Shown here: positions 1 through 64,000 of the stretch, one piece after another
How the letters are laid out: every line of letters begins with the position of its first letter
Position numbering within the stretch: the stretch's first letter is position 1
Origin: an uncultured Cytophagia bacterium
GTDB lineage: Bacteria; Zhuqueibacterota; Zhuqueibacteria; Residuimicrobiales; Residuimicrobiaceae
Length of the DNA: 64,000 nucleotides
Direction: 5' to 3'
NCBI GenBank assembly: GCA_964436305.1
Contig: CAYTCI010000003.1
Location: 22,350 to 86,349 of the forward strand
Program-made: the position numbers and the translations under genes
Notes under the pieces: generated by a model
Database searches by the model: none
The model's input: the letters and a program-made list of their open reading frames with translations, nothing else
Told to the model about the DNA's origin: nothing

Positions 1-297
1 GATGCCGCGGTCGATATCGAAAAAGTTCTTAATGCCCTGCTCGGCCACAAAGGTACGGATATCCTTGTGGTTCTGGGCGAATTTCTCATTGGCCGCCGGC
101 ACACAATGGTCCAGCACGATGACATGCCGGTCGGGATTATCCATTTTAGCCACGCCGATCTCTCTGAAGGTTTTGGAGATCGCCGCAGTGTTGTCATGAC
201 TCATGGCAATATCGGGTTTGACCTCGACGATCTCGCCGGGGATGACGCTCTTGCCCGCTTTTTGTCCGAGAATCTTTTCTGCGAAGGTTTTTCCCAT
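1..297 (-). CDS. Aconitase-family dehydratase large subunit (LeuC/HacA type), first 99 codons; gene runs off the left edge
   Basis: Absent from the ORF track because it has no stop in the window. The reverse complement starts with ATG at 295-297 and reads MGKTFAEKILGQKAGKSVIPGEIVEVKPDIAMSHDNTAAISKTFREIGVAKMDNPDRHVIVLDHCVPAANEKFAQNHKDIRTFVAEQGIKNFFDIDRGI. This is a typical N-terminus of isopropylmalate/homoaconitate dehydratase large subunits. LeuC and HacA cannot be told apart on 99 aa. Confidence 0.7.
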   Translation of the reverse strand, partial: MGKTFAEKILGQKAGKSVIPGEIVEVKPDIAMSHDNTAAISKTFREIGVAKMDNPDRHVIVLDHCVPAANEKFAQNHKDIRTFVAEQGIKNFFDIDRGI

Positions 298-404
298 AGC
301 TCCTCAACGACTTCTGCCGGGTGCTGTTAAAGAAGTAATTACCGGTAAAGTAATCAAAAATGTGCATGAATACAAGCGTTATTCCTGCAGCAAGGGGGAA
401 GGAA

Positions 405-429
405 GGCCCCCGCTGCTGCAGCGGGGGCC
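405..429 (-). terminator. GC-rich hairpin downstream of the small lipoprotein gene (candidate terminator)
   Basis: Perfect inverted repeat GGCCCCCGCTG (405-415) / CAGCGGGGGCC (419-429) with a 3-nt loop, 44 nt past the stop at 473. There is no clear U-tract, so its function is uncertain. Confidence 0.4.
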
Positions 430-472
430 GGGGATGAAGCGAAGGAGAGGATGGACAGCCTGCGCGCCGGGG

Positions 473-946
473 TCAGTGCCGCGGTTGTCGGATTTGCACC
501 ACATTGGAAGAGTAGAGGGTCCGCGAGCGGCACCCCGCCTCGCTGATGGGCAAGCCCGATTTGCAGCCGCGATAGACCGGTGCGACAAAGCGAACCATCG
601 TGACCTCGACCTTGATCTGGACGGTTTCACGATAGACGCCGCCGGCGGGCACCTCGTGCTCATAGCCCTCCCAGTAGCAGAAGCGGAAGGGATAATCCAC
701 CCAGCCGGTATCCTTTTTGACGCTGTAATAGATCGGGTTGCAGCCCTCGAGAAAGATGGGCTCTTCGCTGCGGTTGTAGAGCGTGATGGTGATCGAATCG
801 CCCGGAGCGAGGGATTGCCGGTTGGTCACGATTTCGACGGCCGACTGGCCCTCCTCCGGATCGACGAGGCCATCGAAGAGATCGCAGTGCGCCAGAAGCA
901 GCAGCGAGAGGAGTCCGGCGATCACCAGAATGATTTTGTTTTTCAT
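473..946 (-). CDS. Small secreted lipoprotein, function unknown (157 aa, Cys-rich)
   Basis: ORF with N-terminal signal peptide MKNKIILVIAGLLSLLLLAHC (lipobox-like LLAHC). GGAAAGGA RBS lies upstream. Four further Cys residues. I recognise no family. Confidence 0.7.
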   Translation of the reverse strand: MKNKIILVIAGLLSLLLLAHCDLFDGLVDPEEGQSAVEIVTNRQSLAPGDSITITLYNRSEEPIFLEGCNPIYYSVKKDTGWVDYPFRFCYWEGYEHEVPAGGVYRETVQIKVEVTMVRFVAPVYRGCKSGLPISEAGCRSRTLYSSNVVQIRQPRH

Positions 947-959
947 GACCTTGTCCTTT

Positions 960-995
960 CCGGGAGCACTCGTTTAAAGAGCCGAGCGCTCCCGG
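960..995 (-). terminator. Imperfect hairpin between the T9SS cargo gene and the lipoprotein gene
   Basis: CCGGGAGCACTCG (960-972) pairs with CGAGCGCTCCCGG (983-995) with one mismatch and a 10-nt loop, 20 nt after the stop at 1015. No U-tract. Confidence 0.3.
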
Positions 996-1014
996 TCTGA
1001 AAGAATTCTTCCCG

Positions 1015-3768
1015 CTACTTCATGAGTACCATCTTGCCGGAGCGGATCCCGTCCGGTGTGGTGAGCCGGTAAAAGTAGAGGCCGCTGCTCATGGTTTCCC
1101 CGCGGTTGTTGCGGCCGTCCCAGAGCAGCCGGTGCTCGCCAGGGGTCAGGAGGCCCTGATAGAGCTGGCGCACCTGGCGGCCAAGGCGGTCGAAGACGGC
1201 CAGGGAGACCTGCATCGGCGCGGGCAGGGCAAAATGGATACTGGTCTCGGGATTGAAAGGATTGGGATAATTGCCGAGCAGTTCGATCTGATCGGGCAGG
1301 ATCCGCTCCTTGACACCGGTGCTCCGCGCCGGCGGCAGGGTGATGTTCACCTCAGTCATGCCATTAGCTGCGATCAGCGGCGCAGCGTTTTCCCGGTTGG
1401 TGGCATTGCCGTTAAAGGTCGTGGCATAGCCGGGCTTGCCGGCCTGGAGATAATAGGTGCCGTTGGCGATGCCCATGATCTCAAAACGGCCATTCTGGTC
1501 GGCGGTGGCCCAGGTAATCGGCTCGCCGGCGCTGTTCAGCAGGTAGACCGAAGCGCCGGCGACGCCCTGGCCGTTCTCATCGCTGACCGTGCCGGAGAGG
1601 GTGGTGTTCAGGGCGTTGCGGCCGGCGGCATCGCCCTCTTTCATGTAATACCAGGGATTGGCCTTGAGCGCAAAATCGATGCCGTCCATCACCTGGCCCG
1701 CTTCGGCCTTCACCAGTACCGCCTCGGCGGGGTCAAAGGTCTCCTTGTAGTATTGCAGCATATGGCCCGGGGCGAAACTGGAGAGATAGTACTCGCCATC
1801 GGGCAACCCCTTGAGGGTATAGCGGCCGTCAGGATTGCTGATGGCGGTATAAAACCGTTCGGAGTCGGGCCAAAGCTGAATGGTGACCGCGGGTTTGGCC
1901 ATGACGACAGCGATCTCGGGGATGGGTTCATCAAGGACGGCTTCGAGCCGGGCATTTCTGGCGCCGGCGGCACCGCGCATGGGCATAATACCATATTCCG
2001 CACGAACCTGGCCGGAGATCGCCGCGGTGCCGGGCTGGCTCAGGGTCAGGGCAAAGTTGGCCTCACTTTTGCGACCGCCAACCACTTCGATCGGGGTGGC
2101 CATCTCTTCCACGACCGCATCCGGATACCAGGCGAAGGCGCCATTGGCGTAGACCGAGAGTTTATAGCTCCCTTCGGGGAGGGATTCGAAGGCGAAAAAA
2201 CCCTGATCATCGCTGATCTGGTAATAGGGCCACCAGGCAAAACGGCGGACGGAAAGATCGGCGGCATCCTGCCGGTAATTGACCTGGACATAGGCGCGCG
2301 GGATGGGCAGGCCGGTTGCGGCATCGGTTATCGTACCGACAATGGCGCCATAGATCGGATGGACATAGAGCGTGAAATCAATATCAGAACGGTTTTCGCC
2401 CTCTTTCAGGGTGATGGGTGCGGCGGACGCCAGCGCAGCGGCTTCCTTGTACCATTCCTGGCCAAAGTTGTCGTTCTCCCAAAAGGAGGCATAGGCGATA
2501 TAGCGGCCCGGCGAGAGCCGGTCGACCTTGTAAAGGCCGCTGCTGTCGGTCGAGGCCCAGGCGTAAAAATAATGTCCGGTTGCCGCATCGATTTCATTCT
2601 CTGCCGCGGTGATCTGGATATAGGCATTGGCCAGGGCGCGACCCTCGCTGTTAACCACGCGGCCGCCGAGCGCGGCAGTGCCCGGCGTCAACGGCAGGGT
2701 GAAATCGGCCTGCCAGCCGGGGGCTTCCGCGGAGATTGTGATCGGCTGAGCGGCTTCCATGGTGGCAGCATCCGGCCACCACAACTGCATATACTCCCAC
2801 CCGCTCTGGGCCCAGCAGTAGGCGACATAGATCCCCTCCGGCACAGAGTCGATCTGGTAGGTGCCCTCGGCATCGGTGCTGGCGTAGAGCCAGATCCAGT
2901 TCCAGCGCGAGGTCTGGTCCGGTGCGGCCATGACCTGAATGCCGGCGTTGGCTATCGGCTGGCCAAGGGCGTCAACCACCTTGCCAGTGATCCGACCGCT
3001 CTTGGATGGCAGCGCAAAGTCAAAATTGATGCCGCCGGTTTCGTTCCCTTCGGTCACCGTGACCGTCCTGGCCTCTGTTTGGGAGGGGGCCTGTGGATAC
3101 CAGAGGGTTTGGCTGTACCAGGAACCCCAGTACTCGGCACGGATAAAATAGTCGTTTGCCGGCAGGTTCTCCATCCGATAGTTGCCATTCATATCGGTGG
3201 AAGCATAGCCGATATCCTGGTATTCGCTCTTGCCGGGATCGGGTGAGAAAAGGACCGAGGCGGCAACGCTGACGTACGGCAGGGGCAGACCGTCCGATCC
3301 GGTAACCTGGCCGCTGATCGTGCCCCCGTAGACCACGGTGCCCGGCTTGAGTTCAAAGGAGATGCCGCTGGTCACCTGGCCAGGGAGGACGGTCACCGGC
3401 GTGGCATCACTCCAGTCTGCAACCCCATTATAATACTGGGGCAGATAGCCCGGAGCCTCGGCGACGACATAATAGTCGCCGGGTGCGAGGCTGTCGATGC
3501 GGAAGGCGAAGAGGCTGTCGACCGCGGCGCGGCCTTTGCCCCACTCCATGATCACAGGATCATTGGTCCAGGCGGTGACGGCAGCGATGCCGATGAGACT
3601 GGAATCGATGCCGGCGACCCGGCCGCTGATGGATCCCCGGGCCTGGGTCAGGATGGGGGTGCCGCTCGCATCCTGGGCCGCCGGCTGCGACGATGCTCCC
3701 CAGAGCAGAAGGAGCGCACCGGCGAGGAGCATCAGCGTGAGGTATCGGGAGGAATGCAGGGTTCGCAT
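1015..3768 (-). CDS. Large secreted protein with about seven CarboxypepD_reg-like (prealbumin-fold) repeats and a T9SS-type C-terminal sorting domain
   Basis: Start reset from 3867 to ATG 3768 (GGAG RBS; signal peptide MRTLHSSRYLTLMLLAGALLLLWGASSQPAAQ). Units of the form G.ISG.V....G.P...A.V......TD..G.Y....L..G.Y recur about seven times. The C-terminus, LLGNYPNPFNPETSIHFALP...GLYFYRLTT...GKMVLMK, is the FlgD-Ig/T9SS CTD pattern. Confidence 0.85.
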   Translation of the reverse strand: MRTLHSSRYLTLMLLAGALLLLWGASSQPAAQDASGTPILTQARGSISGRVAGIDSSLIGIAAVTAWTNDPVIMEWGKGRAAVDSLFAFRIDSLAPGDYYVVAEAPGYLPQYYNGVADWSDATPVTVLPGQVTSGISFELKPGTVVYGGTISGQVTGSDGLPLPYVSVAASVLFSPDPGKSEYQDIGYASTDMNGNYRMENLPANDYFIRAEYWGSWYSQTLWYPQAPSQTEARTVTVTEGNETGGINFDFALPSKSGRITGKVVDALGQPIANAGIQVMAAPDQTSRWNWIWLYASTDAEGTYQIDSVPEGIYVAYCWAQSGWEYMQLWWPDAATMEAAQPITISAEAPGWQADFTLPLTPGTAALGGRVVNSEGRALANAYIQITAAENEIDAATGHYFYAWASTDSSGLYKVDRLSPGRYIAYASFWENDNFGQEWYKEAAALASAAPITLKEGENRSDIDFTLYVHPIYGAIVGTITDAATGLPIPRAYVQVNYRQDAADLSVRRFAWWPYYQISDDQGFFAFESLPEGSYKLSVYANGAFAWYPDAVVEEMATPIEVVGGRKSEANFALTLSQPGTAAISGQVRAEYGIMPMRGAAGARNARLEAVLDEPIPEIAVVMAKPAVTIQLWPDSERFYTAISNPDGRYTLKGLPDGEYYLSSFAPGHMLQYYKETFDPAEAVLVKAEAGQVMDGIDFALKANPWYYMKEGDAAGRNALNTTLSGTVSDENGQGVAGASVYLLNSAGEPITWATADQNGRFEIMGIANGTYYLQAGKPGYATTFNGNATNRENAAPLIAANGMTEVNITLPPARSTGVKERILPDQIELLGNYPNPFNPETSIHFALPAPMQVSLAVFDRLGRQVRQLYQGLLTPGEHRLLWDGRNNRGETMSSGLYFYRLTTPDGIRSGKMVLMK

Positions 3769-3857
3769 AAAGTCTCCTTGCAATCGAATAAATTCATGAG
3801 AAAGCATCTGCCCCTGAGCGGGACAGGCGTATGGAAAGAAAAGAACGTGCCGGCTGG

Positions 3858-5096
3858 TCACTTCCATTCCGGCTGGTAGATGCAGCCGGCAAAGAGGACG
3901 GTCCGGCTGTGATGGTCATGGATGACGAGCAAAAAAGGCCGGTCGAAGCGCAGGGAAAAGCCCGCGGGCTCGCCGATGGAGGTGGTGCCCACACCGACAA
4001 CGGTCACGGCCGCCGCCTCGGTGCCCTCCTCATCAACCTGAACGAATGAGCAGTGTTTCACCTCACTAATAAACAACGTGGTGGCGAGGCTGATTCCGCT
4101 GAAATCCGCCTGACGATCGTCAAACGCGATCGCCATACCCAGTGCCTTGAGGCTGTTGTTGAGCAGCCGATCGCCGGCCAGCTTGAATTTGGGGAGATAC
4201 ACGGTGCCCTTTTGTTTGATGAAGCGGGCGTGCCATCGCTCCCAGGTGGCGGCATCCAGCTTGCCGGTGAGTTCGGCCAGGCTGGTTTTCGGCAGGAAGA
4301 GTGCCATGGCGAAATGGCCCTCGCCATATTCCAGGTCGACCGCCTGGACCGCCTCATCCTCAAAATAGGCCAGGGTTGCGGTTTGCTGCATCATCTGGCA
4401 GGGGATTTCGCGGCCATCGGCCAGGGTGAAGGGCTCCTGATGGGTTTCGCGGGGCGTGAAGCCGGCGCTCCAGCTCCCCTTGAAGTAAAGGGCATTGAGG
4501 AGCAGCAGCATGGTCTGGGGATCGATGGCTTCGATGATGCGCGGGATGCGGCCGTGGGTGTGGGTACTGGCCCAGGCGTTGATCTGATCCGGAGCCTGCG
4601 AGGTGTTAAAATCCAGCGGCTGGACACTGGCGGCATAATACTGGCGGTTACGGGTGATGAAATCGTTCTCGACGGGCAATCCCTGGCGATACCAGATCGA
4701 ATTGGCGATCTGGAAGGTGACCGCCCAATCCAGCTGGGTCAGGACCCCGCTGAGTCCGGCGAGGGCGGTATTGAGCTCCTCCCGGGTGTAGTCGGGGAAG
4801 CCAAGGGTGGTACGCATGGCGGTTTCGGTCTCACCGCCGGCGCCATTGTAGGCCATCGCGAGGGCGAGGGTGACGCTGAGGGGGGAGATGAAGGTGTTCT
4901 CTGTGCCGGCCTCGGCAGCGATCGTCTGCAGCAGGCGCCAGCCAAAGTCATTGCTGCTGCGGGCGAGCCGGGCCTCCTGCGCCGAGAGCGGCCGGGCCGG
5001 CGGATTCTCGCGCGGAGCGACCGGGGTAAAATCACGGGAACAGCCCCACAGCAGGAAGAAGAGGCTGCCGTAAAAGAGGAATACACTTCGACGCAT
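3858..5096 (-). CDS. Serpin (serine protease inhibitor), predicted lipoprotein
   Basis: 412 aa. Lipobox FFLLWGC. Serpin hallmarks are present: NALYFKGSW, LPKFKL, hinge and reactive-centre loop VDEEGTEAAAVTVVGVGTTSIGEPAGF, then FDRPFLLVI. Confidence 0.9.
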   Translation of the reverse strand: MRRSVFLFYGSLFFLLWGCSRDFTPVAPRENPPARPLSAQEARLARSSNDFGWRLLQTIAAEAGTENTFISPLSVTLALAMAYNGAGGETETAMRTTLGFPDYTREELNTALAGLSGVLTQLDWAVTFQIANSIWYRQGLPVENDFITRNRQYYAASVQPLDFNTSQAPDQINAWASTHTHGRIPRIIEAIDPQTMLLLLNALYFKGSWSAGFTPRETHQEPFTLADGREIPCQMMQQTATLAYFEDEAVQAVDLEYGEGHFAMALFLPKTSLAELTGKLDAATWERWHARFIKQKGTVYLPKFKLAGDRLLNNSLKALGMAIAFDDRQADFSGISLATTLFISEVKHCSFVQVDEEGTEAAAVTVVGVGTTSIGEPAGFSLRFDRPFLLVIHDHHSRTVLFAGCIYQPEWK

Positions 5097-5415
5097 GACG
5101 GGGTCTCCTTGGGTCGGGTGCAGGGGATTGGCAGGCCGTTATCCCTCGGCTTGCGGCTGGTGAAGTGCAAATGATGTGCCACAAGTGCTGAAACCTGGAT
5201 GTATGTCCGGGGTATTGGTTTGTTCAAGTGCAATAGAATCAAGGCTGATTTTGGCTGCTCTGCCATGCCTGCGCGCCTGGCCGGTCCGGCTCTCAGAAAT
5301 CTGAGGATCATAGTCAGTTTTTTAGCCTGGCGGCGCAGCGGCATGGATAATCTCCTTGCAAAAGAGGTCAGATTTGAGTATTATGAAAAATATGTACCGG
5401 GGAATAGAGGAGAGG

Positions 5416-6282
5416 ATGCGCATGCGAATTTGGCCGTTTTTGCTCCTGGCGCTTTCTTGCGCGCAGGCAGGCGATACGCTCTATTATGCCATGCCGCCAG
5501 CGGCGATCGATCTGGATATCCGCCGCGTGGCGGGAAGCAACTGGTCCCATGCTGAAAAAATGGTCTACTACTCGGAGCGCTTTCTTGGTGCGCCCTATCT
5601 GCTCGTCTGCGAAGGTGAGGGCGAGAACGGCCGCTATGAAACCGAGCCCCTGATGAATCTGCGGCAGATCAACTGCATGACCTATTGCGAAATCGTCATG
5701 GCCCTGGCTCTTTCGCGTAATTACGAAGAGATGTTCAATATCCTGCAGCATATCCGCTACCGGGATGGCTATATCAGCATGGCGACGCGCAACCACTACA
5801 CCATGGTGGACTGGCTGCCGGAGAATCGCTGGTGTCTGGACGAGGTGACCCGCCAGGTGGGCGGCGGCGACGAAGTCGAGTCGACCCGGACGATCCGTCA
5901 TGGCGAGTTCTTCCGGCGCAAGGGCATCACCGACCTGCCGGCCGTGCTGCCGGACCGGACGGTGACCCTCCCCTATATCCCGCTCGCCCGGCTGGCAGCG
6001 CATGAAGCGGCCTTGCAGAGCGGCGATGTCGTCGCCCTGATCCAGGACAAACCCGCTATCTTTTCGGCGCATATGCTGTTGATCGTCAAGCGGGGGGGAA
6101 AGACCTGGTTCCGGCATGCCAGCATGAGTGCGGGCAAGGTCGTCGACGAGCCCTTTGCCGAGTATATCGCCGGGATCAGCAAGCGGCCCCTCTATCAGGG
6201 CATGAGTTTTATGCGCATCAGGGAGCGTATCGATTGGGCATTGCCCGCCGCCACGCGCGGGAAGAATCCGCTGGAACCGTAA
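5416..6282 (+). CDS. DUF1460-family (N-acetylmuramoyl-L-alanine amidase-like / NlpC-P60-fold) lipoprotein
   Basis: Start placed at ATG 5416 after GGAGAGG. Signal and lipobox MRMRIWPFLLLALSC. The motif INCMTYCE resembles the conserved fDCvtfvE Cys motif of DUF1460. Family call is from memory of the motif. Confidence 0.6.
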   Translation: MRMRIWPFLLLALSCAQAGDTLYYAMPPAAIDLDIRRVAGSNWSHAEKMVYYSERFLGAPYLLVCEGEGENGRYETEPLMNLRQINCMTYCEIVMALALSRNYEEMFNILQHIRYRDGYISMATRNHYTMVDWLPENRWCLDEVTRQVGGGDEVESTRTIRHGEFFRRKGITDLPAVLPDRTVTLPYIPLARLAAHEAALQSGDVVALIQDKPAIFSAHMLLIVKRGGKTWFRHASMSAGKVVDEPFAEYIAGISKRPLYQGMSFMRIRERIDWALPAATRGKNPLEP

Positions 6283-6303
6283 TAGCATCGACCGGGAGGC
6301 ATC

Positions 6304-7314
6304 ATGGGTGGGGTTTGGGAGCACAGCAAGATTGTTTTATGGATGGTGGCCGGCACTCTGATCCTCGGGGGGTCCGGCTGCGGCGGCGAGCAGCTCTCGC
6401 GAACGGCGCAGTCAGCAATTGCGGGCTGGCACCTGTCCGAGGCGACCGTCTTTGTCGAGGGCAAGCCGGCCAATGCCTCGGTGGCGGCGCTGCTCAAGGC
6501 CCTGGCCTCTCCGAGCGGCAAGGGAACAGCGGTGAGTGAACAGGAGTTTCGCGAGCAGCTGGGCCAGCTCGCCCCGGATGTCTATGCCGCGAGTGTGATC
6601 AAGTATGCAACGCCGCAAAGCGTGGCAATCCAGAACCGGGAGCATGCGGACTATCGCAAGATTTTTATGAAGCCGCGCCGGATCAAAGCCGGCGTCGAGT
6701 TTCTCAACGAGCAGCGGCTGGTGCTGGACAAGGCGGCTGCCGAGTTCGGGGTGGCGCAAAAGGATATGGCGGCCATCCTGATGTGGGAATCGGGCCTGGG
6801 CGAGTTTGTCGGCAACCATTTCGTCTATAATGTGCTGCTGGGACAGATCCTCTATCTGGATCAGGCGCGCGATCTGGCGGTCCGCGATCTGATCAGCCGT
6901 GGCCAGGCGGACTCTTCGCTGCTGCGGATCAGCGAGACGGAAGGGCGTCGTCTGGAGCGGTTGAAACGAAGCGCTGTATTCAATCTCGCGGCCCTGCTGC
7001 GCGTGAGCAAGGAGAAAGGGGTTGACCCGACGCGGCAGCGGGGATCCTGGGGCGGCGCGATCGGCTATGTCCAGTTCATGCCGAGCTCGATGCAATTCGC
7101 CCAGGACGGCGATGGTGACGGCCTGATCGATCTGTGCACCTGGCCGGATGCGATCTTTTCGGTGGCCAATTTTCTCCACGAGAACGGTTATGGCCCCAAC
7201 GAAAAAGCGCGGCGGCGCGCCCTGCGGGCCTATAACCCCCTCGATTCGTATGTTGAAGGTGTCATCGAGTACGCCGAGGCGATCGCCCAAAAACAGCAGT
7301 CATCCATCGAATAG
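6304..7314 (+). CDS. mltB: Lytic murein transglycosylase, MltB/SLT_2 family, lipoprotein
   Basis: Lipobox LILGGSGC. Motifs MWESGLGEF and SWGGAIGYVQFMPSS...DGDGDGLIDL...DAIFSVANFL are typical of membrane-bound lytic transglycosylase B-type enzymes. Confidence 0.8.
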   Translation: MGGVWEHSKIVLWMVAGTLILGGSGCGGEQLSRTAQSAIAGWHLSEATVFVEGKPANASVAALLKALASPSGKGTAVSEQEFREQLGQLAPDVYAASVIKYATPQSVAIQNREHADYRKIFMKPRRIKAGVEFLNEQRLVLDKAAAEFGVAQKDMAAILMWESGLGEFVGNHFVYNVLLGQILYLDQARDLAVRDLISRGQADSSLLRISETEGRRLERLKRSAVFNLAALLRVSKEKGVDPTRQRGSWGGAIGYVQFMPSSMQFAQDGDGDGLIDLCTWPDAIFSVANFLHENGYGPNEKARRRALRAYNPLDSYVEGVIEYAEAIAQKQQSSIE

Positions 7315-7334
7315 CCGGAGTAGAAGATCAGAGC

Positions 7335-8066
7335 ATGCCCGCCGGAAGCCATTACACCCGTTTCAAATTTGAGGGTCCCTTTATCAGGGGGTATGATGCC
7401 TTCAACCATATCGCCACCCTCGGTCTGGATCTGCACTGGCGCCGCAAGAGTGCCGCGGCGGTCGCCCGGGCGATGCAGGGCGCAGCGGCGGATGAGGTGC
7501 TCGATCTGGCCTGCGGTACCGGGGACATGGCGTGCGCCATCGCCCGGGTCGTGCCGGGGTCGCTGGTGATCGGCTCCGATCCCTCGCAAACCATGCTCCT
7601 GGCAGGCCGCGATAAGCTTGCACCCTGGAATGGTCGCATCGCCATGGTGCGCGCCGTCGGCCGGTTGCCCTTTGCCGATGCCCGCTTTGCTGCGATCACC
7701 TGCGCGTTCGGTGTGCGCAATTTCATTTATCTGGAAAAGGAGATGGGGGAAGCCCTGCGCCTGCTGCAGCCTGGCGGCTGGCTGCATGTACTCGAGTTTT
7801 TTCTGCCGGGGAACTGGCTGACCCGGGCGGTGCTCAAGAGCTACAACGCCCTGGTTTTCCCCTTCCTTGGCTTTTTACTGACGGGCCGGATACGACCTTA
7901 CCGGTATCTCTTCAACTCCATCTTTACCTTCCGCAGCGTGCCCGATTTCACCGCACTGTTGCTGCGCACCGGCTTTGGCGAGGTTCGGGTCCGGCGCTTC
8001 TTTTTTGGCATGGTCCATCTCGTCAGCGCGAACAAACCGGCATCCGGCCGCTCCTCCTCCGACTAA
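7335..8066 (+). CDS. ubiE: Demethylmenaquinone/ubiquinone C-methyltransferase (UbiE/MenG family)
   Basis: YDAFNHIATLGLDLHWRR matches the UbiE signature (YD.mNd..S.G.hr.WR). SAM motif VLDLACGTGDMA. Sits directly upstream of menA. Confidence 0.8.
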   Translation: MPAGSHYTRFKFEGPFIRGYDAFNHIATLGLDLHWRRKSAAAVARAMQGAAADEVLDLACGTGDMACAIARVVPGSLVIGSDPSQTMLLAGRDKLAPWNGRIAMVRAVGRLPFADARFAAITCAFGVRNFIYLEKEMGEALRLLQPGGWLHVLEFFLPGNWLTRAVLKSYNALVFPFLGFLLTGRIRPYRYLFNSIFTFRSVPDFTALLLRTGFGEVRVRRFFFGMVHLVSANKPASGRSSSD

Positions 8067-8080
8067 CTCAGGACTATTTA

Positions 8081-8992
8081 ATGGCGACGATCAAAACCTA
8101 TTTTCTGGCGACACGGCCCTGGTCCTATACGGTCAGCGTCCTGCCGCCCTTCTTCGGACTGCTCACTGCTCTCAGCACCGTCCCCGGTCTGGTGGTCAAC
8201 TGGTTTCATTTTGCCCTGACCGTTCTGGGCTGTGTCATCGTCCATTCCGGTACCAACACCCTGTCGGATTATTTTGATTATAAGCGGCAGGTCGATCGCG
8301 AAGGGACCTATGGTTCGAGCGGCATGCTGGTGTCGAAAAAGATGACTCCAGTGGAGATGCTGCGTTGGGCCCTCATCCTCTTCGCTGTGGCCGGGCTGAT
8401 CGGCCTGTACCTGGTCCTGCACGCCCCCCATCCGGCGCCGCTGCTCTGGCTGATCGCGGTCGGATTCGTCCTCGGATTCTTTTACACGATGGCGCCCTTC
8501 AATTTCAAGTATCACGCCCTGGGCGATATCGGCGTTTTTCTCTCTTTCGGATTGCTGATACCCCTGGGCGCCTATGCGGTCCAGACCGGATACACCGCGT
8601 GGTTGCCGGTGCTCTATGGCCTGCCGGCGGCTTTGCTGGTGGACGCCATCCTGCACAGCAATAACTTGCGCGACATTCCCTTCGATTCCGTCGTTCATAT
8701 CAAGACCGTGCCCATCCTCATCGGCGAGCACGCGGCGCAATGGATGTATTATCTCCTGGTGCTGGGCTCCTTTCTGACAGTGGCCGTCCTGATCCTCTTC
8801 GCCGGCTTGACCCCCTGGGCCCTGCTCACCTTTCTCTCGCTGCCGGTTGCGCTGCGGAACATCCGCCAGGTCCATGCCAAGCCGACGATGCCGATCGAAC
8901 AGTTCGCCGGCATCGATGCCGCCACGGCGCAGCATCACATGATGTTCAGTCTGCTCTTCATCGCAGCCCTGACCATCGGGATCCTCTTTTAG
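8081..8992 (+). CDS. menA: 1,4-dihydroxy-2-naphthoate polyprenyltransferase (UbiA superfamily)
   Basis: Polytopic membrane protein. Motifs NTLSDYFDYKRQVD, KYHALGDIGVFLSFG and NNLRDIPFD...TVPILIG match MenA-type prenyltransferases. Confidence 0.8.
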   Translation: MATIKTYFLATRPWSYTVSVLPPFFGLLTALSTVPGLVVNWFHFALTVLGCVIVHSGTNTLSDYFDYKRQVDREGTYGSSGMLVSKKMTPVEMLRWALILFAVAGLIGLYLVLHAPHPAPLLWLIAVGFVLGFFYTMAPFNFKYHALGDIGVFLSFGLLIPLGAYAVQTGYTAWLPVLYGLPAALLVDAILHSNNLRDIPFDSVVHIKTVPILIGEHAAQWMYYLLVLGSFLTVAVLILFAGLTPWALLTFLSLPVALRNIRQVHAKPTMPIEQFAGIDAATAQHHMMFSLLFIAALTIGILF

Positions 8993-8999
8993 AGGAGGG

Positions 9000-9638
9000 A
9001 TGCCGATGAAAAAGGCTGTGTTCGGTTTTTCCATTGCCCTGGCTTTTGTGCTCTGGTATGTGATGTTTGTTCTCCGGCCCTTCAATTTTTGGCTGATGAT
9101 GGCGTGCAGCACGAGTCTGCTCTCGCTGATCGTTCTCTGGATCGGCAAACCCTTTGCGGCAAAGGGCGAGTGGCGCTGGAGCAACGTGGTGCTCGGCATC
9201 GCCTCGGCGCTGGTGCTGTGGGGTATTTTCTGGGTCGGCAACCAGGTGCTCATGTTCGGCGAGCGGCTGCTGCCGCAATTTTTCTCCGGCCGGCCGGAAA
9301 ACCTGGCGGCGATCTATGGCAATCGCGGCCAGCTGGCGCCGCAGTGGATCGCCCTGCTGCTCTTCTTCCCGATCGGCTTCGGCGAGGAGTTCTTCTGGCG
9401 GGGCCTGGTGCAAAACCGCTTTGCGACCCGGCTGGGCCGCTGGCGCGCGTTTTTTCTCACCACCTTTCTTTATACGGCTGTTCACTTCGCCACCGGCAAT
9501 CTGGTCCTGCTTCTGGCGGCGGTCACTTGCGGGCTCTATTGGGGAGCCCTCTATGCCTGGCGGGGTGCCCTGTTGCCGGTGCTGATCTCGCACATGCTCT
9601 GGGACCCCCTGGTCTTTGTTCTTTTCCCGATTCAATAG
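9000..9638 (+). CDS. CPBP (CAAX) family intramembrane glutamic endopeptidase
   Basis: Multi-TM protein with GFGEEFFWRG (EExxxR), YTAVHF and SHMLWD motifs. An alternative start at 9006 is possible. Confidence 0.8.
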   Translation: MPMKKAVFGFSIALAFVLWYVMFVLRPFNFWLMMACSTSLLSLIVLWIGKPFAAKGEWRWSNVVLGIASALVLWGIFWVGNQVLMFGERLLPQFFSGRPENLAAIYGNRGQLAPQWIALLLFFPIGFGEEFFWRGLVQNRFATRLGRWRAFFLTTFLYTAVHFATGNLVLLLAAVTCGLYWGALYAWRGALLPVLISHMLWDPLVFVLFPIQ

Positions 9639-9653
9639 AGAGCCGATCCGGCC

Positions 9654-10877
9654 ATGGGCGACAGGAAGAAAAGCAAGCGGTGCCACCCCGGCGGCAGCCG
9701 CAGTTTGCCCGGCTTGCTCCTCCTGCTGATCCTCGCATCCGGTCCTGCCGCTGCGCCGATCCCGGCGGATACCGCCGTGACGGCATCGCCGCTGCTGACC
9801 CGGCTGGATCATGACATCGCCGATGGCCGCCTCGACGATTTGTCGCTGATCCAGGCCGCTTTCATCCTCTCCGGGGCGACGGTGGAGGACAGTCTGAACA
9901 CCTGCCAGGCCTGGTATGACGATCTGCTCGGACGGCTGCGGGCCTGCCATCTCGATCCCTTCCAGCGTCTTGAATCTGCCTCCACCGTCTTCAGTTACCT
10001 CCATTCCTGCTGTCTGCTGGAGTACAAGGAGGAGGCGACGACGCTGCTCGATGTCGTCCGCCGTCAGAAGTTCAATTGCGTCGCCGGCACGATTCTCTAT
10101 AATCTGGTCTGCGAGGATCTGGGATGGCCTACCGAGGCCTTTGAGACGCCGAGTCATGTCTATACCATTTTTACCGATTTCACCCGGACGGTCACGGTGG
10201 AAAACACCTCGCCCATGGGTTTTAATATCATGAGCAATCTCAGGGCCTACTCCGCCTACCTGCTCGGTTATTATCCGCAGAACCGCGCCGCGCAGATCGG
10301 CCTGGACCGCATCTATGCCTATGAGAACTCGCGCGGCCGGCGCATTAACAACACCGAGCTGTTGGGGCTGCTGGCCTATAATCGCGCCTACTTCGCTGAG
10401 CGGGAGAAGGATTATGCCACGGCCTATGCCTTTGTTCTGCTGGCGCAGGCCTTTAACCGCGATTCGCGTTCCAACGTCCTCTTTGAGCAGAATCTCTACT
10501 TCCGCTGGGGAAGCACGCTGTTTCAGGGGGGGGAGTATGACCGGGCCTTTTCGGTCTTTGCCGATGGTGTCTACCGTTACCGGGATATGAAGGAGCTGGT
10601 GCAGAATTGCCGCGCGGCCTTTTTCCAGGGGCTGCGGCAGCACCGGATCCGGGGTGATTGGCCCGCGAGCCGCCGACTGATCACAGAGATGACCAGCCTC
10701 GAACTGCTTGAGCCGGCCCAGCAGGCTGAGGTAGAGGCCCTTCTCGCGGAGTGGGCGGACCTTTTGTACCGGCGCGCCGATCGCAAAGGGCTGCTGGAAT
10801 GCCTCGATCTGCTTCCTGCCGGCGACCAGGGACGCTGGCAGGCCGTGCGGCGCACCGCCGAGGCCTGGCCCGACTAG
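9654..10877 (+). CDS. Secreted transglutaminase-like / helical-repeat protein (tentative)
   Basis: Signal peptide LPGLLLLLILASGPAAA. The segment KFNCVAGTILYNLVCEDLGWPTEAFETPSHVYTIF...VENT resembles the Cys-His-Asp/Asn core of transglutaminase-like (SirB1-type) proteins. The C-terminal half is helical-repeat-like. Confidence 0.45.
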   Translation: MGDRKKSKRCHPGGSRSLPGLLLLLILASGPAAAPIPADTAVTASPLLTRLDHDIADGRLDDLSLIQAAFILSGATVEDSLNTCQAWYDDLLGRLRACHLDPFQRLESASTVFSYLHSCCLLEYKEEATTLLDVVRRQKFNCVAGTILYNLVCEDLGWPTEAFETPSHVYTIFTDFTRTVTVENTSPMGFNIMSNLRAYSAYLLGYYPQNRAAQIGLDRIYAYENSRGRRINNTELLGLLAYNRAYFAEREKDYATAYAFVLLAQAFNRDSRSNVLFEQNLYFRWGSTLFQGGEYDRAFSVFADGVYRYRDMKELVQNCRAAFFQGLRQHRIRGDWPASRRLITEMTSLELLEPAQQAEVEALLAEWADLLYRRADRKGLLECLDLLPAGDQGRWQAVRRTAEAWPD

Positions 10878-10910
10878 GCAAGGGCATCACGTTCGCAGGA
10901 GATCATCACG

Positions 10911-12050
10911 ATGCTTTATGATCTGAATCTCTTTCTCAGGCTCTCAGCCGATCTGAACTACCTGCTGGTTGTCAAGCCAACCGACTGGCGCAGCGTTCTT
11001 GAGACGGTGATCGGCGAGCACAAGCCGAGCCGCGCTGTGCAGGAGCTTCTGATGGAGACCATGGCCTACATCGATCAGGTTTATGGCCGCAAACGCCGGC
11101 GCCTTGGCGCGCAGGCGATCATCCATCCCCTGCGTGCCACCGCCCTGCTCTCGAGCAGCATGCCCGCCATCCTCCATCTGGATCTGATGGCCGCTCTGCT
11201 CCATGACCGTTTCGAGGACTTTCCCCCCGCCAGCAAGCCGGCCGACTTTGGCGAGCTGGTTGACCCCCCGCTGCGCGCCATCATGGCCCGGCTGCCGGAA
11301 GATGAACGCTGGTTTCTGACCGAACGGCTCTATTGGCTGACCAAGCAGCCTGGCGAAAGCTATTACCGCTACATCGGCCGCATGCTCAACCAGGCCTGCC
11401 GTACCCCCGAAGCGGTGCGCGTCAAACTGGCGGACCGCCTCGACAATACCCTCGATATGCGCATGGATCTGAAAGACACCTTCAGTCAGGTCGATTTTTT
11501 TGAGCAGCTCTTTCAGATGATGTTTCTGCCCAACTACCATCCCTTCAAGCCAGAGGTGCCGCACGCCGTGCGTACAGGCATGGATGGCTCCGAACGGTTG
11601 TATCAACTTTACAAAAACATCGTCCTCATCTCCCTGGTGCGCCAGAGGAATGCGGCCGCCGGCGATGCCATCAGCCATGCTCTGTTCGAGGCGCTGCTGC
11701 GTGCCAGCATCAAGGAGGCCCAGCGAATCGCCCTGCACATCTTTTCCTACCACCAGACCGACATCAGCAGGATGCGGGAGCTGATCATCGAAACCATGAT
11801 CTACGTCCATGAGGGCGGGATCGATGCCGTCACCGCGCCGGTACTGGGGAAACGCCTGGATGGGCTGCTGGTGGAATATTTCAACGAGCCCGACCGCCAG
11901 ATCCGGAGAAAGAAGCTGCAGGAGTTGTACAGGGACAAGGACTTGATGGTGGAGGCGTCGGTCGCGTTTATCGTCATCTTTTATTGCTTCCTCAATGATC
12001 CCGACTATTATCTGCAGGGCATCAGCGAGGAGGGGATTAATCCCCGATAG
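10911..12050 (+). CDS. HD-domain protein related to the RelA/SpoT (p)ppGpp hydrolase domain, with no synthetase domain
   Basis: HPLRATALL...AALLHDRFED...VRVKLADRLDNTLDMR follows the SpoT hydrolase (HD_4) pattern H...HD...ADRLhN. 379 aa. Confidence 0.65.
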   Translation: MLYDLNLFLRLSADLNYLLVVKPTDWRSVLETVIGEHKPSRAVQELLMETMAYIDQVYGRKRRRLGAQAIIHPLRATALLSSSMPAILHLDLMAALLHDRFEDFPPASKPADFGELVDPPLRAIMARLPEDERWFLTERLYWLTKQPGESYYRYIGRMLNQACRTPEAVRVKLADRLDNTLDMRMDLKDTFSQVDFFEQLFQMMFLPNYHPFKPEVPHAVRTGMDGSERLYQLYKNIVLISLVRQRNAAAGDAISHALFEALLRASIKEAQRIALHIFSYHQTDISRMRELIIETMIYVHEGGIDAVTAPVLGKRLDGLLVEYFNEPDRQIRRKKLQELYRDKDLMVEASVAFIVIFYCFLNDPDYYLQGISEEGINPR

Positions 12051-12180
12051 CCTCCGCTGTTCCTGCCCTCACGCCAGACTCCGCCCGGAACCGCCGATAT
12101 TTTGTTTTGAAATGTCCCTGAATTTGGATACCTTTATGGTTATCTAATCGCTTATGATGCACTCCTGGAAGAGGATCTCG

Positions 12181-14235
12181 ATGTCCATGACCCTGAAAAA
12201 GAACGCCACGGCCCTCCAGCTGCTGGTGGCGGGGACGATCATGATGAGCCTGTTTGCACCCTTCGCTCGCGCAGCCGGACTCACCGGCGCCGCGGTCGAC
12301 CAGACCATCGCCCTCCTGAAAGGCCGGCACGAGTCGGCTGCGCACACCCGCATCGAGCAGGGGGTGCGTCAGGCAGCTGCGCTGTGGCGGGCCAAGGATG
12401 GTGGAGAGGCGGAATTCAGCGCCTTCTGCCTTAGCCATTTTCTCGCTGATTCCAGCGCGCAGGCGGCCCTGCTGGCCCGCTGCGAGAGCAACCTGGAGAC
12501 CCTCTATGGCCACGCCCATGAGGTGGGGCGCGACTTCTCCCAGCCGCTGCAGCTCGAAACCGGGCCCGTTCTGCCGGTGGATTATCTTTTTGCTGAATAT
12601 TCGCCCTTCGCGCACCTCTCGGAGGATCTTTTTGCCAGCAAGATTGCTTTTGCGGCCCTGCTCAATTTTCCGCTTTTTAGCCTGACGGAACGGCTGCAAC
12701 AGGGTCCCGGCTGGAGCCGGGCGGAATGGGCGCAGATGCGCCTGGTCAATCAGTTCAACACCAGGGTGCCGGCGGAGGTACTCCAGGAGGCCAACCGCGC
12801 CTATGTCCAGGCCGATGATTATATCGCTAATTACAATATTCATATGCATGGGCTGGTCGACGAAAAAGGCAGCCGCCTCTTCCCCGAGGGACTGAAATTG
12901 ATCACCCATTGGGGCTTGCGCGATGAGCTCAAGGGGCAATATGGCAATCCAGACGGCCTGGCGCGCCAGCGCATGATCGCCCGGGTGATGGAACGCATCA
13001 TCCGCCAGGAGATCCCGCAGGCGGTCATCGATTCACCGACCGCGGTCTGGGCCCCCTACGCCAATACCGTGCTGGTGGAGGGCCGGATGACGGCAGCCGC
13101 AGCGGAAGCTGATGTGCGCTATGCCCATCTTCTCGCCACCTTCCAGGCGGAGCGTCAGAGCGATCTCTATTTCCCCGGTGAACCGACCAAGATCGCTCGG
13201 CGCTTCGAGCGCGAGCGCGAGATCCCGGAGGCGGAGTTCGAGGCCCTGCTGACGCGGGTGCTGACCGATCCGGCCGCCCGGGAGGTGGCCCGCCTGATCT
13301 CCCGCCGCCTCGGCCGCAAGCTTGAACCCTTTGACATCTGGTACAACGGATTCAGGCCGCGAAGCACCTACGATGAAGCCCGGCTCGACCAGATCGTCGC
13401 TGCCCGCTATCCGACCACCGCCGCCTTTCAGGCCGCCCTGCCGCAGATCTTGACCGGACTGGGTTTTGCGCCGGTGCCGGCCGCCTGGCTCGCCACCAAG
13501 ATCACGGTGGATCCCTCGCGCGGGGCGGGCCATGCCATGGGGGCGATGCGGCGTGAGGATAACGCCCATCTGCGCACCCGGATCCCCGCCGAAGGAATGC
13601 GCTACAAGGGATACAACATCGCCATCCATGAGCTTGGCCACTGCGTCGAGCAGGTCTTTTCCCTCAACCGGATCGATCATACCCTGCTGGCCGGGGTGCC
13701 CAATACCGCTTTCACCGAGGCCTTCGCCTTTGTCTTCCAGCGCCGCGACCTCGAACTGCTCGGTCTGACCGCTGCCGACCCGCAAGCCGACGCGCTGCAT
13801 GCTTTGGACACCTACTGGGCAACCTGTGAGATCGCCGCGGTCGGTCTGGTCGACATGAAGGTTTGGCACTGGATGTATGACCACCCCGAGGCAACCCCCG
13901 CCGAGTTGAAGGAGGCTGTCCTTGAGATCGCCCGCCAGGTCTGGAACCGATATTTCGCTCCCCTCTTTGGCAGCCGCGATGTGGTGCTGCTGGCGGTCTA
14001 TTCGCATATGATCGACAGCGGGCTTTATCTTCCCGATTACGCCCTCGGGCATATCATCAGTTTTCAGATCGAGGAGTATCTGCAGGGACGGAATCTGGGC
14101 GTGGAGATGGAGCGGATGTGCCGATTGGGGATGCTGACCCCTGACGCCTGGATGCAGGCGGCAGTACAGCGTCCGGTCTCGGCGGAACCCCTGCTTGAAG
14201 CGGTCCATGCAGCGATCAAGGCGATAAAACTATGA
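12181..14235 (+). CDS. Secreted zinc metallopeptidase (HExxH gluzincin-like)
   Basis: Start placed at ATG 12181 after GAGGA. Signal peptide ...GTIMMSLFAPFARAAG. HELGH motif, with a downstream TEAFA Glu about 25-29 residues later as a possible third ligand. The stop overlaps the next start (ATGA at 14232-14235). Confidence 0.65.
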   Translation: MSMTLKKNATALQLLVAGTIMMSLFAPFARAAGLTGAAVDQTIALLKGRHESAAHTRIEQGVRQAAALWRAKDGGEAEFSAFCLSHFLADSSAQAALLARCESNLETLYGHAHEVGRDFSQPLQLETGPVLPVDYLFAEYSPFAHLSEDLFASKIAFAALLNFPLFSLTERLQQGPGWSRAEWAQMRLVNQFNTRVPAEVLQEANRAYVQADDYIANYNIHMHGLVDEKGSRLFPEGLKLITHWGLRDELKGQYGNPDGLARQRMIARVMERIIRQEIPQAVIDSPTAVWAPYANTVLVEGRMTAAAAEADVRYAHLLATFQAERQSDLYFPGEPTKIARRFEREREIPEAEFEALLTRVLTDPAAREVARLISRRLGRKLEPFDIWYNGFRPRSTYDEARLDQIVAARYPTTAAFQAALPQILTGLGFAPVPAAWLATKITVDPSRGAGHAMGAMRREDNAHLRTRIPAEGMRYKGYNIAIHELGHCVEQVFSLNRIDHTLLAGVPNTAFTEAFAFVFQRRDLELLGLTAADPQADALHALDTYWATCEIAAVGLVDMKVWHWMYDHPEATPAELKEAVLEIARQVWNRYFAPLFGSRDVVLLAVYSHMIDSGLYLPDYALGHIISFQIEEYLQGRNLGVEMERMCRLGMLTPDAWMQAAVQRPVSAEPLLEAVHAAIKAIKL

Positions 14236-16781
14236 AACGGATCGGTTATTACGCCCTCCGGATCGGCCTGATAGCCGGGCTTTTCGTGGCGGGCCAGGGC
14301 GCTGGGGCCGAGCTGCATTATGGCCTCTCGCAGCTGAGTCAGGATACGCTGGCGCGTCGCGCGGCGATGCCGCTTGACGGCATCTGGTCCGTGCAGATGG
14401 GTGGCAGCGGTGAATGGCAGGGCTTCCAGTTACCGGCGCCCCTGCGGTTGCGCGATCAATTCACCTTTATTAAAAAGTTCTCGCTCGACAGCAGCATGAT
14501 CGCCTCCACCTACGAGCTGGCTTTTGACGGCCTCGACGGCTTGAGCACGATCTCGCTGAACAAAAAGATCATCGCCACCCATTCCGCTGGCACGGCTCCC
14601 TTTACCGTGGCGCTGACCGACAAGGATCTCTTCCTCAACGCCGAGAATGAGCTGGTGGTGCAGATGGACGGCCGGCTCGACTATCGACGGAGTGTGCCCT
14701 TATTGGTGCGCAGCCGCGGCATCCCGCTGTCGGGCAATGGCCTTTTCCGTCCGGTCGTTCTGCGAACGGGCGCGGCACCCTGCGTCGCGGCGGTCACCGT
14801 GACGCCGGGAGAGGCGGCGGATTCAGGATCCCTGGTTGTGGATCTGCGCGCGACGATCTCGCTGGGTATGATGGACAGTCTCTCGCTGGCGGCGCTGCCG
14901 CAGCTGCGCGGCACGGTGGAGATCCTCGACGGCAAAACCGCCCAGTCCCTCTATCTCTCGCAGCCACAGCCGCTCATGCTGGCTGCCAAGGACACGGCGA
15001 GCTTGCAGGTTGCGGCCGTGATCCCCGATTTTCATTACTGGCGGCCGGGTGCGCCCGAGCGCTATCGTGTGGTGGTTCAGCTCTTCTCCAGCGGAGTGGC
15101 CGTCGACCGGGCTTGGCTCAATTTTGCACTTTCGCAGCCCCGACAATGGCTGGAGGCCAGCCGCGGCAAGCGGGAGGTGTTTCGTTTCCACGCCGTTGAG
15201 TGGGTGGAGGATGCGGCCCATGTGCTGTTGAGCCCGGCGCAGCAGGAAGAGCAGATCAGCCAGGATCTGGCGGGAATCGTCGAACTTGGCGCCAACACGG
15301 TGCGCCTGGCCGGCGGTATTCCCGGCGAATTCTTTCTCCGCCGCTGCGACAGTCTGGGTTTGGCGGTGATGGCCGAGATCCCCATGGCGAATGTCCCTTC
15401 GGCGCATCTCGATAACGACGCCATCCGAATGAAGGCGAAAAAAGCGCTCACCGATCTGATCCTCGCTTTCCGGGATCATCCCTGCGTCGCCGCCTGGGGT
15501 CTGGGGAGCGGCTACGATCCGGGTGACCGCCGTGCGACGGCTTTTCTGCGCGAATTGGCTGCCGTCGCCCGCGCCCTCGACGACCGCCCGGTCTACGCCG
15601 GGGTTCGCGGCAAACATCTCGCCGCCGGCCCGCTGCCGGTCGATCTGGAAATTGCCGAGGTGCCGCCGGAAAAGATCGCCACCTTCAAGGCCGCTGCCTG
15701 GCGTACGTCCGGCAGCTACCTTCTGCAGCTCGCTTCGCCCCTGAATAACCGGGCGGCCAGCGATCGCTCGGCGCAGCAGAACCAGGCCTACTATCTCAAG
15801 ATGGCGATCCTCGAGGCTGGACGACTGGATGACGCCGCCGGGCTGCTCATCACTCCCTGGCGCGACTGGAGCGGCGAGAGTCCGCATACCTTCTGGGGTC
15901 CGCGGCCGAACAGCGCCCTTTATCTCTGTGGCCTGCTGGATGCCGGTGGGCAGCAGCGCCTGTCCTGGCAAGTGGCGAAGGCGGCTTTCACCGGCACCCC
16001 CATGCCCGAGTTGCTGCCGGCTGATTTCGCCGCCGATGATCCGGCGGTCTTTCAGATGGTCAGCATCGCCCTGATCGTTTTGCTGCTTTTCTATATCCGC
16101 CGCGACAAGCGTATGAGTCACTATCTCCACCGTGTCTTCGTCTATCCGCACGGTTTTTACATGGATCTGATCGAGAACCGCCAGATCAATCCCTTTCTGA
16201 CCGGGCTGGTGGGGCTGGCCTCCTTTGTAACCATGAGCACGCTGCTGGCGAGCCTGGTTTATTTTCTGCGCGAGAACAGTCTGTTCGACGAAATGTTAAC
16301 CTGGTTCTTCCCGAGCGCCACAGCCAAGGATCAGGCCATCCGCCTGATCTGGCATCCCGAAAGAATGATTCTGGTCTTCACCGGCATGATGATCGGCGTC
16401 GCCCTGCTGCAGAGTCTGGTCTACAAGATGGTCGTTTTTGGACAGCGCCGCTACCTGCGTTTCAGCCAGATCGTCACCTTCACCTTCTGGGTGCCGGCCA
16501 ATTTTATCTTTGCCCTGCCGCTGGCGGTCGTGTTGTTCCGTATGTTGGCCCAATCCAGCCTGGTGACCGCGGCACTGATCTATTTTATGGTGATTCTGAT
16601 CTGGTTTTTCCTGCGCGCCCTGCGCGGCACGTGGGTGATTCTGCAGATCTCCTTTTTTAAAACCCTGCTGGTGGTCATCGCTGCCGTCGGCATTCTCGCA
16701 CTGGTGATCGGGCTGTACCTGGAGCAATCCCGGGCGATGCTCGCCTACAGCGCCTATTACCGGGCGCTGCTGGGATGGTAA
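14232..16781 (+). CDS. GH2-like (sugar-binding jelly-roll + TIM-barrel-like) ectodomain fused to a C-terminal polytopic membrane domain
   Basis: Signal peptide. The N-terminal region resembles the GH2 sugar-binding domain (YELAFDGLDGLSTISLNKKII...). A TIM-barrel-like segment follows (GANTVRLAGG...GLAVMAEIP). The last ~260 aa contain at least 5 hydrophobic helices. The canonical NHP..iWS.GNE block reads DHPCVAAWGLGSGYD. Confidence 0.6.
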   Translation: MKRIGYYALRIGLIAGLFVAGQGAGAELHYGLSQLSQDTLARRAAMPLDGIWSVQMGGSGEWQGFQLPAPLRLRDQFTFIKKFSLDSSMIASTYELAFDGLDGLSTISLNKKIIATHSAGTAPFTVALTDKDLFLNAENELVVQMDGRLDYRRSVPLLVRSRGIPLSGNGLFRPVVLRTGAAPCVAAVTVTPGEAADSGSLVVDLRATISLGMMDSLSLAALPQLRGTVEILDGKTAQSLYLSQPQPLMLAAKDTASLQVAAVIPDFHYWRPGAPERYRVVVQLFSSGVAVDRAWLNFALSQPRQWLEASRGKREVFRFHAVEWVEDAAHVLLSPAQQEEQISQDLAGIVELGANTVRLAGGIPGEFFLRRCDSLGLAVMAEIPMANVPSAHLDNDAIRMKAKKALTDLILAFRDHPCVAAWGLGSGYDPGDRRATAFLRELAAVARALDDRPVYAGVRGKHLAAGPLPVDLEIAEVPPEKIATFKAAAWRTSGSYLLQLASPLNNRAASDRSAQQNQAYYLKMAILEAGRLDDAAGLLITPWRDWSGESPHTFWGPRPNSALYLCGLLDAGGQQRLSWQVAKAAFTGTPMPELLPADFAADDPAVFQMVSIALIVLLLFYIRRDKRMSHYLHRVFVYPHGFYMDLIENRQINPFLTGLVGLASFVTMSTLLASLVYFLRENSLFDEMLTWFFPSATAKDQAIRLIWHPERMILVFTGMMIGVALLQSLVYKMVVFGQRRYLRFSQIVTFTFWVPANFIFALPLAVVLFRMLAQSSLVTAALIYFMVILIWFFLRALRGTWVILQISFFKTLLVVIAAVGILALVIGLYLEQSRAMLAYSAYYRALLGW

Positions 16782-16866
16782 AAGGTGACCGGATGCCGGT
16801 TTGCAGACAAGCAACCCTGTGCAGGGCCCATGTGATGTTTAATCCAACCTATTTCGATGGGGCAGT

Positions 16867-19800
16867 GTGTACCTTTCAGAGCTAACCATAGTCGGTTTCA
16901 AGTCTTTTGCCAAAAAGACGCATCTCAAGATGCATGACGGCATCACCGGGATCGTCGGCCCCAACGGCTGTGGCAAAAGCAATATTGTCGATTCGATCCG
17001 CTGGGTCATGGGCGAGCAAAAGAGCGGCGCCCTTCGCAGCGAAGTGATGGGCAATGTCATCTTTAACGGCACCGCCACGGCCAAGCCGGTCGGCATGGCC
17101 GAGGTCTCGCTCAAGATAGAGAATACCGGCAATACCCTGCCGATCGATTATGCCGAGGTCATCATTACGCGCCGGTTGTTCCGTTCCGGCGAGAGCCAGT
17201 ATCTTCTCAACGGCAACACCTGCCGCCTGAAGGATATTCTCGATCTCTTCATGGATACCGGGGCCGGTCCGCATACCTATTCGGTGATCGAGCTGCCGCA
17301 GGTGGAACGCATCCTCAACGGCAAGGAGGATGAACGGCGGCACATCTTTGAGGAGGCGGCGGGGATCACCAAGTACAAGTTACGGCGCAAGGCCACCTTC
17401 CGCAAGCTCGAATCGACCGAAAAGGATCTGATCCGCATCGAGGACATTATGTCCGAGGTGGAGAAGAACGTTCGGTCGTTACGGCGCCAGGTGGCCAAGG
17501 CGGAGCGCTATCAGGAGATCATCACCGAGCTGCGCGATCAGGAGATCACGCTGGCGAATCACGACTTTAGCCAGATCCTCGACGAGCTCGAACCGGCCGA
17601 AACCAAACTGGGATTGATCAAGGACGAGCGGGAAGGGGCCTCGAGTTCGCTGGCCAGCCAGGATGCCGATTACGAGTCCACCCGCGCTCAGCTGCTCGAT
17701 ATTGAGAAGAAATTGCTTGAGAACCAGCGTACGGTCTCCGATCTGGCCCGTGAAATCCAGAAATATGAGGAGCGGATCCTGGTCAACAAGGAGCGTATCC
17801 GCTCGCTGGAGGAGGCGGGCGCCCGTTCCAGCCAGGAGAAGGAGCTGTTCGAGAGCCGGCTGGTGGAGCTGCAGGAAAAATACAACGCCACCCGGGAACT
17901 GCTGCAGAAGGCCGAAGGCCACCTCGCCGAAGAGCGTGCGGCGTATGAAAAGAAAAATGAGGAGTACCAGTCGGTCCGCGTTCAGTTCGAGACCAAGCGG
18001 GCCCTTGCCCGCGAAGCCGAGACCCAGGTGCTGCGGATCACCGAAGAGCTGAGCCGCAAGCAAAATGAGGGGGAGCGGCTCAAGGCGAACGAGGCGAACC
18101 TCAGCCAGCGCATCAAGCAGCTGGAAGCCGAGGCGGGCCGTGAGGAGGCGCGAGCGGCAGAGTTGACGGCGCTCCTCACTGCGAGCCGTGGGCAAGAGGC
18201 GGGTCTGGTTGAGATGCTCAGCAAAGGCAAGCAGCGTCTGGGCGAGATCAGCCGCCGGGAGGAGGAGGCCAAGCGGCTCTTCGAAACCCTGCAAAAGACC
18301 GAATCCCAGGAACGCAGCCGGATCGAGGTGCTCGGCCATCAAGCCGAGATGGTGCGGCGGTTGATCGATACCTTTGAGGATTATCCCGCCGGTGTGCGTT
18401 TTCTGGCGACCCTGAAGAAGGAGGGTTTTGCCACCCACGGGCCGCTGGCCAATATCATCCGGGTCGAGAACCAGCATCGCAGCGCCATTGCCGCAGCGCT
18501 CGGTGAAGCCGCCACCTATCTGGTGGTGGAAGAGTCCAATATGGCTTTCAACGGCATCGGGCTGTTGCGCGAGGAGCGGCGGGGTATCGTCACCTTTGCG
18601 CCGCGGATGGAGATGGGCGAGAGCCTGCGTGAGCGGCCGGCGCTCTCAGACCTGGGGGTGATCGGCTGGGCCGATGAGCTGGTCTCCTGTGATGAGCGGT
18701 TTCAGGCCCTGGTCCATCATGTGCTGGGTCCCTTCATCGTGACCCAGGATCTGCAAACTGCGCATCGGGTCTTCGCCGCCTTGCGTGGGCAGTCCTACAA
18801 TGTCGTGACCCTTTCCGGTGAAGTGCTGGCGCACAGCGGTTTCATCCGCGGCGGGGTGCTCAGCAAGAACCAGTCCGATTTCGTCGGCCGGCAGGAGCAG
18901 CTGGGCGGCATGCTCAAGGAGATCGAAAAGTTGAACCAGGCGGCCGAGGCGCGCCGGGTCCAGCTGGCCCAGCGCGAGACCGAGATCCAGGAAAACAAGA
19001 TCGAGGCCGAGAAGCTGCGCAAGGATATCCAGGAAGCCGAGCAGACCCTGGGTTCGCTGCGGATCCAGCTGGGGCGTCAGACCTTCGAGGAGCAGGCGCT
19101 CAACGAGAGCCGGACCAAACGCGAGAACGAGAAGCAGCGGCTGATCGGCGAACTGAGCCAGCTCGGCCACAATCTCGAGCTGCAGAGTCTGGGCGCTGAT
19201 GATCTGCAGACCAAGCGGCAGGAAAATGCCCGCAAGGCCGCGACGCTGGCCGAGGAGATCAAAGGGATCGAGCAGCAGGTTGATCGGGCCGCCGGCGAGG
19301 CGCGCGAACTGAATGTGCAGGTCGCCCGGCTGCAGAGCGATTTCGAGGCGATGCGCCGCGAGAGCGAGGCCCTCAGCCGGCAGATCGCCGAGACCGAGTC
19401 ACTCATCCGGTCGCGTCTCGAGGAGGGCCAGCGGGCGGCCGCCGAGATCAAGGAGCTGGGCGAGGTCAACGAGCGCTACAGCGAGGAGGTCGGCAAGCAG
19501 CAAGCCCGCCGGCTTGAGGTGCAGACGGTGCTCGATGAACTGGAGGAGCAGCAGTATCAGGCCAATACGCGGGTGGCCGAAGCGGAAAAGCTGATCCGTT
19601 CCTCGCGCAGCAAGTTCGATCTGCTCTCCGAGTCCGCCCACCAGGTCGAGCTGCGCGTCTCCGAGCTCAAACTCAAGGTGGAGAACCTGCAAGCGCGGAT
19701 GTGGGCCGAGTTTGAGTACAAGCCGCAGCGCCAGGCGGTGGAGCCCGACTTTAATGCCGAGGTCGTGCGTCAGCAGCTGGAGGCTTTACGCGAGCGCATC

Positions 19801-20451
19801 AAGGAGGTGGGACCGGTCAATCTCCTCGCTCTCAAGGAGTATGAGCAGGAGAAGGAACGGCTCGAGTTCCTGCAGACCCAGCGCGACGACCTGATCAAGG
19901 CGCGCAAAAATCTGACCGATACCATCGAAATCATCAATACGACGGCCCGGCAGAAATTTCTCGAGACCTTCGAGCAGGTGCAGCGGAATTTTGCCGAGGT
20001 CTTTAGCAAGTTCTTTGCCGGCGGCCGTGCGAGCCTGGTGTTGCAGGAGACCGCTGATCCGCTCGAGTCGGAGATCGACATTCTCGCTACCCCGGGCGGC
20101 AAGAAGCCGGCGGCGTTGACCCTCCTTTCGGGAGGCGAAAAATCGCTGACCGCCATCTCCCTGCTCTTCGCCATCTATCTGGTCAAGCCGAGCCCCTTTT
20201 GCATTTTTGACGAGGTTGATGCCCCGCTCGACGATCAGAATGTCCAGCGCTTCACGCACGCCCTGCGTGAGTTTTCCCAGAACACCCAGTTCATCGTCGT
20301 AACTCACAACAAGCTGACCATGCGTGCAGCCGACCAGCTCTATGGTGTCACGATGGAAGAACAGGGCATCTCCAAACTGGTTTCGGTCCGTTTCGATCCG
20401 ATGAAAAATGACCAACTGGTCCCCGAAGCCGGCGCTGCGCCCGCCAATTAA
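16867..20451 (+). CDS. smc: Chromosome segregation protein SMC
   Basis: GTG start. 1194 aa. Walker A GPNGCGKSN. Long coiled-coil arms with a hinge. C-terminal LSGGEKSLTAISLLFAI and FCIFDEVDAPLD. Confidence 0.95.
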   Translation: MYLSELTIVGFKSFAKKTHLKMHDGITGIVGPNGCGKSNIVDSIRWVMGEQKSGALRSEVMGNVIFNGTATAKPVGMAEVSLKIENTGNTLPIDYAEVIITRRLFRSGESQYLLNGNTCRLKDILDLFMDTGAGPHTYSVIELPQVERILNGKEDERRHIFEEAAGITKYKLRRKATFRKLESTEKDLIRIEDIMSEVEKNVRSLRRQVAKAERYQEIITELRDQEITLANHDFSQILDELEPAETKLGLIKDEREGASSSLASQDADYESTRAQLLDIEKKLLENQRTVSDLAREIQKYEERILVNKERIRSLEEAGARSSQEKELFESRLVELQEKYNATRELLQKAEGHLAEERAAYEKKNEEYQSVRVQFETKRALAREAETQVLRITEELSRKQNEGERLKANEANLSQRIKQLEAEAGREEARAAELTALLTASRGQEAGLVEMLSKGKQRLGEISRREEEAKRLFETLQKTESQERSRIEVLGHQAEMVRRLIDTFEDYPAGVRFLATLKKEGFATHGPLANIIRVENQHRSAIAAALGEAATYLVVEESNMAFNGIGLLREERRGIVTFAPRMEMGESLRERPALSDLGVIGWADELVSCDERFQALVHHVLGPFIVTQDLQTAHRVFAALRGQSYNVVTLSGEVLAHSGFIRGGVLSKNQSDFVGRQEQLGGMLKEIEKLNQAAEARRVQLAQRETEIQENKIEAEKLRKDIQEAEQTLGSLRIQLGRQTFEEQALNESRTKRENEKQRLIGELSQLGHNLELQSLGADDLQTKRQENARKAATLAEEIKGIEQQVDRAAGEARELNVQVARLQSDFEAMRRESEALSRQIAETESLIRSRLEEGQRAAAEIKELGEVNERYSEEVGKQQARRLEVQTVLDELEEQQYQANTRVAEAEKLIRSSRSKFDLLSESAHQVELRVSELKLKVENLQARMWAEFEYKPQRQAVEPDFNAEVVRQQLEALRERIKEVGPVNLLALKEYEQEKERLEFLQTQRDDLIKARKNLTDTIEIINTTARQKFLETFEQVQRNFAEVFSKFFAGGRASLVLQETADPLESEIDILATPGGKKPAALTLLSGGEKSLTAISLLFAIYLVKPSPFCIFDEVDAPLDDQNVQRFTHALREFSQNTQFIVVTHNKLTMRAADQLYGVTMEEQGISKLVSVRFDPMKNDQLVPEAGAAPAN

Positions 20452-20460
20452 GGAGGAGTC

Positions 20461-21909
20461 ATGCGGTTTCAGAGTAAAGCGCGTGCGACTGTGATGCGGA
20501 TTTTTCTCGTCCTGATCGCCCTGCTGGTGCCAGCCGCCGGCCAGGAGACGCAGGAGTCAAAGCCGCAATTCCGTTTCAATCTCGATTATGCCCGGTCGCA
20601 CTATTCGGACAGCCTCACCTATTGTGAGCTCTACGCCGTCGTTCCGCGCAAACAGTTGAGTTATCTGCCCGAGCAGGGGCGCTACAAGGCGGAGTTCAAG
20701 GCCACGGCCGAGGTTTTTGCGCAGGACTCGCTGGTGGCGTCCAAGATCTGGCGGAACGTCAATTACGCCGACAGCCTGGCGGGCATCAGTGGCGAACAGA
20801 GCCTCTTTTGCCTGAATCATTTTGTGCTGGCGGACGGTGAGTATACGATTGCCTTTACGATCGAGGACCTTAACAATCCAGCTGCGAAGGCGAGTTATCG
20901 TTTTCCCATTCAGATCGCGGCTTTCAAGGGGCCCGGACTGCAACTCAGCGATCTCCACGTCAGCGGCTCGATCGTCCGCGATACCACCAACACGCCCTTT
21001 TTCAAGAATGGCTTTCAGGTGACGCCCAATCCCGCGGGATTGTTCGGCCTCGGTCTGCCCATCCTCTACCTCTATTCGGAGGTCTATCACCTGGCCCCGG
21101 CCACGAGTGACAGCGGCGGCAAATACAGCGTCGCCTACAGGATCTACAATGCGGAGGGTCAGGCGGTCAAGGAGGTTGCGCCGCGGTTGCGCACCAAACC
21201 GGGCGATTCCGCCGTCGAGGTGACGGGGATCAATGTGGTCACCCTGGTCTCCGGCGCCTACCGTGTTGCGGAGGAGATCACCGACCTGGAGACGGGGGCC
21301 AGGGCGACAGGAATGCGCAAGTTTTTTGTCTATCGCGAAGGTGATTTCACCGGCGAGGCGGCCGCGCCGCAGCAGCAAAAGCCGGAGGAGTTCAAAAGTG
21401 CGGGCAGCGCCGGTCTCGATGTCCAGCGCTATCTGATGATGAGCGAAAAAGAGATCAATCAGGAGTTTGAGTACACCCGCTATATCTCGACCAAAGAGGA
21501 GCGCAACACCTTCAAAAAGCTCAATCTGCCGGGCAAGCAGGCCTTCATGAAGGAATTCTGGTCCGGGCGCGATCCCAGTCCGGGTACGCCGGAGAATGAA
21601 TACAAGCAGGATTATCTGGCGCGGGTGCAAAAGGCCAACGCCTCTTATCGCGGTTCTTTCCGCGAGGGCTGGCGCACCGACCGCGGCCGCATCCTGCTGG
21701 TCTATGGCGCGCCGGATGAGGTGGAACGCTTTCCGTTCAGCAACGACAACCGCGCTTATGAGATCTGGCACTATTATTCCGTCCAGGGCGGGGTGCAGTT
21801 CTACTTTGTCGACAAGCGGGATACCGGCGACCTCGAGCTGGTCCATTCGACGGCCCGCGGCGAGATCTATGACGAGGATTGGGAACACTGGAAGAATCCC
21901 GGCAATTGA
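20461..21909 (+). CDS. GWxTD domain-containing secreted protein
   Basis: Signal peptide. C-terminal GWRTDRGRILLVYGAPDEVERFP...YEIWHY matches the GWxTD domain signature. Confidence 0.75.
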   Translation: MRFQSKARATVMRIFLVLIALLVPAAGQETQESKPQFRFNLDYARSHYSDSLTYCELYAVVPRKQLSYLPEQGRYKAEFKATAEVFAQDSLVASKIWRNVNYADSLAGISGEQSLFCLNHFVLADGEYTIAFTIEDLNNPAAKASYRFPIQIAAFKGPGLQLSDLHVSGSIVRDTTNTPFFKNGFQVTPNPAGLFGLGLPILYLYSEVYHLAPATSDSGGKYSVAYRIYNAEGQAVKEVAPRLRTKPGDSAVEVTGINVVTLVSGAYRVAEEITDLETGARATGMRKFFVYREGDFTGEAAAPQQQKPEEFKSAGSAGLDVQRYLMMSEKEINQEFEYTRYISTKEERNTFKKLNLPGKQAFMKEFWSGRDPSPGTPENEYKQDYLARVQKANASYRGSFREGWRTDRGRILLVYGAPDEVERFPFSNDNRAYEIWHYYSVQGGVQFYFVDKRDTGDLELVHSTARGEIYDEDWEHWKNPGN

Positions 21910-22766
21910 CCGGCGGCTGGCGCCGCCTGATCGAGCGGCTCAGCGCCTTTTGCGCCCTCTCCCGGCCGCTCAATGTTCTGATCGCCGGCCTCTCGATCTT
22001 TCTGGCCGGCTCGGTGTGCGGCATCGGATCGGCCTGGCGGCAGCTCTTGCTGGCCTGTGCAGTCGGAGCGCTGGTCACCGCGGCGGCTAACGGGATCAAC
22101 GATTATTTCGACCTTGAAATCGACCGGATCAACAAGCCCGCCCGGCCCCTGCCCGCCGGCCGCATCACCAGGCGGGAAGGGTTGCTTTTCGCCGCCGGTT
22201 GTTTTGCCGCCGCGGTGGTTCTGGCTTGCCTGATCCATCCCCTGGCTTTGGCGGTCACCCTGGGCTCCGGCCTGCTGCTCTACTGGTACAGTGCGTGCCT
22301 CAAGCGTACGGTGCTCTGGGGCAACCTGGCGGTGAGTCTGGTGACCGGGCTGGCCTTTCTCTTTGGCGGCATCGCGGTAGGCCGACTGCAGAACGCCTTG
22401 ATCCCGGCGGGTTTCAGCTTTCTGATGCACCTCGGCCGTGAGATCATCAAGGATATGGAGGATGTAGAGGGGGATGCCGCCGGGCAGGCGCGGACGCTGC
22501 CGGTGGTTTATGGCCTCCTTCCTGCACGGCGGCTGGCGACAGTGGTGTTGCTGCTGCTGCTGGCAGTGACCTGGGTGCCCTGGATTCTGGGAATTTACGG
22601 CCTCGGCTATCTGTTGATTTTGCTGGCCGGAGTCCATTCGGTGCTGGTGCTGGTGATCTGGGCGATTTGGCGGCGGCCGGGTCGGGCCACCTGGGGGTGG
22701 ACGAGCACCTTGCTCAAGAGCGACATGCTGGCCGGGTTGTTGGCCATCTATGCCGGGCGCTGGTGA
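21906..22766 (+). CDS. UbiA-family prenyltransferase, DGGGP-synthase-like
   Basis: Polytopic. Asp-rich motifs NGINDYFDLEIDRINKPARPLPAGRIT and KDMEDVEGDAAGQARTLPVV. Start is uncertain: TTG 21906 overlaps the upstream TGA (TTGA); the track start is TTG 21879. Confidence 0.7.
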   Translation: MTGGWRRLIERLSAFCALSRPLNVLIAGLSIFLAGSVCGIGSAWRQLLLACAVGALVTAAANGINDYFDLEIDRINKPARPLPAGRITRREGLLFAAGCFAAAVVLACLIHPLALAVTLGSGLLLYWYSACLKRTVLWGNLAVSLVTGLAFLFGGIAVGRLQNALIPAGFSFLMHLGREIIKDMEDVEGDAAGQARTLPVVYGLLPARRLATVVLLLLLAVTWVPWILGIYGLGYLLILLAGVHSVLVLVIWAIWRRPGRATWGWTSTLLKSDMLAGLLAIYAGRW

Positions 22767-22776
22767 AGGAGTAACC

Positions 22777-23229
22777 ATGCGGGCACTGTTGCAGCGGGTC
22801 ACCCATTCGCGGGTCAGGGTGGGGGACGATGTGATCGGTGAGATCGGCAGCGGCTTGACCATCCTTCTGGGTATCGGCAGCGAGGACACGCCGCAGATCG
22901 CCGAGCGGATGGCGGACAAAATCGCGCATCTGCGGATCTTTGCCGATGCCGCGGGCAAGACCAATCTTTCGGCGGCCGAGACCCATGCGGAGATGCTGGT
23001 CATCTCCCAGTTTACGCTCTACGCCGACCTGCGGCGCGGACGGCGGCCGGGTTTTTCCTATGCGGCGCGTCCCGAGCTCGCGGAACCGCTCTATGAGGTT
23101 TTCGTCGCCGCATTGACCCGGTGGGGCTTCAGGACCGCCAGGGGCCGGTTCGGCGCCGACATGGTGGTGGAACTGGCCAATGACGGTCCCTTTACCCTGC
23201 TGCTTGACAGCAATGAATTTTCGGTCTGA
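22777..23229 (+). CDS. dtd: D-aminoacyl-tRNA deacylase
   Basis: Start reset to ATG 22777 after GAAGGAG. MRALLQRV...GLTILLGI...VSQFTLYAD...GRRPGF...NDGPFTLLLDS is canonical Dtd. Confidence 0.9.
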   Translation: MRALLQRVTHSRVRVGDDVIGEIGSGLTILLGIGSEDTPQIAERMADKIAHLRIFADAAGKTNLSAAETHAEMLVISQFTLYADLRRGRRPGFSYAARPELAEPLYEVFVAALTRWGFRTARGRFGADMVVELANDGPFTLLLDSNEFSV

Positions 23230-23231
23230 TC

Positions 23232-23825
23232 ATGTCCCTTGAAAACCATCTCCCCCATCGTCCCTGCTATCTGGCTTCGCAATCGCCGCGGCGCAAACAG
23301 CTGCTGCAACTGATCGGCCTGAAATTTCACGTCCTCCCCAGCAGTGTGGACGAATCGGCGTGCACCGAAACCGATCCCGCCCGGCATGTGCAGACCCTCG
23401 CTTTGGCCAAGGCCGAGGAGGTCGGGCGCCGGGTGGAGCTGGGTCTGATCGTCGGCGCCGATACCATCGTCGTGCTCGACGATCAGATTCTCGGTAAACC
23501 CGCCGATGAGGAGGAGGCGGTCAGCATGCTTCGGCGCCTGAGCGGGCGCACGCATCAGGTCTATACCGGATTCGCCATTCACTACCAGCCGGAGGGAGAG
23601 AGTATCACCGGTTATGAAGTGACCAATGTGCATTTTCGCGCGCTCGAGGAATGGGAGATCCGCAGTTATGTCGATTCGGGCGGCCCCATGGACAAAGCCG
23701 GCGCCTATGGCATTCAGGATCAGAGTGCCCTCTTCGCCGACCGGATCGAGGGATGTTTTTATAACGTGGTCGGTTTTCCACTGACCCGTTTTTATTTGAC
23801 CTTGCTTAATTTTAACAAAGAGTAG
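23232..23825 (+). CDS. maf: Maf-family nucleoside triphosphate pyrophosphatase
   Basis: LASQSPRRKQLL, GADTIVVLDDQILGKP and AGAYGIQD motifs. Confidence 0.9.
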   Translation: MSLENHLPHRPCYLASQSPRRKQLLQLIGLKFHVLPSSVDESACTETDPARHVQTLALAKAEEVGRRVELGLIVGADTIVVLDDQILGKPADEEEAVSMLRRLSGRTHQVYTGFAIHYQPEGESITGYEVTNVHFRALEEWEIRSYVDSGGPMDKAGAYGIQDQSALFADRIEGCFYNVVGFPLTRFYLTLLNFNKE

Positions 23826-23829
23826 GCCT

Positions 23830-24702
23830 GTGAACGAAGAATTGAAATCCCTGGGTGAGGAAATCGCCCGGCAGCGCCTGGAGAAGGGGCTGACCATCCC
23901 GCAGCTTTCCGCCCGAACCAAGATCGCTGAAGGCTATCTGGAGAAACTGGAACAGGGCGATTTCGCCTTTTTGCCGGTCGTCTATATCCGGGCTTTCATC
24001 CGTGCGGTGGCCAGTGAAATCGGACTGGACCCGGAGGTGATGATGCGACGGTTTGCCGGTGTCCAGGGCGCGGCCGCCCCCGGCAGCACGGCAGGGGCGG
24101 CGGCGGTGCCCTCCGTACCCGACAAGTCCTTCACCCCGCCGGCGGAAAAGAGCCTGCGGCTTGAACCGGAGGAGCGGGGTGAGACCGATGATACCGGCTG
24201 GTTCAAAAGCCCCTTCACTCTGGGACTCATGCTGCTGGTGCTGCTGGCGTTGCTCTATCTCTTCTTTGGCCGAAAACCGGCTGTGGAGCCCAATCCGATG
24301 GAGACCGGGATTTCCGTGGTCGCCCCGCCGGTGGAGAATCCGCCTTTGCGGGACGCTCCGCTGGTGCCCGTGGACGAGCATAACAAGGTGGACAGCACTG
24401 CCATCTCGCGCTTGACCCTGACACTCAAGTCGGAGGAGACCGCCTGGGTTCGCATTGTCTACCAGGACAGTCTGGTCGAGGAGGGGGTCTTTTCGGAGGG
24501 ATTGAGCCGCTCCTGGATCAGCCCGGAAAAATTCTACCTCAAGATCGGCAATGCCGGCGGGATCCGTCTTGCCCTCGACGGCCAGGATCTCGGGTATCCG
24601 GGCAAGAAGGGTCAGGTGGTCACCATCGTCGTCAGCAAAGAGGGGGTTGCTGCACTGGATCCCGCCCAGGCGCCCCCGCTGCTCACCCAGATGCGGCCCT
24701 GA
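23830..24702 (+). CDS. rodZ: RodZ-like cytoskeleton protein (HTH + TM + DUF4115)
   Basis: N-terminal XRE-type HTH (LGEEIARQRLEKGLTIPQLSARTKIAEGYLEKLEQG), a central TM helix and a C-terminal DUF4115-like beta domain (WVRIVYQD...KIGNAGGIRLALDGQDLG). Confidence 0.75.
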   Translation: MNEELKSLGEEIARQRLEKGLTIPQLSARTKIAEGYLEKLEQGDFAFLPVVYIRAFIRAVASEIGLDPEVMMRRFAGVQGAAAPGSTAGAAAVPSVPDKSFTPPAEKSLRLEPEERGETDDTGWFKSPFTLGLMLLVLLALLYLFFGRKPAVEPNPMETGISVVAPPVENPPLRDAPLVPVDEHNKVDSTAISRLTLTLKSEETAWVRIVYQDSLVEEGVFSEGLSRSWISPEKFYLKIGNAGGIRLALDGQDLGYPGKKGQVVTIVVSKEGVAALDPAQAPPLLTQMRP

Positions 24703-24705
24703 GGC

Positions 24706-26136
24706 GTGACCCGTATGATGACCGACAAACCGCAGCGTATCTATTTTCTCGCCATCTGTGGCACGGCGATGGCCTCCCTGGCGGCGATGCTCCGGCGCAA
24801 GGGGCACACGGTCTATGGCTCGGACAGCGGCGTCTACCCGCCGATGAGCGATTTTCTCGCCGAGCAGGGGATTGAGGCCCTCTCGGGTTTTGATCCGGCC
24901 CATCTCGATCCCGCCCCCGATCTGGTCGTGGTGGGCAATGTCATCTCACGCGGCAATGTCGAGATCGAGGAGATCCTCGACCGCCGCATTCCCTATATCT
25001 CGCTGCCGGAGGCTCTGCGCGAATTCTGCATCCGCGGGCACCGCTCGATCGTGGTCACCGGCACCCATGGCAAGACGACCACCACTGCCCTGATCGCCTG
25101 GATCTTTGAGTATGCCAGGCGCGATCCCAATTTTCTCATCGGCGGCATCCCCAACAATTTCGGCCGTGGTTTTCAGGTCGGCCGGGGCGAGGAGATCATC
25201 CTGGAGGGGGATGAGTACGACTCAGCCTACTTCGACAAGGCCGCCAAGTTTCTGCGCTACCTCCCGGACGTCGGCATCATCAACCATATCGAGTTCGATC
25301 ATGCCGATATCTATAACAACCTGGAGGAGATCCTGGTCGCTTTCCGCCGCTTCGTCAATCTGATCCCGCGCAGCGGCCTGCTGGTCAGTTGTGCCGATTA
25401 CGAGACGGTGCGCGGTGTCAGCAGGCGGGCTTTTTGTCCGGTCGAGAGCTTCGGATTCTCGGCTGAGGCTTTGTGGCAGCCGCGCGATCTGGTGGTGACG
25501 GAGAGAGGCATGCGGTTCACCGTCCTGCGCGGCGGCGAGGCGCTGGGCGAGGTGGAGGTCGATCTCCTCGGGGACCATAATGTGCGTAACGTGCTGGCGG
25601 CGATCGCTGTGGCGCGCCACCGCGGGATCGCCTTCCCGGCCATTCAGGCCGCACTGAAAGAGTTTGCCGGCATCCGTCGACGGCTCGAGTTCAAGGGGGA
25701 GGCCGGTGGAGTCGCGGTCTATGATGATTTTGGTCACCATCCCACCGCCATCCTCGAGACCTTGCGGGGTTTCCGCCGCCGCCATCCGGGGAAGCGGATC
25801 TGGGCACTCTTTGAACCGCGTTCCGCAACGACCCGGCGCTCCGTCTTTCAGCGTGAGATGGCCGCGGCCTTTGCCGAGGCTGATGCCGCCCTGATCGCCC
25901 CTGTCGATCGTCCCGATAAAGCCCCGGAAGGGCAGCGCTTTTCAACCGAGACCCTGGCTGCCGATCTGCGCCAAAGGGGGCGCGAGGCCGCGGCGGTGGC
26001 GTCGGTCGATGAGATGCTTGTTTATCTCCTCCGCCAGTTGCGGCCGGGGGATGTGGTTATCTCGTTCAGCAACGGACCCTTTGGCAACATTCATGACCGC
26101 TTGTTGACAGCATTGCAGGAAAAGACGATTCCATAA
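24706..26136 (+). CDS. mpl: UDP-N-acetylmuramate:L-alanyl-gamma-D-glutamyl-meso-DAP ligase (murein peptide ligase)
   Basis: IYFLAICGTAMASLAAMLRRKGHTVYGSD at the N-terminus, GTHGKTTTT P-loop, Mur ligase architecture. Alternative ATG start at 24715. Confidence 0.85.
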   Translation: MTRMMTDKPQRIYFLAICGTAMASLAAMLRRKGHTVYGSDSGVYPPMSDFLAEQGIEALSGFDPAHLDPAPDLVVVGNVISRGNVEIEEILDRRIPYISLPEALREFCIRGHRSIVVTGTHGKTTTTALIAWIFEYARRDPNFLIGGIPNNFGRGFQVGRGEEIILEGDEYDSAYFDKAAKFLRYLPDVGIINHIEFDHADIYNNLEEILVAFRRFVNLIPRSGLLVSCADYETVRGVSRRAFCPVESFGFSAEALWQPRDLVVTERGMRFTVLRGGEALGEVEVDLLGDHNVRNVLAAIAVARHRGIAFPAIQAALKEFAGIRRRLEFKGEAGGVAVYDDFGHHPTAILETLRGFRRRHPGKRIWALFEPRSATTRRSVFQREMAAAFAEADAALIAPVDRPDKAPEGQRFSTETLAADLRQRGREAAAVASVDEMLVYLLRQLRPGDVVISFSNGPFGNIHDRLLTALQEKTIP

Positions 26137-26155
26137 AGGTGAGAGGTCGTACTAC

Positions 26156-26620
26156 ATGGATAGAAGAAACAGAACTCCCCGCGAAGAGCCAAGTCCCAAA
26201 GTGATTGAACTGGTGCGACAGGTCGAAAATGACCTGATGGATGCACTCGCTCCGGTAAGTCTGACCCAACTCGACGCCAGCGAACGACGCCAGGTGCATC
26301 GCCATTTCGATCGCAGTACGGAATATGCCACCAAGACCTACAAGATCAGCGAAAACGAATACGAGCTGCGGGTCTATCCGGTCGGGAATCTTCGCCGGCT
26401 TGCCGAACGCGGGGCTGAACAGGCGATCAAAACCGGGCAGAAGGTGCCCTTGCCGCCCATGAGCAGCTATGAGCGCTTCATCGTCCACGAGGTGCTCAAG
26501 CAGAACGATGCGGTGAAGAGCGTCAGCCATGGCGAGGGGGCAGAACGTCACATCGAGATCGAGCCGGAGCTCTACGGGCGCAGCCTGAAAAAGATGATCA
26601 AAAAGATCAAGCTGATCTGA
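26156..26620 (+). CDS. R3H-domain nucleic-acid-binding protein (Jag-like C-terminal module)
   Basis: 154 aa. LPPMSSYERFIVHEVLK...SHGEGAERHIEI matches the R3H motif. Confidence 0.65.
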   Translation: MDRRNRTPREEPSPKVIELVRQVENDLMDALAPVSLTQLDASERRQVHRHFDRSTEYATKTYKISENEYELRVYPVGNLRRLAERGAEQAIKTGQKVPLPPMSSYERFIVHEVLKQNDAVKSVSHGEGAERHIEIEPELYGRSLKKMIKKIKLI

Positions 26621-26629
26621 AGCCGGGCA

Positions 26630-28267
26630 TCACGCCCGGGACAAGAAGAGGGGATTGGTGAAGCAGCGGTGGAGGATGCCATCGCGCCGGCTGCTCACCT
26701 CGAGGCGGAGATAGCCGCGCGCGGGAAGCGCCGGGGCGGCCTCCTGCCATTCGAACAGCCAGGAACCCGCGGTCGCAATCGGAAGCGACCGGCGGGTTTC
26801 TTTTTTTTCTGCTGTATCGCCGATGCATAAAGTCATGCTTTCGAGTGGGCCGAAGGTGGCGGTCGATTCCGCCCGGACGGACCAGGCGAGCGGCGGCATG
26901 GTGCAGGTATCGCCGAGCGTGAGGACCGCACCTTCGCGGGTGGTGAGTTCGAGCCAGGCAGCGGGGCCGCTGGTGACCAGGCAGCGGCCATCCTTCAGGG
27001 CCTGCAGCAAGGCTGCCGGCGTCAGCCGCCCGGCTGGACGCACGATTCCGGTACGGACCTGGCCGAAAAGATGTTCCTCCTTCTCCTTTAGGGCGAGATG
27101 GGGAAAGGCGATCTGACGCCACCGTCCCCAATCGCCGTGGGCGTCATTGCCGCCGATCAGGACCGGGCGCCGGCCGGAGAGCAGCAGGCGCCGCCAGACG
27201 GCCAGGCCCCGTTCGAGGCTGACGTCTTGGAGGCTGTTCCACATCTGCACGCCATCGAGGCGGGGATGCGCGTAATCCGCGGCGCGCCAGTGATCGCGAC
27301 CGAGCAGGAGGCGCTGCAGCCGCGGCGGGCGCGACTCGGCGTGGCCGGCGAAAGCGAGGCTGGTATCCTGCAGCCGCTCCAGCACCTCGGCGATCCGCCA
27401 CTGCGGGCGGCAGCGCAGCCAGTGCTCCGCCGAGTCACCCCAGCCGGCGAAGAATTCGGGTTCGTTGAGCAGCAGAAAATGGATGTTTCGACCGCGGCTG
27501 TTGCCGGCGGAGAGTTCCTCCCCCGCAAGGATGACCGGCTGCCGGCCTGCCTCGTTCCATCCCCGGGTAAACTCCAGCAGCCAGCGCCACTTGCCCAGCG
27601 CCGCATCCCTCTGCAGGTAGTCATCCCACAGATCGTCGAGATCGTAGGAATGGTCGGTCACCGCGAAAAAGTCGAGCCCCATGGCCGTCGCAGCGGCCGC
27701 CGCTGCTTCGGGCGGGGCGCCGAATTCGACCTGGTCAGCGGTGAGGTGGCTGTGGTAGTGGAGGTCGCCAAAGCACCAGCGGCCGGTGCCGGGCAGCTCC
27801 GCGGCATCATGCCAGAGCTGCAAGGGGGCATGACGGAGCGTGGGATAGTTGTCGACGCGAACCTGGCGCAATCGCCCCGCCTGCCGGCAAAGGAGCATCG
27901 GCGTGACCTGCAGGGCCCCATGGACCGGCGGGAGCGGCAGCGGAAAGGTGCGCCACCAGAGGGATTGGCCGACCCTTTCGCCGCCCAGGGGGATCGACTC
28001 GCTGCGGAGGATATCCTTCCCGCGGGTCATGACGATCCGGATTTCGAGCAGTTCGACGGGATAGCGGTCGGCATCCTTGATCAGCAGCAGCAAGGGCAGC
28101 TCGCGGCCGGGGGCGAGACGATGCGGGAGATCGAAAAGGATTTCGGCGCGCCGGCGGAAATAGCGGCTGGGCAGCCGGCCGATCCGGTAATGGGTCTCGA
28201 CGTAAAGCAGAAAGCCGGTCAGCAGGGTGCCGGCCAGGGTGTGGGGAAGGCTGGCTGGCAGGATCAC
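26630..28267 (-). CDS. Membrane-anchored PHP-domain metallophosphoesterase (CehA/McbA-like); last gene of the operon
   Basis: GTG start overlapping the upstream stop (GTGA at 28264-28267). N-terminal hydrophobic helix. PHP signature FGDLHYHSHLTADQVEFG...GLDFFAVTDHS and a later GGNDAHGD. Confidence 0.7.
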   Translation of the reverse strand: MILPASLPHTLAGTLLTGFLLYVETHYRIGRLPSRYFRRRAEILFDLPHRLAPGRELPLLLLIKDADRYPVELLEIRIVMTRGKDILRSESIPLGGERVGQSLWWRTFPLPLPPVHGALQVTPMLLCRQAGRLRQVRVDNYPTLRHAPLQLWHDAAELPGTGRWCFGDLHYHSHLTADQVEFGAPPEAAAAAATAMGLDFFAVTDHSYDLDDLWDDYLQRDAALGKWRWLLEFTRGWNEAGRQPVILAGEELSAGNSRGRNIHFLLLNEPEFFAGWGDSAEHWLRCRPQWRIAEVLERLQDTSLAFAGHAESRPPRLQRLLLGRDHWRAADYAHPRLDGVQMWNSLQDVSLERGLAVWRRLLLSGRRPVLIGGNDAHGDWGRWRQIAFPHLALKEKEEHLFGQVRTGIVRPAGRLTPAALLQALKDGRCLVTSGPAAWLELTTREGAVLTLGDTCTMPPLAWSVRAESTATFGPLESMTLCIGDTAEKKETRRSLPIATAGSWLFEWQEAAPALPARGYLRLEVSSRRDGILHRCFTNPLFLSRA

Positions 28268-29316
28268 GGCGCCTCCCGGGCGAACGTGCCGGCTCCCTGG
28301 AGTTCAGCCAGGATTTCAGCGGCGGGGCGCAAGTCGGTCCGCCGTGCGGCGTGCGGCAGAGCGGGGCGCAGATATTTATCGAAACTGTATTTGGCCTTGG
28401 CGGTCAGGCTTTGCAGAAAGAAGCGGTCGAAGCGGTAGGTGAAGGAGGGGTCGAAATAGCAGTTCAGGGTGCATCCTTCACATACGGGCCGGCGTCCCTG
28501 CAGGGCGCGCTGTTGGCTGACCTCTGCTCCGCGCCAGACCTGCTCAAGCCCCGTCTCCAGCGGAATTCGTATGGCTTCCCGATGATAACACGGAAGGATC
28601 AGCTCGTTTTGCGGCGAGATCACCACAACGCCGTCGACCACACGGCAACGCGAGGCAGCCGTGCGGTTGCCGCCCTGGCGGCGCAACCGGTGCAGAGCGC
28701 GGTTAAGGTAAACGAAGGGTTGATTCGCGAAGGATTCGATCAACGCGAGATCCGCGGGCATCAGCTCGTGGTGCTGCCGGTGCGAAAAGACCGGATTGAC
28801 GATGAGGATCAGCCGCAGGCGCTGGCAGAATTCCACCAGGCGGGGAAGATGGGACAGGGTCTCGGCGCGCGCGGTGAAGAGGATGTCCGGTTTTTCGCCA
28901 AAGTGACGGGCCCGGTCGATGCTGGTCATCACCGCCTCGAAGCAAGCAACCCCGCGCAGCCGGTCGTGATCGCCGGCCGAGGCGGCGTCCAGTGAGAAAT
29001 GAAGAAAATCGACCTGCCCGGCGAGTTCGGCGGCGCGTTCCGGGTAGAGCAGGGTATTGGTGGTCAGGGTGGTGCGCAGTCCGGCGGTGCGGGCCAGCCG
29101 GAGCATCTGCGGCAGATCGGGGTGCAGCAAGGGCTCGCCGCCGGTGAAATCGACGAAGCGCAGCCCGAGGCGTGCCGCGGCGGCGAGATTGCGCGCCACA
29201 TCACTCCGCTGCGCGGGCGATCCTGCGGGCTGGCGCCAGATGTCGCAGATGGTGCAGCGGCTGTTGCAGCGCTCCGTGATATAATAATGCAGCAGCAGCG
29301 GAGGCAGCCAGGACAT
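28264..29316 (-). CDS. Radical SAM enzyme with C-terminal auxiliary Cys cluster (rSAM-3)
   Basis: Start reset from 29751 to ATG 29316 (GGAGG RBS). CNSRCTIC (CX3CX2C) at residues 17-24, GGEPLL motif, C-terminal CRVVDG...ILPC and CEGCTLNCY. Confidence 0.85.
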   Translation of the reverse strand: MSWLPPLLLHYYITERCNSRCTICDIWRQPAGSPAQRSDVARNLAAAARLGLRFVDFTGGEPLLHPDLPQMLRLARTAGLRTTLTTNTLLYPERAAELAGQVDFLHFSLDAASAGDHDRLRGVACFEAVMTSIDRARHFGEKPDILFTARAETLSHLPRLVEFCQRLRLILIVNPVFSHRQHHELMPADLALIESFANQPFVYLNRALHRLRRQGGNRTAASRCRVVDGVVVISPQNELILPCYHREAIRIPLETGLEQVWRGAEVSQQRALQGRRPVCEGCTLNCYFDPSFTYRFDRFFLQSLTAKAKYSFDKYLRPALPHAARRTDLRPAAEILAELQGAGTFAREAP

Positions 29317-29330
29317 GGTTCCTCCCGGGG

Positions 29331-30467
29331 TCAGGTCTGCATGGCCCGGCCGGGGTGCGCCGGGTAGTTCTGATCTTTCCAGCGGATGCGCCGGTCGAAG
29401 AGCAGCAGCGGCGGCAGGATCAGACTGTAGGCGAAATAAAAGAGTTCGAATGCGGGAAAATGGCGCAGCAGCGCACTCTGGCCGGTCTGGCGAGTCATCT
29501 TGCGGCACAGAACCCAGTCGCAGGCCCAGAGGATCATGAGCGCCAGCAGGCCGGCCGGCTTTCCGCACACCAGCACCGCCAGGGTGGCGAGGTGACAGCC
29601 ATAGCTGATCGCCATCAACAGCTTGCCGAAGGGTCGCACCTGGCGGATGCCAAGCGCCCAGCGGCGGCGCTGGTAATAGAAGGCGGGCAGTGTGGTCACC
29701 GGCAGACTGGTGACTGCCGCACCCTGTGCGGTGGTGATGCGCACCTGCCACGGACTGGAACGCGAGATCGCATCGAGGAGGGCGAAATCCTCGATGAGAC
29801 TGGGGCCAAGGGCCGGATAGCCGCCGACCGCGAGATAGGCACTGCGGCGGAAGGCCATGTTATTCCCCATCCAGCTGAGTGGCTTGCCGAGGCGGATCGC
29901 GGCGGCTGCGATGCCGAGGAGGTAGAGTCCATCCAGGGCCTGGACGGCTGCGAATATGGGGCGGCGGCCGATCCGGGGATCCAGCAGGGTCAGGCCGCCG
30001 ACCAGACCAGCCTCAGGCGTAAAGGCGGCGAGCAGCTGACGAATCCAGCCTGGCGGGACCTGGCAATCTGCATCGGTGACGAAGAGAACCTCGCCGCGGC
30101 TCTCACAGATGCCGGCATAGACAGCGCCGGCCTTGCCCGGCAGTGTTTTTTCACCGCGGGCCAGATAGAGTGCTCGTACCTGCGGATGGGCCGTACAGAA
30201 GGCCTGCAGCAGCCGGTCTGAGCCGTCGCTCGAATCGTCGTCGATGAAAAAGATCTCGAGTTTGTCGGCCGGATAGTCAAGGGCGACGAGCGAGTCAAGG
30301 CAGGCGGCCAGGTGCGGCGCTTCATTGCGGATGGCGATGATCACGCTCACCAGTGGCTCCCAGGGCGGCTGCTCCGCATCCCCGGCGAAGAGGCCCTCCA
30401 GCTGGCGGCTCAAGACGACCACCATCGCGGCATAGAGGCCGCAGAGGATGAGCAGCAGGACCGACAA
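29331..30467 (-). CDS. Polytopic family-2 glycosyltransferase, paralog E
   Basis: N-terminal TM helix, VSVIIAIRNE, FIDDDSSDGS, FVTDADC, IEDFALL, QRRRW, C-terminal TM bundle ending RIRWKD. Start is uncertain: TTG 30467 (GGAAGGA RBS, 1 nt after the upstream stop) is preferred over ATG 30566, which would overlap the upstream gene by 98 nt. Confidence 0.8.
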   Translation of the reverse strand: MSVLLLILCGLYAAMVVVLSRQLEGLFAGDAEQPPWEPLVSVIIAIRNEAPHLAACLDSLVALDYPADKLEIFFIDDDSSDGSDRLLQAFCTAHPQVRALYLARGEKTLPGKAGAVYAGICESRGEVLFVTDADCQVPPGWIRQLLAAFTPEAGLVGGLTLLDPRIGRRPIFAAVQALDGLYLLGIAAAAIRLGKPLSWMGNNMAFRRSAYLAVGGYPALGPSLIEDFALLDAISRSSPWQVRITTAQGAAVTSLPVTTLPAFYYQRRRWALGIRQVRPFGKLLMAISYGCHLATLAVLVCGKPAGLLALMILWACDWVLCRKMTRQTGQSALLRHFPAFELFYFAYSLILPPLLLFDRRIRWKDQNYPAHPGRAMQT

Positions 30468-30468
30468 A

Positions 30469-31227
30469 TCAGTTTCCTTCCTGATGGCTCTGGAGGCGCA
30501 TGACGACCCGCTGGCCCGCTGGCCCGAACTGCAACAGCAGCGGGAGATTAGCCGGGGGCGGTCCAAGGCAGACGGTCAGCATCCCCTCCGGCCGGGCGAT
30601 GCGGTTGGTCAGCAGGTCGGTCTTCCAGGCTCGCGCCGCTGTGCTGCCGCTGCGGCTGAAACGCAGCACCACCTGCCGCACGCTGACCTTGCCGTCGGGG
30701 CCCTGGAGTTCACCGCCCTCAAGCACCCGGCCGCTGGCGATCCATGCCTGACTTTCGATATCGAGTGCAAAAGCGACCGAATCACCGACGGCGGGAGAGC
30801 GCTGCCGCAGCTGGAAGAGCATGGTGAAGAGGTCCATGGCATCGGCGAGGAAGGGCCAGACGCCCAGGCTGCCGCCCTGCGCGAGCCGCGTCGTCCGGTC
30901 GTAATGGATCTCGAGGGTCTGTTCGAGATTGCTCTGATCGATCCGTTTGCGTACCGTCAGGGGCAAGCCGGTGTGCGGATCGATCTCGGTCTGGTAGAGA
31001 TTGTGGATGGAGAAGAGCAGGCTGGTGAGTCTTTTGGTATCGATGCGGGCCTCGATCCGCTGCGGATCGCCGGGTACGAAGCGGATGACCGCCTCGGCCG
31101 CGCCGATTCCCTTGAAGGAGAGGGAAAAACCGAGGGTTTCGTTCCGGTCGGGCGGCAGCGCCGATTGGGAATGCGCACAGAGGGGCAGCAGACAGAGCGC
31201 CATGCAGATGCACCGCAGCCGGTTCAT
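30469..31227 (-). CDS. Secreted protein, DUF3108-like (family assignment tentative)
   Basis: 252 aa. Signal peptide MNRLRCICMALCLLPLCAHS. Beta-rich composition. ATGA overlap with the upstream radical SAM gene (31224-31227). Confidence 0.55.
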   Translation of the reverse strand: MNRLRCICMALCLLPLCAHSQSALPPDRNETLGFSLSFKGIGAAEAVIRFVPGDPQRIEARIDTKRLTSLLFSIHNLYQTEIDPHTGLPLTVRKRIDQSNLEQTLEIHYDRTTRLAQGGSLGVWPFLADAMDLFTMLFQLRQRSPAVGDSVAFALDIESQAWIASGRVLEGGELQGPDGKVSVRQVVLRFSRSGSTAARAWKTDLLTNRIARPEGMLTVCLGPPPANLPLLLQFGPAGQRVVMRLQSHQEGN

Positions 31228-32282
31228 GACCGCCGCCGCTGCATGCGCAAAATTTTGCGGGCGTTATCCAGCGCCTCGCCGAGCGAGCGCGGATGGACCA
31301 GCAGATAGCGCTGGGTGTAGCAGGTGGTCCAGCAGCCGCGGCATGCCCGGTAGGCCGCCAGCCGTTCACGATAGGCCGGACTCGAAAAGATCTCCCGCAT
31401 AGAGGATTGGCGGAGGTTGCCGACCGGACCGCCCCAGCAGAGGTGGAGATCCCCGTTCTCCATGATGGTAGTCCGGCTGCTGAGAAAACGCGAGGCGACG
31501 AAGGGACACGGTGTGGTTTCGCCCTGGCGGACAAAGGATTCCACTCCGCGCACCCAGGCATTGAGATTGAGGATGTCGGGATTGCGGTCGAGGAAGGCCG
31601 CCAGCCGCGTCAGGCGCTCGCCGGGCTGCACCGCGAGATCATCGTCATCGCGCGTGGTTTCGGTCAGGTGGTGGTAGAGGCCGATGGTTGCTTTCCAGCC
31701 GATGCGTTTGGCCGTGGCGATGAGTTCGGGCACCTGATCGAGATTGAGATCGCTGAGGACGATGTTGCAATAGAGCAGGGAGCGTGAGCCGCCGCGCATG
31801 GCCGAAATCATCTCCATGTGCCGCAATACGGTGGCGCTGAAATCCCTGGCGCCGCGCAGTCGATCCCCGATTTCACCGAAGCCATCGAGTGAGGTCTGGA
31901 TATTAATGTTGTGGTCGAGGCAGAAGCGGCCGATCTCACGGATCCGCTCGTTGGTATTGTAGAGTCCGGTGACCAGGGTGGTCGCCACCGGGAAGGTCTT
32001 TTTCGCCTCGAGGAGGATTTCCGGCAGATCATGGACCAGCGTGGCTTCGCCTCCGGAAATAAAGCCGATATAGGCTCCGTACTGCTGCAGTTCGCGGGCG
32101 ATGCGGCGGAAACTGGCGAGATCCATGCTGGCCGGTTCGGTCGTGCGTTCGTAAACCTGGCACTGGCGGCAGCGCTGGGTGCAAAGGCGGGTGAGGCGCA
32201 CCTCGGTACTCGAGTTGAGGGGGCGCCGGTCCCAGGCGTGCGAGAGGATGGCGGGTCCTTTTTTGACGAGATGTGGGATCAT
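31224..32282 (-). CDS. Radical SAM enzyme with C-terminal auxiliary Cys cluster (rSAM-2)
   Basis: Start reset from 32444 to ATG 32282 (ATGA overlap with the GT2-D stop). CTQRCRQC motif, SGGEATL, C-terminal CPFV...GDLHLC and CRGCWTTCY, paralogous to rSAM-3. Confidence 0.85.
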   Translation of the reverse strand: MIPHLVKKGPAILSHAWDRRPLNSSTEVRLTRLCTQRCRQCQVYERTTEPASMDLASFRRIARELQQYGAYIGFISGGEATLVHDLPEILLEAKKTFPVATTLVTGLYNTNERIREIGRFCLDHNINIQTSLDGFGEIGDRLRGARDFSATVLRHMEMISAMRGGSRSLLYCNIVLSDLNLDQVPELIATAKRIGWKATIGLYHHLTETTRDDDDLAVQPGERLTRLAAFLDRNPDILNLNAWVRGVESFVRQGETTPCPFVASRFLSSRTTIMENGDLHLCWGGPVGNLRQSSMREIFSSPAYRERLAAYRACRGCWTTCYTQRYLLVHPRSLGEALDNARKILRMQRRRS

Positions 32283-33433
32283 AGGGCGGCTGCGTGTTTG
32301 CGGTCTTTCCATTTGAAATTGCCGAAGGTGCCCATCAAGCCGACGAAGGTGATGTAGGGGATCTGAGCGAGAAACCAGAGCGGGAACCAGCGCAACAAAT
32401 CCGTGCGATGGTAGCGGCGGGCGCAGGTCCAGCTGATCACCCATTCTCCCGCCAGTTTGCCGGCGAGAGCGAGGGCGAAGAGGCCGAGGTGGCGGTGCAG
32501 CACGAGGGCGAACGGCAGGCCCAGGCAGAGGGCTGCGGTAAAGAGATAAACCATCACCAGATAGGCGAAGAAGGGGCGGTTGAGAAAAAGCTGGAAAGAG
32601 CCATTGGAGGCCCAGCGTTTGCGCTGGTTGATCAATTCGCCGAGGGTTGGCTGGGGAGCCGAGCTGGCGAAGGCCGCCGGTTCGGCGGCGAAGACGATGC
32701 GGCCGCCGGTGTGGGTACGCATGAGCTGCAGCAGCAGCACGTCGTCGCCGGAGACGCGGTGGGCGACCCGGCTGTAGCCGCCGACCGCCAGAAAAGCCTG
32801 GCGGAGAAAAGCGAGGTTCTGCCCGGAAGCCGAGAGCGGCAGTCCGAGGTTGCAGCTGCCCTCAGCGACCCCCATCAGCGGGATAAAGTCCATAGCCTGC
32901 AGGCGCTCGATGGTGTTCTGCGGCTCACCACGGCGGCCGTACTGCGAGAAGCCGATGACGAAGCAGACGCCCGGAAGAAAGTAACGGGCCATGGTTTCGG
33001 CCCAGTGTTTTCCGAGGCGGCAATCGGCATCGGTGGCGAGGATGATCTCACCCCGTGCCCGGTCGATGGCCTGCTGCAGGGCATATTTTTTGGGGCTCCA
33101 GCCGGCGGGTGTCTCGGTGATGGAGAGCAGCTGGATGAAAGAATAATGTTCCATGCGGCTGCGCACGATCTCCGCCGTGCGGTCGCTGGAGCCGTCGTCG
33201 GCGATGATGATTTCGTAGCGTTCGGCCGGGTATTCCTGGCTGGCGAGGTCATCGAGCAGGGCGCCGATGCCGCACTCTTCATTGCGGGCGGCGACGACGA
33301 CCGTGACGGCCGGCAGATCCGCCCGGCCGGGCACGGCGGGGCGGCGGAGGCCGATCAAAAAGAGCAGAATGGTGAGCAGATAGAGGGCTGCCAGCACGAG
33401 GGTGATGCAGGCGAAAAGGGTCATGAAGGACAT
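32279..33433 (-). CDS. Polytopic family-2 glycosyltransferase, paralog D
   Basis: N-terminal TM helix, VTVVVAARNEE, IADDGSSD, LATDADC, VSGDDVLLL, QRKRW, C-terminal TM bundle ending NFKWKD. Confidence 0.85.
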   Translation of the reverse strand: MSFMTLFACITLVLAALYLLTILLFLIGLRRPAVPGRADLPAVTVVVAARNEECGIGALLDDLASQEYPAERYEIIIADDGSSDRTAEIVRSRMEHYSFIQLLSITETPAGWSPKKYALQQAIDRARGEIILATDADCRLGKHWAETMARYFLPGVCFVIGFSQYGRRGEPQNTIERLQAMDFIPLMGVAEGSCNLGLPLSASGQNLAFLRQAFLAVGGYSRVAHRVSGDDVLLLQLMRTHTGGRIVFAAEPAAFASSAPQPTLGELINQRKRWASNGSFQLFLNRPFFAYLVMVYLFTAALCLGLPFALVLHRHLGLFALALAGKLAGEWVISWTCARRYHRTDLLRWFPLWFLAQIPYITFVGLMGTFGNFKWKDRKHAAAL

Positions 33434-33437
33434 GGGG

Positions 33438-34580
33438 TCAGGCTCCCGCCGGCGCTGCGGATGCGGCCGTCTCTTTCCAGTGGATCCGGCTCAACGGCCC
33501 GAGGGCGCCGAAGAGGACGACATAGCCGGCGTGCAGAATTTCTGCCAGGGGGAAGATCCAGAGAAAGTGCAGCCGGCGCATCGGTTTTGCAAAGTGAACC
33601 AGCAGCAACAGCTCGGCAGCACTCTTGCCGGCCCACGCCAGCCATGGGCGGGGATCGACCGGGGATTGGCAGAGACTCTGGATGGCCCCGGCGAGCAGCA
33701 GCAGGTTGAAAAGCCAGGCGAGGGCGAGCACCGAGGTCATTTTAATCCCATAGTGGAAGCCCTTGGAGGCATGGCGCAAGCGCTGGCGGAAAAAGGCGCG
33801 GCCGCTGGTGAGCAACCGGGTTGGCACGATCGCCTCCGGGGTGAGGGCGTAGTGTACCTGCCAGCGTGTCCGCTCAAGCACGAGCTTGAGGAAGAGGTCG
33901 TCGTCGCCGGAGATGAAGCCGGCGATCGGTGCGAAACCATCGACCTCCGTCCAGACGGTTTTACGGTAGCCCAGATTGCGGCCGCTGCAGGTCGCCGGCC
34001 GCCGCCAGCCGCTGGTGGCGGCCGCCAGGGCGGCCAGCGAGAGGGACTCGAGGGCGAGAAAGCGCTCCCCCAGGCTGCGTGGCGGCGGGATTTCATACGG
34101 CGAGTAGCCGATCACCATACCGACCTCCGGGGTGAAGCAGGCCTGCAGGGCGGAGATCCAGGTAGGGAGCGGCAGGCAATCGGCGTCCGTGAAGAGGAGA
34201 ATCTCACCCCGTGCCGCAGCGATGCCCTGGGCGAGGGCGTGCTTTTTCGGCGAGATTACCTGCTCGCGTCCCTGGCTGTGGATCAGGCGCAGCGGCGAGC
34301 CGGGATGGCTGCACTGCCAGGCGAGAAACTGTTCGACGGTCGTATCGTTCGAGGCATCATCGATGATCACGATCTCGTACCGGTCACGCGGATACTCCTG
34401 GCGGTCGAGGGCCTCGAGCAGGGGTGTGATATGCGCCGCCTCATTGCGTGCAGCGATCAGCACAGAGATGAAGGGCTGTTCTGCGGAGGTGGGCGGCGAT
34501 TTTAGCCGCCGCAGGCCCTGGACGATGAAGAGCAGTGCGACGATGTAGAGGATGGTGAGGGCGAGCAGCAAGGGAATCAT
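33438..34580 (-). CDS. Polytopic family-2 glycosyltransferase, paralog C
   Basis: N-terminal TM helix, ISVLIAARNE, IIDDASND, LFTDADC, ISGDDDLFL. The QxxRW position reads RQRLRH. C-terminus ends RIHWKE. Confidence 0.85.
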   Translation of the reverse strand: MIPLLLALTILYIVALLFIVQGLRRLKSPPTSAEQPFISVLIAARNEAAHITPLLEALDRQEYPRDRYEIVIIDDASNDTTVEQFLAWQCSHPGSPLRLIHSQGREQVISPKKHALAQGIAAARGEILLFTDADCLPLPTWISALQACFTPEVGMVIGYSPYEIPPPRSLGERFLALESLSLAALAAATSGWRRPATCSGRNLGYRKTVWTEVDGFAPIAGFISGDDDLFLKLVLERTRWQVHYALTPEAIVPTRLLTSGRAFFRQRLRHASKGFHYGIKMTSVLALAWLFNLLLLAGAIQSLCQSPVDPRPWLAWAGKSAAELLLLVHFAKPMRRLHFLWIFPLAEILHAGYVVLFGALGPLSRIHWKETAASAAPAGA

Positions 34581-34589
34581 CAGACGGGA

Positions 34590-36173
34590 CTAGTAGTTAT
34601 AGGAGACTTCGAAACGGGCCAGGTGATCCCCGGCGGTGCGGCCCGCGATCCGGCCCGCATTGCGGCTGGAGACATGGGTGTAGGCGATCGAGACAAAGAG
34701 ATCGCGCCGAAGCTGGTCCTGGATGCGAAAGCCGGTCAGGTATTTTTTTTCCACCAGGCCGTTGAGGAAGTGCTTGGTCGTCCCCTTGCCGGGGCGGGCC
34801 TGGGTATCGGCCACGCCCTCGCCCTTGCGGATGCGCTCAAAAGTGGCCTCCAGGCGGAGATCCCGGCCAAGCTGATAGCCCGCCAGCAAAAAGGCCGAGT
34901 CCGAGTTGGGGCCCAGCCAGTGGCCGATGACCTTGTCATAGTGGGTGTAGATGTTGATCGAATCGTGGTGGGCGTAGACGAAGGGTTCAACCCGGCTGTA
35001 TTCCAGCCGCAGGTCCAGATTTCTGGCCCCGAGTGGATCGCTCCAGAGCGCGCCGGTCAGAAAAGCGAATTTGTTGCCATAGTAGCGGGTCAGGCTTTCG
35101 GTGGAGGTCATGTCGTCAATAAAGTACTCCGCATAGAGGCGGGCACCGGGCAGCAGGGTGCAGCTGAGATTCAAAAAGAGGGTATTGTTGTCACGGTCGC
35201 CGAGATGATGTTCGGCGATATGGTAGAGCATGAGCGGATTGAGATAATCCATTTCGATATCGCGGCTGCCATAGACGACGGTTTCGCCGCCACCGAGCTG
35301 GAGCCCGGGCCGGAGGAGAAAGTCGATCCGGTGCGCGGCCATATATTTGGCGCCCAGCGGGCTGCGCAGGAAGAGATGGGCGCTGCTGAACGCGAAACGG
35401 CGGAAGCGGCTCGAGAGGCGGATCATATCGGCGGGCGGCATGTTGCGGGTGAGGGCCAGTCCGCTGTGAAATCCCGGCCCCCAGTCGATCTCGTCGCGGC
35501 CCACCTGAATGCGCAGCCAGGGCTTTTCCCAGATAAAGTAGGCGATGGCCCGGTCGCGGAAAACATTGGGGCCGGAAACCGTCACGGGTGAGCCCTTCGA
35601 GACGTCATAGTTTTCATCCTGGTCGCTGACGCTTTTTTCGCCGCGGGTGACGGCATTGCGGGCGTCGGCATAAAAGCCGAGCACGCCGCCGAGGTTGCCG
35701 CGCAGGATCGCCCCGAGTGTGCCCTCGCTCAGGAGATCCGCGGGCTGATAGCTGCCACCGCGGTTGGAGATGACGCTGACGCTGCTATAGAGGTCGATGA
35801 AGGCCTGGCTGGTGCCCTCCTGCCAGCGGGCGGAATGGAGCTCGCCTGGCTTGGCGGTCACGGCCGGGGTCATCGCCCCGAGTTCATCCGCGAAATCGCC
35901 CCTGAGCTGTTCCAGCAGCCGCCGGTCCGTCTGCGAGAGCAGGCCGGGTTTTTCTGCGGTACGCGCATCAATCGCCGTAATGAGTTTCGCCACCTGGGTG
36001 CGATTGAGCGGGCGGTCAAGGAGCGCCAGGGATTTGAAGAGCCCCTTGGCCTCCATGCGCTCGAGAAATCCATAGCCCCAATAGTCCAGCGGGACATGGA
36101 CACTCTGCGCGAGCACCGGCAGGGCGCAGAGGAGCAAAAGCAGGCTGAGGCGGCTGGATTTCATCGGAACCAT
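34590..36173 (-). CDS. Capsule-assembly Wzi-like outer-membrane protein
   Basis: Signal peptide ...LLLLCALPVLAQS. N-terminal PLDYWGYGFLERMEAKGLFKSLALLDRPLNRTQVAKLI matches the Wzi-family helical N-domain pattern. Beta-strand-rich remainder ends in the aromatic FEVSYNY. Confidence 0.65.
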   Translation of the reverse strand: MVPMKSSRLSLLLLLCALPVLAQSVHVPLDYWGYGFLERMEAKGLFKSLALLDRPLNRTQVAKLITAIDARTAEKPGLLSQTDRRLLEQLRGDFADELGAMTPAVTAKPGELHSARWQEGTSQAFIDLYSSVSVISNRGGSYQPADLLSEGTLGAILRGNLGGVLGFYADARNAVTRGEKSVSDQDENYDVSKGSPVTVSGPNVFRDRAIAYFIWEKPWLRIQVGRDEIDWGPGFHSGLALTRNMPPADMIRLSSRFRRFAFSSAHLFLRSPLGAKYMAAHRIDFLLRPGLQLGGGETVVYGSRDIEMDYLNPLMLYHIAEHHLGDRDNNTLFLNLSCTLLPGARLYAEYFIDDMTSTESLTRYYGNKFAFLTGALWSDPLGARNLDLRLEYSRVEPFVYAHHDSINIYTHYDKVIGHWLGPNSDSAFLLAGYQLGRDLRLEATFERIRKGEGVADTQARPGKGTTKHFLNGLVEKKYLTGFRIQDQLRRDLFVSIAYTHVSSRNAGRIAGRTAGDHLARFEVSYNY

Positions 36174-36231
36174 CTCTCAATGAGTGCAAGGCGGGTGGTG
36201 TCTGGCGGTGGAGCGCCGGAATTTGGAAAGG

Positions 36232-36259
36232 AATATATCAATAATGGCGTTCAATTCAA
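36232..36259 (-). promoter_or_regulatory. Candidate internal sigma70-like promoter in the only real intergenic gap of the operon
   Basis: On the minus strand: TTGAAT (36259-36254), 16-nt spacer, TATATT (36237-36232), about 60 nt upstream of the Wzi-like start. The promoter consensus of this lineage is unknown. Confidence 0.3.
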
Positions 36260-36269
36260 ATGATTTTCA

Positions 36270-37415
36270 TCATTGCGGCGCCGGGAGGCCGGCAAGACGG
36301 CCCTGGCGGTAGTGGCGCCCCTTCCAGGTAAAGCGGCCGAGGAGACCGAGAAGCCCGATCACCGGAATGTAGAGCAGGTGCAGGAGCGAGGCGAGGAAAA
36401 AGGCGCGCCAGTCCCAGCTGCGCCGGACCATGCGTACGCCGAAGCGCATCAGCAGGGCGTCGCCGGACCACTTGAGCACCAGCGCGGCGAGCGGGATCCA
36501 CAGCGGGAAGGAGAGAAGGAGCGCCAGGGGCGGGCCGAGCAGGAGAGCCAGATAGCTGAGAAAGAGGCCCGCTTCGACCGCCTTGATCCAGGCGGGATAG
36601 CAGGCGGACTTGGAGGCCCAGCGGATGCGCTGGCGGAAAAAATCACGCCATGAGGTACACGGGAAGGTGGTCACGCCAGCCTCGGGATCAGCGTTGAAGT
36701 GGATGGCACCGTGACGGGCCAGTTTCTGGATCAGCAGGTCATCGTCACCCGAGCCCATTTGCGCGAATCCGCCGTAGCCGCCGTTCTCGAGAAACAGCCG
36801 GCGGCGGAAGGCCAGATTGGCGCCATTGGCGATGAGAGGCCGGCGCCAGCCGATGGCCGCGGCGCCGACCAGTTGGAGGGCCAGGGCGTCAAGGAATTCG
36901 ATCCGCGCGGGCAGGCTTTTCTCTTCGGGAATCAGAACCCAGGCGGCGACAGCAGCGGTATCGCGTGCAAAGGCAGCACTCATTTTTTCCACCCAGTTCG
37001 GCGGTGTGGAGCAGTCCGCATCGAGGGTGAGGATGATCTCGCCGCCCGCGGCGGTGATGCCGGCAGCCAGGGCGGCCTTTTTCGGTGCATAGCCGGCCTC
37101 GGTCGCCGGTGCGCCCAGGATGCGGATGGACGGGAAGCGGGCGGCAATCCGCTCGACCGCGGCTCGCGTTCCATCCTCCGAATGATCATCGACCACCACC
37201 GTCTCGAGTAACTCACGCGGATAGCTCTGCTTCAGCAGGGTCCCGAGACAATAAGGGATGTTCTGTTCTTCATTGCGCGCGGCGATCACCACCGAGGCTT
37301 TGGGCAGGGTCTCACCGGCGCGCGGTCGATGCAGCCGTCGCAAACCGCTGAGGCTCCAGGCGATGAACAGGAGATAGAGGAGCGAAAGGAGGAGGTAGAA
37401 CAAGGGCGCGATCAT
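36270..37415 (-). CDS. Polytopic family-2 glycosyltransferase, paralog B
   Basis: Start reset from 38015 to ATG 37415 (ATGA overlap with the upstream stop). N-terminal TM helix, ASVVIAARNEE, VVDDHSEDGT, LTLDADC, GSGDDDLLI, QRIRW, C-terminus ends RFTWKG. Confidence 0.85.
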   Translation of the reverse strand: MIAPLFYLLLSLLYLLFIAWSLSGLRRLHRPRAGETLPKASVVIAARNEEQNIPYCLGTLLKQSYPRELLETVVVDDHSEDGTRAAVERIAARFPSIRILGAPATEAGYAPKKAALAAGITAAGGEIILTLDADCSTPPNWVEKMSAAFARDTAAVAAWVLIPEEKSLPARIEFLDALALQLVGAAAIGWRRPLIANGANLAFRRRLFLENGGYGGFAQMGSGDDDLLIQKLARHGAIHFNADPEAGVTTFPCTSWRDFFRQRIRWASKSACYPAWIKAVEAGLFLSYLALLLGPPLALLLSFPLWIPLAALVLKWSGDALLMRFGVRMVRRSWDWRAFFLASLLHLLYIPVIGLLGLLGRFTWKGRHYRQGRLAGLPAPQ

Positions 37416-38389
37416 GCCGGACCTCGCATGCGGATGGAGTGAGCCCTGCGGGCGGTGCTCCGGCGAAGAAGCAGGACCAGTCCGGCCAGGGCGGGCATCA
37501 AAACGTTGATAAAAAAGAGCAACAGGGAGCCATCGAAGGCCGGCGCCGGAGGAATCCCCAGTTCGCCAAGAAAATAGATGGCGGCGCTTTCGCGAATGCC
37601 CAGATCGCCGATCGAGATCGGCAGCATGGTCTTGACCCAAAGGGTGGCCATCAGGGCCTGCAGTCCGCGCATCAGCGGCAAGAAGCAAAAGGCACGGATC
37701 AGGAGATAGAACTGGAGCAGATAGGTCAGGACCTGTCCGAGGGCCAGCAGGCTGATCCGCAGGGCCAACAACGGCGGTACATGCTCGAGGCTGGAGATGG
37801 TCCGGGCGAGTTTGTTGCGATGCTCCCAGTGTTTGCGGAATTTTTTCAGGATCCCGGCCAGAAAGGGGGGATGGAGCAGCAGCAGGAAGAGCACGGCAAA
37901 AAAGGCCAGGGCGACGATCAGGAGCGGCAACCAGACCAGCAGTTCGGTCTCTTTTTTCAGGATGGGTATCATGCCGATCAGCCCGAAAAAGAGCAGGGTC
38001 AGGAAGGCGTAGCATTTATCCAGCAGGGTGAGACCGAGCAGCCGCGGCCAGTCGTTGCCGGCGATGAGGAAAGCCCGGCCGAATTCGCCGACCCGCCCGG
38101 GGGTGATGAAGCCGAGGGTGATCCCGGAGAGGAGCGAGGAGAAGATTTGCCGCGCCGGCACCTGGGGCTGAACCTGGCGGACCAGCAGGGCCCAGCGGCG
38201 GTATTGGAAGTACAGGTTGAGGCCGAGGAGGAGCACGGCCGGGAGGATCCAGAGAATCCGGGCCTGGAGGAGTGCCGCTTGAAGCTCAGCGGCGTGGATA
38301 CGCCGGACCAGCATCGCCACAACGATGACGGCAATCGCCACCTTGGCGAGGATCAGGACGCGTTTATGCCGGGTAAAGGGAGAGGCCAT
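37412..38389 (-). CDS. UPF0104 / lysyl-PG-synthase-TM-region family flippase-like membrane protein
   Basis: 325 aa with about 8 TM helices. The pattern ...YRRWALLV...LSGITLGFITPGRVGEFGRAF... is typical of TIGR00374-type flippase-like proteins. 26-nt overlap with the upstream gene. Confidence 0.7.
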   Translation of the reverse strand: MASPFTRHKRVLILAKVAIAVIVVAMLVRRIHAAELQAALLQARILWILPAVLLLGLNLYFQYRRWALLVRQVQPQVPARQIFSSLLSGITLGFITPGRVGEFGRAFLIAGNDWPRLLGLTLLDKCYAFLTLLFFGLIGMIPILKKETELLVWLPLLIVALAFFAVLFLLLLHPPFLAGILKKFRKHWEHRNKLARTISSLEHVPPLLALRISLLALGQVLTYLLQFYLLIRAFCFLPLMRGLQALMATLWVKTMLPISIGDLGIRESAAIYFLGELGIPPAPAFDGSLLLFFINVLMPALAGLVLLLRRSTARRAHSIRMRGPA

Positions 38390-39377
38390 CGCTGCAATTC
38401 AGACAAATGTGAGGTGCCTTGCCGGAGCACTGTTGTCGGCGAAAGGCGCGGGAGGCCGGACCGCGCAGGGCTGCCGCCAGCGGTTCCGAACCATTGCCGA
38501 GGAGATGCTCACCGTTCTTATCAAAACAGCAAGGAACGATATTTCCATCCCAATGGACGACACAGGAGTAGGCCAGGCGCGAGCAGGGGAGACGACGGCC
38601 GCTCCTGGTCAGCCAGCGATCCTCCTGCAGAGGATAGCGCCGGAAGCGCGGATCGGCAGGCAGGAAATCTTCCGCCGGCATGCCGGCATGGAGGTAGAGC
38701 GACTTGAGGAGCAGATGGTCCGCGCCCCAGGCGCGGGCGGCTGCTGCCATCCCCGGCAGCTCGTATTCGTTTTGGCGGGTGATTACGAACTGGAGATAGA
38801 GACGCGGCGTCGACCGGCCCAGGGACCGGCGCGCCTGGCGCAGATGGCGCAGGCCGGCTTGCAGCTTTGCCAGCGAGCCCCCGCGGCGAATGGCGGCATA
38901 GCGCTCCGGCGTCACCGCATCGGCCGAAATAATCAGGGCATCCAGGCCGCTGGCGACGACCTCGCGAGCCAGGGCCGGATCGGCCAGTCGCTGACCGTTG
39001 GTGCTGCTGACGACGCAGATCCGGTGCGATTTGGCCAGCCGCACCATCTCGGGAAAATCGGGATGGAGGAGGGGCTCACCCTGGTCGTAGAGCAGCAGAT
39101 AAAGCAGATGGTGCTGATTCACCTGCAGGATGTGACGGTAGAGGTCAAGATCCATCCATCCGCCGGGACGCGTCAGCGTGCCGGTACCGGTTTCGCAGTG
39201 CGGACAGCGCAGATCACAGAGATTGGTAGGCTCAATGCTGAGGACGTAGGGTGCTCCCCAAAAGTGCGGGCGTCCGTCGAGGCGGCCGGCGGCGGTCGCA
39301 GCCAGAGCCCCGGCGGCCTGCAGGGCCCGCTGCGGCGTCAGAGCCGGCAGCAGCCGCGACCAGGGGATCTCTTTCAT
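38364..39377 (-). CDS. Radical SAM / SPASM-domain enzyme (rSAM-1)
   Basis: Start reset from 39455 to ATG 39377 (ATGA overlap with the methyltransferase stop). CDLRCPHC motif, QGEPLL, C-terminal CVVHWDGNIVPCC (CX5GX4C) followed by CSGKAPHICLNC. Confidence 0.85.
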   Translation of the reverse strand: MKEIPWSRLLPALTPQRALQAAGALAATAAGRLDGRPHFWGAPYVLSIEPTNLCDLRCPHCETGTGTLTRPGGWMDLDLYRHILQVNQHHLLYLLLYDQGEPLLHPDFPEMVRLAKSHRICVVSSTNGQRLADPALAREVVASGLDALIISADAVTPERYAAIRRGGSLAKLQAGLRHLRQARRSLGRSTPRLYLQFVITRQNEYELPGMAAAARAWGADHLLLKSLYLHAGMPAEDFLPADPRFRRYPLQEDRWLTRSGRRLPCSRLAYSCVVHWDGNIVPCCFDKNGEHLLGNGSEPLAAALRGPASRAFRRQQCSGKAPHICLNCSDGLSLYPA

Positions 39378-40174
39378 GACCTCCCCTTCCTGGCGAGGAT
39401 AAAAAAGGTGGGCATCAGCCAGCGGTTGCCGAAGGAATTGCGGTTGTCGATCCACCGCCCGAGACGCCGGTCCCAGCCATGCGTCTGCAGGCGCTCCACC
39501 ATGCGCAGGTGCCAGGGACGGTTCCAGAGGGCGCGCGGCGAGCGCATCGCCGCCTCACTGGTTTCGCGGTTGATAAAGCACCAGGAGAAACCGGCATCGC
39601 GCAAGAGACGGTCGATCGAGGCGAGCGAAAGCAGTTGCGGGAAATCGGGCTTGTCCGCCGGCAGCCAGTGCAGCCATTCCGCGACGACACGCGCCACGTT
39701 CCGGCGCGAAAGCAGCGAGAGCAGCGGCAGGCCGTAATGAGGATCGCACAGGGCGTTGGCAGGCGAGCAGCGGTTCGGGGTGGCGACCAGCAGCAACCCG
39801 CCGGGCCTGAGTGCGCCGCCGATTTGCTGCAATACCCGGGCGGGATCGGCAAGATGTTCGAGCACATCCCACAGGACCGCGGCTTGCAGCGGCGTATCCA
39901 TCTGCCATCTGCCGAGATCGGCGCAGACATAGCGCACCGCGCTGCCGGCGATCCGGGCAGGGGGTGAGGCCAGCCGATCCACAGCGGTCACCAGCGCGCC
40001 GGCCTCCGCCAGCGCCCGGCTGGCGCCGCCTGCACCGCAGCCGGCATCGAGGACCGCCGCACCGGAGAGCGTCATCCAGCGCTGCAGCAGAGTGACGATC
40101 AGTTCTCCGCGCAGTCCGGCCCAGTCGTCATAATTGCTCCAGAGACGCAGATGGCCGGTCAGGGCTTGGGCCAC
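39374..40174 (-). CDS. Class I SAM-dependent methyltransferase
   Basis: GTG start. Motif I VLDAGCGAGGASRALAEAGALVTAVD, then LVATPN. 16-nt overlap with the upstream GT2-A. Confidence 0.8.
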   Translation of the reverse strand: MAQALTGHLRLWSNYDDWAGLRGELIVTLLQRWMTLSGAAVLDAGCGAGGASRALAEAGALVTAVDRLASPPARIAGSAVRYVCADLGRWQMDTPLQAAVLWDVLEHLADPARVLQQIGGALRPGGLLLVATPNRCSPANALCDPHYGLPLLSLLSRRNVARVVAEWLHWLPADKPDFPQLLSLASIDRLLRDAGFSWCFINRETSEAAMRSPRALWNRPWHLRMVERLQTHGWDRRLGRWIDNRNSFGNRWLMPTFFILARKGRS

Positions 40175-41253
40175 GAGACCTCCGGCCCCAGAGGCGGCAG
40201 GGCGAAGAGATGGTAGAGCGGAAAGAGCACCTGCCAGAGGAAAAAACCACCGGGATGGAAGGGCTGCCGCAGCCGGCTGCTCCAGAACCAGAGGGCCAGG
40301 CCATCCAGCAGGATCTTGGCGGCGAGGAAGAGGAGCAGGGAGGGCCGCAGGAAGGGCGCGAGGAGCAGCAGCGACCAGAGCAGGAGGTTGGTGCCGTGAA
40401 AGAGGAGATAGCCAAGCTGGACGGGCCGGGTATAGCGGGCGCCCGCGGAGAGGTGACGGCGTTTTTGGCGGCGGAAGGTGCGCCAGTTGGCGGGCCCGCG
40501 GGCGGGAACCGCCGCCTCGGGTGCGAGCTGGTAGGTGAGTTTGCCGCCGGGGGCGGTTGCCAGGCGCTGCAGGAGAAAGTCGTCATCGCCGGAGAGGGTA
40601 TCGGGCAGGGCAGCGTAGCCGCCGATGGCGCTCAGGGCCGCCCGGCGGCAGGCGAGGCTGCGGCCCGTGCCGGTGATGGCGCGTCCATGGCCGAGGCCGC
40701 CGGCGGCGACCAGGGCTGCGGCCAGGGTATCGGTGTGGAGAAAGGCGCGCCAGAGCGGCGGCGCCTCCGGCGCGGTCAGGGGAGAAAAGCCGGCACATGC
40801 CGTCGCACCCGCGGCGAGGGCAGCCGCCATCCCGGCCATCCAGGCCGGCGGCGGGGTGCAGTCGGCGTCGGTGAAGAGGAGGTATTCGCCGCGGGCCTGG
40901 CGCAAGGCGCTCTCGAGCGCCCCCTTCTTGCGGCTTTGCCAGCGCCCGGGATGCGTATTGTCGAGCAGCCGCCAGCCCGGGTGACGCGCCACCGCGGCGC
41001 TGGCGATCGCACGGGTGGCGTCGCAGGACTGGTCATCGACGATCAGCACCTCCCGGTCACCCCCATACGCTTGCGCACCCAGGGCAGCGAGGCAGTCGCC
41101 GAGCAGCGCACCCTCGTTGCGGGCGGCGACGATCACACTCAGACTGGGCAGCGATGCCGGTATGGGCGGGCGGCGCAACCGCAGGATCCCGCAAAACAGC
41201 CACGCGATGATCAGGAGATAAAGTGAAAATATTATTGAGATTGTCAGTATCAT
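40159..41253 (-). CDS. Polytopic family-2 glycosyltransferase, paralog A; first gene of the operon
   Basis: ATG 41253 preferred over TTG 41289. N-terminal TM helix, LSVIVAARNE, IVDDQSCD, LFTDADC, LSGDDDFLL. The QxxRW position reads RQKRRH. C-terminal TM bundle. Confidence 0.8.
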   Translation of the reverse strand: MILTISIIFSLYLLIIAWLFCGILRLRRPPIPASLPSLSVIVAARNEGALLGDCLAALGAQAYGGDREVLIVDDQSCDATRAIASAAVARHPGWRLLDNTHPGRWQSRKKGALESALRQARGEYLLFTDADCTPPPAWMAGMAAALAAGATACAGFSPLTAPEAPPLWRAFLHTDTLAAALVAAGGLGHGRAITGTGRSLACRRAALSAIGGYAALPDTLSGDDDFLLQRLATAPGGKLTYQLAPEAAVPARGPANWRTFRRQKRRHLSAGARYTRPVQLGYLLFHGTNLLLWSLLLLAPFLRPSLLLFLAAKILLDGLALWFWSSRLRQPFHPGGFFLWQVLFPLYHLFALPPLGPEVSWPKP

Positions 41254-41395
41254 TCCTGGCAAATTATCCAAAAATGGGGAAACAAGCAAGGAATATTACC
41301 GGCAGGAGTGGGCAAATGCCCGTTGGGTGAGACAAAAGCGTTGTTTGCCGCCGATTATTTATGTATCTTTCTGCACATAGCCGACCCAAATCGCA

Positions 41396-42109
41396 ATGGA
41401 GTTCGCCATGCCAACCAAACGGGACAAGGTCGCCGATTACCTCAGGACAGCACTCTGGATCCTCTCCGCACTGACGCTGATCATCATCGTCGTCTCCGGC
41501 ATCAAGTACACCTACAACCAGCGGTATATTCGCAAGATAGCCGAACTCGAACAGGTGATCAAGGGAATGCGTTCAACCATGAGCGTCGAGAGCGTGCGCC
41601 AGTACAACATCCAGCGTATCATCGCCATCATCAGCCAGTATAACCGGACCATGCCCACCCATGTCAAGTATGAGATCGCCAAGGAGATCACCGATGCCTG
41701 CGCCAATTATTCCAGCCTCGATCCGGATCTCCTGTGCGCCCTCATCACCCGGGAGACCAACGGGACCTGGAATCCCGAATTTGTTTCGGATTATGGCGCG
41801 ATGGGCCTGATGGCGATCACCCCGACGATCGGCTCGTTCGTCGCCCGTTCGGAGCATTTGAACTGGATCACGCCGGACGAGGTCCTGCTGAACCCGGTTT
41901 ACAATATCCGGATCGGCGCACGCTACCTTTCAGCCCTGATCGATGCCTATGATCTGGATGGTGCTTTGGTGGCGCGCAGCGTCGGAGAACGGCGCGCGGC
42001 GATGTGGGTCAAGAGCGGCCGCAGCAATGCGCTTCTGCCGCGCGATACCATTACCTTCCTCGCCGACATGCTGCAGCAATATGATCAGATGAAGGCACTC
42101 AAGATTTAG
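41396..42109 (+). CDS. Membrane-anchored soluble-lytic-transglycosylase (SLT, GH23) domain protein
   Basis: N-terminal TM helix, ITRETNGTW (catalytic Glu context), GAMGLMAITP, NPVYNIRIGARYL. Alternative start at 41408. Confidence 0.75.
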   Translation: MEFAMPTKRDKVADYLRTALWILSALTLIIIVVSGIKYTYNQRYIRKIAELEQVIKGMRSTMSVESVRQYNIQRIIAIISQYNRTMPTHVKYEIAKEITDACANYSSLDPDLLCALITRETNGTWNPEFVSDYGAMGLMAITPTIGSFVARSEHLNWITPDEVLLNPVYNIRIGARYLSALIDAYDLDGALVARSVGERRAAMWVKSGRSNALLPRDTITFLADMLQQYDQMKALKI

Positions 42110-42121
42110 GAACGGTGTTGG

Positions 42122-43573
42122 TTACTTGCTCCGGCGCGTCGGGATGAGGGCGCGCAGCTCCAGCAGCAGCGGGCGTGCCACCCGAGAGAGTATCAGCAGA
42201 TAAACGGCGCTGCTGAGCACGATACCGGTCACAAAGCGCACCAGCAGGCCGAGGGGGAGCAGGGGCAGCAGGAAGGTTTTGAACGCCAGGGTGGTCAGGA
42301 CCATGACCGCTCCGGCGAAGGCGGCCGGGGCGATCGAGACATAGAATTCCCGGTCGCCCAGGTGAATGATGCGATCGGAGATGGTCTGTACCAGCGGGAA
42401 GGTGAGTACCAGCAGGAGAGAGATGCCGGCCGCAGCACCCTCGAGGCTGATCCTCGCGCCGAAGTAGAGCGTGGCGGCCAGAGGCAGGACATAGGCGAGG
42501 TTCCACTTCAGCTCGATGTCCGGCCGGCCAAGGGCCATCAGGGCCGGCCAGCGGATCACGCTAACCGATTTGGCCAGCCCGAGCGGCACCAGCAGGATCA
42601 GGGGCATCGCCATCGGCAACCACTTGGCGCCGATGAAGAGGGTGATGAATTCCCGCGCATACAGCGCAAGGCCGAGCAGCATCGGAAAGATGATGATGGA
42701 GAGCAGCGCCGACGACTTGAGAAAGCCCTTTTGCAGTTTTTTACGGTCATCCTGAATGGCGGAAAAGGCGGGGAAGGCTACTTTCGAGACGACGGAGGAG
42801 AGCCGGGTGACCGGCATCTTGACCAGGTTCAGGGCCAGGGAGTAATAACCGAGGGCCTCGCTGCCCAGGAGTCTGCCGATGATCAGCACGTCCATGTTCA
42901 TGACCGCATAGGAGACGACGTCATTGCCCAGCACCTTGGCGCTGAAGGCAAAGAGCTCCTGAAACATCCGCCAGGAGAAGAACCAGCGCGGCCGCCAGCG
43001 GCAGTAGACCCAGACCAGCGCCACATTCACCCCATCCCGCACCAAAGCCCCCACCACCAGACTCCAGACCCCAAAACGCATCAGCGCCAGTACGACCGAG
43101 ACGACACCGCTGGCCAGGGAAGCAGCGACCTCGGCGATGGCCAGCTGTTTGAAGGCCAGTTCCTTGTTTAAAATCGATTTTTGCACGATCCCGAGGGAGC
43201 CGATGACAAATCCGAAACCGAGCACGGCGATCACGGGTTGGACAGCGGGGTTTTTGAAAAAGAGTGCCAGGGGGTAGGCCGCCGCCACCGAGAGGGCGAA
43301 GAGTGCGATTCCGAAGAGCAAACCGCCATAAAAAACCGAATCGAGATGATCCGCACTGACATCGTTCTTTTGAATGATCGCCGTCCCGAGACCGCGGTCG
43401 TTGACCAGGGAAATCGCCACGGTGACGATGGCCGCCATCCCGACAATGCCAAAATCCTGGGGACTCAGCAGTCGTGCGAGCACGAGCATGATCAGAAAGA
43501 TCACGCCCTGCATGCAGGCCTTGGCCAGCCCCGTCCACATGATGCCATGGATCGCTTTTTGTTTGACCGACAT
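42122..43573 (-). CDS. Wzx-like polysaccharide/oligosaccharide flippase (MOP/PST family)
   Basis: About 12-14 TM helices. The N-terminus, KQKAIHGIMWTGLAKACMQGVIFLIMLVLARLLSPQDFG, is typical of polysaccharide biosynthesis (PST) proteins. ATG 43573 (AGGAA RBS) lies 17 nt after the phoR stop; the alternative TTG 43594 overlaps it. Confidence 0.75.
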   Translation of the reverse strand: MSVKQKAIHGIMWTGLAKACMQGVIFLIMLVLARLLSPQDFGIVGMAAIVTVAISLVNDRGLGTAIIQKNDVSADHLDSVFYGGLLFGIALFALSVAAAYPLALFFKNPAVQPVIAVLGFGFVIGSLGIVQKSILNKELAFKQLAIAEVAASLASGVVSVVLALMRFGVWSLVVGALVRDGVNVALVWVYCRWRPRWFFSWRMFQELFAFSAKVLGNDVVSYAVMNMDVLIIGRLLGSEALGYYSLALNLVKMPVTRLSSVVSKVAFPAFSAIQDDRKKLQKGFLKSSALLSIIIFPMLLGLALYAREFITLFIGAKWLPMAMPLILLVPLGLAKSVSVIRWPALMALGRPDIELKWNLAYVLPLAATLYFGARISLEGAAAGISLLLVLTFPLVQTISDRIIHLGDREFYVSIAPAAFAGAVMVLTTLAFKTFLLPLLPLGLLVRFVTGIVLSSAVYLLILSRVARPLLLELRALIPTRRSK

Positions 43574-43590
43574 GAGATTCCTGGGGTTTT

Positions 43591-45048
43591 TCAATTCAGC
43601 TGAAAGCTGAAGCGGGAGCCCTTGTTGACCTCGCTTTGCACCTCGACGTGGCTGCCATGCGCCTCGATGATGTGCTTGACGATGGCCAGGCCAAGGCCGG
43701 TACCGCCGACGGCGCGCGAACGCTCCTTGTCCACCCGATAGAAGCGCTCGAAGATGCGCGTCAGGTGTTCCCGGGCCATGCCGCGGCCGGTATCGGCGAC
43801 AAAGATTTCCACCTTATCCCCCACCCGCCGACAGCCGATCTCCACCGTCCCGCCCGGCATGTTGTAGCGAATGGCATTCTCGGCGAGATTGTTGATCGCC
43901 TGGGCCAATCGTTCAGGATCGCCATTAGCGGTCATCTTTTCATCGCTTGCCGAGGGCGTCAGGGCCAGCGTCACGCCATAATAGTGGGCCTTGCTCTGCA
44001 GCTCCTCGATGAGTTTGCCGAGCAGGGCGTGGACGTCGAAGGGGCGGAAGATCATCTTCATCTCACCCGATTCGATACGACTGATATCGATCAGGTCGGA
44101 GAGCAGGTTGTTCAGACGGCCGGCCTGCTGGTAGGCCTTGGTGATGAACTCTTTTTGTTCGGCGGGATCTTCGATCCGCGCGTTGAGCAGGGTCTCGAGA
44201 TAACCCTGCAAGGTGAAGATGGGGGTGCGCAGCTCGTGGGAGACATTGCCGAGGAACTGGCTGCGCACCTGTTCGAGCTTGTGTACCTGCACGAGATCCT
44301 CACGCAGCTTGCCGAGCATCTGGTTCAGCAGCTCGGCAAGCTGGCCGAGTTCATCACGGCTGACATGCTGGAAATTGGCCTCGAGATCGCCGCGCTTGAC
44401 CTTCTCGGCCACGGCCGCGAGCTTTTGAATGGGATAGGAGAGCCGTCCGGCCAGCCAGAAAATGAAGAGGCTGCTGAGGATCAGGGCCAGGAGATTGGCC
44501 AGGATGATCTTGAGGCGAAGTTCGCCGAACTGGCTTTCGACCTCCGTCAGCGGATAGGCAATGCGCACATAGCGTGCGGTTTCACCGCTGGTTTTTGGCA
44601 AATAGTCCGCTTTGAGACGGATGGCGCCATAATAGAGCGGCTGTTTGAGCGAGGTGCTGAGGCGTTTGTCGTGGCCGACGCCGTCTCGCATGGCCTGGCG
44701 AATCTCCGGCCGATCGCGATGGTTTTCCAGACGGCCGAGCGAATCAGCAGCGACATTGGAGTCGAAGCGGACCAGGCCGGAGGAATCGACCAGGGTCAGT
44801 CTGAAACCTGCCGCACGGGCATATTCGCGCAAGGTCGTGTAATGGGCGGGGCTGGTAAGATCGGCCAGCTCACTTTTCTCAACGAGAACCTGCACCTGCG
44901 CCAGCTGGGCATCGATAAAACGGTCCAGACGTTTTTGGAAAAACCTTTGGCTGTTGATGACCGCAAAAAGGCCGCCGAAAAGGGTGACCAGGGTGATCAG
45001 CAGGAGGTGGATCAGGGAGAGCTTGCTTCGCAGGGGGAATGTGAGCAT
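43591..45048 (-). CDS. phoR: Phosphate-regulon sensor histidine kinase (PhoR-like)
   Basis: Two TM helices flanking a periplasmic domain, HAMP, H-box FLGNVSHELRTPIFTL, and N/G boxes (NLAENAIRYN, DTGRGM, GGTGLGLAIV). Sits in the pst-phoU-phoB context. Confidence 0.8.
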   Translation of the reverse strand: MLTFPLRSKLSLIHLLLITLVTLFGGLFAVINSQRFFQKRLDRFIDAQLAQVQVLVEKSELADLTSPAHYTTLREYARAAGFRLTLVDSSGLVRFDSNVAADSLGRLENHRDRPEIRQAMRDGVGHDKRLSTSLKQPLYYGAIRLKADYLPKTSGETARYVRIAYPLTEVESQFGELRLKIILANLLALILSSLFIFWLAGRLSYPIQKLAAVAEKVKRGDLEANFQHVSRDELGQLAELLNQMLGKLREDLVQVHKLEQVRSQFLGNVSHELRTPIFTLQGYLETLLNARIEDPAEQKEFITKAYQQAGRLNNLLSDLIDISRIESGEMKMIFRPFDVHALLGKLIEELQSKAHYYGVTLALTPSASDEKMTANGDPERLAQAINNLAENAIRYNMPGGTVEIGCRRVGDKVEIFVADTGRGMAREHLTRIFERFYRVDKERSRAVGGTGLGLAIVKHIIEAHGSHVEVQSEVNKGSRFSFQLN

Positions 45049-45051
45049 GGT

Positions 45052-45744
45052 TCAGATCTCGGTAATGAATCGATAACCAACGCCTTTTATGGTTTCTATG
45101 TGGAGCATATGGGGTTCGCCCAGTTTCTCGCGGATCTTGCGGATATGGACGTCGATGGTGCGATCGATGACGACCACATCCTTGCCCCAGAGATCGTTGA
45201 GCAGGGTCTCACGGGTGATGACCCGACCGGGGCGCTCTGCCAGATAGAGCAGGAGTTCGAACTCCTTTTTGGTAAAGGGGACCGTTTGGCCACCGATGGT
45301 CACGCCATAGCTGGCCGGGTCGACGATGACCGCGCCGAACTGGAGGGATTTGGGTGTGGCGCTGGCAGGCCGCGCCGTTTTGCGCAGGGCCAGTTTGACC
45401 CGGGCGATCAGTTTGTTCATGCTGATGGGCTTGACCATATAATCATCGGCGCCCAGCTCAAGCCCCACCACCTCGTCGACCTCGCCGTCTTTGGCGGTCA
45501 GAAAAATGACATTCAGTCCCCTGGTCACCGGATCCTGGCGCAGTTCGCGCAGCACCTCCCAGCCATCCCGGCCCGGCAGCATGACATCGAGAATGATCAG
45601 GTCGGGATGGGCGCTGCGGGCGAGCTCGAGGGCGGCCTCGCCGTCGGCGGCGGTGAGAATCTCATAGCCTTCGCGCTTGAGGTTGAAGGAGAGCAGATCG
45701 AGAATGTCCTGCTCATCATCGACGAGCAGAATGGTCTTTACCAT
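45052..45744 (-). CDS. phoB: OmpR/PhoB-family response regulator
   Basis: Start reset from 45897 to ATG 45744 (AGAGGA RBS). Receiver domain ILLVDDEQDIL...DLIILDVMLPG. Winged-helix C-terminus LTKKEFELLLYLA...VDVHIRKIREKL...IETIKGVGYRF. Confidence 0.85.
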   Translation of the reverse strand: MVKTILLVDDEQDILDLLSFNLKREGYEILTAADGEAALELARSAHPDLIILDVMLPGRDGWEVLRELRQDPVTRGLNVIFLTAKDGEVDEVVGLELGADDYMVKPISMNKLIARVKLALRKTARPASATPKSLQFGAVIVDPASYGVTIGGQTVPFTKKEFELLLYLAERPGRVITRETLLNDLWGKDVVVIDRTIDVHIRKIREKLGEPHMLHIETIKGVGYRFITEI

Positions 45745-45826
45745 TGGCGTCCTCTGATCCCCCCCGGAGTATTGGCCTGCATTCGCTGTAAGATACTCCT
45801 TTATTGCGCGATTCTCAAGGATTATT

Positions 45827-46483
45827 TCAGTTGTGCTGATGGGCGACGATCCGCGCCTCAACCAGAAAAATGACATCCTCGGCGATGTTGGTGGCATGGT
45901 CAGCCAGCCGCTCGAGATGGCGGGAGAGGACGATGAAATGGGCGCCGGGCTCGACCAGCCGGGGATCGCTTCTCATCCTGGTGATGAGGGTCTTGAAAAT
46001 CTCCCGGCAGAGCTCGTCAGCGCGATCGTCGCGGTCGCGCACCGCCTCGGCCAGTTCGAGATTGCTGTCGATGAAGGCCTTGATGGCATCGCGCGCCATG
46101 CTGCGTGCCTCCTCGCCCAGCTGATGAAGCCCGATCTCCTCCAGCAGCGGCCGGTCCTCGACGGTTTTTTGCACCCGCTGGACGATGTTGACCGCGATAT
46201 CCCCGCAGCGTTCCAGCTGGTTGTTGATCATCAATGCCGTCAGCACGTAACGCAAATCGCTTGCGACCGGCTGAAAGAGGGCCAGGATATTCTCGCACTG
46301 CGCCTGGATGAGATTGTCGTAGGCATCAATCTCCCGATCGCGGCTGCGCACGAACTTGCACAGTTCCTGGTTTCCGGTTTGCATGGCCTGGAAGGCCAGT
46401 TCGAGCTGGGTATCGACCAGTTCGGCCATCTGCTGGATATTCTTCTTCAGGCTCGCCAATTCCTGGATAAAGTGATTTTTCAT
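45827..46483 (-). CDS. phoU: Phosphate signalling complex protein PhoU
   Basis: Start reset to ATG 46483 (AAGGAG RBS). Two PhoU repeats with the E..D...D-type motifs (RSRDREID, RDRDDRADE). Confidence 0.9.
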   Translation of the reverse strand: MKNHFIQELASLKKNIQQMAELVDTQLELAFQAMQTGNQELCKFVRSRDREIDAYDNLIQAQCENILALFQPVASDLRYVLTALMINNQLERCGDIAVNIVQRVQKTVEDRPLLEEIGLHQLGEEARSMARDAIKAFIDSNLELAEAVRDRDDRADELCREIFKTLITRMRSDPRLVEPGAHFIVLSRHLERLADHATNIAEDVIFLVEARIVAHQHN

Positions 46484-46503
46484 GCCATTCTCCTTAAAGC
46501 CGA

Positions 46504-47262
46504 TCAACCGAAACGGCCGGTGATATAATCTTCCGTCTGCTTTTTGCCCGGGGTGGTAAATATCTTGTCGGTGCGGCCCACCTCGATGAGCTGGCCGAGG
46601 TAGAAAAAGGCGGTGACATCGCTGACCCGCGCGGCCTGCTGCATGTTGTGGGTGACGATGACGATGGTATAGTGTTCTTTCAGGGAAAAGACCAGTTCCT
46701 CGATCTTTTGTGTCGCCAGCGGGTCGAGGGCCGAGGCCGGCTCGTCCATCAGGACCACTTCGGGTTGCACCGCCAGCGCCCGGGCGATGCAGAGGCGCTG
46801 CTGCTGGCCGCCGGAGAGATCCATGGCGGAGTCTTTAAGCCGATCCTTGACCTCGTGCCAGATCGCGGCGTCTTTCAGGCTCTGTTCGACGCGGGCCTCG
46901 ATGAGGGCCCGGTCCTTGACACCGTTGATACGCAGGCCATAGGCGACGTTGTCGAAGATCGACTTGGGGAAGGGATTGGACTTTTGGAAGACCATGCCGA
47001 CCCGCCGGCGCAGGTCGACCACATCGACGGCGCGGTCATAGATCTCCTCCCCCTCCAGGGTGATGCGGCCCTCGATGCGGGTGTCGGGCAGAATCTCGTT
47101 CATGCGGTTGAGGGAGCGCAGAAAGGTCGACTTGCCGCATCCGGAAGGGCCGATCAGAGCCGTGACCTGGTTTTTCTCAATGACCAGGTTGATGTCATTC
47201 AGGGCTTTGAAGGTGCCATAATAGAAGGAAAAGTTCTCCGCGGTCATCGCAGGGGTTGACAT
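46504..47262 (-). CDS. pstB: Phosphate ABC transporter ATP-binding protein
   Basis: GPSGCGKST Walker [15 protein letters not shown] signature, VLMDEP Walker B. The N-terminus is typical of PstB. Confidence 0.95.
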
Positions 47263-47290
47263 GCATCAGTCCTTATCAAAAGCGTCTTCA

Positions 47291-48163
47291 TCAGGAACGT
47301 TTGTATTTTTTACGGAAGCGGTATCGGATCCAGGTCGCGGCAAAATTCATCGCCAGGACCAGAACCAGCAAGACCAGGGCGGTGCCATAGGCCAGCGGCC
47401 GCACCTTGACAATCTCGTGGTGCTGGGTCGCGAGAATGAAGAGATGATAGGGCAGGGCCATGAACTGACTGGTCAGCGCCTGGGGAAAGCCCAACAGCTG
47501 CGGCCAGAAGAAGGCCACTCCGGTGAAAAGGATCGGCGCGGTCTCGCCGGCCGCGCGCGCCAGGCCGAGGATGGTTCCGGTCAGCATGCCGGGGACGGCG
47601 TAGGGCAAAACATTGGTACGAATGGTCTGCCATCTGGTTGCGCCGAGGGCCAGGGCCCCTTCGCGGTAAGCCATCGGCACGGTCTTGAGCGCCTCTTCGC
47701 TGGCGGTGATCGTCCAGGGCAGGGTCAGCAGCCCCAGGGTCAATCCCGCGGAGAGCACGGAGAGCCCAAGATTCATCATATTCACAAACAGAGTGAAACC
47801 GAAGAGGCCATGGACAATGGAGGGTACACCGGAGAGATTGCGAATGGCCAGGCGGATGATTCGCACCAGCTTGCCCTGTTTGGCATATTCATTGAGATAG
47901 ATAGCACTGAAGATGCCGACAGGGACCGAAAAGATGATCGTCACCACGCTCACCCAGAAGGTCCCAACGACAGCCGGCCAGATTCCCCCTTCGGTCATCC
48001 CCTTGCGCGGTTTGGCGGTGATGAATTCCCAGCTGATGACCCCACCGCCCCTGGAGAGAATGTCATAGAGCACATAAAGGACCATCAGCAGCACGAGGGC
48101 TACTGCCACACGCAGCGCGGAGAAACCGAACTGCTGCCGGATTTTACGCATATCCCATTTCAT
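47291..48163 (-). CDS. pstA: Phosphate ABC transporter permease PstA
   Basis: Six-TM BPD_transp_1 permease with EAA-like loop (REGALALGATRWQTI). Second permease in the pst order. 4-nt overlap with pstC. Confidence 0.9.
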   Translation of the reverse strand: MKWDMRKIRQQFGFSALRVAVALVLLMVLYVLYDILSRGGGVISWEFITAKPRKGMTEGGIWPAVVGTFWVSVVTIIFSVPVGIFSAIYLNEYAKQGKLVRIIRLAIRNLSGVPSIVHGLFGFTLFVNMMNLGLSVLSAGLTLGLLTLPWTITASEEALKTVPMAYREGALALGATRWQTIRTNVLPYAVPGMLTGTILGLARAAGETAPILFTGVAFFWPQLLGFPQALTSQFMALPYHLFILATQHHEIVKVRPLAYGTALVLLVLVLAMNFAATWIRYRFRKKYKRS

Positions 48164-49068
48164 CGCATCACCCTCTGGTAACGCTGCAGCACCCGGTCGG
48201 AGATCAGATTAAAGATAAACGTGATGACGAACAGTACAAATGCGATCACGAACAGGGCGTGGTAATGGGTGCTGCCCTGTACGGTCTCGCCCAGCTCGAT
48301 GGCGATGGTGGCGGTCATGGTGCGCACCGGATCGAGATAGCTGTGCGGCATGGCTGCGGCGTTGCCGCAAACCATTAATACCGTCATGGTTTCGCCGATG
48401 GCCCGGCCCATGCCGAGCATCACCGAGGCAATAATGCCGGAGAGGGCGGAGGGAACGGTGATACGCACGAGGGTTTGCCACTTGTTGGCGCCCAGAGCGA
48501 GCGATGCGCTCTTGAGTTCCTGGGGTACCGAGACGATCGCATCCTCGGATATGCTGATGATGGTTGGCAGGGCCATGATCGCGAGCAGGATTGAGCCGTT
48601 GACCGCATTGAGGCCGCTCGGGGTATGGAAGAGGCGGGCCAGCAGTGGATTCAGCACGACCAGGCCGAGGAAACCCACCACGACCGAGGGAATGGCCGCG
48701 AGGATCTCGATGACCGGTTTGACCAGCTCGCGGATGCGGCGGTCCGCCACGTCTGCCAGCCAGGCGGCGGTGGCAATGCCAATCGGCACGGCGATGACCA
48801 TCGCCCCGACCGAGACCATCATCGTACCGGCCAGCAAGGCCAGCATGCCATGGGTCTCCACTTCCGGTGAGGTGGGATCCCAGCTCATGCCCAGGAAGGC
48901 GGCCAGACCTAGTTCCTTGACCGCCGGCCAGGCCTGCAGGATCAGCAGGATAAAAATGCCGACCAGGACCAGAATGGCGAAAAGACCATTGAGCAGGAAA
49001 AACTGCTCAATAGCCCGCTCCTTGAGGCGGCTGGAAAATTTGCGTTTCTGGATCTTGCGCATGCTCAA
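48160..49068 (-). CDS. pstC: Phosphate ABC transporter permease PstC
   Basis: Six-TM permease with EAA-like loop (KSASLALGANKWQTL). First permease after pstS. Confidence 0.9.
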   Translation of the reverse strand: MSMRKIQKRKFSSRLKERAIEQFFLLNGLFAILVLVGIFILLILQAWPAVKELGLAAFLGMSWDPTSPEVETHGMLALLAGTMMVSVGAMVIAVPIGIATAAWLADVADRRIRELVKPVIEILAAIPSVVVGFLGLVVLNPLLARLFHTPSGLNAVNGSILLAIMALPTIISISEDAIVSVPQELKSASLALGANKWQTLVRITVPSALSGIIASVMLGMGRAIGETMTVLMVCGNAAAMPHSYLDPVRTMTATIAIELGETVQGSTHYHALFVIAFVLFVITFIFNLISDRVLQRYQRVMR

Positions 49069-49093
49069 CGGCTTTCAACACTGGTTTGTTGAT

Positions 49094-49115
49094 GCGCCGG
49101 CCGGAAGGCCGGCGC
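49094..49115 (-). terminator. Intercistronic stem-loop between pstS and pstC (attenuator or mRNA-stability element candidate)
   Basis: GCGCCGGCC (49094-49102), GGAA loop, GGCCGGCGC (49107-49115): a perfect 9-bp GC stem, 14 nt after the pstS stop. No U-tract. Confidence 0.45.
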
Positions 49116-49128
49116 AGGAATTCAGGGC

Positions 49129-50013
49129 TTAAAAACCGGCTTTCTTGTTGTTCTCGAGGTATGGACCGGCGACCGGATAAAAGCCCATCTCCTCGACCAC
49201 TCTCTGTCCCTCGGGGCTGAGAATGAAGGCAACGAAATTCTTCAAGCTGCCTTTGGGTTTGCCATTGGTATACTGGAAAAGGGCGCGGGCGATGGGATAG
49301 GTGCCGGCCTTGATATTGTTTTTATCCAGGGGACTGACTCCCTTGCCGTTGCTTCCGGCGATCTCCAGCACCTTGATGCCGGGGAGAAGCTGGCCCTTGT
49401 CATCGAAGACATAGCCGACACCGACGTAGCTGATGCCCGCCTTGTCAGCGGCGAGGGCATCGATAATCTGGGCGTTGCCGTTCATCTGTTTCATTTTGGG
49501 TGAGTAATTCTTGTTGCCCAGGACATGCTCCTGAAAGAAGACATAGGTACCGGAGCTGGGCTGACGGCCGTAAAGGGAAATCGGCTTGTCGGGGCCGCCG
49601 AGCTCTTTCCAGTTGGTCACTTCGCCGCGAAAGATGGCGCCCACCTGGGCCATGCTCAGTTTGCTCAGGGGATTGTCCTGATGGACGACCACCGAAAGGG
49701 CATCGATGCCGATGGCGATTTCCGTGGCGACCACACCGTTTTCCTTGGCCGCGGCGTATTCCTTTTCCTTCATCGGCCGGGAAGCGTCGGCAACATCGAC
49801 CTTGTTGGCGATGAGCGCGGCGATACCCACACCCGAGCCGCCGCCGGTGACGGCAATGGCCGTATCGGGATCTTTTTCCATGTAGACTTCAGCCAGACGC
49901 TGGACCAGATTGACCGAGGTGTCAGAGCCCTTGATCTGAATCATGCCCTGCGCAAAGACCGGGACCAAGAAGGCCATCAGGCTGGCGAGGGCGAGGAGAA
50001 TGCTTTTTTTCAT
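49129..50013 (-). CDS. pstS: Phosphate ABC transporter substrate-binding protein
   Basis: Signal peptide. IKGSDTSVNL...AVTGGGSGVGIAAL...ADASRPMK matches the PBP_like_2/PstS pattern. Confidence 0.9.
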   Translation of the reverse strand: MKKSILLALASLMAFLVPVFAQGMIQIKGSDTSVNLVQRLAEVYMEKDPDTAIAVTGGGSGVGIAALIANKVDVADASRPMKEKEYAAAKENGVVATEIAIGIDALSVVVHQDNPLSKLSMAQVGAIFRGEVTNWKELGGPDKPISLYGRQPSSGTYVFFQEHVLGNKNYSPKMKQMNGNAQIIDALAADKAGISYVGVGYVFDDKGQLLPGIKVLEIAGSNGKGVSPLDKNNIKAGTYPIARALFQYTNGKPKGSLKNFVAFILSPEGQRVVEEMGFYPVAGPYLENNKKAGF

Positions 50014-50047
50014 GGTGGTGCTCCTTTATTGCTTTGAGGATTTTTCG

Positions 50048-51196
50048 TTATTCGCCGGTGATCTTGCCGGAGTCGAACTTGGCGTAGAGAGTGAGGCGGG
50101 CGGTAACGTCATTTTTCACGCCCTCTTTGGTGTAATTCCGGATCATCACGTTGGGCATCAGGTGCATGTTCGAGACGGGTATGTAGTCCAGACCGGCGAT
50201 AATGAGGGCGTTCTCGTCATCCACGCCGTTGCCGCTGACCTTGCCGCTGGCGAACTTGGTGTAAACGGTGCTGCTGGTATTGGGATCGTACGAGTCGTAG
50301 CGGGCGAAGGCTTTGAGCCTGGCCAGGGGGGTGATCCAGGAACCGAAAACCGAATAGCCCGTCTTGACTACATCCGCTTTTTCGTAACGTGCAAGCTTGT
50401 CATTCTGAATGACCGGGCTGGAGATGCCGGATTTGGTATTGGTGCGCTGGAAGTATTCAGCGCCGACCGAGAACCGGGGCTGGTCATAACCGACAAAACC
50501 CTTCAGGGTCATGTAGGAGGTGCTGCCGGTATAGTCCTTGCCTGCGCTCGTGGCTGTGGCGGTCTGGAGATCGTTCGGATTTTGTTTTTCATAGTCGGCA
50601 TAGCCCTCGATCATCAGCCCTTTGAGCGGCGTGACCCAGAGCGCATACCCGAACTTCTTATAACGGTCGCCTTCAGCGGCGCCATAACCCGGTCCGTTCA
50701 TGATCGTCAGCCAGTGGTGCAGTGTTTTGGTCAGATCGCCCTTCAGGGCAAGGCCTAAATCGGCAGAGGAGCTGATCTTGTTCAGATCCATGATCGTCTT
50801 TTCGATCGAGCGGTAGCCCCAGAGTTCCTCGGAGTTCTTGAAGGCATTGGTTTCGGAGATGCCCAGATAGAGCTTGTGGTTGGGGATTACATTGCTCCAT
50901 TCGATGTAGGCGTGTTTGACGAAGGGATTGATCTTGCTGGTGCTGCCAAAACCATTGCTCTCGGACTCGAGGCGGAAACGAACCTTGATGGCGTCAGTGA
51001 TGTTGTTTTCGAAGGTGAAATAGATGCGGCGGAACTGAAAAGCGTTGCGGTCCTTTTCAGCCGGGGCACTGTTGTTGAGGTTGTAGTAGTAGTCGCTGTA
51101 AACAACTCCGGAGATGTCGGAGGTGGTTTGGCCGAAGCTCATGACCGGAGCCAGGGCGACCAAGGCCATTACAATCGTTGATACTACTTTTTTCAT
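50048..51196 (-). CDS. Outer-membrane porin, phosphate-selective porin O/P-like (tentative)
   Basis: Signal peptide MKKVVSTIVMALVALAPVMSFGQ. Alternating beta-strand pattern. N-terminal GVVYSDYYYNL...FQFRRIYFTFE resembles OprO/P-family porins. First gene of the pst operon. Confidence 0.6.
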   Translation of the reverse strand: MKKVVSTIVMALVALAPVMSFGQTTSDISGVVYSDYYYNLNNSAPAEKDRNAFQFRRIYFTFENNITDAIKVRFRLESESNGFGSTSKINPFVKHAYIEWSNVIPNHKLYLGISETNAFKNSEELWGYRSIEKTIMDLNKISSSADLGLALKGDLTKTLHHWLTIMNGPGYGAAEGDRYKKFGYALWVTPLKGLMIEGYADYEKQNPNDLQTATATSAGKDYTGSTSYMTLKGFVGYDQPRFSVGAEYFQRTNTKSGISSPVIQNDKLARYEKADVVKTGYSVFGSWITPLARLKAFARYDSYDPNTSSTVYTKFASGKVSGNGVDDENALIIAGLDYIPVSNMHLMPNVMIRNYTKEGVKNDVTARLTLYAKFDSGKITGE

Positions 51197-51277
51197 TTCT
51201 CCTCCCTGAGGGTGAGTGCAGTCTCTTTTTTGCCAAATGGATAGCCCATTTTAGCGCTAAAAGATAGCATAAAATTG

Positions 51278-51316
51278 TTAACTGGAAATAAACGGCGGGT
51301 TAAGAAATCATTAAGA
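51278..51316. promoter_or_regulatory. Phased TTAA(C/G) direct repeats: candidate Pho-box-like response-regulator site
   Basis: TTAACT at 51278, TTAAGA at 51300 and TTAAGA at 51311, with a degenerate TAAACG at 51289. The starts are spaced 11 or 22 bp apart (one helical turn), as is typical of OmpR/PhoB-family sites. They lie just upstream of a TAAAAT -10-like hexamer (minus strand, 51253-51248) that lacks a good -35. Confidence 0.3.
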
Positions 51317-51360
51317 GAGGCAGGGTCTCACAATTGCGGTCTATGGCTATAATAAATCTT

Positions 51361-51388
51361 TTGACTCCATAGAAAATATTACTAGATT
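51361..51388 (+). promoter_or_regulatory. Candidate sigma70-like promoter of the OlsF-like gene
   Basis: TTGACT (51361-51366), 16-nt spacer, TAGATT (51383-51388), about 110 nt upstream of ATG 51499. Confidence 0.35.
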
Positions 51389-51498
51389 AGTCAGAAGTTG
51401 CCTGTCGCCAACCGATGCAAGGCGTAGGGCCCACCCTCCCCTTGTCATGGATGTACGGATCAAAGCAGGTTCCAGCCCACCAAGTTGAGGATGATGGA

Positions 51499-53241
51499 AT
51501 GAAAGAGCTGGATGTTCGTGAGATTATCACCGCCAGAGCCCCCGGTTTTTTCCCCCGATATCCGCTTTTTGTCCAGACGCTGATCATACGTTTGCTTTCC
51601 CGGCTCTTGCGGGTGGAGGAGATCAATCATCAGATCCGTAAAAATGCCGGTGTCAAGGGCGTCGCGTTCATTGATGAGGTATTTGAGGATCTCAATTTTT
51701 CCTACTATTTGTCCAGCATCGACCGCAACAAAATCCCCTCCGAAGGCAAGCTGGTGGTGGTTGCCAATCATCCCCTGGGCGCTCTGGACGGCCTGGCGCT
51801 GCTGCGCGCGATCAGTGAGGTCCGGCCGGATGTGCGGATCATAGCCAACGATGTGCTGATGAATTTCGAAAATCTGGAGGAGCTCTTTCTGCCGTATGAT
51901 GTTTTTTCCCGGCACATGCAAAAAGAGCACATTGCGCACATCGGCGCAGAACTGCTGCAAGAAAAGGCGATCCTCTTTTTCCCGGCGGCGGAGGTTTCGC
52001 GCCTGACATGGAAGGGCATCCGCGATCCGCAGTGGTTGAATGGTCCGGTTTTTTTCGCCAAAAAGTATGATGCTCCGGTTCTGCCGGTTTTCATCAAGGG
52101 CCGGAATTCGATCCTCTTTTATGTAATCTCGCTGCTCTATAAAAGGTTCTCTACCCTGCTCCTGCCCCGGGAAATTTTCAACAAACGCGGCAAATCCCTG
52201 CGTTTTGTGGTCGGTGATCCCATTCCCGGTGCGGTTTTTACGGCTTCTTATATCAAGACCAGGGTCATGAGCCGTCTGCTGCGTAAACAAACCTATCTCC
52301 TCGCCCGAAAAAAAAAGTCCGCCATTTTCAAGACTGAAAAGACCATCATTCATCCCGTCGATCGCCGGCAGCTCAGGGAAGAGCTGGCGTCTTCCACCTT
52401 GCTCGGACAAACCAGCGATGGCAAAAAGATCTATCTGGTGGATTTCGACAAGGCACACCGGGTGATGCGGGAGATCGCGCGCCTGCGGGAACAGACCTTC
52501 CGCAAGGTGGGCGAGGGTACCGGCCTCAAGCTGGATCTGGACCGGTTCGACCGCTATTACCAGCATATCGTGCTCTGGGATGAGGGTCCGCTGGAGATCA
52601 TCGGCTCCTACCGCGTGGGTAACTGCCGGCAGATCATCAGCGAACTGGGGGTTGAGGGGCTCTACACCAATACCCTCTTCCGCTACAGCCCGGCGGCCAG
52701 GCCCATCCTCGATCAGGCCCTCGAGCTCGGCCGCAGTTTCGTCCAGATCAAATACTGGAAAAGTAATGCCCTGGATTATCTCTGGCAGGGCATCGGCGCC
52801 TATCTGATTCGTCATCCGGAGGTGAACTATCTGCTCGGCCCGGTGAGCATCAGCAATACCTACACCGAGCGCGCCAAGGAGCTGCTGGTCTATTTTTATC
52901 AGACCTGGTTCCCCGGCGATCGGGAATTTGCCCCCCATGTCAGCCCGTTCCGTATTTCGCAGAACAATCAGGCGGAACTCGCTGTGCTCTTCCCGCGCAT
53001 AGAGTATCGTCAGGAGCTGCGCAAACTCAAGGAAGCCCTCAAGATGCTCGGCTTTTCCATCCCGGTCCTATACAAGCAGTATTCAGAACTCTGCGAAGAG
53101 GGCGGGGTCGCATTTCTTGATTTTGGCGTCGACAAGGATTTCGGCGACTGCATCGACGGCCTGATCCTCATCCGGATCGACCGGCTTTTACCGAACAAAC
53201 GGGAACGGTATATGACAGTCCATCCGGTCGCATCCTCCTGA
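51499..53241 (+). CDS. Bifunctional lysophospholipid-acyltransferase + GNAT N-acyltransferase (OlsF-like aminolipid synthase)
   Basis: Start placed at ATG 51499. The N-terminal half has a PlsC-type block VVVANHPLGALDGLALL ... FFPAAEVSR. The C-terminal half is OlsB/Acetyltransf_5-like (LREQTFRKVGEGTGLKLDLDRFDRYYQHIVLWDE...IIGSYRV). This two-domain order matches the OlsF-type ornithine/aminolipid synthases described in Serratia and Flavobacterium. Confidence 0.7.
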   Translation: MKELDVREIITARAPGFFPRYPLFVQTLIIRLLSRLLRVEEINHQIRKNAGVKGVAFIDEVFEDLNFSYYLSSIDRNKIPSEGKLVVVANHPLGALDGLALLRAISEVRPDVRIIANDVLMNFENLEELFLPYDVFSRHMQKEHIAHIGAELLQEKAILFFPAAEVSRLTWKGIRDPQWLNGPVFFAKKYDAPVLPVFIKGRNSILFYVISLLYKRFSTLLLPREIFNKRGKSLRFVVGDPIPGAVFTASYIKTRVMSRLLRKQTYLLARKKKSAIFKTEKTIIHPVDRRQLREELASSTLLGQTSDGKKIYLVDFDKAHRVMREIARLREQTFRKVGEGTGLKLDLDRFDRYYQHIVLWDEGPLEIIGSYRVGNCRQIISELGVEGLYTNTLFRYSPAARPILDQALELGRSFVQIKYWKSNALDYLWQGIGAYLIRHPEVNYLLGPVSISNTYTERAKELLVYFYQTWFPGDREFAPHVSPFRISQNNQAELAVLFPRIEYRQELRKLKEALKMLGFSIPVLYKQYSELCEEGGVAFLDFGVDKDFGDCIDGLILIRIDRLLPNKRERYMTVHPVASS

Positions 53242-53342
53242 GCAGGCCGGCGAACCGCCGTGGCGGGGGCTGCAATACCCCGCTCTCGTCTCTCCCGCCG
53301 GCTCGGCGCCGGATTATTTGGGGTTTCCCGCGATGGATTGGG

Positions 53343-53371
53343 TTGACATTGTGTGAAAAATTTGGTAATTT
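53343..53371 (+). promoter_or_regulatory. Candidate sigma70-like promoter of the surface-protein locus
   Basis: Consensus TTGACA (53343-53348), 17-nt spacer, TAATTT (53366-53371). It coincides with the track ORF start at 53343, which argues that start is false. Confidence 0.4.
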
Positions 53372-53408
53372 AATTGCCACTCTTTTATCGGCCAAAAAGG
53401 ATTTGCTC

Positions 53409-55679
53409 TTGTCCCCCTCGAAGCGATACCTTCTTCTGATGATGCTTGTTCTCGGCCTGGCCATCCCGGTAGTGGGACAGCCCTCCCGCGATCAGTTGCC
53501 ACGCACGGCCCGGCTGCAAAAGAGCGCCGTGGACGATTATTGGCATTCCCATAATGCCGGCAATCTGGGCCTGACGGTGACCAACTATGGGGTGATCGGC
53601 GAGGGATATAACAATGCCAATCAGCCCTCCTGCCTCTACAAGTTGCATGCTGATAATCCGCGCGATCAGATCGAACACATGTCCTTTGGCGGGCTCTGGA
53701 TCGGCGGCCGCAGTGGCGCCGATGGCTTAGCGCATGTCTCCACCGCCATCGTCGATGGTGTCTTTGAGGCCGGAGAAGAGGGCTTCGAGTTCACCAACAC
53801 CGCGGATAAAGCGGATACCCTCCGCGAACGCTCCACCATTGTCACCTCGCGCTACTTTTCTCCCGAAGCGGTCTCGCACCAGGATTTTGTCGGCAACTTT
53901 ACCGATCTGAACACCCGCGTGCCGGGTACGGATTTCGAGATCCCCAATCATACCCCCCTGGGGCTGAAGGTCCACCTCGAAACCTACGCCTGGAACTATC
54001 CCTACACCGATGCCTTCGTGATCCTCAACTATACCATCACCAATGTCTCACGTTATCCGATTTCCGACCTCTACGCCGGCATCTGGGCTGATGCTGCGGT
54101 CGGCAACATGAACTACACCAGCATCTATGTCTCCGGTGGTGGCTGGTCCTGGTACGACAATTTTAACGGCTTCGACATCGATTATAACATGGCCTACCAG
54201 TTTGATGTCGACGGGGATGACGGTTTCGCGGAAAGCTATTTCGGCCTGCGCTACCTTGGCTCTTCGCGACTGCAGGATTCGGTGCGGGTCAACTATGACC
54301 AGTGGCGTTGGTCGGCCAGTTCGGCCATGGATTTTCCGGAATATGTCATGCCGGTCGATGATGCCGGGCGTTATGAAGTGCTCAAGGGCCGGCATACCGG
54401 CAAATACCTCAATGCGGCCAGCGATGGTGGCATTCCCACCGATACCGCCAATCGTGGCAGCTGGATGCTGGTGCTGAGTGCCGGCTCGCTCGGCGATCTC
54501 AAGCCGGGGGCCTCGGCAACCGTGACCTTTGCGGTGGTCTGCGGCTTGTGGGCCACCCGGGAGCGCAGCGATACCCCGGCCCGCCGCGCCAATTTGCGCC
54601 TTAACTCCGGCTGGGCCCAGATCGCCTACAACGGCGAGGATGTCGATGGCGACGGCAAACTCGATCCCGAGGAGGATACCAATGGCAACGGCCTCCTCGA
54701 CAGCAGCGAGGACAGCTACCGCGCCGATCTCGATCTCAACGGCAACCATCGTTGGGATCCGGGCGAATCGGTCTTCGGCGATGGAGATGGCCATCTGGAT
54801 GTTCAGGAGGATACCTATGCCAACCTCCTCAAAGGCATCACGGCCGGCAATGGCGTGATCGACCGCTTCATCCTCCCCAGTCCGCCGCCATCGCCCAATC
54901 TGCTGCTGGTGCCAGGCGAGGGCGAGGTGACCCTCTTCTGGGATAATGTGCCGGAGCTCACCGAGGATCCGATCACCCGCGAGATCGATTTCGAGGGCTA
55001 CCGCATCTTCAGCTCGCCCAAGACCGCTGGTTTGGGTGAAGAGAACACCCTGCTGGCCGAATTCGACCAGATCGACAACCAGTTCTATGATACCGGATTC
55101 GATGCCATCCGCACCGATACGGTCATCGCCGGCCATCGCTATTTTTACCGTTTCACCAACAAGAACCTGCTCTCCGGTTGGCCGGGAGAGTACTGGTTCG
55201 CGGTCACCGCGTTTGACCGCGGCAATCCCAAGAACAAGCTGCCCAGCCTCGAAAGCTCCATCCTCGAAAACAAGACCTACGCGGTCGTCGGGTCGCCGGC
55301 GCGTCCGGCCGGCAGCAAGCTTGCAGCGGGGGTTTTCCCCAATCCCTACCGGGCCCAGGCGCGCTGGGATGGCGACAGCGACCGGGACAAGATGCTCTGG
55401 TTCTTCAATTTGCCGGCCGAGGCCGAGGTGCGCATCTATACCCTGGCCGGCGACGTGGTCGACCAGTTCACCCACCACGGCGCCCGCTACAAGGGGGAGG
55501 ATGTCGAGCTGATGCAGCAGCGGATCGGTGGCAGCAATACCGTGCTGCCGGGTGGACTACACGCCTGGGATCTCATCTCCGCCTTTGATCAGGCCATCGC
55601 CACCGGACTCTATTTCTTCAGCGTCAAGGATCTGGCCACCGGCGAGATCCAGACCGGGAAATTCGTCGTCATCAAATAA
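53409..55679 (+). CDS. Large secreted protein with Asp-rich Ca-binding (thrombospondin type-3-like) repeats and a T9SS-like C-terminal domain
   Basis: Start is uncertain: TTG 53409 (7 nt after AAAAAGGA) gives the signal peptide SPSKRYLLLMMLVLGLAIPVVGQ; the alternative is ATG 53439. Contains DVDGDGKLDPEEDTNGNGLLDSSED...DLNGNHRWDPGE..GDGDGHLD. C-terminus: VFPNPY...VRIYTLAGDVV...GLYFFSVKD...GKFVVIK. Confidence 0.8.
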   Translation: MSPSKRYLLLMMLVLGLAIPVVGQPSRDQLPRTARLQKSAVDDYWHSHNAGNLGLTVTNYGVIGEGYNNANQPSCLYKLHADNPRDQIEHMSFGGLWIGGRSGADGLAHVSTAIVDGVFEAGEEGFEFTNTADKADTLRERSTIVTSRYFSPEAVSHQDFVGNFTDLNTRVPGTDFEIPNHTPLGLKVHLETYAWNYPYTDAFVILNYTITNVSRYPISDLYAGIWADAAVGNMNYTSIYVSGGGWSWYDNFNGFDIDYNMAYQFDVDGDDGFAESYFGLRYLGSSRLQDSVRVNYDQWRWSASSAMDFPEYVMPVDDAGRYEVLKGRHTGKYLNAASDGGIPTDTANRGSWMLVLSAGSLGDLKPGASATVTFAVVCGLWATRERSDTPARRANLRLNSGWAQIAYNGEDVDGDGKLDPEEDTNGNGLLDSSEDSYRADLDLNGNHRWDPGESVFGDGDGHLDVQEDTYANLLKGITAGNGVIDRFILPSPPPSPNLLLVPGEGEVTLFWDNVPELTEDPITREIDFEGYRIFSSPKTAGLGEENTLLAEFDQIDNQFYDTGFDAIRTDTVIAGHRYFYRFTNKNLLSGWPGEYWFAVTAFDRGNPKNKLPSLESSILENKTYAVVGSPARPAGSKLAAGVFPNPYRAQARWDGDSDRDKMLWFFNLPAEAEVRIYTLAGDVVDQFTHHGARYKGEDVELMQQRIGGSNTVLPGGLHAWDLISAFDQAIATGLYFFSVKDLATGEIQTGKFVVIK

Positions 55680-55712
55680 AAGGCTGTCCCACTAATTTGT
55701 GCAGGAGTTGGT

Positions 55713-58343
55713 TTGAAAAAACAGATACTGCTTCTCGTGCTGCTGGCCGCCCTCGGGACCTCCCTGGCTGCCATCACCCCCATCCGCGACATTCAGTACA
55801 CCACCGAGGCCTCGGGCGATTCCCCGCTCAAGGGCCAGGTGGTGACGATCAGCGGCGTGGTCACCGGTGAGATCTATGCCTTCAAAAACAGCTACTACTA
55901 TCTCCAGGATGCCAATGCTCCCTGGTCCGGCATCAAGGTTTACGACAAGACCCATTTTGCAGCCCAGGGTGACAAGGTGACCCTGACCGGCAAGGTGGAT
56001 GAATACAAGGGGGTCACCGAGATCACCACGGTGACCGACTTTATAATCGACTCGACCGGCACCAACTGGATCCAGCCGATGAATGTGACCACCGGTGAGA
56101 TTGCTACCGGGGCGGCCCATGCCGAAGCCTATGAGGGCTGTCTCATCCGCGTCGGCGCGGCCACCCTCACCAATCCCGCACTCGGCTATGGTGAGTGGCA
56201 AATCGATGACGGGTCGGGTCCCTGCCGCGTCGACGACGAGACCAAGTACTATTTTATCCCGGCCAACTATACCGCGGTGCAGTCGGTCACCGGCATCCTC
56301 GATTTTGCCAACGGCGATACCAAGATCGAACCGCGCCTGGCCGAAGACGTCATCGAGGAGGGACCCTACACCCGCATCCAGCGGATCCAGCAGGTACGCT
56401 ACAGCGACCTGCTCAAGGCGCCCACGGTTTTTGCCGGCGACAAGAGCTATATGAACGGCGATACCGTGACCGTCAAGGGCATCGTCACCATGCCGACCGG
56501 CCTCTGTTATGCCGGTGCGGGCATCAAGTTCACCTTCGAAGCCGAAGAAGGCGGCCCCTGGTCCGCCCTGCTCTCCTATCACCGCGACTCCACCGCCTAC
56601 CCGACCCTCTACGAAGGCGATGAGATCGAGATGACCGGCTATCTCTCGGAATATACCACCTCGCCCTCGAACATGACCGAGTTTTTCATCACCAGCCCGA
56701 TCAATATCCTCGACGCCGGCAAGCCGCTGCCGCCGGTCGATTCGGTCAAGACCGGCGATCTGCGCTGGCCGACCACGGCCGAGCAGTGGGGCACCGTGAT
56801 CGTCAAGGTCGGCAATGCCATGGTGACCAATCTGACCCCGCAGTACGAGCTCTTCAAGGTCGACGATGGCAGTGGCGGGGTGCTGGTCGATGACGAATCG
56901 GACAGCCTGCGCAATTATCCCGATCCGCCGCTCAAATCGGTCTTCAAGTCCATCGAGGGGTGGGTCTATAACCATTACGGTTATTACACCGACTCCACCA
57001 CCTACAAGCTGGAGCCGCTCTTCCGCTCGCGGGTTATTCCGGGCACAGCGGGTCTGGCCATCAAGAACACCACGCGCAGCACCGCAGCGCCAATCCCGAC
57101 CCAGGTGGTCACCGTCTCGACCACCCTCGACCCGGTCATCAGCGCTGCCGGCGCCAAACTCTGGTATAAAGTGGGTGATGGGGCCTATTCCACCGTGGAG
57201 ATGACGGCGAGCGGCGCGACCTTTTCCGCCGAGATCCCGGCGCAGCCGCTCAACAGCCTGGTGAGCTATTACATCGAGGCGACCGACCAGAGCGGCAAGC
57301 TGAGCTACGATCCGCCGGACCCGCTGGCGGCCAATTACTCCTACGTCGTCCTGGCCGGCCAGCCGACCCTGGCCCAGATCCAGTACACCCCCTGGGCCAG
57401 CGGCGACAGCCCCTTCCAGGGCTATAAGGTGGCGGTCGAGGGTATCGTGACCGCCGACACCCTCTTCTTCAAGAAATATGGCGCCTATCCCATTCAGGAT
57501 GCCGCCGGCGCCTGGAACGGTCTCTACATTCTTGGCAACGTGCCGAACCTGATGCGGGGCGACCGCGTGCGTGTCTATGGCACCGTCGAGGATCACAACG
57601 CCGACTATCTCTACAAGTGGGAGGGCAACACCCAGATCAAGGCCGACAGCGTCACCCTCCTTGCTCACGGCGAGGCCCTGCCGGCGATCACCGTGGTCAC
57701 CACCAATGAGCTGAAAGACAAGAGCAAATCCGCCGAGAGCTTTGAGGGGGTATTGGTGCGGATCAACAACGCCACCCTCACAGCGGTCAATTCCTACGAT
57801 GTCACTGTAGACGATGGCAGCGGCCCGTGCCTGCTCGATGCCGACGGGTTTGTCGGCCGTGATCAGGATGCCAACCCCTATTTTTATATCAACAAAAGTG
57901 CGCAGCTGTTGATCGTCGCCGGCGATACAGTACGGATCGGCGAGCAGATCAACCTTGCGCAGGGCGTCTTCCTCTACAGTTTCGGCACCCACAAGCTTGA
58001 GATCCGCAACCTTGGTGATATCGGCACGGTGACTGGTGTCCACAATGCGGTGGCGGCGCAGCCCCTGCGTTTCGATCTCGGGCAGAACTATCCCAATCCC
58101 TTCAATCCCGAGACGCGCCTCTATTTTCAGCTGCCGACTGCCGGCGAGGTCAAGCTGGTTATCTACAACGCCCGCGGGCAGATCGTGCGCAACCTGGTCG
58201 CGAGCCGCTACGATGCCGGCCAGCATGTCATCAACTGGGATGGCCGGGATAACAACGGCCAGCCGGCCCCGACCGGGGTCTATATCTATCGCATCAAGGC
58301 CGGCGACTATATCGCCGCCCGCAAGATGACGCTGGTCAAGTAG
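55713..58343 (+). CDS. Large secreted protein with three IRDIQ-type OB-like modules and a T9SS C-terminal sorting domain
   Basis: TTG start after AGGAG. Signal peptide MKKQILLLVLLAALGTSLA. The modules are ITPIRDIQYTTEASGDSPLKGQVVTISGVVTG, RIQRIQQVRYSDL...GDTVTVKGIVTMP and LAQIQYTPWASGDSPFQGYKVAVEGIVTAD. CTD: LGQNYPNPFNPETRLYFQLP...GVYIYRIKAGD...KMTLVK. Confidence 0.85.
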   Translation: MKKQILLLVLLAALGTSLAAITPIRDIQYTTEASGDSPLKGQVVTISGVVTGEIYAFKNSYYYLQDANAPWSGIKVYDKTHFAAQGDKVTLTGKVDEYKGVTEITTVTDFIIDSTGTNWIQPMNVTTGEIATGAAHAEAYEGCLIRVGAATLTNPALGYGEWQIDDGSGPCRVDDETKYYFIPANYTAVQSVTGILDFANGDTKIEPRLAEDVIEEGPYTRIQRIQQVRYSDLLKAPTVFAGDKSYMNGDTVTVKGIVTMPTGLCYAGAGIKFTFEAEEGGPWSALLSYHRDSTAYPTLYEGDEIEMTGYLSEYTTSPSNMTEFFITSPINILDAGKPLPPVDSVKTGDLRWPTTAEQWGTVIVKVGNAMVTNLTPQYELFKVDDGSGGVLVDDESDSLRNYPDPPLKSVFKSIEGWVYNHYGYYTDSTTYKLEPLFRSRVIPGTAGLAIKNTTRSTAAPIPTQVVTVSTTLDPVISAAGAKLWYKVGDGAYSTVEMTASGATFSAEIPAQPLNSLVSYYIEATDQSGKLSYDPPDPLAANYSYVVLAGQPTLAQIQYTPWASGDSPFQGYKVAVEGIVTADTLFFKKYGAYPIQDAAGAWNGLYILGNVPNLMRGDRVRVYGTVEDHNADYLYKWEGNTQIKADSVTLLAHGEALPAITVVTTNELKDKSKSAESFEGVLVRINNATLTAVNSYDVTVDDGSGPCLLDADGFVGRDQDANPYFYINKSAQLLIVAGDTVRIGEQINLAQGVFLYSFGTHKLEIRNLGDIGTVTGVHNAVAAQPLRFDLGQNYPNPFNPETRLYFQLPTAGEVKLVIYNARGQIVRNLVASRYDAGQHVINWDGRDNNGQPAPTGVYIYRIKAGDYIAARKMTLVK

Positions 58344-58356
58344 CTCTAATTCAGCG

Positions 58357-58387
58357 GGTTTGCCGGTCCGCATCCGACCGGCAAACC
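58357..58387 (+). terminator. Strong hairpin terminator candidate after the 876-aa cargo gene
   Basis: Perfect 12-bp stem GGTTTGCCGGTC (58357-58368) / GACCGGCAAACC (58376-58387) with a 7-nt loop, followed by TGATCTTTCC. Begins 14 nt after the stop at 58343. Confidence 0.6.
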
Positions 58388-58419
58388 TGATCTTTCCGGA
58401 ATCAAGCGTATTGTACTCG

Positions 58420-59922
58420 ATGATGAAAACCTGTAAACGGCTTTCGCTTCTGCTGCTGCCGCTGCTGCTGGTCCGCTGCGGGATCAAGGATCCCTTTGGC
58501 GATGATCGCACAGCCAAACCGGTGGGCAACCAGCCGCCGGAGACCCATCTGTTTCTCCAGGTGAGTCAGGAGCAGATCACCCGGGCCGATACCCTGCTCG
58601 ACGGCAGTATCGTCACCCGGTTGTATACGACCGGACTGGATACAACCGCGAGCAAGCAGATTATCCACTGGTGGGGCGATGATCCCGATGGCCAGGTGGC
58701 CGGCTATTATTACCAGTGGGACTATATGAGCGCGCCGGTTTACACCACCGCCGAGTACGACACCTTTTATGTGCCGATCCGCAGCCATTACGACGAGTTC
58801 TCATTCAGGGTTTGGGCGGTGGACGACCGGGGTCTGCAGGATCCCACACCGGCCCAGCTGCGGTTCCCCGTCTTCAATACCCCGCCGAAGATCGCCTTCC
58901 GGCTGAACTCCAATCCCGGCGTAACCGGCAACACCAACGTCACCGCCTACACCTTTCCCACACGCTCCTTTTTCTGGGATGCGGCCGACGACGACGGCAA
59001 AGAGACCATCACCCATATCTATTACGCCCTGGATGATACCACCAGCTGGACCAGCCTGGCCGGGGATGCCAGTCAGATTACCCTGCAAGGGCTGACCCCC
59101 GGCGAGCATCGCTTTTTCGTCAAGGCGCAGGATATCTCCGGGGCTACCAGTCCGACCATCTCCTTCCCCGATCCGGCCAGCACCACCTCACCGCAGCACT
59201 GGGTGGTCAAGCCCATTCAGGGCGAGCTGCTGCTGGTCAATGATTTCGCGCAGGACCAAAGTCTCTACCAGGTGCAAAAGTTTTACACCCAGATCCTCGA
59301 CCAACTGGTCGGCGCGGGCGGCTACTCGGTCTGGGAGATCGGCTCGAATACCGAGCCGCTGATCAACGCCCAGAATGCCCTGCCCTACTCCTCGATCGAT
59401 ATCGAGGCCAATCTCGCCTATTTTAAAAAGGTGATCTGGTTCGCCCATCTCGGCCGGCCGCACTTGACCGCCGCCGGTCAGGGGATCACCCGCTTTGCCG
59501 GCCGCGGTGGCAGGATCTTTATCAGCAACGGCAACGAGGAGACGCCCGACAGCACCTGGACCTTTACCAATCTCGATTCGGTTTTTCGTCTCAATCCCGG
59601 CGGACGTCTGTTGGCGGGCATCCGCATCCTCGCCAGTTTCGGCAATCCCAAGGATCCCCAGCTTGACCTGCGCCTGGAGAAGCTGATCGGCAACCGCGTC
59701 TCTGGCCTGATCCCCGGGGCCGGCGCCGAGGTGGTCCTGCGCATGGAGCCCGATACCCAGGCCTCCGTCACTGTGCCCTACAAGGGCTCGCCCCCCGTCG
59801 CCCTGCGCTATGCCATCGGTCCGGGGAAGTGTATCTACTTCTCCCTGCCGCTCCATCTGTGCAACGGCAACGGCAATATGACAGAATTTTTCCGGTACCT
59901 ACTCTTTGAAGAGTTCAACTGA
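58420..59922 (+). CDS. Lipoprotein with Ig-like/Y_Y_Y-like beta domains, function unknown
   Basis: Start reset to ATG 58420 because the track start at 58360 lies inside the terminator hairpin. Lipobox LLLVRCG. Segments WWGDDPDGQVAGYYYQWDY and ITHIYYALDDTTSW...GEHRFFVKAQD resemble Y_Y_Y-type Ig domains. Confidence 0.7.
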   Translation: MMKTCKRLSLLLLPLLLVRCGIKDPFGDDRTAKPVGNQPPETHLFLQVSQEQITRADTLLDGSIVTRLYTTGLDTTASKQIIHWWGDDPDGQVAGYYYQWDYMSAPVYTTAEYDTFYVPIRSHYDEFSFRVWAVDDRGLQDPTPAQLRFPVFNTPPKIAFRLNSNPGVTGNTNVTAYTFPTRSFFWDAADDDGKETITHIYYALDDTTSWTSLAGDASQITLQGLTPGEHRFFVKAQDISGATSPTISFPDPASTTSPQHWVVKPIQGELLLVNDFAQDQSLYQVQKFYTQILDQLVGAGGYSVWEIGSNTEPLINAQNALPYSSIDIEANLAYFKKVIWFAHLGRPHLTAAGQGITRFAGRGGRIFISNGNEETPDSTWTFTNLDSVFRLNPGGRLLAGIRILASFGNPKDPQLDLRLEKLIGNRVSGLIPGAGAEVVLRMEPDTQASVTVPYKGSPPVALRYAIGPGKCIYFSLPLHLCNGNGNMTEFFRYLLFEEFN

Positions 59923-59929
59923 AATCCGC

Positions 59930-62665
59930 ATGAGAACAACCGGCAGATCCGTCCTGTTCACCCTCTTGCTCGCCCTGTGCGCCAGCGGTGCCCTGGCACA
60001 GGGTTCCCTGATTCGCGGGCGGGTGGTCGACAAGCGCACCAATGAGGCCTTGCCAGGCGTCAACATCTCCGTGCCCGGCACCTACAAGGGGGCGGTGACC
60101 AATGTCGAGGGCCAGTACGAGATCCGCGGCCTCGCCCCGGGCGATTATGACCTCAAGGCCTCGATCATCGGCTATACCGTGCAGATGCGCACGGGGATCC
60201 ATGTCGCCGCAGACAAGACCACCCAGGCCGATTTCGCCCTCGAGTCGACGGTGCTGGCCCTCGGCCAAAGCGTCGAGGTGATCGGCCAGAAACCCCTCTT
60301 CGAGACCGATATCACCGCCTCCCAGCAGCATATCTCCTCCGACGAGATCAAGCAGAAGGTGGTGGAAAGCGTCAACGACCTGGTCGGCGAACAGCTCGGC
60401 GTCGTGGTGCAGGACAACAAGATCCACATTCGCGGCGGGCGTGCCGACGAGAGCCTCTACATCATCGACGGCCAGTCGGTCAAGGACCCCCTTTCGGGCT
60501 ACTCCAATACCCTCTATGTCAATGCCGCTGCGGTCAAGGAACTCAAGGTCATCACCGGCGGTTTTGACGCCGAGTACGGCCAGGCAATGTCCGGCGTGGT
60601 CGACATCGAGACCAAGGAGGGTGAGGATCATTATACGGGTGGCCTGAGCGTCAAATCGGACAATTGGGGCAAGGGATTGTTCCCCTCCTTCAATACCGAC
60701 ATCGCACAAGCCTCGCTCGGTGGACCGGAACCCCTCACCAGCCGGCTCTTGCCCGCCCTCGGTATCCGTCTGCCGGGCAAGACCACCTTCTTTGTCAGCG
60801 GCTACGGCAATGTCACCGACACCTATCTGCCGCACGCGCACAAGCTCTATCCCGCCAAGGCTGCTTACGACAAGCTCGCTCCGCGCCAGGAGAATGACTG
60901 GCATCTCATGGGCAAGCTTTCGTGGGAGATCCGCGCCGGGCAAAAGCTCTCGATCTCGCATGACCGCTCGCTCAATATCAATCAGGGTTATTTCACCTCC
61001 CTGGCCACCGACATCGGCGGCTTCCCCTGGGCCTATTCGAGGATGCTCGACCACTACAATACCCTGACCAAGGAAGCCAACCTCACCACGCTGCAGTGGG
61101 TCCACACCCTCAACCGCCGCACCTTTTATCGCCTCAGCCTCTCGCGCTTTTTTACCAGCATCCACTCCGCGGTGCAAAACAAAAAGTGGAGCGATTACCA
61201 GGAAGAGCTCGATCTTGAGCCGATTCTCTATATCCCGGACTCGGAGGGCAATGTTCGCACCCAGTACGGCGACGGCTTTTATGACACCGGCGACGCCGAG
61301 GGGTGGTACGACTATTTCAGCGATAACTGGACCCTCAAGGGCGATCTGACCACCCAGCCGAACGAGAAACACTCGATCCGCGGCGGATTCGAAGGGCGCT
61401 ACACCGACATGCAGGTGGTCGATATCAACGCCCCCTGGTACGGCGAGAGCGGACTCGGACGCAATCATGACTATTTCCGTGTCTATCCCAACGACGGCGC
61501 GCTCTTTCTCCAGGACCGGATCACCTATGACGGCATGATCGTCAACATCGGGCTGCGCTACGACTACTGGTTTCCCGGCAAGTATGTCGACGAAGCGATC
61601 CGGGATACCAATACCGTGACCATCACCGACGCCGCCCGCAGCAAGTACCAGGACGAGACCTTTGAGCTTTTCGGCATGCGCGGGAAAAGCCATCTCTCGC
61701 CCCGCCTCGGCATCAGCCATCCGGTCACCGACAACGATGTTCTCTATCTCCATTACGGCCACTTTTCACAGCAGCCCAAAGGCCAGTATGTCTACGCCAA
61801 GCTGCGCTCCACCTCCGAGGCCACCTACCAGCTCTTCGGCAATCCCAATCTCAAGCCGACCACCACGGTGGCCTATGAGATCGGCATCAAGCACCGCTTC
61901 AATGCCAATCAGACCCTCGAGGTCAAGGCCTATTACAAGGACATGTTCGATTATCCGACCTCGATGACGGTAAAGAAATACAGCCCCCGCTACGGCAACA
62001 TCAGCTTTTTGATGTATGTCAACATGGACTATGCCCGTTCGCGTGGTATCGAGATGCGATTTCGCCGCCGCTACAGCCAGTTCCTCAGCGGGAATATCGA
62101 CTTTACCTATGCCCTGGCCACGGGCAAGAGCTCGACCCCGAACACCAACCTGCTGGTGGTCGCCGGCAAGGTGAGCGAAAAGCCTCTGGGGGAGAGCCGT
62201 TTGAGCTGGGACCGCCCCTACCGCCTCTCGACTGATCTCTATTTTGACATGCCGGAGAAGGCGAACATCCGGCTTTTCGGCATCCGCCTGCCGGAAAAGT
62301 GGGGTCTGACGATGCGCTGGGAATATGAGTCGGGCAAGCGCTACCGGCGCATCATCGATGTGGCGAACAATATCTATCAAAAGGATGAGTACGGCTCGCT
62401 CTCCGATCCCTGGATGCGCATGGACCTGCGCTGGTACAAGGAGTTCCAGATTATGAAGACCAGGCTGGCGCTGGTGGTCGAAGCCGAGAACCTTTTCAAT
62501 GCCAGGGTGCCGCGCATCATCAATCCGGTTACCGGCCGGCCTTACCAGCCGGGCGATGTCATCCCGGTCACCTGGTACGATGATCCCAAGGACCTGCCGG
62601 CCGACAATCCAGCACGCTACGACTGGCCGCGCCGGGTGATGACCGGGCTGGAGGTGCGGTTTTAG
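59930..62665 (+). CDS. TonB-dependent-receptor-type outer-membrane barrel with N-terminal CarboxypepD_reg domain
   Basis: Start reset to ATG 59930. Signal peptide ...LALCASGALAQ. CarboxypepD_reg domain (IRGRVVDKRTNEALPGVNISV...TNVEGQYEIRGLAPGDY). Plug domain (IHIRGGRADESLYIIDGQSVKDP). Long beta-barrel ending GLEVRF. Confidence 0.85.
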   Translation: MRTTGRSVLFTLLLALCASGALAQGSLIRGRVVDKRTNEALPGVNISVPGTYKGAVTNVEGQYEIRGLAPGDYDLKASIIGYTVQMRTGIHVAADKTTQADFALESTVLALGQSVEVIGQKPLFETDITASQQHISSDEIKQKVVESVNDLVGEQLGVVVQDNKIHIRGGRADESLYIIDGQSVKDPLSGYSNTLYVNAAAVKELKVITGGFDAEYGQAMSGVVDIETKEGEDHYTGGLSVKSDNWGKGLFPSFNTDIAQASLGGPEPLTSRLLPALGIRLPGKTTFFVSGYGNVTDTYLPHAHKLYPAKAAYDKLAPRQENDWHLMGKLSWEIRAGQKLSISHDRSLNINQGYFTSLATDIGGFPWAYSRMLDHYNTLTKEANLTTLQWVHTLNRRTFYRLSLSRFFTSIHSAVQNKKWSDYQEELDLEPILYIPDSEGNVRTQYGDGFYDTGDAEGWYDYFSDNWTLKGDLTTQPNEKHSIRGGFEGRYTDMQVVDINAPWYGESGLGRNHDYFRVYPNDGALFLQDRITYDGMIVNIGLRYDYWFPGKYVDEAIRDTNTVTITDAARSKYQDETFELFGMRGKSHLSPRLGISHPVTDNDVLYLHYGHFSQQPKGQYVYAKLRSTSEATYQLFGNPNLKPTTTVAYEIGIKHRFNANQTLEVKAYYKDMFDYPTSMTVKKYSPRYGNISFLMYVNMDYARSRGIEMRFRRRYSQFLSGNIDFTYALATGKSSTPNTNLLVVAGKVSEKPLGESRLSWDRPYRLSTDLYFDMPEKANIRLFGIRLPEKWGLTMRWEYESGKRYRRIIDVANNIYQKDEYGSLSDPWMRMDLRWYKEFQIMKTRLALVVEAENLFNARVPRIINPVTGRPYQPGDVIPVTWYDDPKDLPADNPARYDWPRRVMTGLEVRF

Positions 62666-62666
62666 T

Positions 62667-63692
62667 ATGAGACAACGACTTGTAAGCATACGAGCCGGCC
62701 GCCAGGTCGCAACCCGTTCGCTGATAGCGATCCTGCTGATGGCGATTCTGCCGGCGGGCGCGCAAGGGCTGCTGCCCAGGCTCGGCGAGCAACGCGCCGG
62801 AACGGCTTCGATGACCTTTCTCAAGATCGGCGTCGGTGCGCGCGCCGCGGCGATGGGCGGCGCCTATGTTGCCATGGCCAACGACGCCTCCTCCACCTAC
62901 TGGAATCCGGCCGGCCTTGTCCAGACCGGCCACAATGAGCTGATCGTCTCGCATCTCGACTGGCTGGTCGATGTCGACTATGAGTATCTCGGCTACGTGC
63001 ATCAGGCGACCCGCAATCTCGCCCTGGGTGGCTTCATCGGCTATCTTCACTTTGCCGACATGCCGGTGACCACCGAATATCATCCCTACGGCAATGGCGA
63101 CTACTTCTCCTACAGCGACATGGTCGCCGGGATCAGCGGCTCCCTGAAAATGACCGACCGTTTCTCCTTTGGTATCACGGTCAAGTATGTTCGCGAGGAG
63201 CTGGCCGAGCTGCGCATGGGCGGAATGCTGCTCGATCTCGGTACCTACTACTGGACCGGGTACAAGACCCTGCGGATCGCCGCGGCGATGCGTAATTTTG
63301 GCAATGATGTCCGTCCGGGCGGCACCTACCTGCGCCGGGAATCGGGCGGCGAGACCGAGACGGCCTATCAGTCCTTTTCGCCGCCGACGCTCTTTGCCCT
63401 GGGCGCTGCTATGGATCTGCTGACCCGGCCGCACCACTGCCTCACCGGCAGCCTGCAAATGAACCATCCCATGGATGACCAGGAGAATTTGCTGTTGGGA
63501 TGCGAGTACCGCTTCCGCACGCTCTTCTTCCTGCGCGGCGGCTATCGCGCCAACATGGATGAGAACCAGTGGACCTTCGGTGCAGGGGCCAAATTCATCC
63601 TCAAGGGGGTGCGGCTCAAGCTGGACTATGCCTACGCCGACTATACCCATCTGAATATGTCGCAGCAGTTTACTTTTGGATTTGAATTTTGA
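62667..63692 (+). CDS. PorV/PorQ-family (UPF0164-like) outer-membrane beta-barrel protein
   Basis: Signal peptide. GTASMTFLKIGVGARAAAMGGAYVAMANDASSTYWNPAGL is the family N-terminal signature. C-terminus FTFGFEF. Starts 2 nt after the receptor stop. Confidence 0.7.
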   Translation: MRQRLVSIRAGRQVATRSLIAILLMAILPAGAQGLLPRLGEQRAGTASMTFLKIGVGARAAAMGGAYVAMANDASSTYWNPAGLVQTGHNELIVSHLDWLVDVDYEYLGYVHQATRNLALGGFIGYLHFADMPVTTEYHPYGNGDYFSYSDMVAGISGSLKMTDRFSFGITVKYVREELAELRMGGMLLDLGTYYWTGYKTLRIAAAMRNFGNDVRPGGTYLRRESGGETETAYQSFSPPTLFALGAAMDLLTRPHHCLTGSLQMNHPMDDQENLLLGCEYRFRTLFFLRGGYRANMDENQWTFGAGAKFILKGVRLKLDYAYADYTHLNMSQQFTFGFEF

Positions 63693-64000
63693 TGAAAAGC
63701 CTATATCCCCTATGGATCGCCGGTATGGTGGTCCTCCTCGGCGGCTGCGAGGAGAGCAAGATGCCCTTGCCGAGCCCGCGGAGCACCAGCACCACCTTTG
63801 GCGCCAACGATACCAGCTATGTCGAACTCAACCCGGTCTGGAGCAGCGCGCAGCTCGGCCTGCCCCTCTCCGCCCCAGGCGACCTCACCATCGGCCCCGA
63901 TGGCACGCTCTTTCTCGCCGATGAGGGGGCTGGGCGCATCTATGCCCTCACCCGCGCCGGGCAGCTCCTGAGCGGCGATGGCATGGATCAGATCACCCTG
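63692..64000 (+). CDS. Lipoprotein with NHL/beta-propeller-like repeat, first 103 codons; continues past the right edge
   Basis: Not in the ORF track. ATG 63692 overlaps the PorV-like stop (TGATG). Reads MKSLYPLWIAGMVVLLGGCEESK... (lipobox LLGGC), then DLTIGPDGTLFLADEGAGRIYAL, an NHL-like blade motif. The track ORF 63676-63924 is in another frame and looks spurious. Confidence 0.6.
   Translation, partial: MKSLYPLWIAGMVVLLGGCEESKMPLPSPRSTSTTFGANDTSYVELNPVWSSAQLGLPLSAPGDLTIGPDGTLFLADEGAGRIYALTRAGQLLSGDGMDQITL

Follow-up and report, generated by a model that had tools for sequence, protein, structure and literature searches.

The 13-gene block at positions 26630–41253 of the analyzed stretch of DNA (64,000 nucleotides, hereafter the window) is a real, evolutionarily conserved and so far uncharacterized gene set of an uncultured KSB1/Zhuqueibacterota-type bacterium. 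It joins three modules that are found apart from one another elsewhere, and it carries a conserved internal promoter-like element. At its core, a lipid-type glycosyltransferase is paired with a sugar-type radical SAM enzyme, and the same pairing is seen throughout the Fibrobacteres-Chlorobi-Bacteroidetes (FCB) superphylum. Our leading, still tentative, reading is that the block assembles a lipid-anchored oligosaccharide at the cytoplasmic face, with radical remodeling of the sugars, and that the product, once flipped, is retained at the surface.

Organization of the gene block

All 13 genes (G1–G13) lie on the minus strand. Re-derivation of the ORF coordinates and start choices reproduced the genes and junctions of the initial annotation, including the single 96-nt gap (36174–36269). 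Four ATGA start/stop overlaps of 4 nt (39374, 37412, 32279, and 31224) and one GTGA overlap of 4 nt (28264) are accompanied by longer overlaps of 16 nt (G1/G2) and 26 nt (G3/G4), and the other gaps measure 9, 4, 1, and 14 nt. The modules are GT2–methyltransferase–(radical SAM)–UPF0104–GT2 (module A), Wzi–GT2–GT2–(radical SAM) (module B), and DUF3108–GT2–radical SAM–PHP (module C).

Two promoter-like elements are present on the minus strand. P1 (41260–41290), read from the sequence directly upstream of G1, is CTTGCTTGTTT-N11-TTGGATAATTTG. It was missed by a generic sigma-70 scan and is kept in eight of nine aligned relatives, to about 50% protein identity. Its −10 part ends ~9 nt ahead of the G1 ATG, so that any leader would be very short. 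P2 (36232–36259), TTTGAAT-N16-(TG)TATATT, is located within the 96-nt G5–G6 gap and is the only sigma-70-type match in 25500–43800. A small-ORF search found nothing else in this gap except 25–26-aa TTG ORFs. Both hexamers of P2 are kept in 12 aligned relatives; the intergenic flanks diverge. Because the gap holds this conserved element, the block is probably transcribed as two units, or as one that has a promoter within it. The single 13-gene operon initially proposed therefore holds as far as co-direction and tight packing are concerned, but it has to be redrawn as a three-module fusion with a conserved internal promoter-like element.

Pfam reproduced 12 of the 13 domain calls, the exception being the PHP-like hydrolase G13, which is supported instead by NCBIfam NF038032 and by invariant His and Asp residues. 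The cut-offs of the named NCBIfam families were reached by none of the 13 proteins, whose scores stayed well under them, and we found no publication on this gene block.

Conservation and genomic neighborhood

Synteny in relatives, predicted at the outset, was found in two forms. The full 13-gene form occurs at 52–89% protein identity, with the order kept in loci L001/L002, L006–L009, L040, L086, L087, L089, L092, L095, and L116. An 11-gene form without G3 and G9 occurs at 47–60% identity, with the order kept in L003, L012, L013, L016, L090, and L096; two closed genomes are among its carriers. Dozens of independent contigs share this order, at protein identities as low as 47%, which is far beyond chance. 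G3 and G9 are dispensable accessory genes, so that of the three radical SAM enzymes originally assigned to the system only G12 is kept in both forms.

Homologues of G12 number 2934 at E<1e-10. A relative is present in 199 species representatives, and the GT2-E/G12 pair spans the FCB superphylum. Of 76 species loci, 41 have a GT2 gene as the immediate upstream neighbor of the G12 homologue; its immediate downstream neighbor is a PHP gene in 32 of 71 loci, and a DUF3108 gene is found upstream in 29 of 66. In loci of several phyla (L004, L033, L045, L047, L049, L056, and L061), the GT2s are accompanied by a UPF0104 flippase-like protein. In sister loci, a NodB/PdaA-type deacetylase without a signal peptide is inserted beside the GT2–radical SAM pair, which puts the chemistry on the cytoplasmic side and ahead of export. 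Both features favor assembly on a lipid at the cytoplasmic face. Solitary G12 homologues, without an adjoining GT2, were found in Chlorobiota, Rhodothermales, Bacteroidota, and Caldithrix loci; they indicate that the substrate of G12 may be a common metabolite (a nucleotide sugar, for example) and not a lipid-linked sugar.

Cell-wall genes always flank the block, with an SLT transglycosylase upstream and R3H, Mur ligase, and RodZ downstream. Domain and ORF searches of the block found no priming transferase, Wzy, Wza/Wzc, ABC exporter, nucleotide-sugar gene, squalene-hopene cyclase, or precursor peptide, in agreement with the initial annotation. However, its statement that this is no standard Wzx/Wzy locus holds for the block itself only: ~0.9 kb upstream, on the same strand, a pst-phoU-RR-HK operon ends with a gene for a Wzx-type flippase (42122–43594; Polysacc_synt_3, E 1e-91).

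Glycosyltransferases

The five GT2 proteins (~365–385 aa) all matched PF00535, PF13641, and PF13506, and all retain the catalytic motifs DDxSxD, TDADC, GDD/ED, and QxxR(W/H). They are polytopic: each has a single hydrophobic segment at the N-terminus and two to four at the C-terminus. GT2-A (G1, 40159–41253; PF00535 5e-21, PF13506 2e-11) showed an N-terminal TM helix and C-terminal TM helices in the TM scan, and it has QxxRH in place of QxxRW, as GT2-C does (G7, 33438–34580). The HpnI model of NCBIfam aligned over 9–352 with GT2-B (G5, 36270–37415; PF00535 1.4e-23, PF13506 8e-13) and over 3–349 with GT2-D (G8, 32279–33433), with 48.7 and 57.8 bits, respectively. GT2-E (G11, 29331–30467), the conserved partner of G12, scored 92.3 bits against the same model (cut-off 310), residues 9–366 corresponding to positions 15–360 of 373. 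The GT2-E profile matched ceramide glucosyltransferase end to end (5–365 to 17–380; E 2.5e-17, 66 bits). Judged by sequence, the GT2s of the block are HpnI/ceramide-glucosyltransferase-like. HpnI and ceramide glucosyltransferase are both lipid-acceptor enzymes, and the alignment of GT2-E with them favors a lipid acceptor; this would most likely be a membrane lipid.

The GT2-E profile matched cellulose synthase BcsA almost as well (residues 9–342, E 7e-16, 61 bits), so a processive synthase role is conceivable. We consider it a less probable, but serious, alternative that the GT2s work in the manner of NodC, PgaC, and BcsA, polymerizing and translocating a surface oligosaccharide or polysaccharide that needs no lipid primer; this glycan would also undergo methylation and radical modification, with the Wzi-like barrel as its conduit or anchor in the outer membrane. 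The retained QxxRW motif, the PgaC model scores of GT2-B, C, and D (53–64 bits), and a block free of priming transferase, Wzy, Wza/Wzc, and ABC exporter are consistent with such a synthase. The GT2, deacetylase, and beta-barrel of the sister loci resemble PgaC/PgaB/PgaA, and their GT2, NodB-type deacetylase, and methyltransferase resemble NodC/NodB/NodS, which are the GT2, deacetylase, and methyltransferase of the Nod system. However, the sister-locus deacetylase has no signal peptide, unlike PgaB and IcaB, and the GT2s have the size and the end-to-end layout of ceramide glucosyltransferase and HpnI. Moreover, neither PilZ nor a PgaD-like partner turned up, a self-translocating synthase would not need a flippase-like UPF0104 protein, and we know of no bacterial precedent for five paralogous synthases within one operon.

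It is unlikely that the acceptor is a specific isoprenoid or small molecule (a hopanoid, carotenoid, quinone-like molecule, or cofactor) and not a bulk membrane lipid, by the model of HpnI/J/K, CruG/CruC, and MftF/MftC. The best NCBIfam models of GT2-A to GT2-D, namely MftF (61–86 bits), HpnB, CruG, and HpnI, point in this direction, but all of the scores are 3- to 10-fold under the family cut-offs. FCB bacteria commonly contain carotenoid glycosides, and in the window there are two UbiA prenyltransferases and a UbiE methylase (8081–8992, 21879–22766, and 7335–8066). However, the UbiA genes lie on the opposite strand in a housekeeping context and are present also where the block differs, and neither the window nor the 10-kb flanks of the relatives contain cyclase, phytoene, hpn, or mft genes. 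Furthermore, a cofactor would not predict the secreted DUF3108 protein and the Wzi barrel.

Methyltransferase, membrane, envelope and hydrolase proteins

G2 (39374–40174) is a class I SAM-dependent methyltransferase matching Methyltransf_23/25 (Methyltransf_23, 5.5e-20); it reached no NCBIfam equivalog (UbiG 46 bits, cut-off 103). G4 (37412–38389) matched PF03706 (UPF0104/LPG_synthase_TM; 1.4e-31) over its full length, and about 8 TM helices were found in this flippase-like protein. G10 (30469–31227), a predicted secreted protein with a hydrophobic N-terminal segment, matched DUF3108 (PF11306; 1.6e-7, 31.8 bits vs a cut-off of 26) and had no PDB sequence match.

G13 (26630–28267) is a PHP-type metallohydrolase of the CehA/McbA family (NF038032, 95.8 bits vs a cut-off of 80), with no Pfam match for PHP. 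Its relatives form 517 clusters at E<=1e-30, all of about 540 aa. H170, H172, D178, E181, H206, E250/E251, H263, H309, D375, and H377 are invariant in 29 homologues, and to judge from these residues the His/Asp metal site is intact. The predicted layout (AF2 pLDDT 88.3) is an N-terminal helix, a beta-sandwich, the PHP barrel, and a C-terminal beta-sandwich; the anchor helix (residues 10–26) is a low-confidence prediction only.

G6 (34590–36173) is a Wzi-family outer-membrane beta-barrel protein, predicted to be secreted (PF14052 Caps_assemb_Wzi, 6.9e-17, residues 220–507). A distant Wzi homologue is located in a classical Wza-Wzc-Wzx locus, fitting a surface-glycan role for the Wzi family. The N-terminus of G6 is hydrophobic in the TM scan, and an extra N-terminal domain of ~200 residues showed a weak profile match to the SLH domain and coiled-coil stalk of Veillonella OmpM (8bz2/8bys, E 6e-4); W32, Y34, R39, P55, and R58 are conserved in the OmpM-aligned N-terminus of the G6 family. 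This match and the constant cell-wall neighbors raise the prospect, which we regard as improbable, of a periplasmic or peptidoglycan-linked glycopolymer bound by the SLH-like N-terminus, with the barrel in the outer membrane, so that G6 would act like OmpM and SlpA. However, the SLH likeness is this one weak match, Pfam SLH was found in none of the 15 G6 homologues, neither a pyruvyl transferase (CsaB) nor an LCP ligase is present, and conserved housekeeping genes may alone explain the flanking synteny.

Radical SAM enzymes

G3 (38364–39377) matched Pfam Radical_SAM (3.4e-15) and SPASM (9e-10), with invariant C54/C58/C61 and C265, C283, C284, C325, and C328; its best PDB sequence match was BtrN (E 4e-18). 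G9 (31224–32282; Radical_SAM 3.8e-10, SPASM 4.6e-6) has a SPASM/twitch-type C-terminus and invariant C34/C38/C41 and C259, C282, C314, C317, and C321; SkfB was its only PDB sequence match. G12 (28264–29316) matched Radical_SAM (7e-20) and had no Pfam match for SPASM, and it has five further invariant auxiliary-cluster cysteines (C224, C243, and C279-x2-C282-x3-C286). Its AF2 model (pLDDT 90.9) was closest in Foldseek to BlsE (7vob; E 1e-12, TM 0.67/0.71), which was also the best PDB profile match (E 2e-21). The substrate of BlsE is a glucuronic-acid nucleoside (PMC3715490). The nearest solved relatives of G12 and G3 are thus sugar-modifying enzymes, in line with the sugar chemistry that the initial annotation had proposed. 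None of the three radical SAM proteins is a housekeeping equivalog: the MoaA model gave 49–58 bits against cut-offs of 231–325.

The SPASM domains of G3 and G9, their best NCBIfam models, which are metalloenzyme or peptide maturases (tungsten cofactor oxidoreductase maturase, 103 bits; PqqE; MftC), and the SkfB match of G9 would suit a RiPP-like or enzyme-maturation system in which a peptide or encoded protein is modified and glycosylated by the GT2s, but this is very improbable given that the overlapping junctions and the 96-nt gap with its TTG ORFs offer no plausible precursor, that the 11-gene form loses G3 and G9 but no further gene, and that no RRE, protease, or exporter is present.

Proposed pathway

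We return to the lipid-anchored oligosaccharide and infer a pathway with its acceptor, sugars, individual reactions, and final product location. The five GT2s would put sugars onto a membrane-embedded acceptor at the cytoplasmic face, probably working in sequence to yield a short oligosaccharide head group. The operon contains no diacylglycerol, ceramide, hopanoid, or carotenoid synthesis genes. The radical SAM enzymes would then remodel the freshly added sugar by H-atom abstraction. G12 lies directly behind GT2-E, G9, where present, always directly behind GT2-D, and G3 beside the methyltransferase; candidate reactions are a BlsE-type decarboxylation or rearrangement for G12 and a BtrN-type oxidation for G3. 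The product may be methylated by G2. G13, presumably cytoplasmic and membrane-tethered, could catalyze a hydrolytic step, such as dephosphorylation or deacylation of the acceptor or an intermediate. Cds-type head-group chemistry requires a glycosyltransferase and an unidentified phosphatase (2026 review, PMC13459092). Flipping across the inner membrane would be performed by G4. No inner-to-outer-membrane route is evident in the block; we also infer outer-membrane presentation, in which the secreted DUF3108 protein and the Wzi-family barrel would receive or retain the product.

Membership of an hpn-type system was considered and rejected: GT2-E reached 92 of 310 bits for HpnI, HpnJ was absent among the matches listed (best 25 of 29–42), and there is neither a YdjC-type HpnK nor a hopanoid gene. 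The hpn logic initially invoked survives as a likeness. The block resembles HpnIJKL in its logic, although the enzymes are not orthologues; the GT2s are HpnI-like, and the sister loci, with a GT2, a cytoplasmic NodB-type deacetylase, a radical SAM enzyme, and a UPF0104 protein, mirror HpnI-HpnK-HpnJ-HpnL.

Gene organization and conservation

The 13 genes on the minus strand between 26630 and 41253 (G1–G13) fall into three modules that are also found separately in relative loci. Module A consists of a polytopic GT2 glycosyltransferase (GT2-A, G1, 40159–41253), a methyltransferase (G2, 39374–40174), the optional radical SAM/SPASM protein G3 (38364–39377), a UPF0104 membrane protein (G4, 37412–38389), and a second polytopic GT2 (GT2-B, G5, 36270–37415). 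Module B contains a Wzi-like protein (G6, 34590–36173), the polytopic enzymes GT2-C (G7, 33438–34580) and GT2-D (G8, 32279–33433), and the optional radical SAM protein G9 (31224–32282). Module C contains a DUF3108 protein (G10, 30469–31227), the fifth polytopic GT2 (GT2-E, G11, 29331–30467), the radical SAM protein G12 (28264–29316), and a PHP-like hydrolase (G13, 26630–28267). Module B stands alone in five fetched loci (L101, L105, L122, L123, and L128), and module C in six (L005, L018, L021, L022, L026, and L062).

The initial annotation described junctions with five 4-nt overlaps and one 96-nt gap (36174–36269), and the ORF coordinates agree with this; elsewhere, neighboring genes overlap by 16 or 26 nt or are separated by 1–14 nt. 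Its domain calls were all reproduced by Pfam except the PHP assignment of G13, for which no Pfam match was obtained. None of the 13 proteins reached an NCBIfam equivalog cut-off, and scans for tRNAs and Rfam families gave no match in the window. No characterized locus, NCBIfam equivalog, or paper covering the block or the GT2-E/G12 pair was found, and the paper on the phylum Zhuqueibacterota does not mention the block genes.

G12 has 2934 homologues at E < 1e-10, and its relatives occur in 199 GTDB species representatives labeled KSB1, Latescibacterota, Zixibacteria, Zhuqueibacterota, Calditrichota, Ignavibacteria, Chlorobiota, Rhodothermales, Bacteroidota, Fibrobacterota, and Chitinivibrionia. 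MAGs labeled "bacterium" or "candidate division KSB1", the latter of which NCBI equates with Ca. Zhuqueibacterota, gave the best matches; these and a PorV homologue in the window are consistent with an organism of the FCB group. Using HMMs of the window proteins, we annotated 165 fetched loci and found the gene order, which had been proposed to represent a single operon, to be conserved in two forms. The complete 13-gene order, with the SLT transglycosylase and R3H/Mur ligase flanks, is present in L086, L087, L089, L092, L095, and L116, and the visible part of L001/2, L006–9, and L040 agrees with it; the protein identity in this form is 52–89%. The other form has 11 genes, lacks exactly G3 and G9, and shows 47–60% identity. 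It occurs in L003/L013 (on a 3.6-Mb contig), L016 (on a 6.5-Mb chromosome), L012, L090, and L096.

Neighbor counts over the 80 best species loci, which are lower bounds, showed that the G12 homologue has a GT2 directly upstream in at least 41 of 76 loci, PHP directly downstream in at least 32 of 71, and DUF3108 upstream in at least 29 of 66. Wzi is accompanied by three or more GT2s in at least 15 of 50 loci. The loci from Chlorobiota, Rhodothermales, Bacteroidota, and Caldithrix have other neighbors around the G12 homologue. In a Caldithrix sp. MAG (L052, 8756–12606), the G12–PHP pair adjoins R3H and Mur ligase genes as in the window, but the gene before it belongs to the enolase superfamily (MR/MLE) and is not a GT2; therefore, the radical SAM–PHP pair can exist without an adjacent GT2. 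G12-type genes are tandemly duplicated in L045, L047, L049, L059, and L060 (Zixibacteria and Ignavibacteria), and two copies lie on opposite strands in L032 and L038 (Latescibacterota).

Glycosyltransferases

The five GT2s are true paralogues with 30–39% identity. The DDxSxD, TDADC, GDD/ED, and QxxR(W/H) motifs are kept in all five, and G1 and G7 have H in place of W. All five match PF13506 (Glyco_transf_21) with 44–56 bits (cut-off 21.7), and they share a GT21-like layout in which a GT-A domain lies between an N-terminal TM helix and C-terminal TM helices, as placed by a TM scan. The GT2-E profile aligned end to end with ceramide glucosyltransferase, UGCG (5–365 to 17–380, E 2.5e-17). However, the sequence identity with UGCG is low, and five paralogues stand in tandem here. 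GT2-E also aligned over its full length with the HpnI model (NCBIfam TIGR03472), scoring 92.3 bits against a cut-off of 310, and the other GT2s scored 37–58 bits. Within the block, the matches to the mycofactocin models for the glycosyltransferase MftF (61–86 bits, cut-off 280) and the radical SAM enzyme MftC (36–59 bits, cut-off 265) were also below the cut-offs, and MftA and MftB are absent; the block does not belong to the mycofactocin systems.

Radical SAM enzymes

All three radical SAM proteins possess the CxxxCxxC motif and at least five invariant C-terminal cysteines, as is expected of twitch/SPASM enzymes, and Pfam matches to SPASM were obtained for G3 and G9. The possibility that they are housekeeping enzymes (MoaA or HemW), raised in the initial annotation, was rejected because their NCBIfam scores are far under the cut-offs.

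HpnJ, calditol synthase (Cds), and BtrN had been named as structures for comparison by AlphaFold and Foldseek. For G12, the best PDB structure was BlsE (E 1e-12, TM 0.67/0.71, 22% identity). The AF2 model of G12 (pLDDT 90.9) superposes on BlsE, anSME, and MoaA, and the Foldseek matches after BlsE were SuiB, SkfB, MoaA, anSME, viperin-like enzymes, AbmM, DesII, and SpeY. BlsE also came first with the sequence profile (E 2e-21), in a match that spans the N-terminal half only. BlsE is the radical SAM cytosylglucuronate decarboxylase of the blasticidin S pathway and acts on a glucuronic-acid nucleoside (PMC3715490). It is the best structural and sequence relative of G12, and its substrate has a hexuronic-acid sugar ring. 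However, G12 is partnered in the genome by a membrane GT2 rather than placed in a nucleoside antibiotic cluster. The scores against the BlsE equivalog (cut-off 400) were 56.7 bits for G12 and 28 bits for G3, which does not indicate orthology. The best NCBIfam model for G12 was the archaeal PTO1314 family (80.6 of 306 bits).

The first PDB match of the G3 family profile was BtrN (E 4e-18), with the C-terminal Cys-rich domain included, followed by GDGT-MAS and BlsE. BtrN is a twitch enzyme, 2-deoxy-scyllo-inosamine dehydrogenase, whose substrate is a carbohydrate or cyclitol and not a peptide. However, the similarity falls short of orthology, and G3 is about 90 residues longer, has the full SPASM-type Cys set and no aminoglycoside context, and is dispensable in the 11-gene form. 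SkfB was the only PDB sequence match of G9.

Membrane, outer membrane, and hydrolase components

G4 matches PF03706 (1.4e-31) and thereby shares UPF0104 with HpnL at the superfamily level only; no HpnL-specific model was matched. The DUF3108 protein G10 had no useful PDB sequence match.

G13 scored 95.8 bits (cut-off 80) with the CehA/McbA metallohydrolase domain of NCBIfam, and its PHP-type His/Asp set (HxH, H, E, H, H, DxH) is invariant in 29 homologues; no match to Pfam PF02811 at E ≤ 0.01 and no PDB sequence match were found. The AF2 model (pLDDT 88.3) is composed of an N-terminal helix, a β-sandwich, a PHP-like barrel, and a C-terminal β-sandwich. The full-length Foldseek matches were multi-domain GH2-type structures with low TM scores (~0.2) and were disregarded. 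From the Arg-rich residues that follow the helix, we infer that the catalytic domain is probably cytoplasmic. The family is compact, with 517 clusters at E ≤ 1e-30, all of about 540 aa.

G6 is a distant Wzi-family barrel (Caps_assemb_Wzi, 6.9e-17 over the barrel region), and a look-up of the exact protein returned nothing on record. It resembles Wzi, the outer-membrane lectin of the E. coli group 1 capsule, in its barrel, and distant homologues occur in Wza-Wzc-Wzx loci; one with 31% identity lies in a classical locus of this kind. However, the N-terminal domain of G6 (about 200 residues) differs, Wza, Wzc, and Wzy are absent here, and a search of the PDB sequences with the G6-family profile (E ≤ 0.1) returned no Wzi chain. 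Residues 28–113 of G6 (35835–36092) gave a weak match (E 6e-4) to the SLH domain and coiled-coil stalk of Veillonella OmpM. W32, Y34, R39, P55, and R58 are conserved in the G6 family, and Pfam SLH was not detected in 15 G6 homologues. An SLH-type N-terminus of G6 may be taken as a lead only.

A deacetylase of about 210 aa, missing from the block of the window, recurs in the sister loci (L004, L033, L043, L046, L048, L050, L045, L047, L049, L114, L119, L120, and L126), where it adjoins a GT2–radical SAM pair or sits between GT2-B and Wzi. In the Latescibacterota loci L004 and L033, the order is GT2, Polysacc_deac_1, GT2, and G12-type radical SAM, and the opposite strand carries a further GT2 gene and one for UPF0104. 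L045, L047, and L049 (Zixibacteria and Ignavibacteria) contain Wzi, a G3-type radical SAM, UPF0104, the deacetylase, a GT2, and two G12-type radical SAMs. In the KSB1-like loci L114, L119, L120, and L126, the deacetylase gene occupies the place of the 96-nt gap, flanked by GT2-B and Wzi. These deacetylases are NodB/PdaA/PgdA-like (110–144 bits, under the family cut-offs) and have no signal peptide; therefore, hexosamine de-N-acetylation would take place in the cytoplasm, next to the GT2 and radical SAM steps. We also asked whether PHP could replace the NodB-type deacetylase in function; this was ruled out because both are found together in L023, L056, L061, and L120.

Comparison with known systems and proposed function

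The head group of bacteriohopanetetrol glucosamine/cyclitol ether is made by HpnI-HpnK-HpnJ-HpnL, in which a GT2 acts on a membrane lipid and a radical SAM enzyme on the attached sugar, together with a UPF0104 protein (PMC13459092). The block likewise combines polytopic GT2s, radical SAM enzymes, and a UPF0104 membrane protein, and the position of HpnK is taken in the sister loci by the cytoplasmic deacetylase, which is NodB-type and not YdjC-type. However, the components are not orthologues. The three radical SAM enzymes here are short twitch/SPASM types; HpnJ was not among the best 25 of their 29–42 NCBIfam matches, and the only hpn model among these was HpnH (35.9 bits). Nor does the hpn system have the five GT2s, the methyltransferase, the PHP hydrolase, DUF3108, or Wzi of the block, and Pfam found no YdjC-family protein in the operon. 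No squalene-hopene cyclase or hpn genes were found among the window ORFs submitted to Pfam (nearly all, several of them without any match) or in the 10-kb flanks of the relatives. Membership in the hpn system was ruled out by the lack of these genes and by the HpnI score, which is below its cut-off.

Cds of Sulfolobus is a radical SAM enzyme that converts a lipid-linked hexose head group, and its pathway needs a glycosyltransferase and an unidentified phosphatase (PMC13459092). A GT2, a radical SAM enzyme, and a phosphoesterase-type hydrolase stand side by side in the block. However, the organisms here are bacteria with ester lipids, and the resemblance is an analogy only.

The recurring set comprises a polytopic lipid-type GT2, a twitch radical SAM enzyme, a cytoplasmic hydrolase (NodB- and/or PHP-type), the flippase-like UPF0104 protein, and a Wzi-family barrel. 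All functional statements on the block are predictions. To our knowledge, radical sugar chemistry on lipid head groups has so far been assigned genetically, not biochemically, to HpnJ and Cds. We tentatively propose, as a possibility somewhat short of an even prospect, that a sugar head group would be assembled on a membrane acceptor at the cytoplasmic face and radically remodeled there, and that the product would then be flipped and retained at the surface. The logic would be that of HpnI-HpnK-HpnJ-HpnL and, conceptually, of calditol synthesis, carried out by different families (PMC13459092). In the KSB1-type lineage, the core appears to have been extended to five GT2s and a methyltransferase, with the two further radical SAM enzymes optional; this composition points to an oligosaccharide with at most five residues, modified in lineage-specific ways.

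The main rival, although itself rather unlikely, is a synthase-type, non-lipid glycan. Two features favor it: the GT2s resemble PgaC and also BcsA, which the GT2-E profile matches nearly as well as UGCG, and no lipid-pathway gene lies in the block. The PgaC model gave 32–64 bits for the GT2s (cut-off 422) and the CelA model 16–31 bits (cut-off 699), and Pfam detected no PgaA/B/D or BcsB/C domains in the block. With the deacetylase of the sister loci also lacking the signal peptide of a periplasmic enzyme, the block does not qualify as a synthase-dependent exopolysaccharide locus of the PNAG/cellulose type. In the initial annotation, this did not look like a standard Wzx/Wzy capsule locus, and indeed the priming phosphoglycosyl transferase, Wzy, Wza, and Wzc are absent from 26630–41253, where only Wzi of the capsule set is present. 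We rank three other readings lower: a glycoside of a small molecule or isoprenoid, a polymer or tether of the cell wall, and a RiPP. The RiPP reading, which had also been disfavored from the start, was rejected because the 96-nt G5–G6 gap contains no credible precursor ORF and no other junction leaves more than 14 nt between genes; Pfam and NCBIfam found no RRE or peptidase domains in the block.

Returning to the lipid head group, a bolder reading, which taken as one joint claim we regard as doubtful, is that the GT2-E/G12(/G13) core represents unrecognized envelope-lipid head-group chemistry throughout the FCB group. The twitch radical SAM enzymes would rearrange, decarboxylate, or oxidize lipid-linked (amino)sugars, as a bacterial counterpart, by analogy, of calditol and cyclitol-ether formation with non-orthologous enzymes, and KSB1/Zhuqueibacterota would produce a methylated five-sugar surface glycolipid held by the Wzi barrel and possibly tethered to the cell wall. 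The kind of system, a glycoconjugate locus with radical SAM tailoring, is known; this combination and its FCB-wide distribution are new. If the model proposed here for the block is right, an undescribed class of envelope glycolipids, with sugars edited by radical chemistry, is made by a large and mostly uncultured bacterial group that takes in KSB1/Zhuqueibacterota, Latescibacterota, Zixibacteria, Ignavibacteria, Fibrobacterota, and others. Carbohydrate chemistry would then gain new radical SAM enzymes that are tractable and whose substrate is made by an evident genomic partner, the GT2, and the lipids could serve as biomarkers of FCB lineages in sludge, sediments, and hot springs. A functional context would also be available for four widespread uncharacterized families: UPF0104, DUF3108, the 540-aa CehA/McbA-type PHP family, and Wzi homologues outside capsule loci. 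The block is well conserved and experimentally tractable, and it is relevant both to radical chemistry on carbohydrates and to the envelope biology of the FCB group.

Transcription signals

A promoter-like element at 36259–36232 (P2), inside the 96-nt gap, is the only sigma-70-type match within 25.5–43.8 kb. Its elements, TTTGAAT and TTGATATATT, are kept in 12 relatives, in which the intergenic surroundings have diverged. A similar element, CTTGCTTGTTT ... TTGGATAATTTG, lies upstream of G1 (P1, 41290–41260), leaving almost no leader before the G1 ATG at 41253, and is kept in eight of the nine aligned relatives. Their common form is TTG(C/A)(T/A)T at −35 and TTG(G)ATA(A/T)(T/A)TT as an extended −10, and both are kept across relatives down to about 50% protein identity. 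A generic sigma-70 scan returned fewer sites than the shuffled control, and terminator matches fall inside genes; P1 and P2 are credible solely because they are conserved across species. Owing to this conservation, the block probably has two promoters, for G1–G5 and G6–G13, a split that coincides with the boundary between module A and modules B and C. Even without a known function, the three modules and two conserved promoters offer defined units that could be expressed in a heterologous host.

Just upstream of P2, the G5 stop codon is overlapped by AATGAT-GAAA-ATCATT (36263–36278), an AT-rich perfect inverted repeat that could act as an operator or form a weak hairpin; its conservation in relatives is only partial.

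Flanking genes

Downstream of the block, convergent R3H and Mur ligase genes lie on the plus strand, preceded there by RodZ, UbiA, a GWxTD protein, and SMC. On the other side, a divergent SLT transglycosylase gene (41396–42109) separates the block from a tightly packed minus-strand operon (42122–51196) for a porin O/P-like protein, PstS, PstC, PstA, PstB, PhoU, an OmpR-type response regulator, a histidine kinase, and a flippase. This Wzx-type Polysacc_synt_3 flippase (42122–43594) is only 0.9 kb from the block, yet it ends the phosphate operon and overlaps the kinase gene by 4 nt. The adjacency of the flippase/pst operon and the block is kept only in close relatives (L086, L116, and L087/L088).

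Divergent from the phosphate operon, a bifunctional Acyltransf_2 and GNAT acyltransferase is encoded on the plus strand (51415–53241), which we take to resemble the aminolipid synthase OlsF. The pst operon and the OlsF-like gene suggest a phosphate-starvation membrane-remodeling island beside the glyco-operon. Pho regulation of the block was considered because of the adjacent pst-phoU-response regulator-kinase-wzx operon and the OlsF-like gene. It was rejected, as no PhoP-box-like repeats were found at P1 or P2 and the pst adjacency is confined to close relatives. In the intergenic stretch that separates the OlsF-like gene from the porin/pst operon (51197–51414), a PhoP/PhoB-box-like series with 11-nt periodicity, TTAACC-N5-TTTATT-N5-TTAACA-N5-ATGCTA, was noticed by eye.

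Farther from the block, a serpin gene (3858–5096) adjoins that of a 950-aa protein with CarboxypepD_reg repeats and an FlgD_ig-type C-terminal domain (1015–5096 for the pair, minus strand). A second protein ending in FlgD_ig is encoded at 55713–58343 and a PorV homologue at 62667–63692, both on the plus strand. Together, these proteins look like cargo and machinery of type IX secretion. Four consecutive large ORFs on the plus strand (9654–16781; 407, 379, 693, and 849 aa) have high GC3 and no Pfam match at E ≤ 1e-5.

Follow-up and report, generated by a model that had tools for sequence, protein, structure and literature searches.

Organization of the operon

The three uncharacterised radical SAM (rSAM) genes of this uncultured, KSB1-like bacterium lie in a tightly packed minus-strand operon of 13 genes with start/stop overlaps, running from 41253 to 26630 of the 64-kb window (the whole stretch of DNA that was analysed). 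Besides the rSAMs it encodes five membrane GT2/GT21-type glycosyltransferases, a SAM methyltransferase and a protein with an MprF-like flippase domain, and it also includes a Wzi-like outer-membrane protein, a DUF3108 protein and a PHP/CehA-type metallohydrolase. The initial annotation of this region held up in part: its three minus-strand rSAM reading frames, their motifs and the outer coordinates (rSAM-3 end at 28264, rSAM-1 ATG at 39377) were recovered, while its cysteine motif for rSAM-1, a close paralogy of rSAM-2 and rSAM-3, and an all-glycosyltransferase neighbourhood were not. The last is contradicted by the methyltransferase, LPG_synthase_TM, Wzi-like, DUF3108 and CehA/McbA-type PHP genes. 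From first gene to last, the features are:

40159..41253, minus strand: GT2-A, opening the operon, 364-aa membrane GT2/GT21-type glycosyltransferase (Pfam Glycos_transf_2 at 76 bits; also Glyco_transf_21)
39374..40174, minus strand: SAM-dependent methyltransferase, 266 aa (Pfam Methyltransf_23, 72 bits)
38364..39377, minus strand: rSAM-1, with predicted BtrN-type twitch/SPASM domain, 337 aa (Pfam Radical_SAM, 57 bits; SPASM, 39 bits)
37412..38389, minus strand: MprF-like flippase-domain membrane protein (LPG_synthase_TM), 325 aa (Pfam PF03706, 110 bits)
36270..37415, minus strand: GT2-E, membrane GT2/GT21-type glycosyltransferase, 381 aa (Pfam; DAD and QRIRW motifs; TM pattern)
36174..36269, minus strand: 96-nt intergenic gap, the sole sizeable one (sigma-70-like promoter match at 36259-36232, a consensus match only)
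34590..36173, minus strand: Wzi-like outer-membrane protein, 527 aa (Pfam Caps_assemb_Wzi, 62 bits; hydrophobic, signal-peptide-like N-terminus)
33438..34580, minus strand: GT2-G, membrane GT2/GT21-type glycosyltransferase, 380 aa (NCBIfam and Pfam-type matches; motifs)
32279..33433, minus strand: GT2-H, membrane GT2/GT21-type glycosyltransferase, 384 aa, upstream partner of rSAM-2 (family matches, motifs)
31224..32282, minus strand: rSAM-2, with twitch-like C-terminus, 352 aa (Pfam Radical_SAM, 41 bits; SPASM, 27 bits)
30469..31227, minus strand: DUF3108 protein, 252 aa, with signal-peptide-like N-terminus (Pfam DUF3108, 32 bits)
29331..30467, minus strand: GT2-K, HpnI/ceramide-glucosyltransferase-like membrane GT2, 378 aa, upstream partner of rSAM-3 (NCBIfam HpnI; PDB alignment)
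28264..29316, minus strand: rSAM-3, with twitch-like C-terminus, 350 aa (Pfam Radical_SAM, 72 bits; no SPASM match)
26630..28267, minus strand: CehA/McbA-family PHP-type metallohydrolase, 545 aa, last gene (NCBIfam NF038032, 95.8 bits, cutoff 80)

Gaps within the operon range from -26 to +14 nt, with the 96 nt between GT2-E and the Wzi-like gene as the sole exception. The methyltransferase gene shares 16 nt with GT2-A and 4 nt with rSAM-1; rSAM-3 follows GT2-K by 14 nt, and its stop overlaps the start of the PHP gene by 4 nt. GT2-K starts with TTG, after AGGAAGGAAA. The GT2s carry D, DxD and (Q/R)xxR(W/H) motifs between an N-terminal TM segment and C-terminal ones (DAD and QKRRH in GT2-A). The best NCBIfam match of GT2-K is HpnI (92 bits over almost its full length, cutoff 310), and residues 4-296 of its 378 align with a ceramide glucosyltransferase in the PDB. 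The Wzi-like and DUF3108 proteins start with signal-like sequences, and the three rSAMs and the methyltransferase lack TM segments. OlsF and Pho genes are found near the operon.

The gaps contain a few ORFs of 22-42 aa. None of these, including those in the 96-nt gap, is conserved as a peptide in related loci, and no small ORF is conserved across the operon, in agreement with the earlier view that it holds no precursor peptide.

Cysteine sites of the three radical SAM proteins

All three rSAMs pass Pfam Radical_SAM (E 3e-10 to 7e-20), and their N-terminal SAM-cluster motifs are CDLRCPHC (C54/C58/C61 of rSAM-1), CTQRCRQC (C34/C38/C41 of rSAM-2) and CNSRCTIC (C17/C21/C24 of rSAM-3). The C-terminal motifs quoted in the initial annotation, CVVHWDGNIVPCC, CSGKAPHICLNC, CRGCWTTCY and CEGCTLNCY, are also present in the three ORFs. 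Its choice of cysteines in rSAM-1 did not survive the family alignment: the first Cys of 'CVVHW' is found in 7 of 50 sequences and that of 'CSGKAPHIC' in 2 of 50. The conserved auxiliary cysteines of rSAM-1, counted from the ATG, are instead C265, C283, C284, C325 and C328, which form the motif C-X12-G-X4-CC ... C-X2-C. Invariant C-terminal cysteines are C259, C282, C314, C317 and C321 in rSAM-2, and C224, C243, C279, C282 and C286 in rSAM-3.

The family alignments thus leave only 4-5 conserved C-terminal cysteines per family, in keeping with the shortened SPASM/twitch auxiliary site first proposed, and this number makes a second auxiliary cluster impossible. The suggested check against PF13186 (SPASM) was positive for rSAM-1 (39 bits) and rSAM-2 (27 bits), and rSAM-3 was unmatched in the Pfam search. 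Judged by these motifs, the C-termini fit a BtrN-type ‘twitch’ with one auxiliary cluster rather than a full 7-Cys SPASM. Beyond Radical_SAM and SPASM, Pfam found no domains in these proteins and therefore no PqqD-like recognition domain. Among the best 25 NCBIfam matches per protein, none reached its cutoff, so that rSAM function is extrapolated from relatives at 15-22% identity.

Relationships to each other and to solved structures

The rSAM-2 family comprises only 20 clusters at E<=1e-30, and rSAM-3 orthologs are found across FCB phyla. The initial annotation treated rSAM-2 and rSAM-3 as paralogs of each other. BLASTP gives this pair an E value of only 0.014; what stands is a remote kinship seen by profile-profile comparison (97% probability, E 2e-11, 22% identity), with five C-terminal cysteines in register. 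rSAM-1 and rSAM-3 are the closer pair (E 8e-24). By these comparisons all three families are mutually homologous, with their C-terminal cysteines in register.

The best solved match of the rSAM-1 family profile is BtrN (74 bits, E 9e-20). The alignment takes in the C-terminal domain as well as the SAM-cluster core, and BtrN's four auxiliary-cluster Cys ligands are all in register, which supports the BtrN-like option named earlier. For rSAM-3, sequence and structure searches agree on BlsE as the top match: E is 1.8e-14 with the protein alone and 2e-20 with its family profile, and Foldseek gives E 2e-13 (TM 0.67/0.71, 307 columns), although fold similarity in this clade does not separate sugar from peptide substrates. 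Its sequence matches also include AbmM and SpeY, and the BtrN twitch region matches rSAM-3 profile positions 192-285 (E 9e-5); NCBIfam rSAM_BlsE scores 56.7 bits on rSAM-3, against a cutoff of 400. The nearest solved relative of rSAM-2 is SkfB, a peptide maturase, with PqqE also matching, and its fold matches are SkfB, then BlsE. The AF2 models of rSAM-2 and rSAM-3 have pLDDT values of 88 and 91.6.

Conserved gene partners

Each rSAM keeps a fixed gene partner across FCB-group phyla. A GT2 gene directly precedes rSAM-2 in 30 of 33 metagenome loci and rSAM-3 in 48 of 77 species genomes from several phyla; directly downstream, a flippase-like gene follows rSAM-1 homologs in 13 of 15 loci and a PHP metallohydrolase gene follows rSAM-3 in 34 of 71 genomes. 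Such pairing was seen in KSB1, Latescibacterota, Zixibacteria, Ignavibacteria and part of Fibrobacterota, and in Zixibacteria and Ignavibacteria the gene order is GT2-rSAMx-rSAM3. The rSAM-3 orthologs of Bacteroidota, Chlorobiota and some Fibrobacterota lack a GT2 neighbour, and rSAM-1-like genes of Bacteroidales (33-37% identity) adjoin a D-Tyr-tRNA deacylase gene, not glycan genes.

The operon is also modular. Collinear operons without rSAM-1 and rSAM-2 occur at some loci (L001, L012-L014 and L017), and L025 is missing only rSAM-1; the GT2A-MT-rSAM1-flippase module recurs alone at L139, and L002 carries a minimal GT2-rSAM2-PilZ module. A Wzi-GT2G-GT2H-rSAM2 module is present in many loci, and a DUF3108 gene lies upstream of GT2-K/rSAM-3 in 36. 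A NodB-type deacetylase lies within the GT2/rSAM-3 cluster in 13 loci, and in 17 a gene for a PilZ c-di-GMP receptor, typical of exopolysaccharide synthase systems, follows rSAM-2 and closes the GT2G-GT2H-rSAM2 module.

A proposed role in sugar tailoring

What the analysis shows is which genes are present, their motifs and homologies, the conservation of their pairing and their modular presence or absence. Building on this, we propose, with somewhat better than even confidence, that this is a modular envelope glycan or glycolipid operon whose three rSAMs are BtrN/BlsE ‘twitch’-type sugar-tailoring enzymes and not peptide maturases. From gene context and distant homology we infer that their substrate is a carbohydrate; the reaction types, the product's identity as lipid or polymer and its export route are given here as proposals. 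The carbohydrate reading of the initial annotation is backed by the nearest relatives of rSAM-1 (BtrN) and rSAM-3 (BlsE) and by the GT2 and flippase-like linkage across phyla, but not by that of rSAM-2 (SkfB), nor by the groups in which rSAM-3 lacks a GT2 neighbour.

At the cytoplasmic face, the five inner-membrane GT2/GT21-type glycosyltransferases would assemble either a short glycan carried by a membrane acceptor or a polymer of the synthase type. In each soluble rSAM, the [4Fe-4S] cluster of the CX3CX2C motif would split SAM to a 5'-deoxyadenosyl radical, which would take a hydrogen from a sugar carbon, either of the partner GT2's nucleotide-sugar donor or of a residue newly installed by that GT2. 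The single auxiliary cluster, on four cysteines in the BtrN register, would finish the reaction: a BtrN-like oxidation of C-OH to C=O by rSAM-1, and a BlsE-like decarboxylation, or a rearrangement, by rSAM-3 and rSAM-2. The methyltransferase and the PHP-type hydrolase may add further tailoring, the MprF-like flippase-domain protein may carry the product over the inner membrane, and the exported DUF3108 and Wzi-like proteins may act on it in the periplasm or outer membrane.

Alternatively, the rSAMs could be protein or peptide maturases with a substrate elsewhere in the genome or among the operon's own proteins. One candidate is the translationally coupled PHP metallohydrolase, which rSAM-3 could mature in the manner of anSME with sulfatases and, probably, of the ‘metalloenzyme maturase’ rSAM/SPASM families; the rSAM-3 and PHP genes overlap by 4 nt and stay paired in 34 of 71 genomes, although the PHP gene is often missing beside rSAM-3. 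The top NCBIfam matches of rSAM-1 are to ‘maturase’ families (W_rSAM_matur, 103 bits; rSAM_Geo_metal, 102 bits), but these are confined to the generic N-terminal rSAM core and fall far under their cutoffs. SkfB and PqqE among the relatives of rSAM-2, and the high ranks of SPASM peptide maturases in the rSAM-2 and rSAM-3 fold searches, point the same way. Against this, the operon has no conserved small ORF, Pfam finds no PqqD-like domain, there is room for one auxiliary cluster only, and rSAM-2 is tied to a GT2 (30 of 33), not to any candidate protein substrate. We consider a maturase role unlikely.

Less likely again, the rSAMs would modify the lipid moiety of a glycolipid that the HpnI/ceramide-glucosyltransferase-like GT2s produce, by radical C-C coupling, cyclisation or similar chemistry, as for Tes/GDGT-MAS, Mss, GrsA/B and HpnH. 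GDGT-MAS is the top single-sequence PDB match of rSAM-1 (E 1.4e-5; profile 57 bits) and NCBIfam gives weak matches to Tes and HpnH, yet these are limited to the common N-terminal core, and BtrN and BlsE outscore them. GT2-K is similar to lipid head-group transferases, rSAM-1 is paired with an MprF-like lipid flippase domain, and OlsF and Pho genes lie near the operon; however, the operon has no fatty-acid or isoprenoid genes, and the rSAMs, at ~340-350 aa, carry no TM or extra lipid-binding domain, while the GDGT-MAS chain has 526 aa. Most doubtful is that at least rSAM-3 is an FCB-group housekeeping enzyme (for example of cell-wall or cofactor metabolism) placed here by inherited synteny only, as its lone orthologs (42-48% identity) in Chlorobiota, Bacteroidota, Rhodothermales and some Fibrobacterota, their varied neighbours (SpoU methylase/DUF2887, MtgA and MoxR, or patatin-Omp85) and the adjacent conserved genes in KSB1 and Caldithrix (Mpl ligase, Jag/EloR-like, RodZ) might suggest, since a GT2 directly precedes rSAM-3 in 48 of 77 species genomes of several phyla, the GT2-rSAMx-rSAM3 order recurs, rSAM-3 is tightly coupled to GT2-K and the PHP gene in the window, and the cell-wall genes lie on the opposite strand.

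We favour sugars, not peptides, as what the three rSAMs most likely remodel, and on that reading the operon points to radical chemistry on the sugars of bacterial surface glycans that is as yet unexplored.

Comparison with known systems

The operon GT2s share their D, DxD and (Q/R)xxRW motifs, with TM helices on either side, with the c-di-GMP-controlled, synthase-type exopolysaccharide systems BcsA/PilZ, Alg44 and PgaCD, which the PilZ gene closing the rSAM-2 module also recalls; the NodB-type deacetylase of the 13 loci resembles the NodC/NodB and PgaC/PgaB pairs. Those systems have one synthase in place of five separate GT2s, and the window has neither a TPR/porin exporter nor PilZ. To our knowledge, none of them has been described with radical SAM genes.

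With the SPASM maturases (anSME, PqqE, MftC, SkfB, SuiB, CteB) the rSAMs share the core and a homologous C-terminal Fe-S domain, as the PF13186 passes of rSAM-1 and rSAM-2 and the SkfB match of rSAM-2 indicate. They differ in having 4-5 conserved cysteines where the maturases have 7-8, and in having no adjacent or conserved peptide gene, no Pfam recognition domain and no family cutoff reached.

The hopanoid head-group module HpnI-HpnK-HpnJ(-HpnL), reviewed with the archaeal calditol synthase Cds in PMC13459092, likewise combines a lipid-glycosylating membrane GT2, a radical SAM enzyme and a PF03706 membrane protein, with a deacetylase as in 13 related loci. That deacetylase is NodB-type in the related loci, GT2-K reaches only 92 of the 310 bits required for HpnI, HpnH scores 36 against a cutoff of 225, and the 64-kb window has no squalene/hopene genes. 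HpnJ is a B12-binding class B rSAM, whereas these rSAMs have no B12 domain; the HpnJ-like alternative raised initially is not borne out, with neither HpnJ nor HpnL among the best 25 NCBIfam matches per protein.

BlsE, the cytosylglucuronate decarboxylase of blasticidin S biosynthesis (PDB 7VOB; PMC3715490), has a nucleobase-linked sugar rather than a peptide as its substrate. It leads both the sequence and the fold matches of rSAM-3 and ranks second among the fold matches of rSAM-2, although identity to rSAM-3 is only 22% and the sequence match covers the N-terminal half alone; the five invariant C-terminal cysteines are a count for the rSAM-3 side only.

BtrN, the 2-deoxy-scyllo-inosamine dehydrogenase of butirosin biosynthesis (PDB 4M7S/4M7T), is the founding ‘twitch’ radical SAM enzyme. 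It belongs to an aminoglycoside cluster rather than an envelope glycan operon, rSAM-1 is longer than native BtrN by ~85 residues, and rSAM-2 and rSAM-3 add a fifth invariant Cys (CxGCxxxCY). The likeness lies in the match of rSAM-1 over core and C-terminal domain with all four auxiliary cysteines in register, the contact of the rSAM-3 profile with the BtrN twitch region, and a single auxiliary-cluster site with no partner peptide.

Organization of the operon

The three radical SAM genes belong to a single 13-gene operon that runs from 41253 to 26630 on the (-) strand of the window (~60% G+C). In order, it encodes GT2-A, a SAM methyltransferase (MT), rSAM-1, a flippase-like protein with the MprF-like LPG_synthase_TM domain (PF03706), GT2-E, a Wzi-like protein, GT2-G, GT2-H, rSAM-2, a DUF3108 protein, GT2-K, rSAM-3 and a PHP metallohydrolase of the CehA/McbA type, the five GT2 products being membrane glycosyltransferases. 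Apart from a 96-nt spacer ahead of the Wzi-like gene, all junctions are overlaps of 4–26 nt or gaps of 1–14 nt.

Radical SAM genes, spacer and flanking genes
38364-39377 (-): rSAM-1, ATG start at 39377, 337 aa
31224-32282 (-): rSAM-2, ATG start at 32282, 352 aa
28264-29316 (-): rSAM-3, ATG start at 29316, 350 aa
36174-36269 (-): 96-nt spacer with the sole sigma-70-like promoter match in the region (TTGAAT-16-TATATT with a TG extension)
42122-43594 (-): MOP/Wzx flippase gene, directly upstream of the glycan operon, with a 4-nt overlap at the phoR stop codon
43591-50013 (-): pstS-pstC-pstA-pstB-phoU-phoB-phoR, adjoining OlsF
51415-53241 (+): OlsF, bifunctional ornithine-lipid synthase (722 bits, cutoff 620)
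One flank, opposite strand: Mpl ligase, Jag/EloR-like and RodZ genes
Other flank: lytic transglycosylase, MOP/Wzx flippase, phoR-phoB-phoU-pstBACS, OlsF

The lengths of the three radical SAM proteins agree with those of identical database proteins. The 96-nt spacer is similar at the DNA level to the equivalent spacer in the nearest relatives (loci L006 and L007), and it may act as an internal promoter for the Wzi-GT2G-GT2H-rSAM2 part. A simple terminator scan of 26000-43000 returned 20 terminator-like hairpins against 10.3 ± 3.1 in shuffled sequences; all 20 fell within coding sequence and none marked an obvious operon end. An Rfam search of the window for regulatory RNA gave no match. Genes for phosphorus-free lipids and of the Pho regulon stand side by side with the glycan operon, an arrangement that recurs in L006, and from this gene order a link between the operon and phosphate limitation is possible.

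Elsewhere in the window, a bacterial serpin gene (3858-5096 (-), 354 bits) adjoins one for a 950-aa protein that combines repeated CarboxypepD_reg domains with a FlgD_ig-like C-terminus (1015-3867 (-)), and a GWxTD-domain gene (20461-21909 (+)) adjoins an SMC gene. ORFs of 379–849 aa at 12154-14235 (+), 14232-16781 (+), 8958-10643 (-), 10911-12050 (+) and 53343-55679 (+) matched nothing in Pfam or NCBIfam at the thresholds applied.

All five GT2 proteins have an N-terminal TM helix, DAD near residue 130 and (Q/R)xxR(W/H) near residue 265, with two or three more TM helices at the C-terminus. Nearly all of GT2-K aligns with HpnI, the glucosamine transferase of hopanoid synthesis, and residues 4–296 of its 378 align with ceramide glucosyltransferase. 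An envelope glycan or glycolipid is the most likely product of the operon. The likeness of GT2-K to these two enzymes and the MprF-type flippase domain both speak for a lipid-anchored product; an exopolysaccharide would be just as compatible with the (Q/R)xxRW motifs, the Wzi-like protein and a PilZ partner seen in other loci.

The N-termini of the Wzi-like and DUF3108 proteins resemble signal peptides. TM segments are absent from the methyltransferase and the three radical SAM proteins; the latter are soluble and therefore cytoplasmic. The operon contains no nucleotide-sugar epimerase, dehydratase, dehydrogenase or aminotransferase of the conventional kind. Since the radical SAM proteins are soluble and no such enzymes accompany them, we propose that they act on sugars, and we slightly favour the reading that they are radical sugar-tailoring enzymes of an envelope glycan or glycolipid operon, with substrate and chemistry inferred from gene content, motifs, homology and synteny.

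Radical SAM core and curated families

All three proteins are members of Pfam Radical_SAM (PF04055; 57, 40.6 and 72.2 bits for rSAM-1, rSAM-2 and rSAM-3, cutoff 29.5), and every motif quoted in the initial annotation is present in the sequence. The CX3CX2C cysteines, which in this superfamily belong to a partial TIM-barrel core, are invariant or nearly so in alignments of 50–121 homologs per family. AF2 models were confident for rSAM-3 (pLDDT 91.6) and rSAM-2 (pLDDT 88).

No NCBIfam model came near its cutoff for any of the three. The best score of rSAM-1 was 103 bits against a cutoff of 380; for both rSAM-3 and rSAM-2 the best model was the PTO1314 family (TIGR03961), and membership was rejected because the scores (80.6 and 45.1 bits, over the N-terminal half only) lay far below the 306-bit cutoff. 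Membership of the BlsE family (TIGR04466) was rejected at 56.7 bits for rSAM-3 and 27.9 for rSAM-1 against 400, as was membership of the heme d1/NirJ, PqqE and anSME families, whose NCBIfam scores were all far under cutoff. A mycofactocin system was discarded on MftC (59 vs 265) and MftF (61–86 vs 280) scores and on the absence of MftA/B/D/E-like genes from the operon, and an arsenosugar system on ArsS (23–34 bits, cutoff 300) and TIGR04283 (39–47 bits, cutoff 182). Nor is this the hopanoid hpnIJKL system: HpnH scored 35.9 against 225 with rSAM-3 and HpnI 92.3 against 310 with GT2-K, and HpnJ and HpnL were absent among the NCBIfam matches listed. Membership of HpnJ also includes a B12-binding domain, and Pfam found none in rSAM-1, rSAM-2 or rSAM-3. 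Database homologs bear only the name 'radical SAM protein' or the misnomer MoaA. We found no solved-structure relatives of the PHP protein, and a literature search found no published account of this gene combination or of DUF3108 function.

Conserved C-terminal cysteines and the predicted auxiliary cluster

A full SPASM domain has seven or eight conserved cysteines (CX9-15GX4C ... CX2CX5CX3C ... C) as ligands of two auxiliary [4Fe-4S] clusters. The BtrN-like twitch subclass is a truncated SPASM with one auxiliary cluster, whose ligands are C...C in a beta-hairpin plus CX2C. Pfam SPASM (PF13186, cutoff 21.5) matched rSAM-1 at 39.1 bits and rSAM-2 at 27.3 bits; rSAM-3 had no match, though its C-terminus was homologous to both by hhalign. 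TIGR04085 was absent among the 25 best NCBIfam matches. Beyond the SAM-cluster triad, only the following cysteines were conserved in the family alignments.

Conserved cysteines beyond the SAM-cluster triad
rSAM-1: C265, C283, C284, C325, C328
rSAM-2: C259, C282, C314, C317, C321
rSAM-3: C224, C243, C279, C282, C286

The C-terminal cysteine motifs initially described for rSAM-1 are there, but two of the cysteines they used are not conserved (7/50 and 2/50 sequences). With four or five conserved C-terminal cysteines per family rather than seven or eight, a pair of auxiliary clusters as in a full SPASM domain is impossible, and we rejected that assignment. The number fits the single-cluster twitch form. 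BtrN's four auxiliary cysteines align with C265, C283, C325 and C328 of rSAM-1 (domain E 7e-10), and these four columns also align in rSAM-3 and rSAM-2. By this sequence definition the three proteins belong to the twitch subclass, with binding of the auxiliary cluster predicted; for rSAM-2 and rSAM-3 the initial annotation had already described a shortened SPASM/twitch site.

Relations among the three families and to solved enzymes

rSAM-2 and rSAM-3 had been taken for paralogs. BLASTP (E 0.014) detects no paralogy between them, and we rejected a recent duplication; what stands is remote homology, their family profiles aligning over 268 columns (97% probability, E 2e-11) with all five C-terminal cysteines in register. 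The rSAM-1 and rSAM-3 profiles align better still (99.6% probability, E 8e-24). Judged by these profile alignments with cysteines in register, the three form a single clade of ancient origin, not a set of recent duplicates.

Among solved structures, the rSAM-1 family profile matched BtrN best (74 bits, E 9e-20), followed by BlsE and GDGT-MAS, which together with the four aligned cysteines bears out the suggested likeness to BtrN. The best solved match of rSAM-3 was BlsE, both by sequence and by fold (Foldseek E 2e-13, TM 0.67/0.71); it also matched AbmM and SpeY, which are sugar-acting twitch enzymes, and its C-terminal domain was weakly matched by the BtrN twitch region. For rSAM-2, a library of 1.84 billion representatives yielded only a small family of 20 clusters at E<=1e-30; the protein's nearest folds are SkfB and BlsE, with a sequence match to SkfB alone. 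By homology, then, rSAM-1, rSAM-2 and rSAM-3 are of a known type (twitch/SPASM radical SAM, BtrN/BlsE-like) and of no defined family.

Peptide or lipid substrates as alternatives

Matches to SkfB, PqqE and 'maturase' families raise the alternative that the radical SAM enzymes mature a protein or peptide, either a distant one or the coupled PHP hydrolase. We searched all frames of 26.5-42.2 kb for ORFs of 20–90 aa outside genes and compared them by tblastn with 86 related loci. The gaps hold ORFs of 22–42 aa, none of which was conserved at the peptide level across the 86 loci. The tblastn matches (E 7e-4 at best) came from the nearest relatives and lay on both strands of the one 96-nt spacer, indicating conservation of DNA, not of a peptide. 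No precursor-peptide gene was thus found beside the radical SAM genes, in line with the earlier remark that the operon leaves no room for one, and the RiPP reading was rejected over this region and these loci. A PqqD-like recognition element was neither fused to the proteins, which had only Radical_SAM, SPASM and Fer4_12 matches in Pfam at E<=0.01, nor encoded in neighbouring genes. Given also the tight pairing with GT2 genes, a maturase role is unlikely.

Still less probable is an action on the lipid chains of a glycolipid. The radical SAM cores do match GDGT-MAS, Tes and HpnH, but weakly and only in the N-terminal part, and the proteins carry no membrane or lipid-binding extensions.

Distribution and gene pairing in other genomes

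The closest relatives are MAGs labelled 'bacterium' and candidate division KSB1. A profile scan with one genome per species recovered rSAM-3 orthologs of 42–73% identity in KSB1, Latescibacterota, Zixibacteria, Calditrichota, Ignavibacteria, Chlorobiota, Bacteroidota/Rhodothermales, Fibrobacterota and Chitinivibrionia. A GT2 gene lies directly upstream of rSAM-3 in 48/77 genomes and a PHP hydrolase gene directly downstream in 34/71. Lone copies fall mainly on one branch of the tree (Bacteroidota, Chlorobiota, Rhodothermales and some Fibrobacterota), with a few more outside it, such as two Latescibacterota loci, and their neighbour genes are unrelated to glycans. The lone copies in Bacteroidota and Chlorobiota could point to an unrelated housekeeping role for rSAM-3, which GT2 adjacency in several phyla and translational coupling in the window make the least probable of these alternatives.

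In a profile scan of metagenomes, rSAM-2 had a GT2 gene directly upstream in 30 of 33 loci, usually as Wzi-GT2G-GT2H-rSAM2. rSAM-1 homologs are directly followed by the flippase-like gene in 13 of 15 loci, and in one locus (L139) the four-gene module GT2A-MT-rSAM1-flippase stands by itself; distant Bacteroidales relatives of rSAM-1 (33–37% identity) lie outside glycan contexts. Otherwise collinear operons lack both rSAM-1 and rSAM-2 (L001, L012-L014, L017) or rSAM-1 only (L025), the pattern expected of optional tailoring genes.

The modules also take on further partners. A PilZ-type c-di-GMP receptor (~228 aa; RRxxxR, NxSxxG; Pfam 24.4 and 22.7 bits, cutoff 22.5) is encoded directly after rSAM-2 in 17 loci, which suggests that the GT2G-GT2H-rSAM2 module can be under c-di-GMP control; in the window we found no PilZ copy. 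The genes of rSAMx, a fourth twitch family related to these (~320 aa, C-terminal C...C...CxxxCGWYQYF), lie between those of a GT2 and of rSAM-3 in Zixibacteria, Ignavibacteria and Latescibacterota, and a compact Ignavibacteria locus has the order Wzi-rSAM1-flippase-deacetylase-GT2-rSAMx-rSAM3. In six loci (L094 and five others), rSAM-2 is directly followed by a gene for a B12-type radical SAM protein of ~510 aa, which has a CX3CX2C of its own and weakly matches a B12-binding domain.

Loci with additional partner genes
PilZ: L002 (11056-11718), L091, L093, L095, L097, L099, L101, L102, L105-L107, L110-L112, L118, L136, L137
rSAMx: L046, L048, L050 (9031-9999), L060, L061, L068, L075

A NodB-type deacetylase occurs within the GT2/rSAM-3 cluster in 13 loci. 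We considered whether the PHP hydrolase stands in for it and rejected this, since the two occur together in 3 of the 13 and are not mutually exclusive. Another glycan-type cluster unusually rich in radical SAM enzymes was seen in a Nitrospinales MAG (L141, 616-12367), where six radical SAM/SPASM genes are interspersed among GT2 genes and one for a GFO_IDH_MocA oxidoreductase.

Proposed function and comparison with known enzymes

As sugar-tailoring enzymes, the three proteins would each generate a 5'-deoxyadenosyl radical and then abstract hydrogen from a carbon of a sugar, either an NDP-sugar donor or a residue newly added by the partner GT2. The auxiliary cluster would finish the reaction, by oxidation in rSAM-1 on the analogy of BtrN and by decarboxylation or rearrangement in rSAM-3 and rSAM-2 on that of BlsE. 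Dehydrogenases of the BtrN type take two electrons from a secondary alcohol on a sugar or aminocyclitol. Ring contraction, as proposed for HpnJ and Cds (PMC13459092), would be an alternative chemistry. The carbohydrate interpretation of the initial annotation is upheld in part: the likeness to BtrN, the pairing with GT2 genes and the lack of a precursor peptide speak for it; its appeal to HpnJ, absent among the NCBIfam matches listed, and the likeness of rSAM-2 to SkfB do not.

A broader and more tentative reading is that the three families and rSAMx make up an unrecognised clade of twitch radical SAM enzymes that serves primary envelope glycan or glycolipid biosynthesis in the FCB group with new radical sugar chemistry. 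Oxidation, decarboxylation and ring contraction of NDP- or lipid-linked sugars would be candidates, the products possibly being cyclitol- or pentose-type residues, and the widely conserved rSAM-3 would mark a lineage-wide envelope component.

In an operon without classical nucleotide-sugar modifying genes, the radical SAM enzymes could take that role. If sugars are indeed their substrates, anaerobes would routinely diversify their surface glycans or glycolipids by radical chemistry. The fixed pairs (GT2 with rSAM-2; GT2 with rSAM-3 and PHP; MT with rSAM-1 and the flippase-like protein) offer testable enzyme-partner sets, and natural variants missing one or two of the radical SAM genes are ready-made controls. 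We regard the lead as solid and testable, with no categorical surprise. It is the setting that is unusual, as the initial annotation had sensed for this one operon: a conserved, modular envelope-glycan operon that recurs in several phyla of the FCB group and holds as many as three such enzymes. The known sugar-acting twitch enzymes, among them BtrN, BlsE, SpeY and AbmM, come from antibiotic pathways; in contrast, the three uncharacterised twitch families described here sit within an envelope-glycan operon of largely uncultured FCB bacteria (KSB1, Latescibacterota, Zixibacteria and Ignavibacteria among them).
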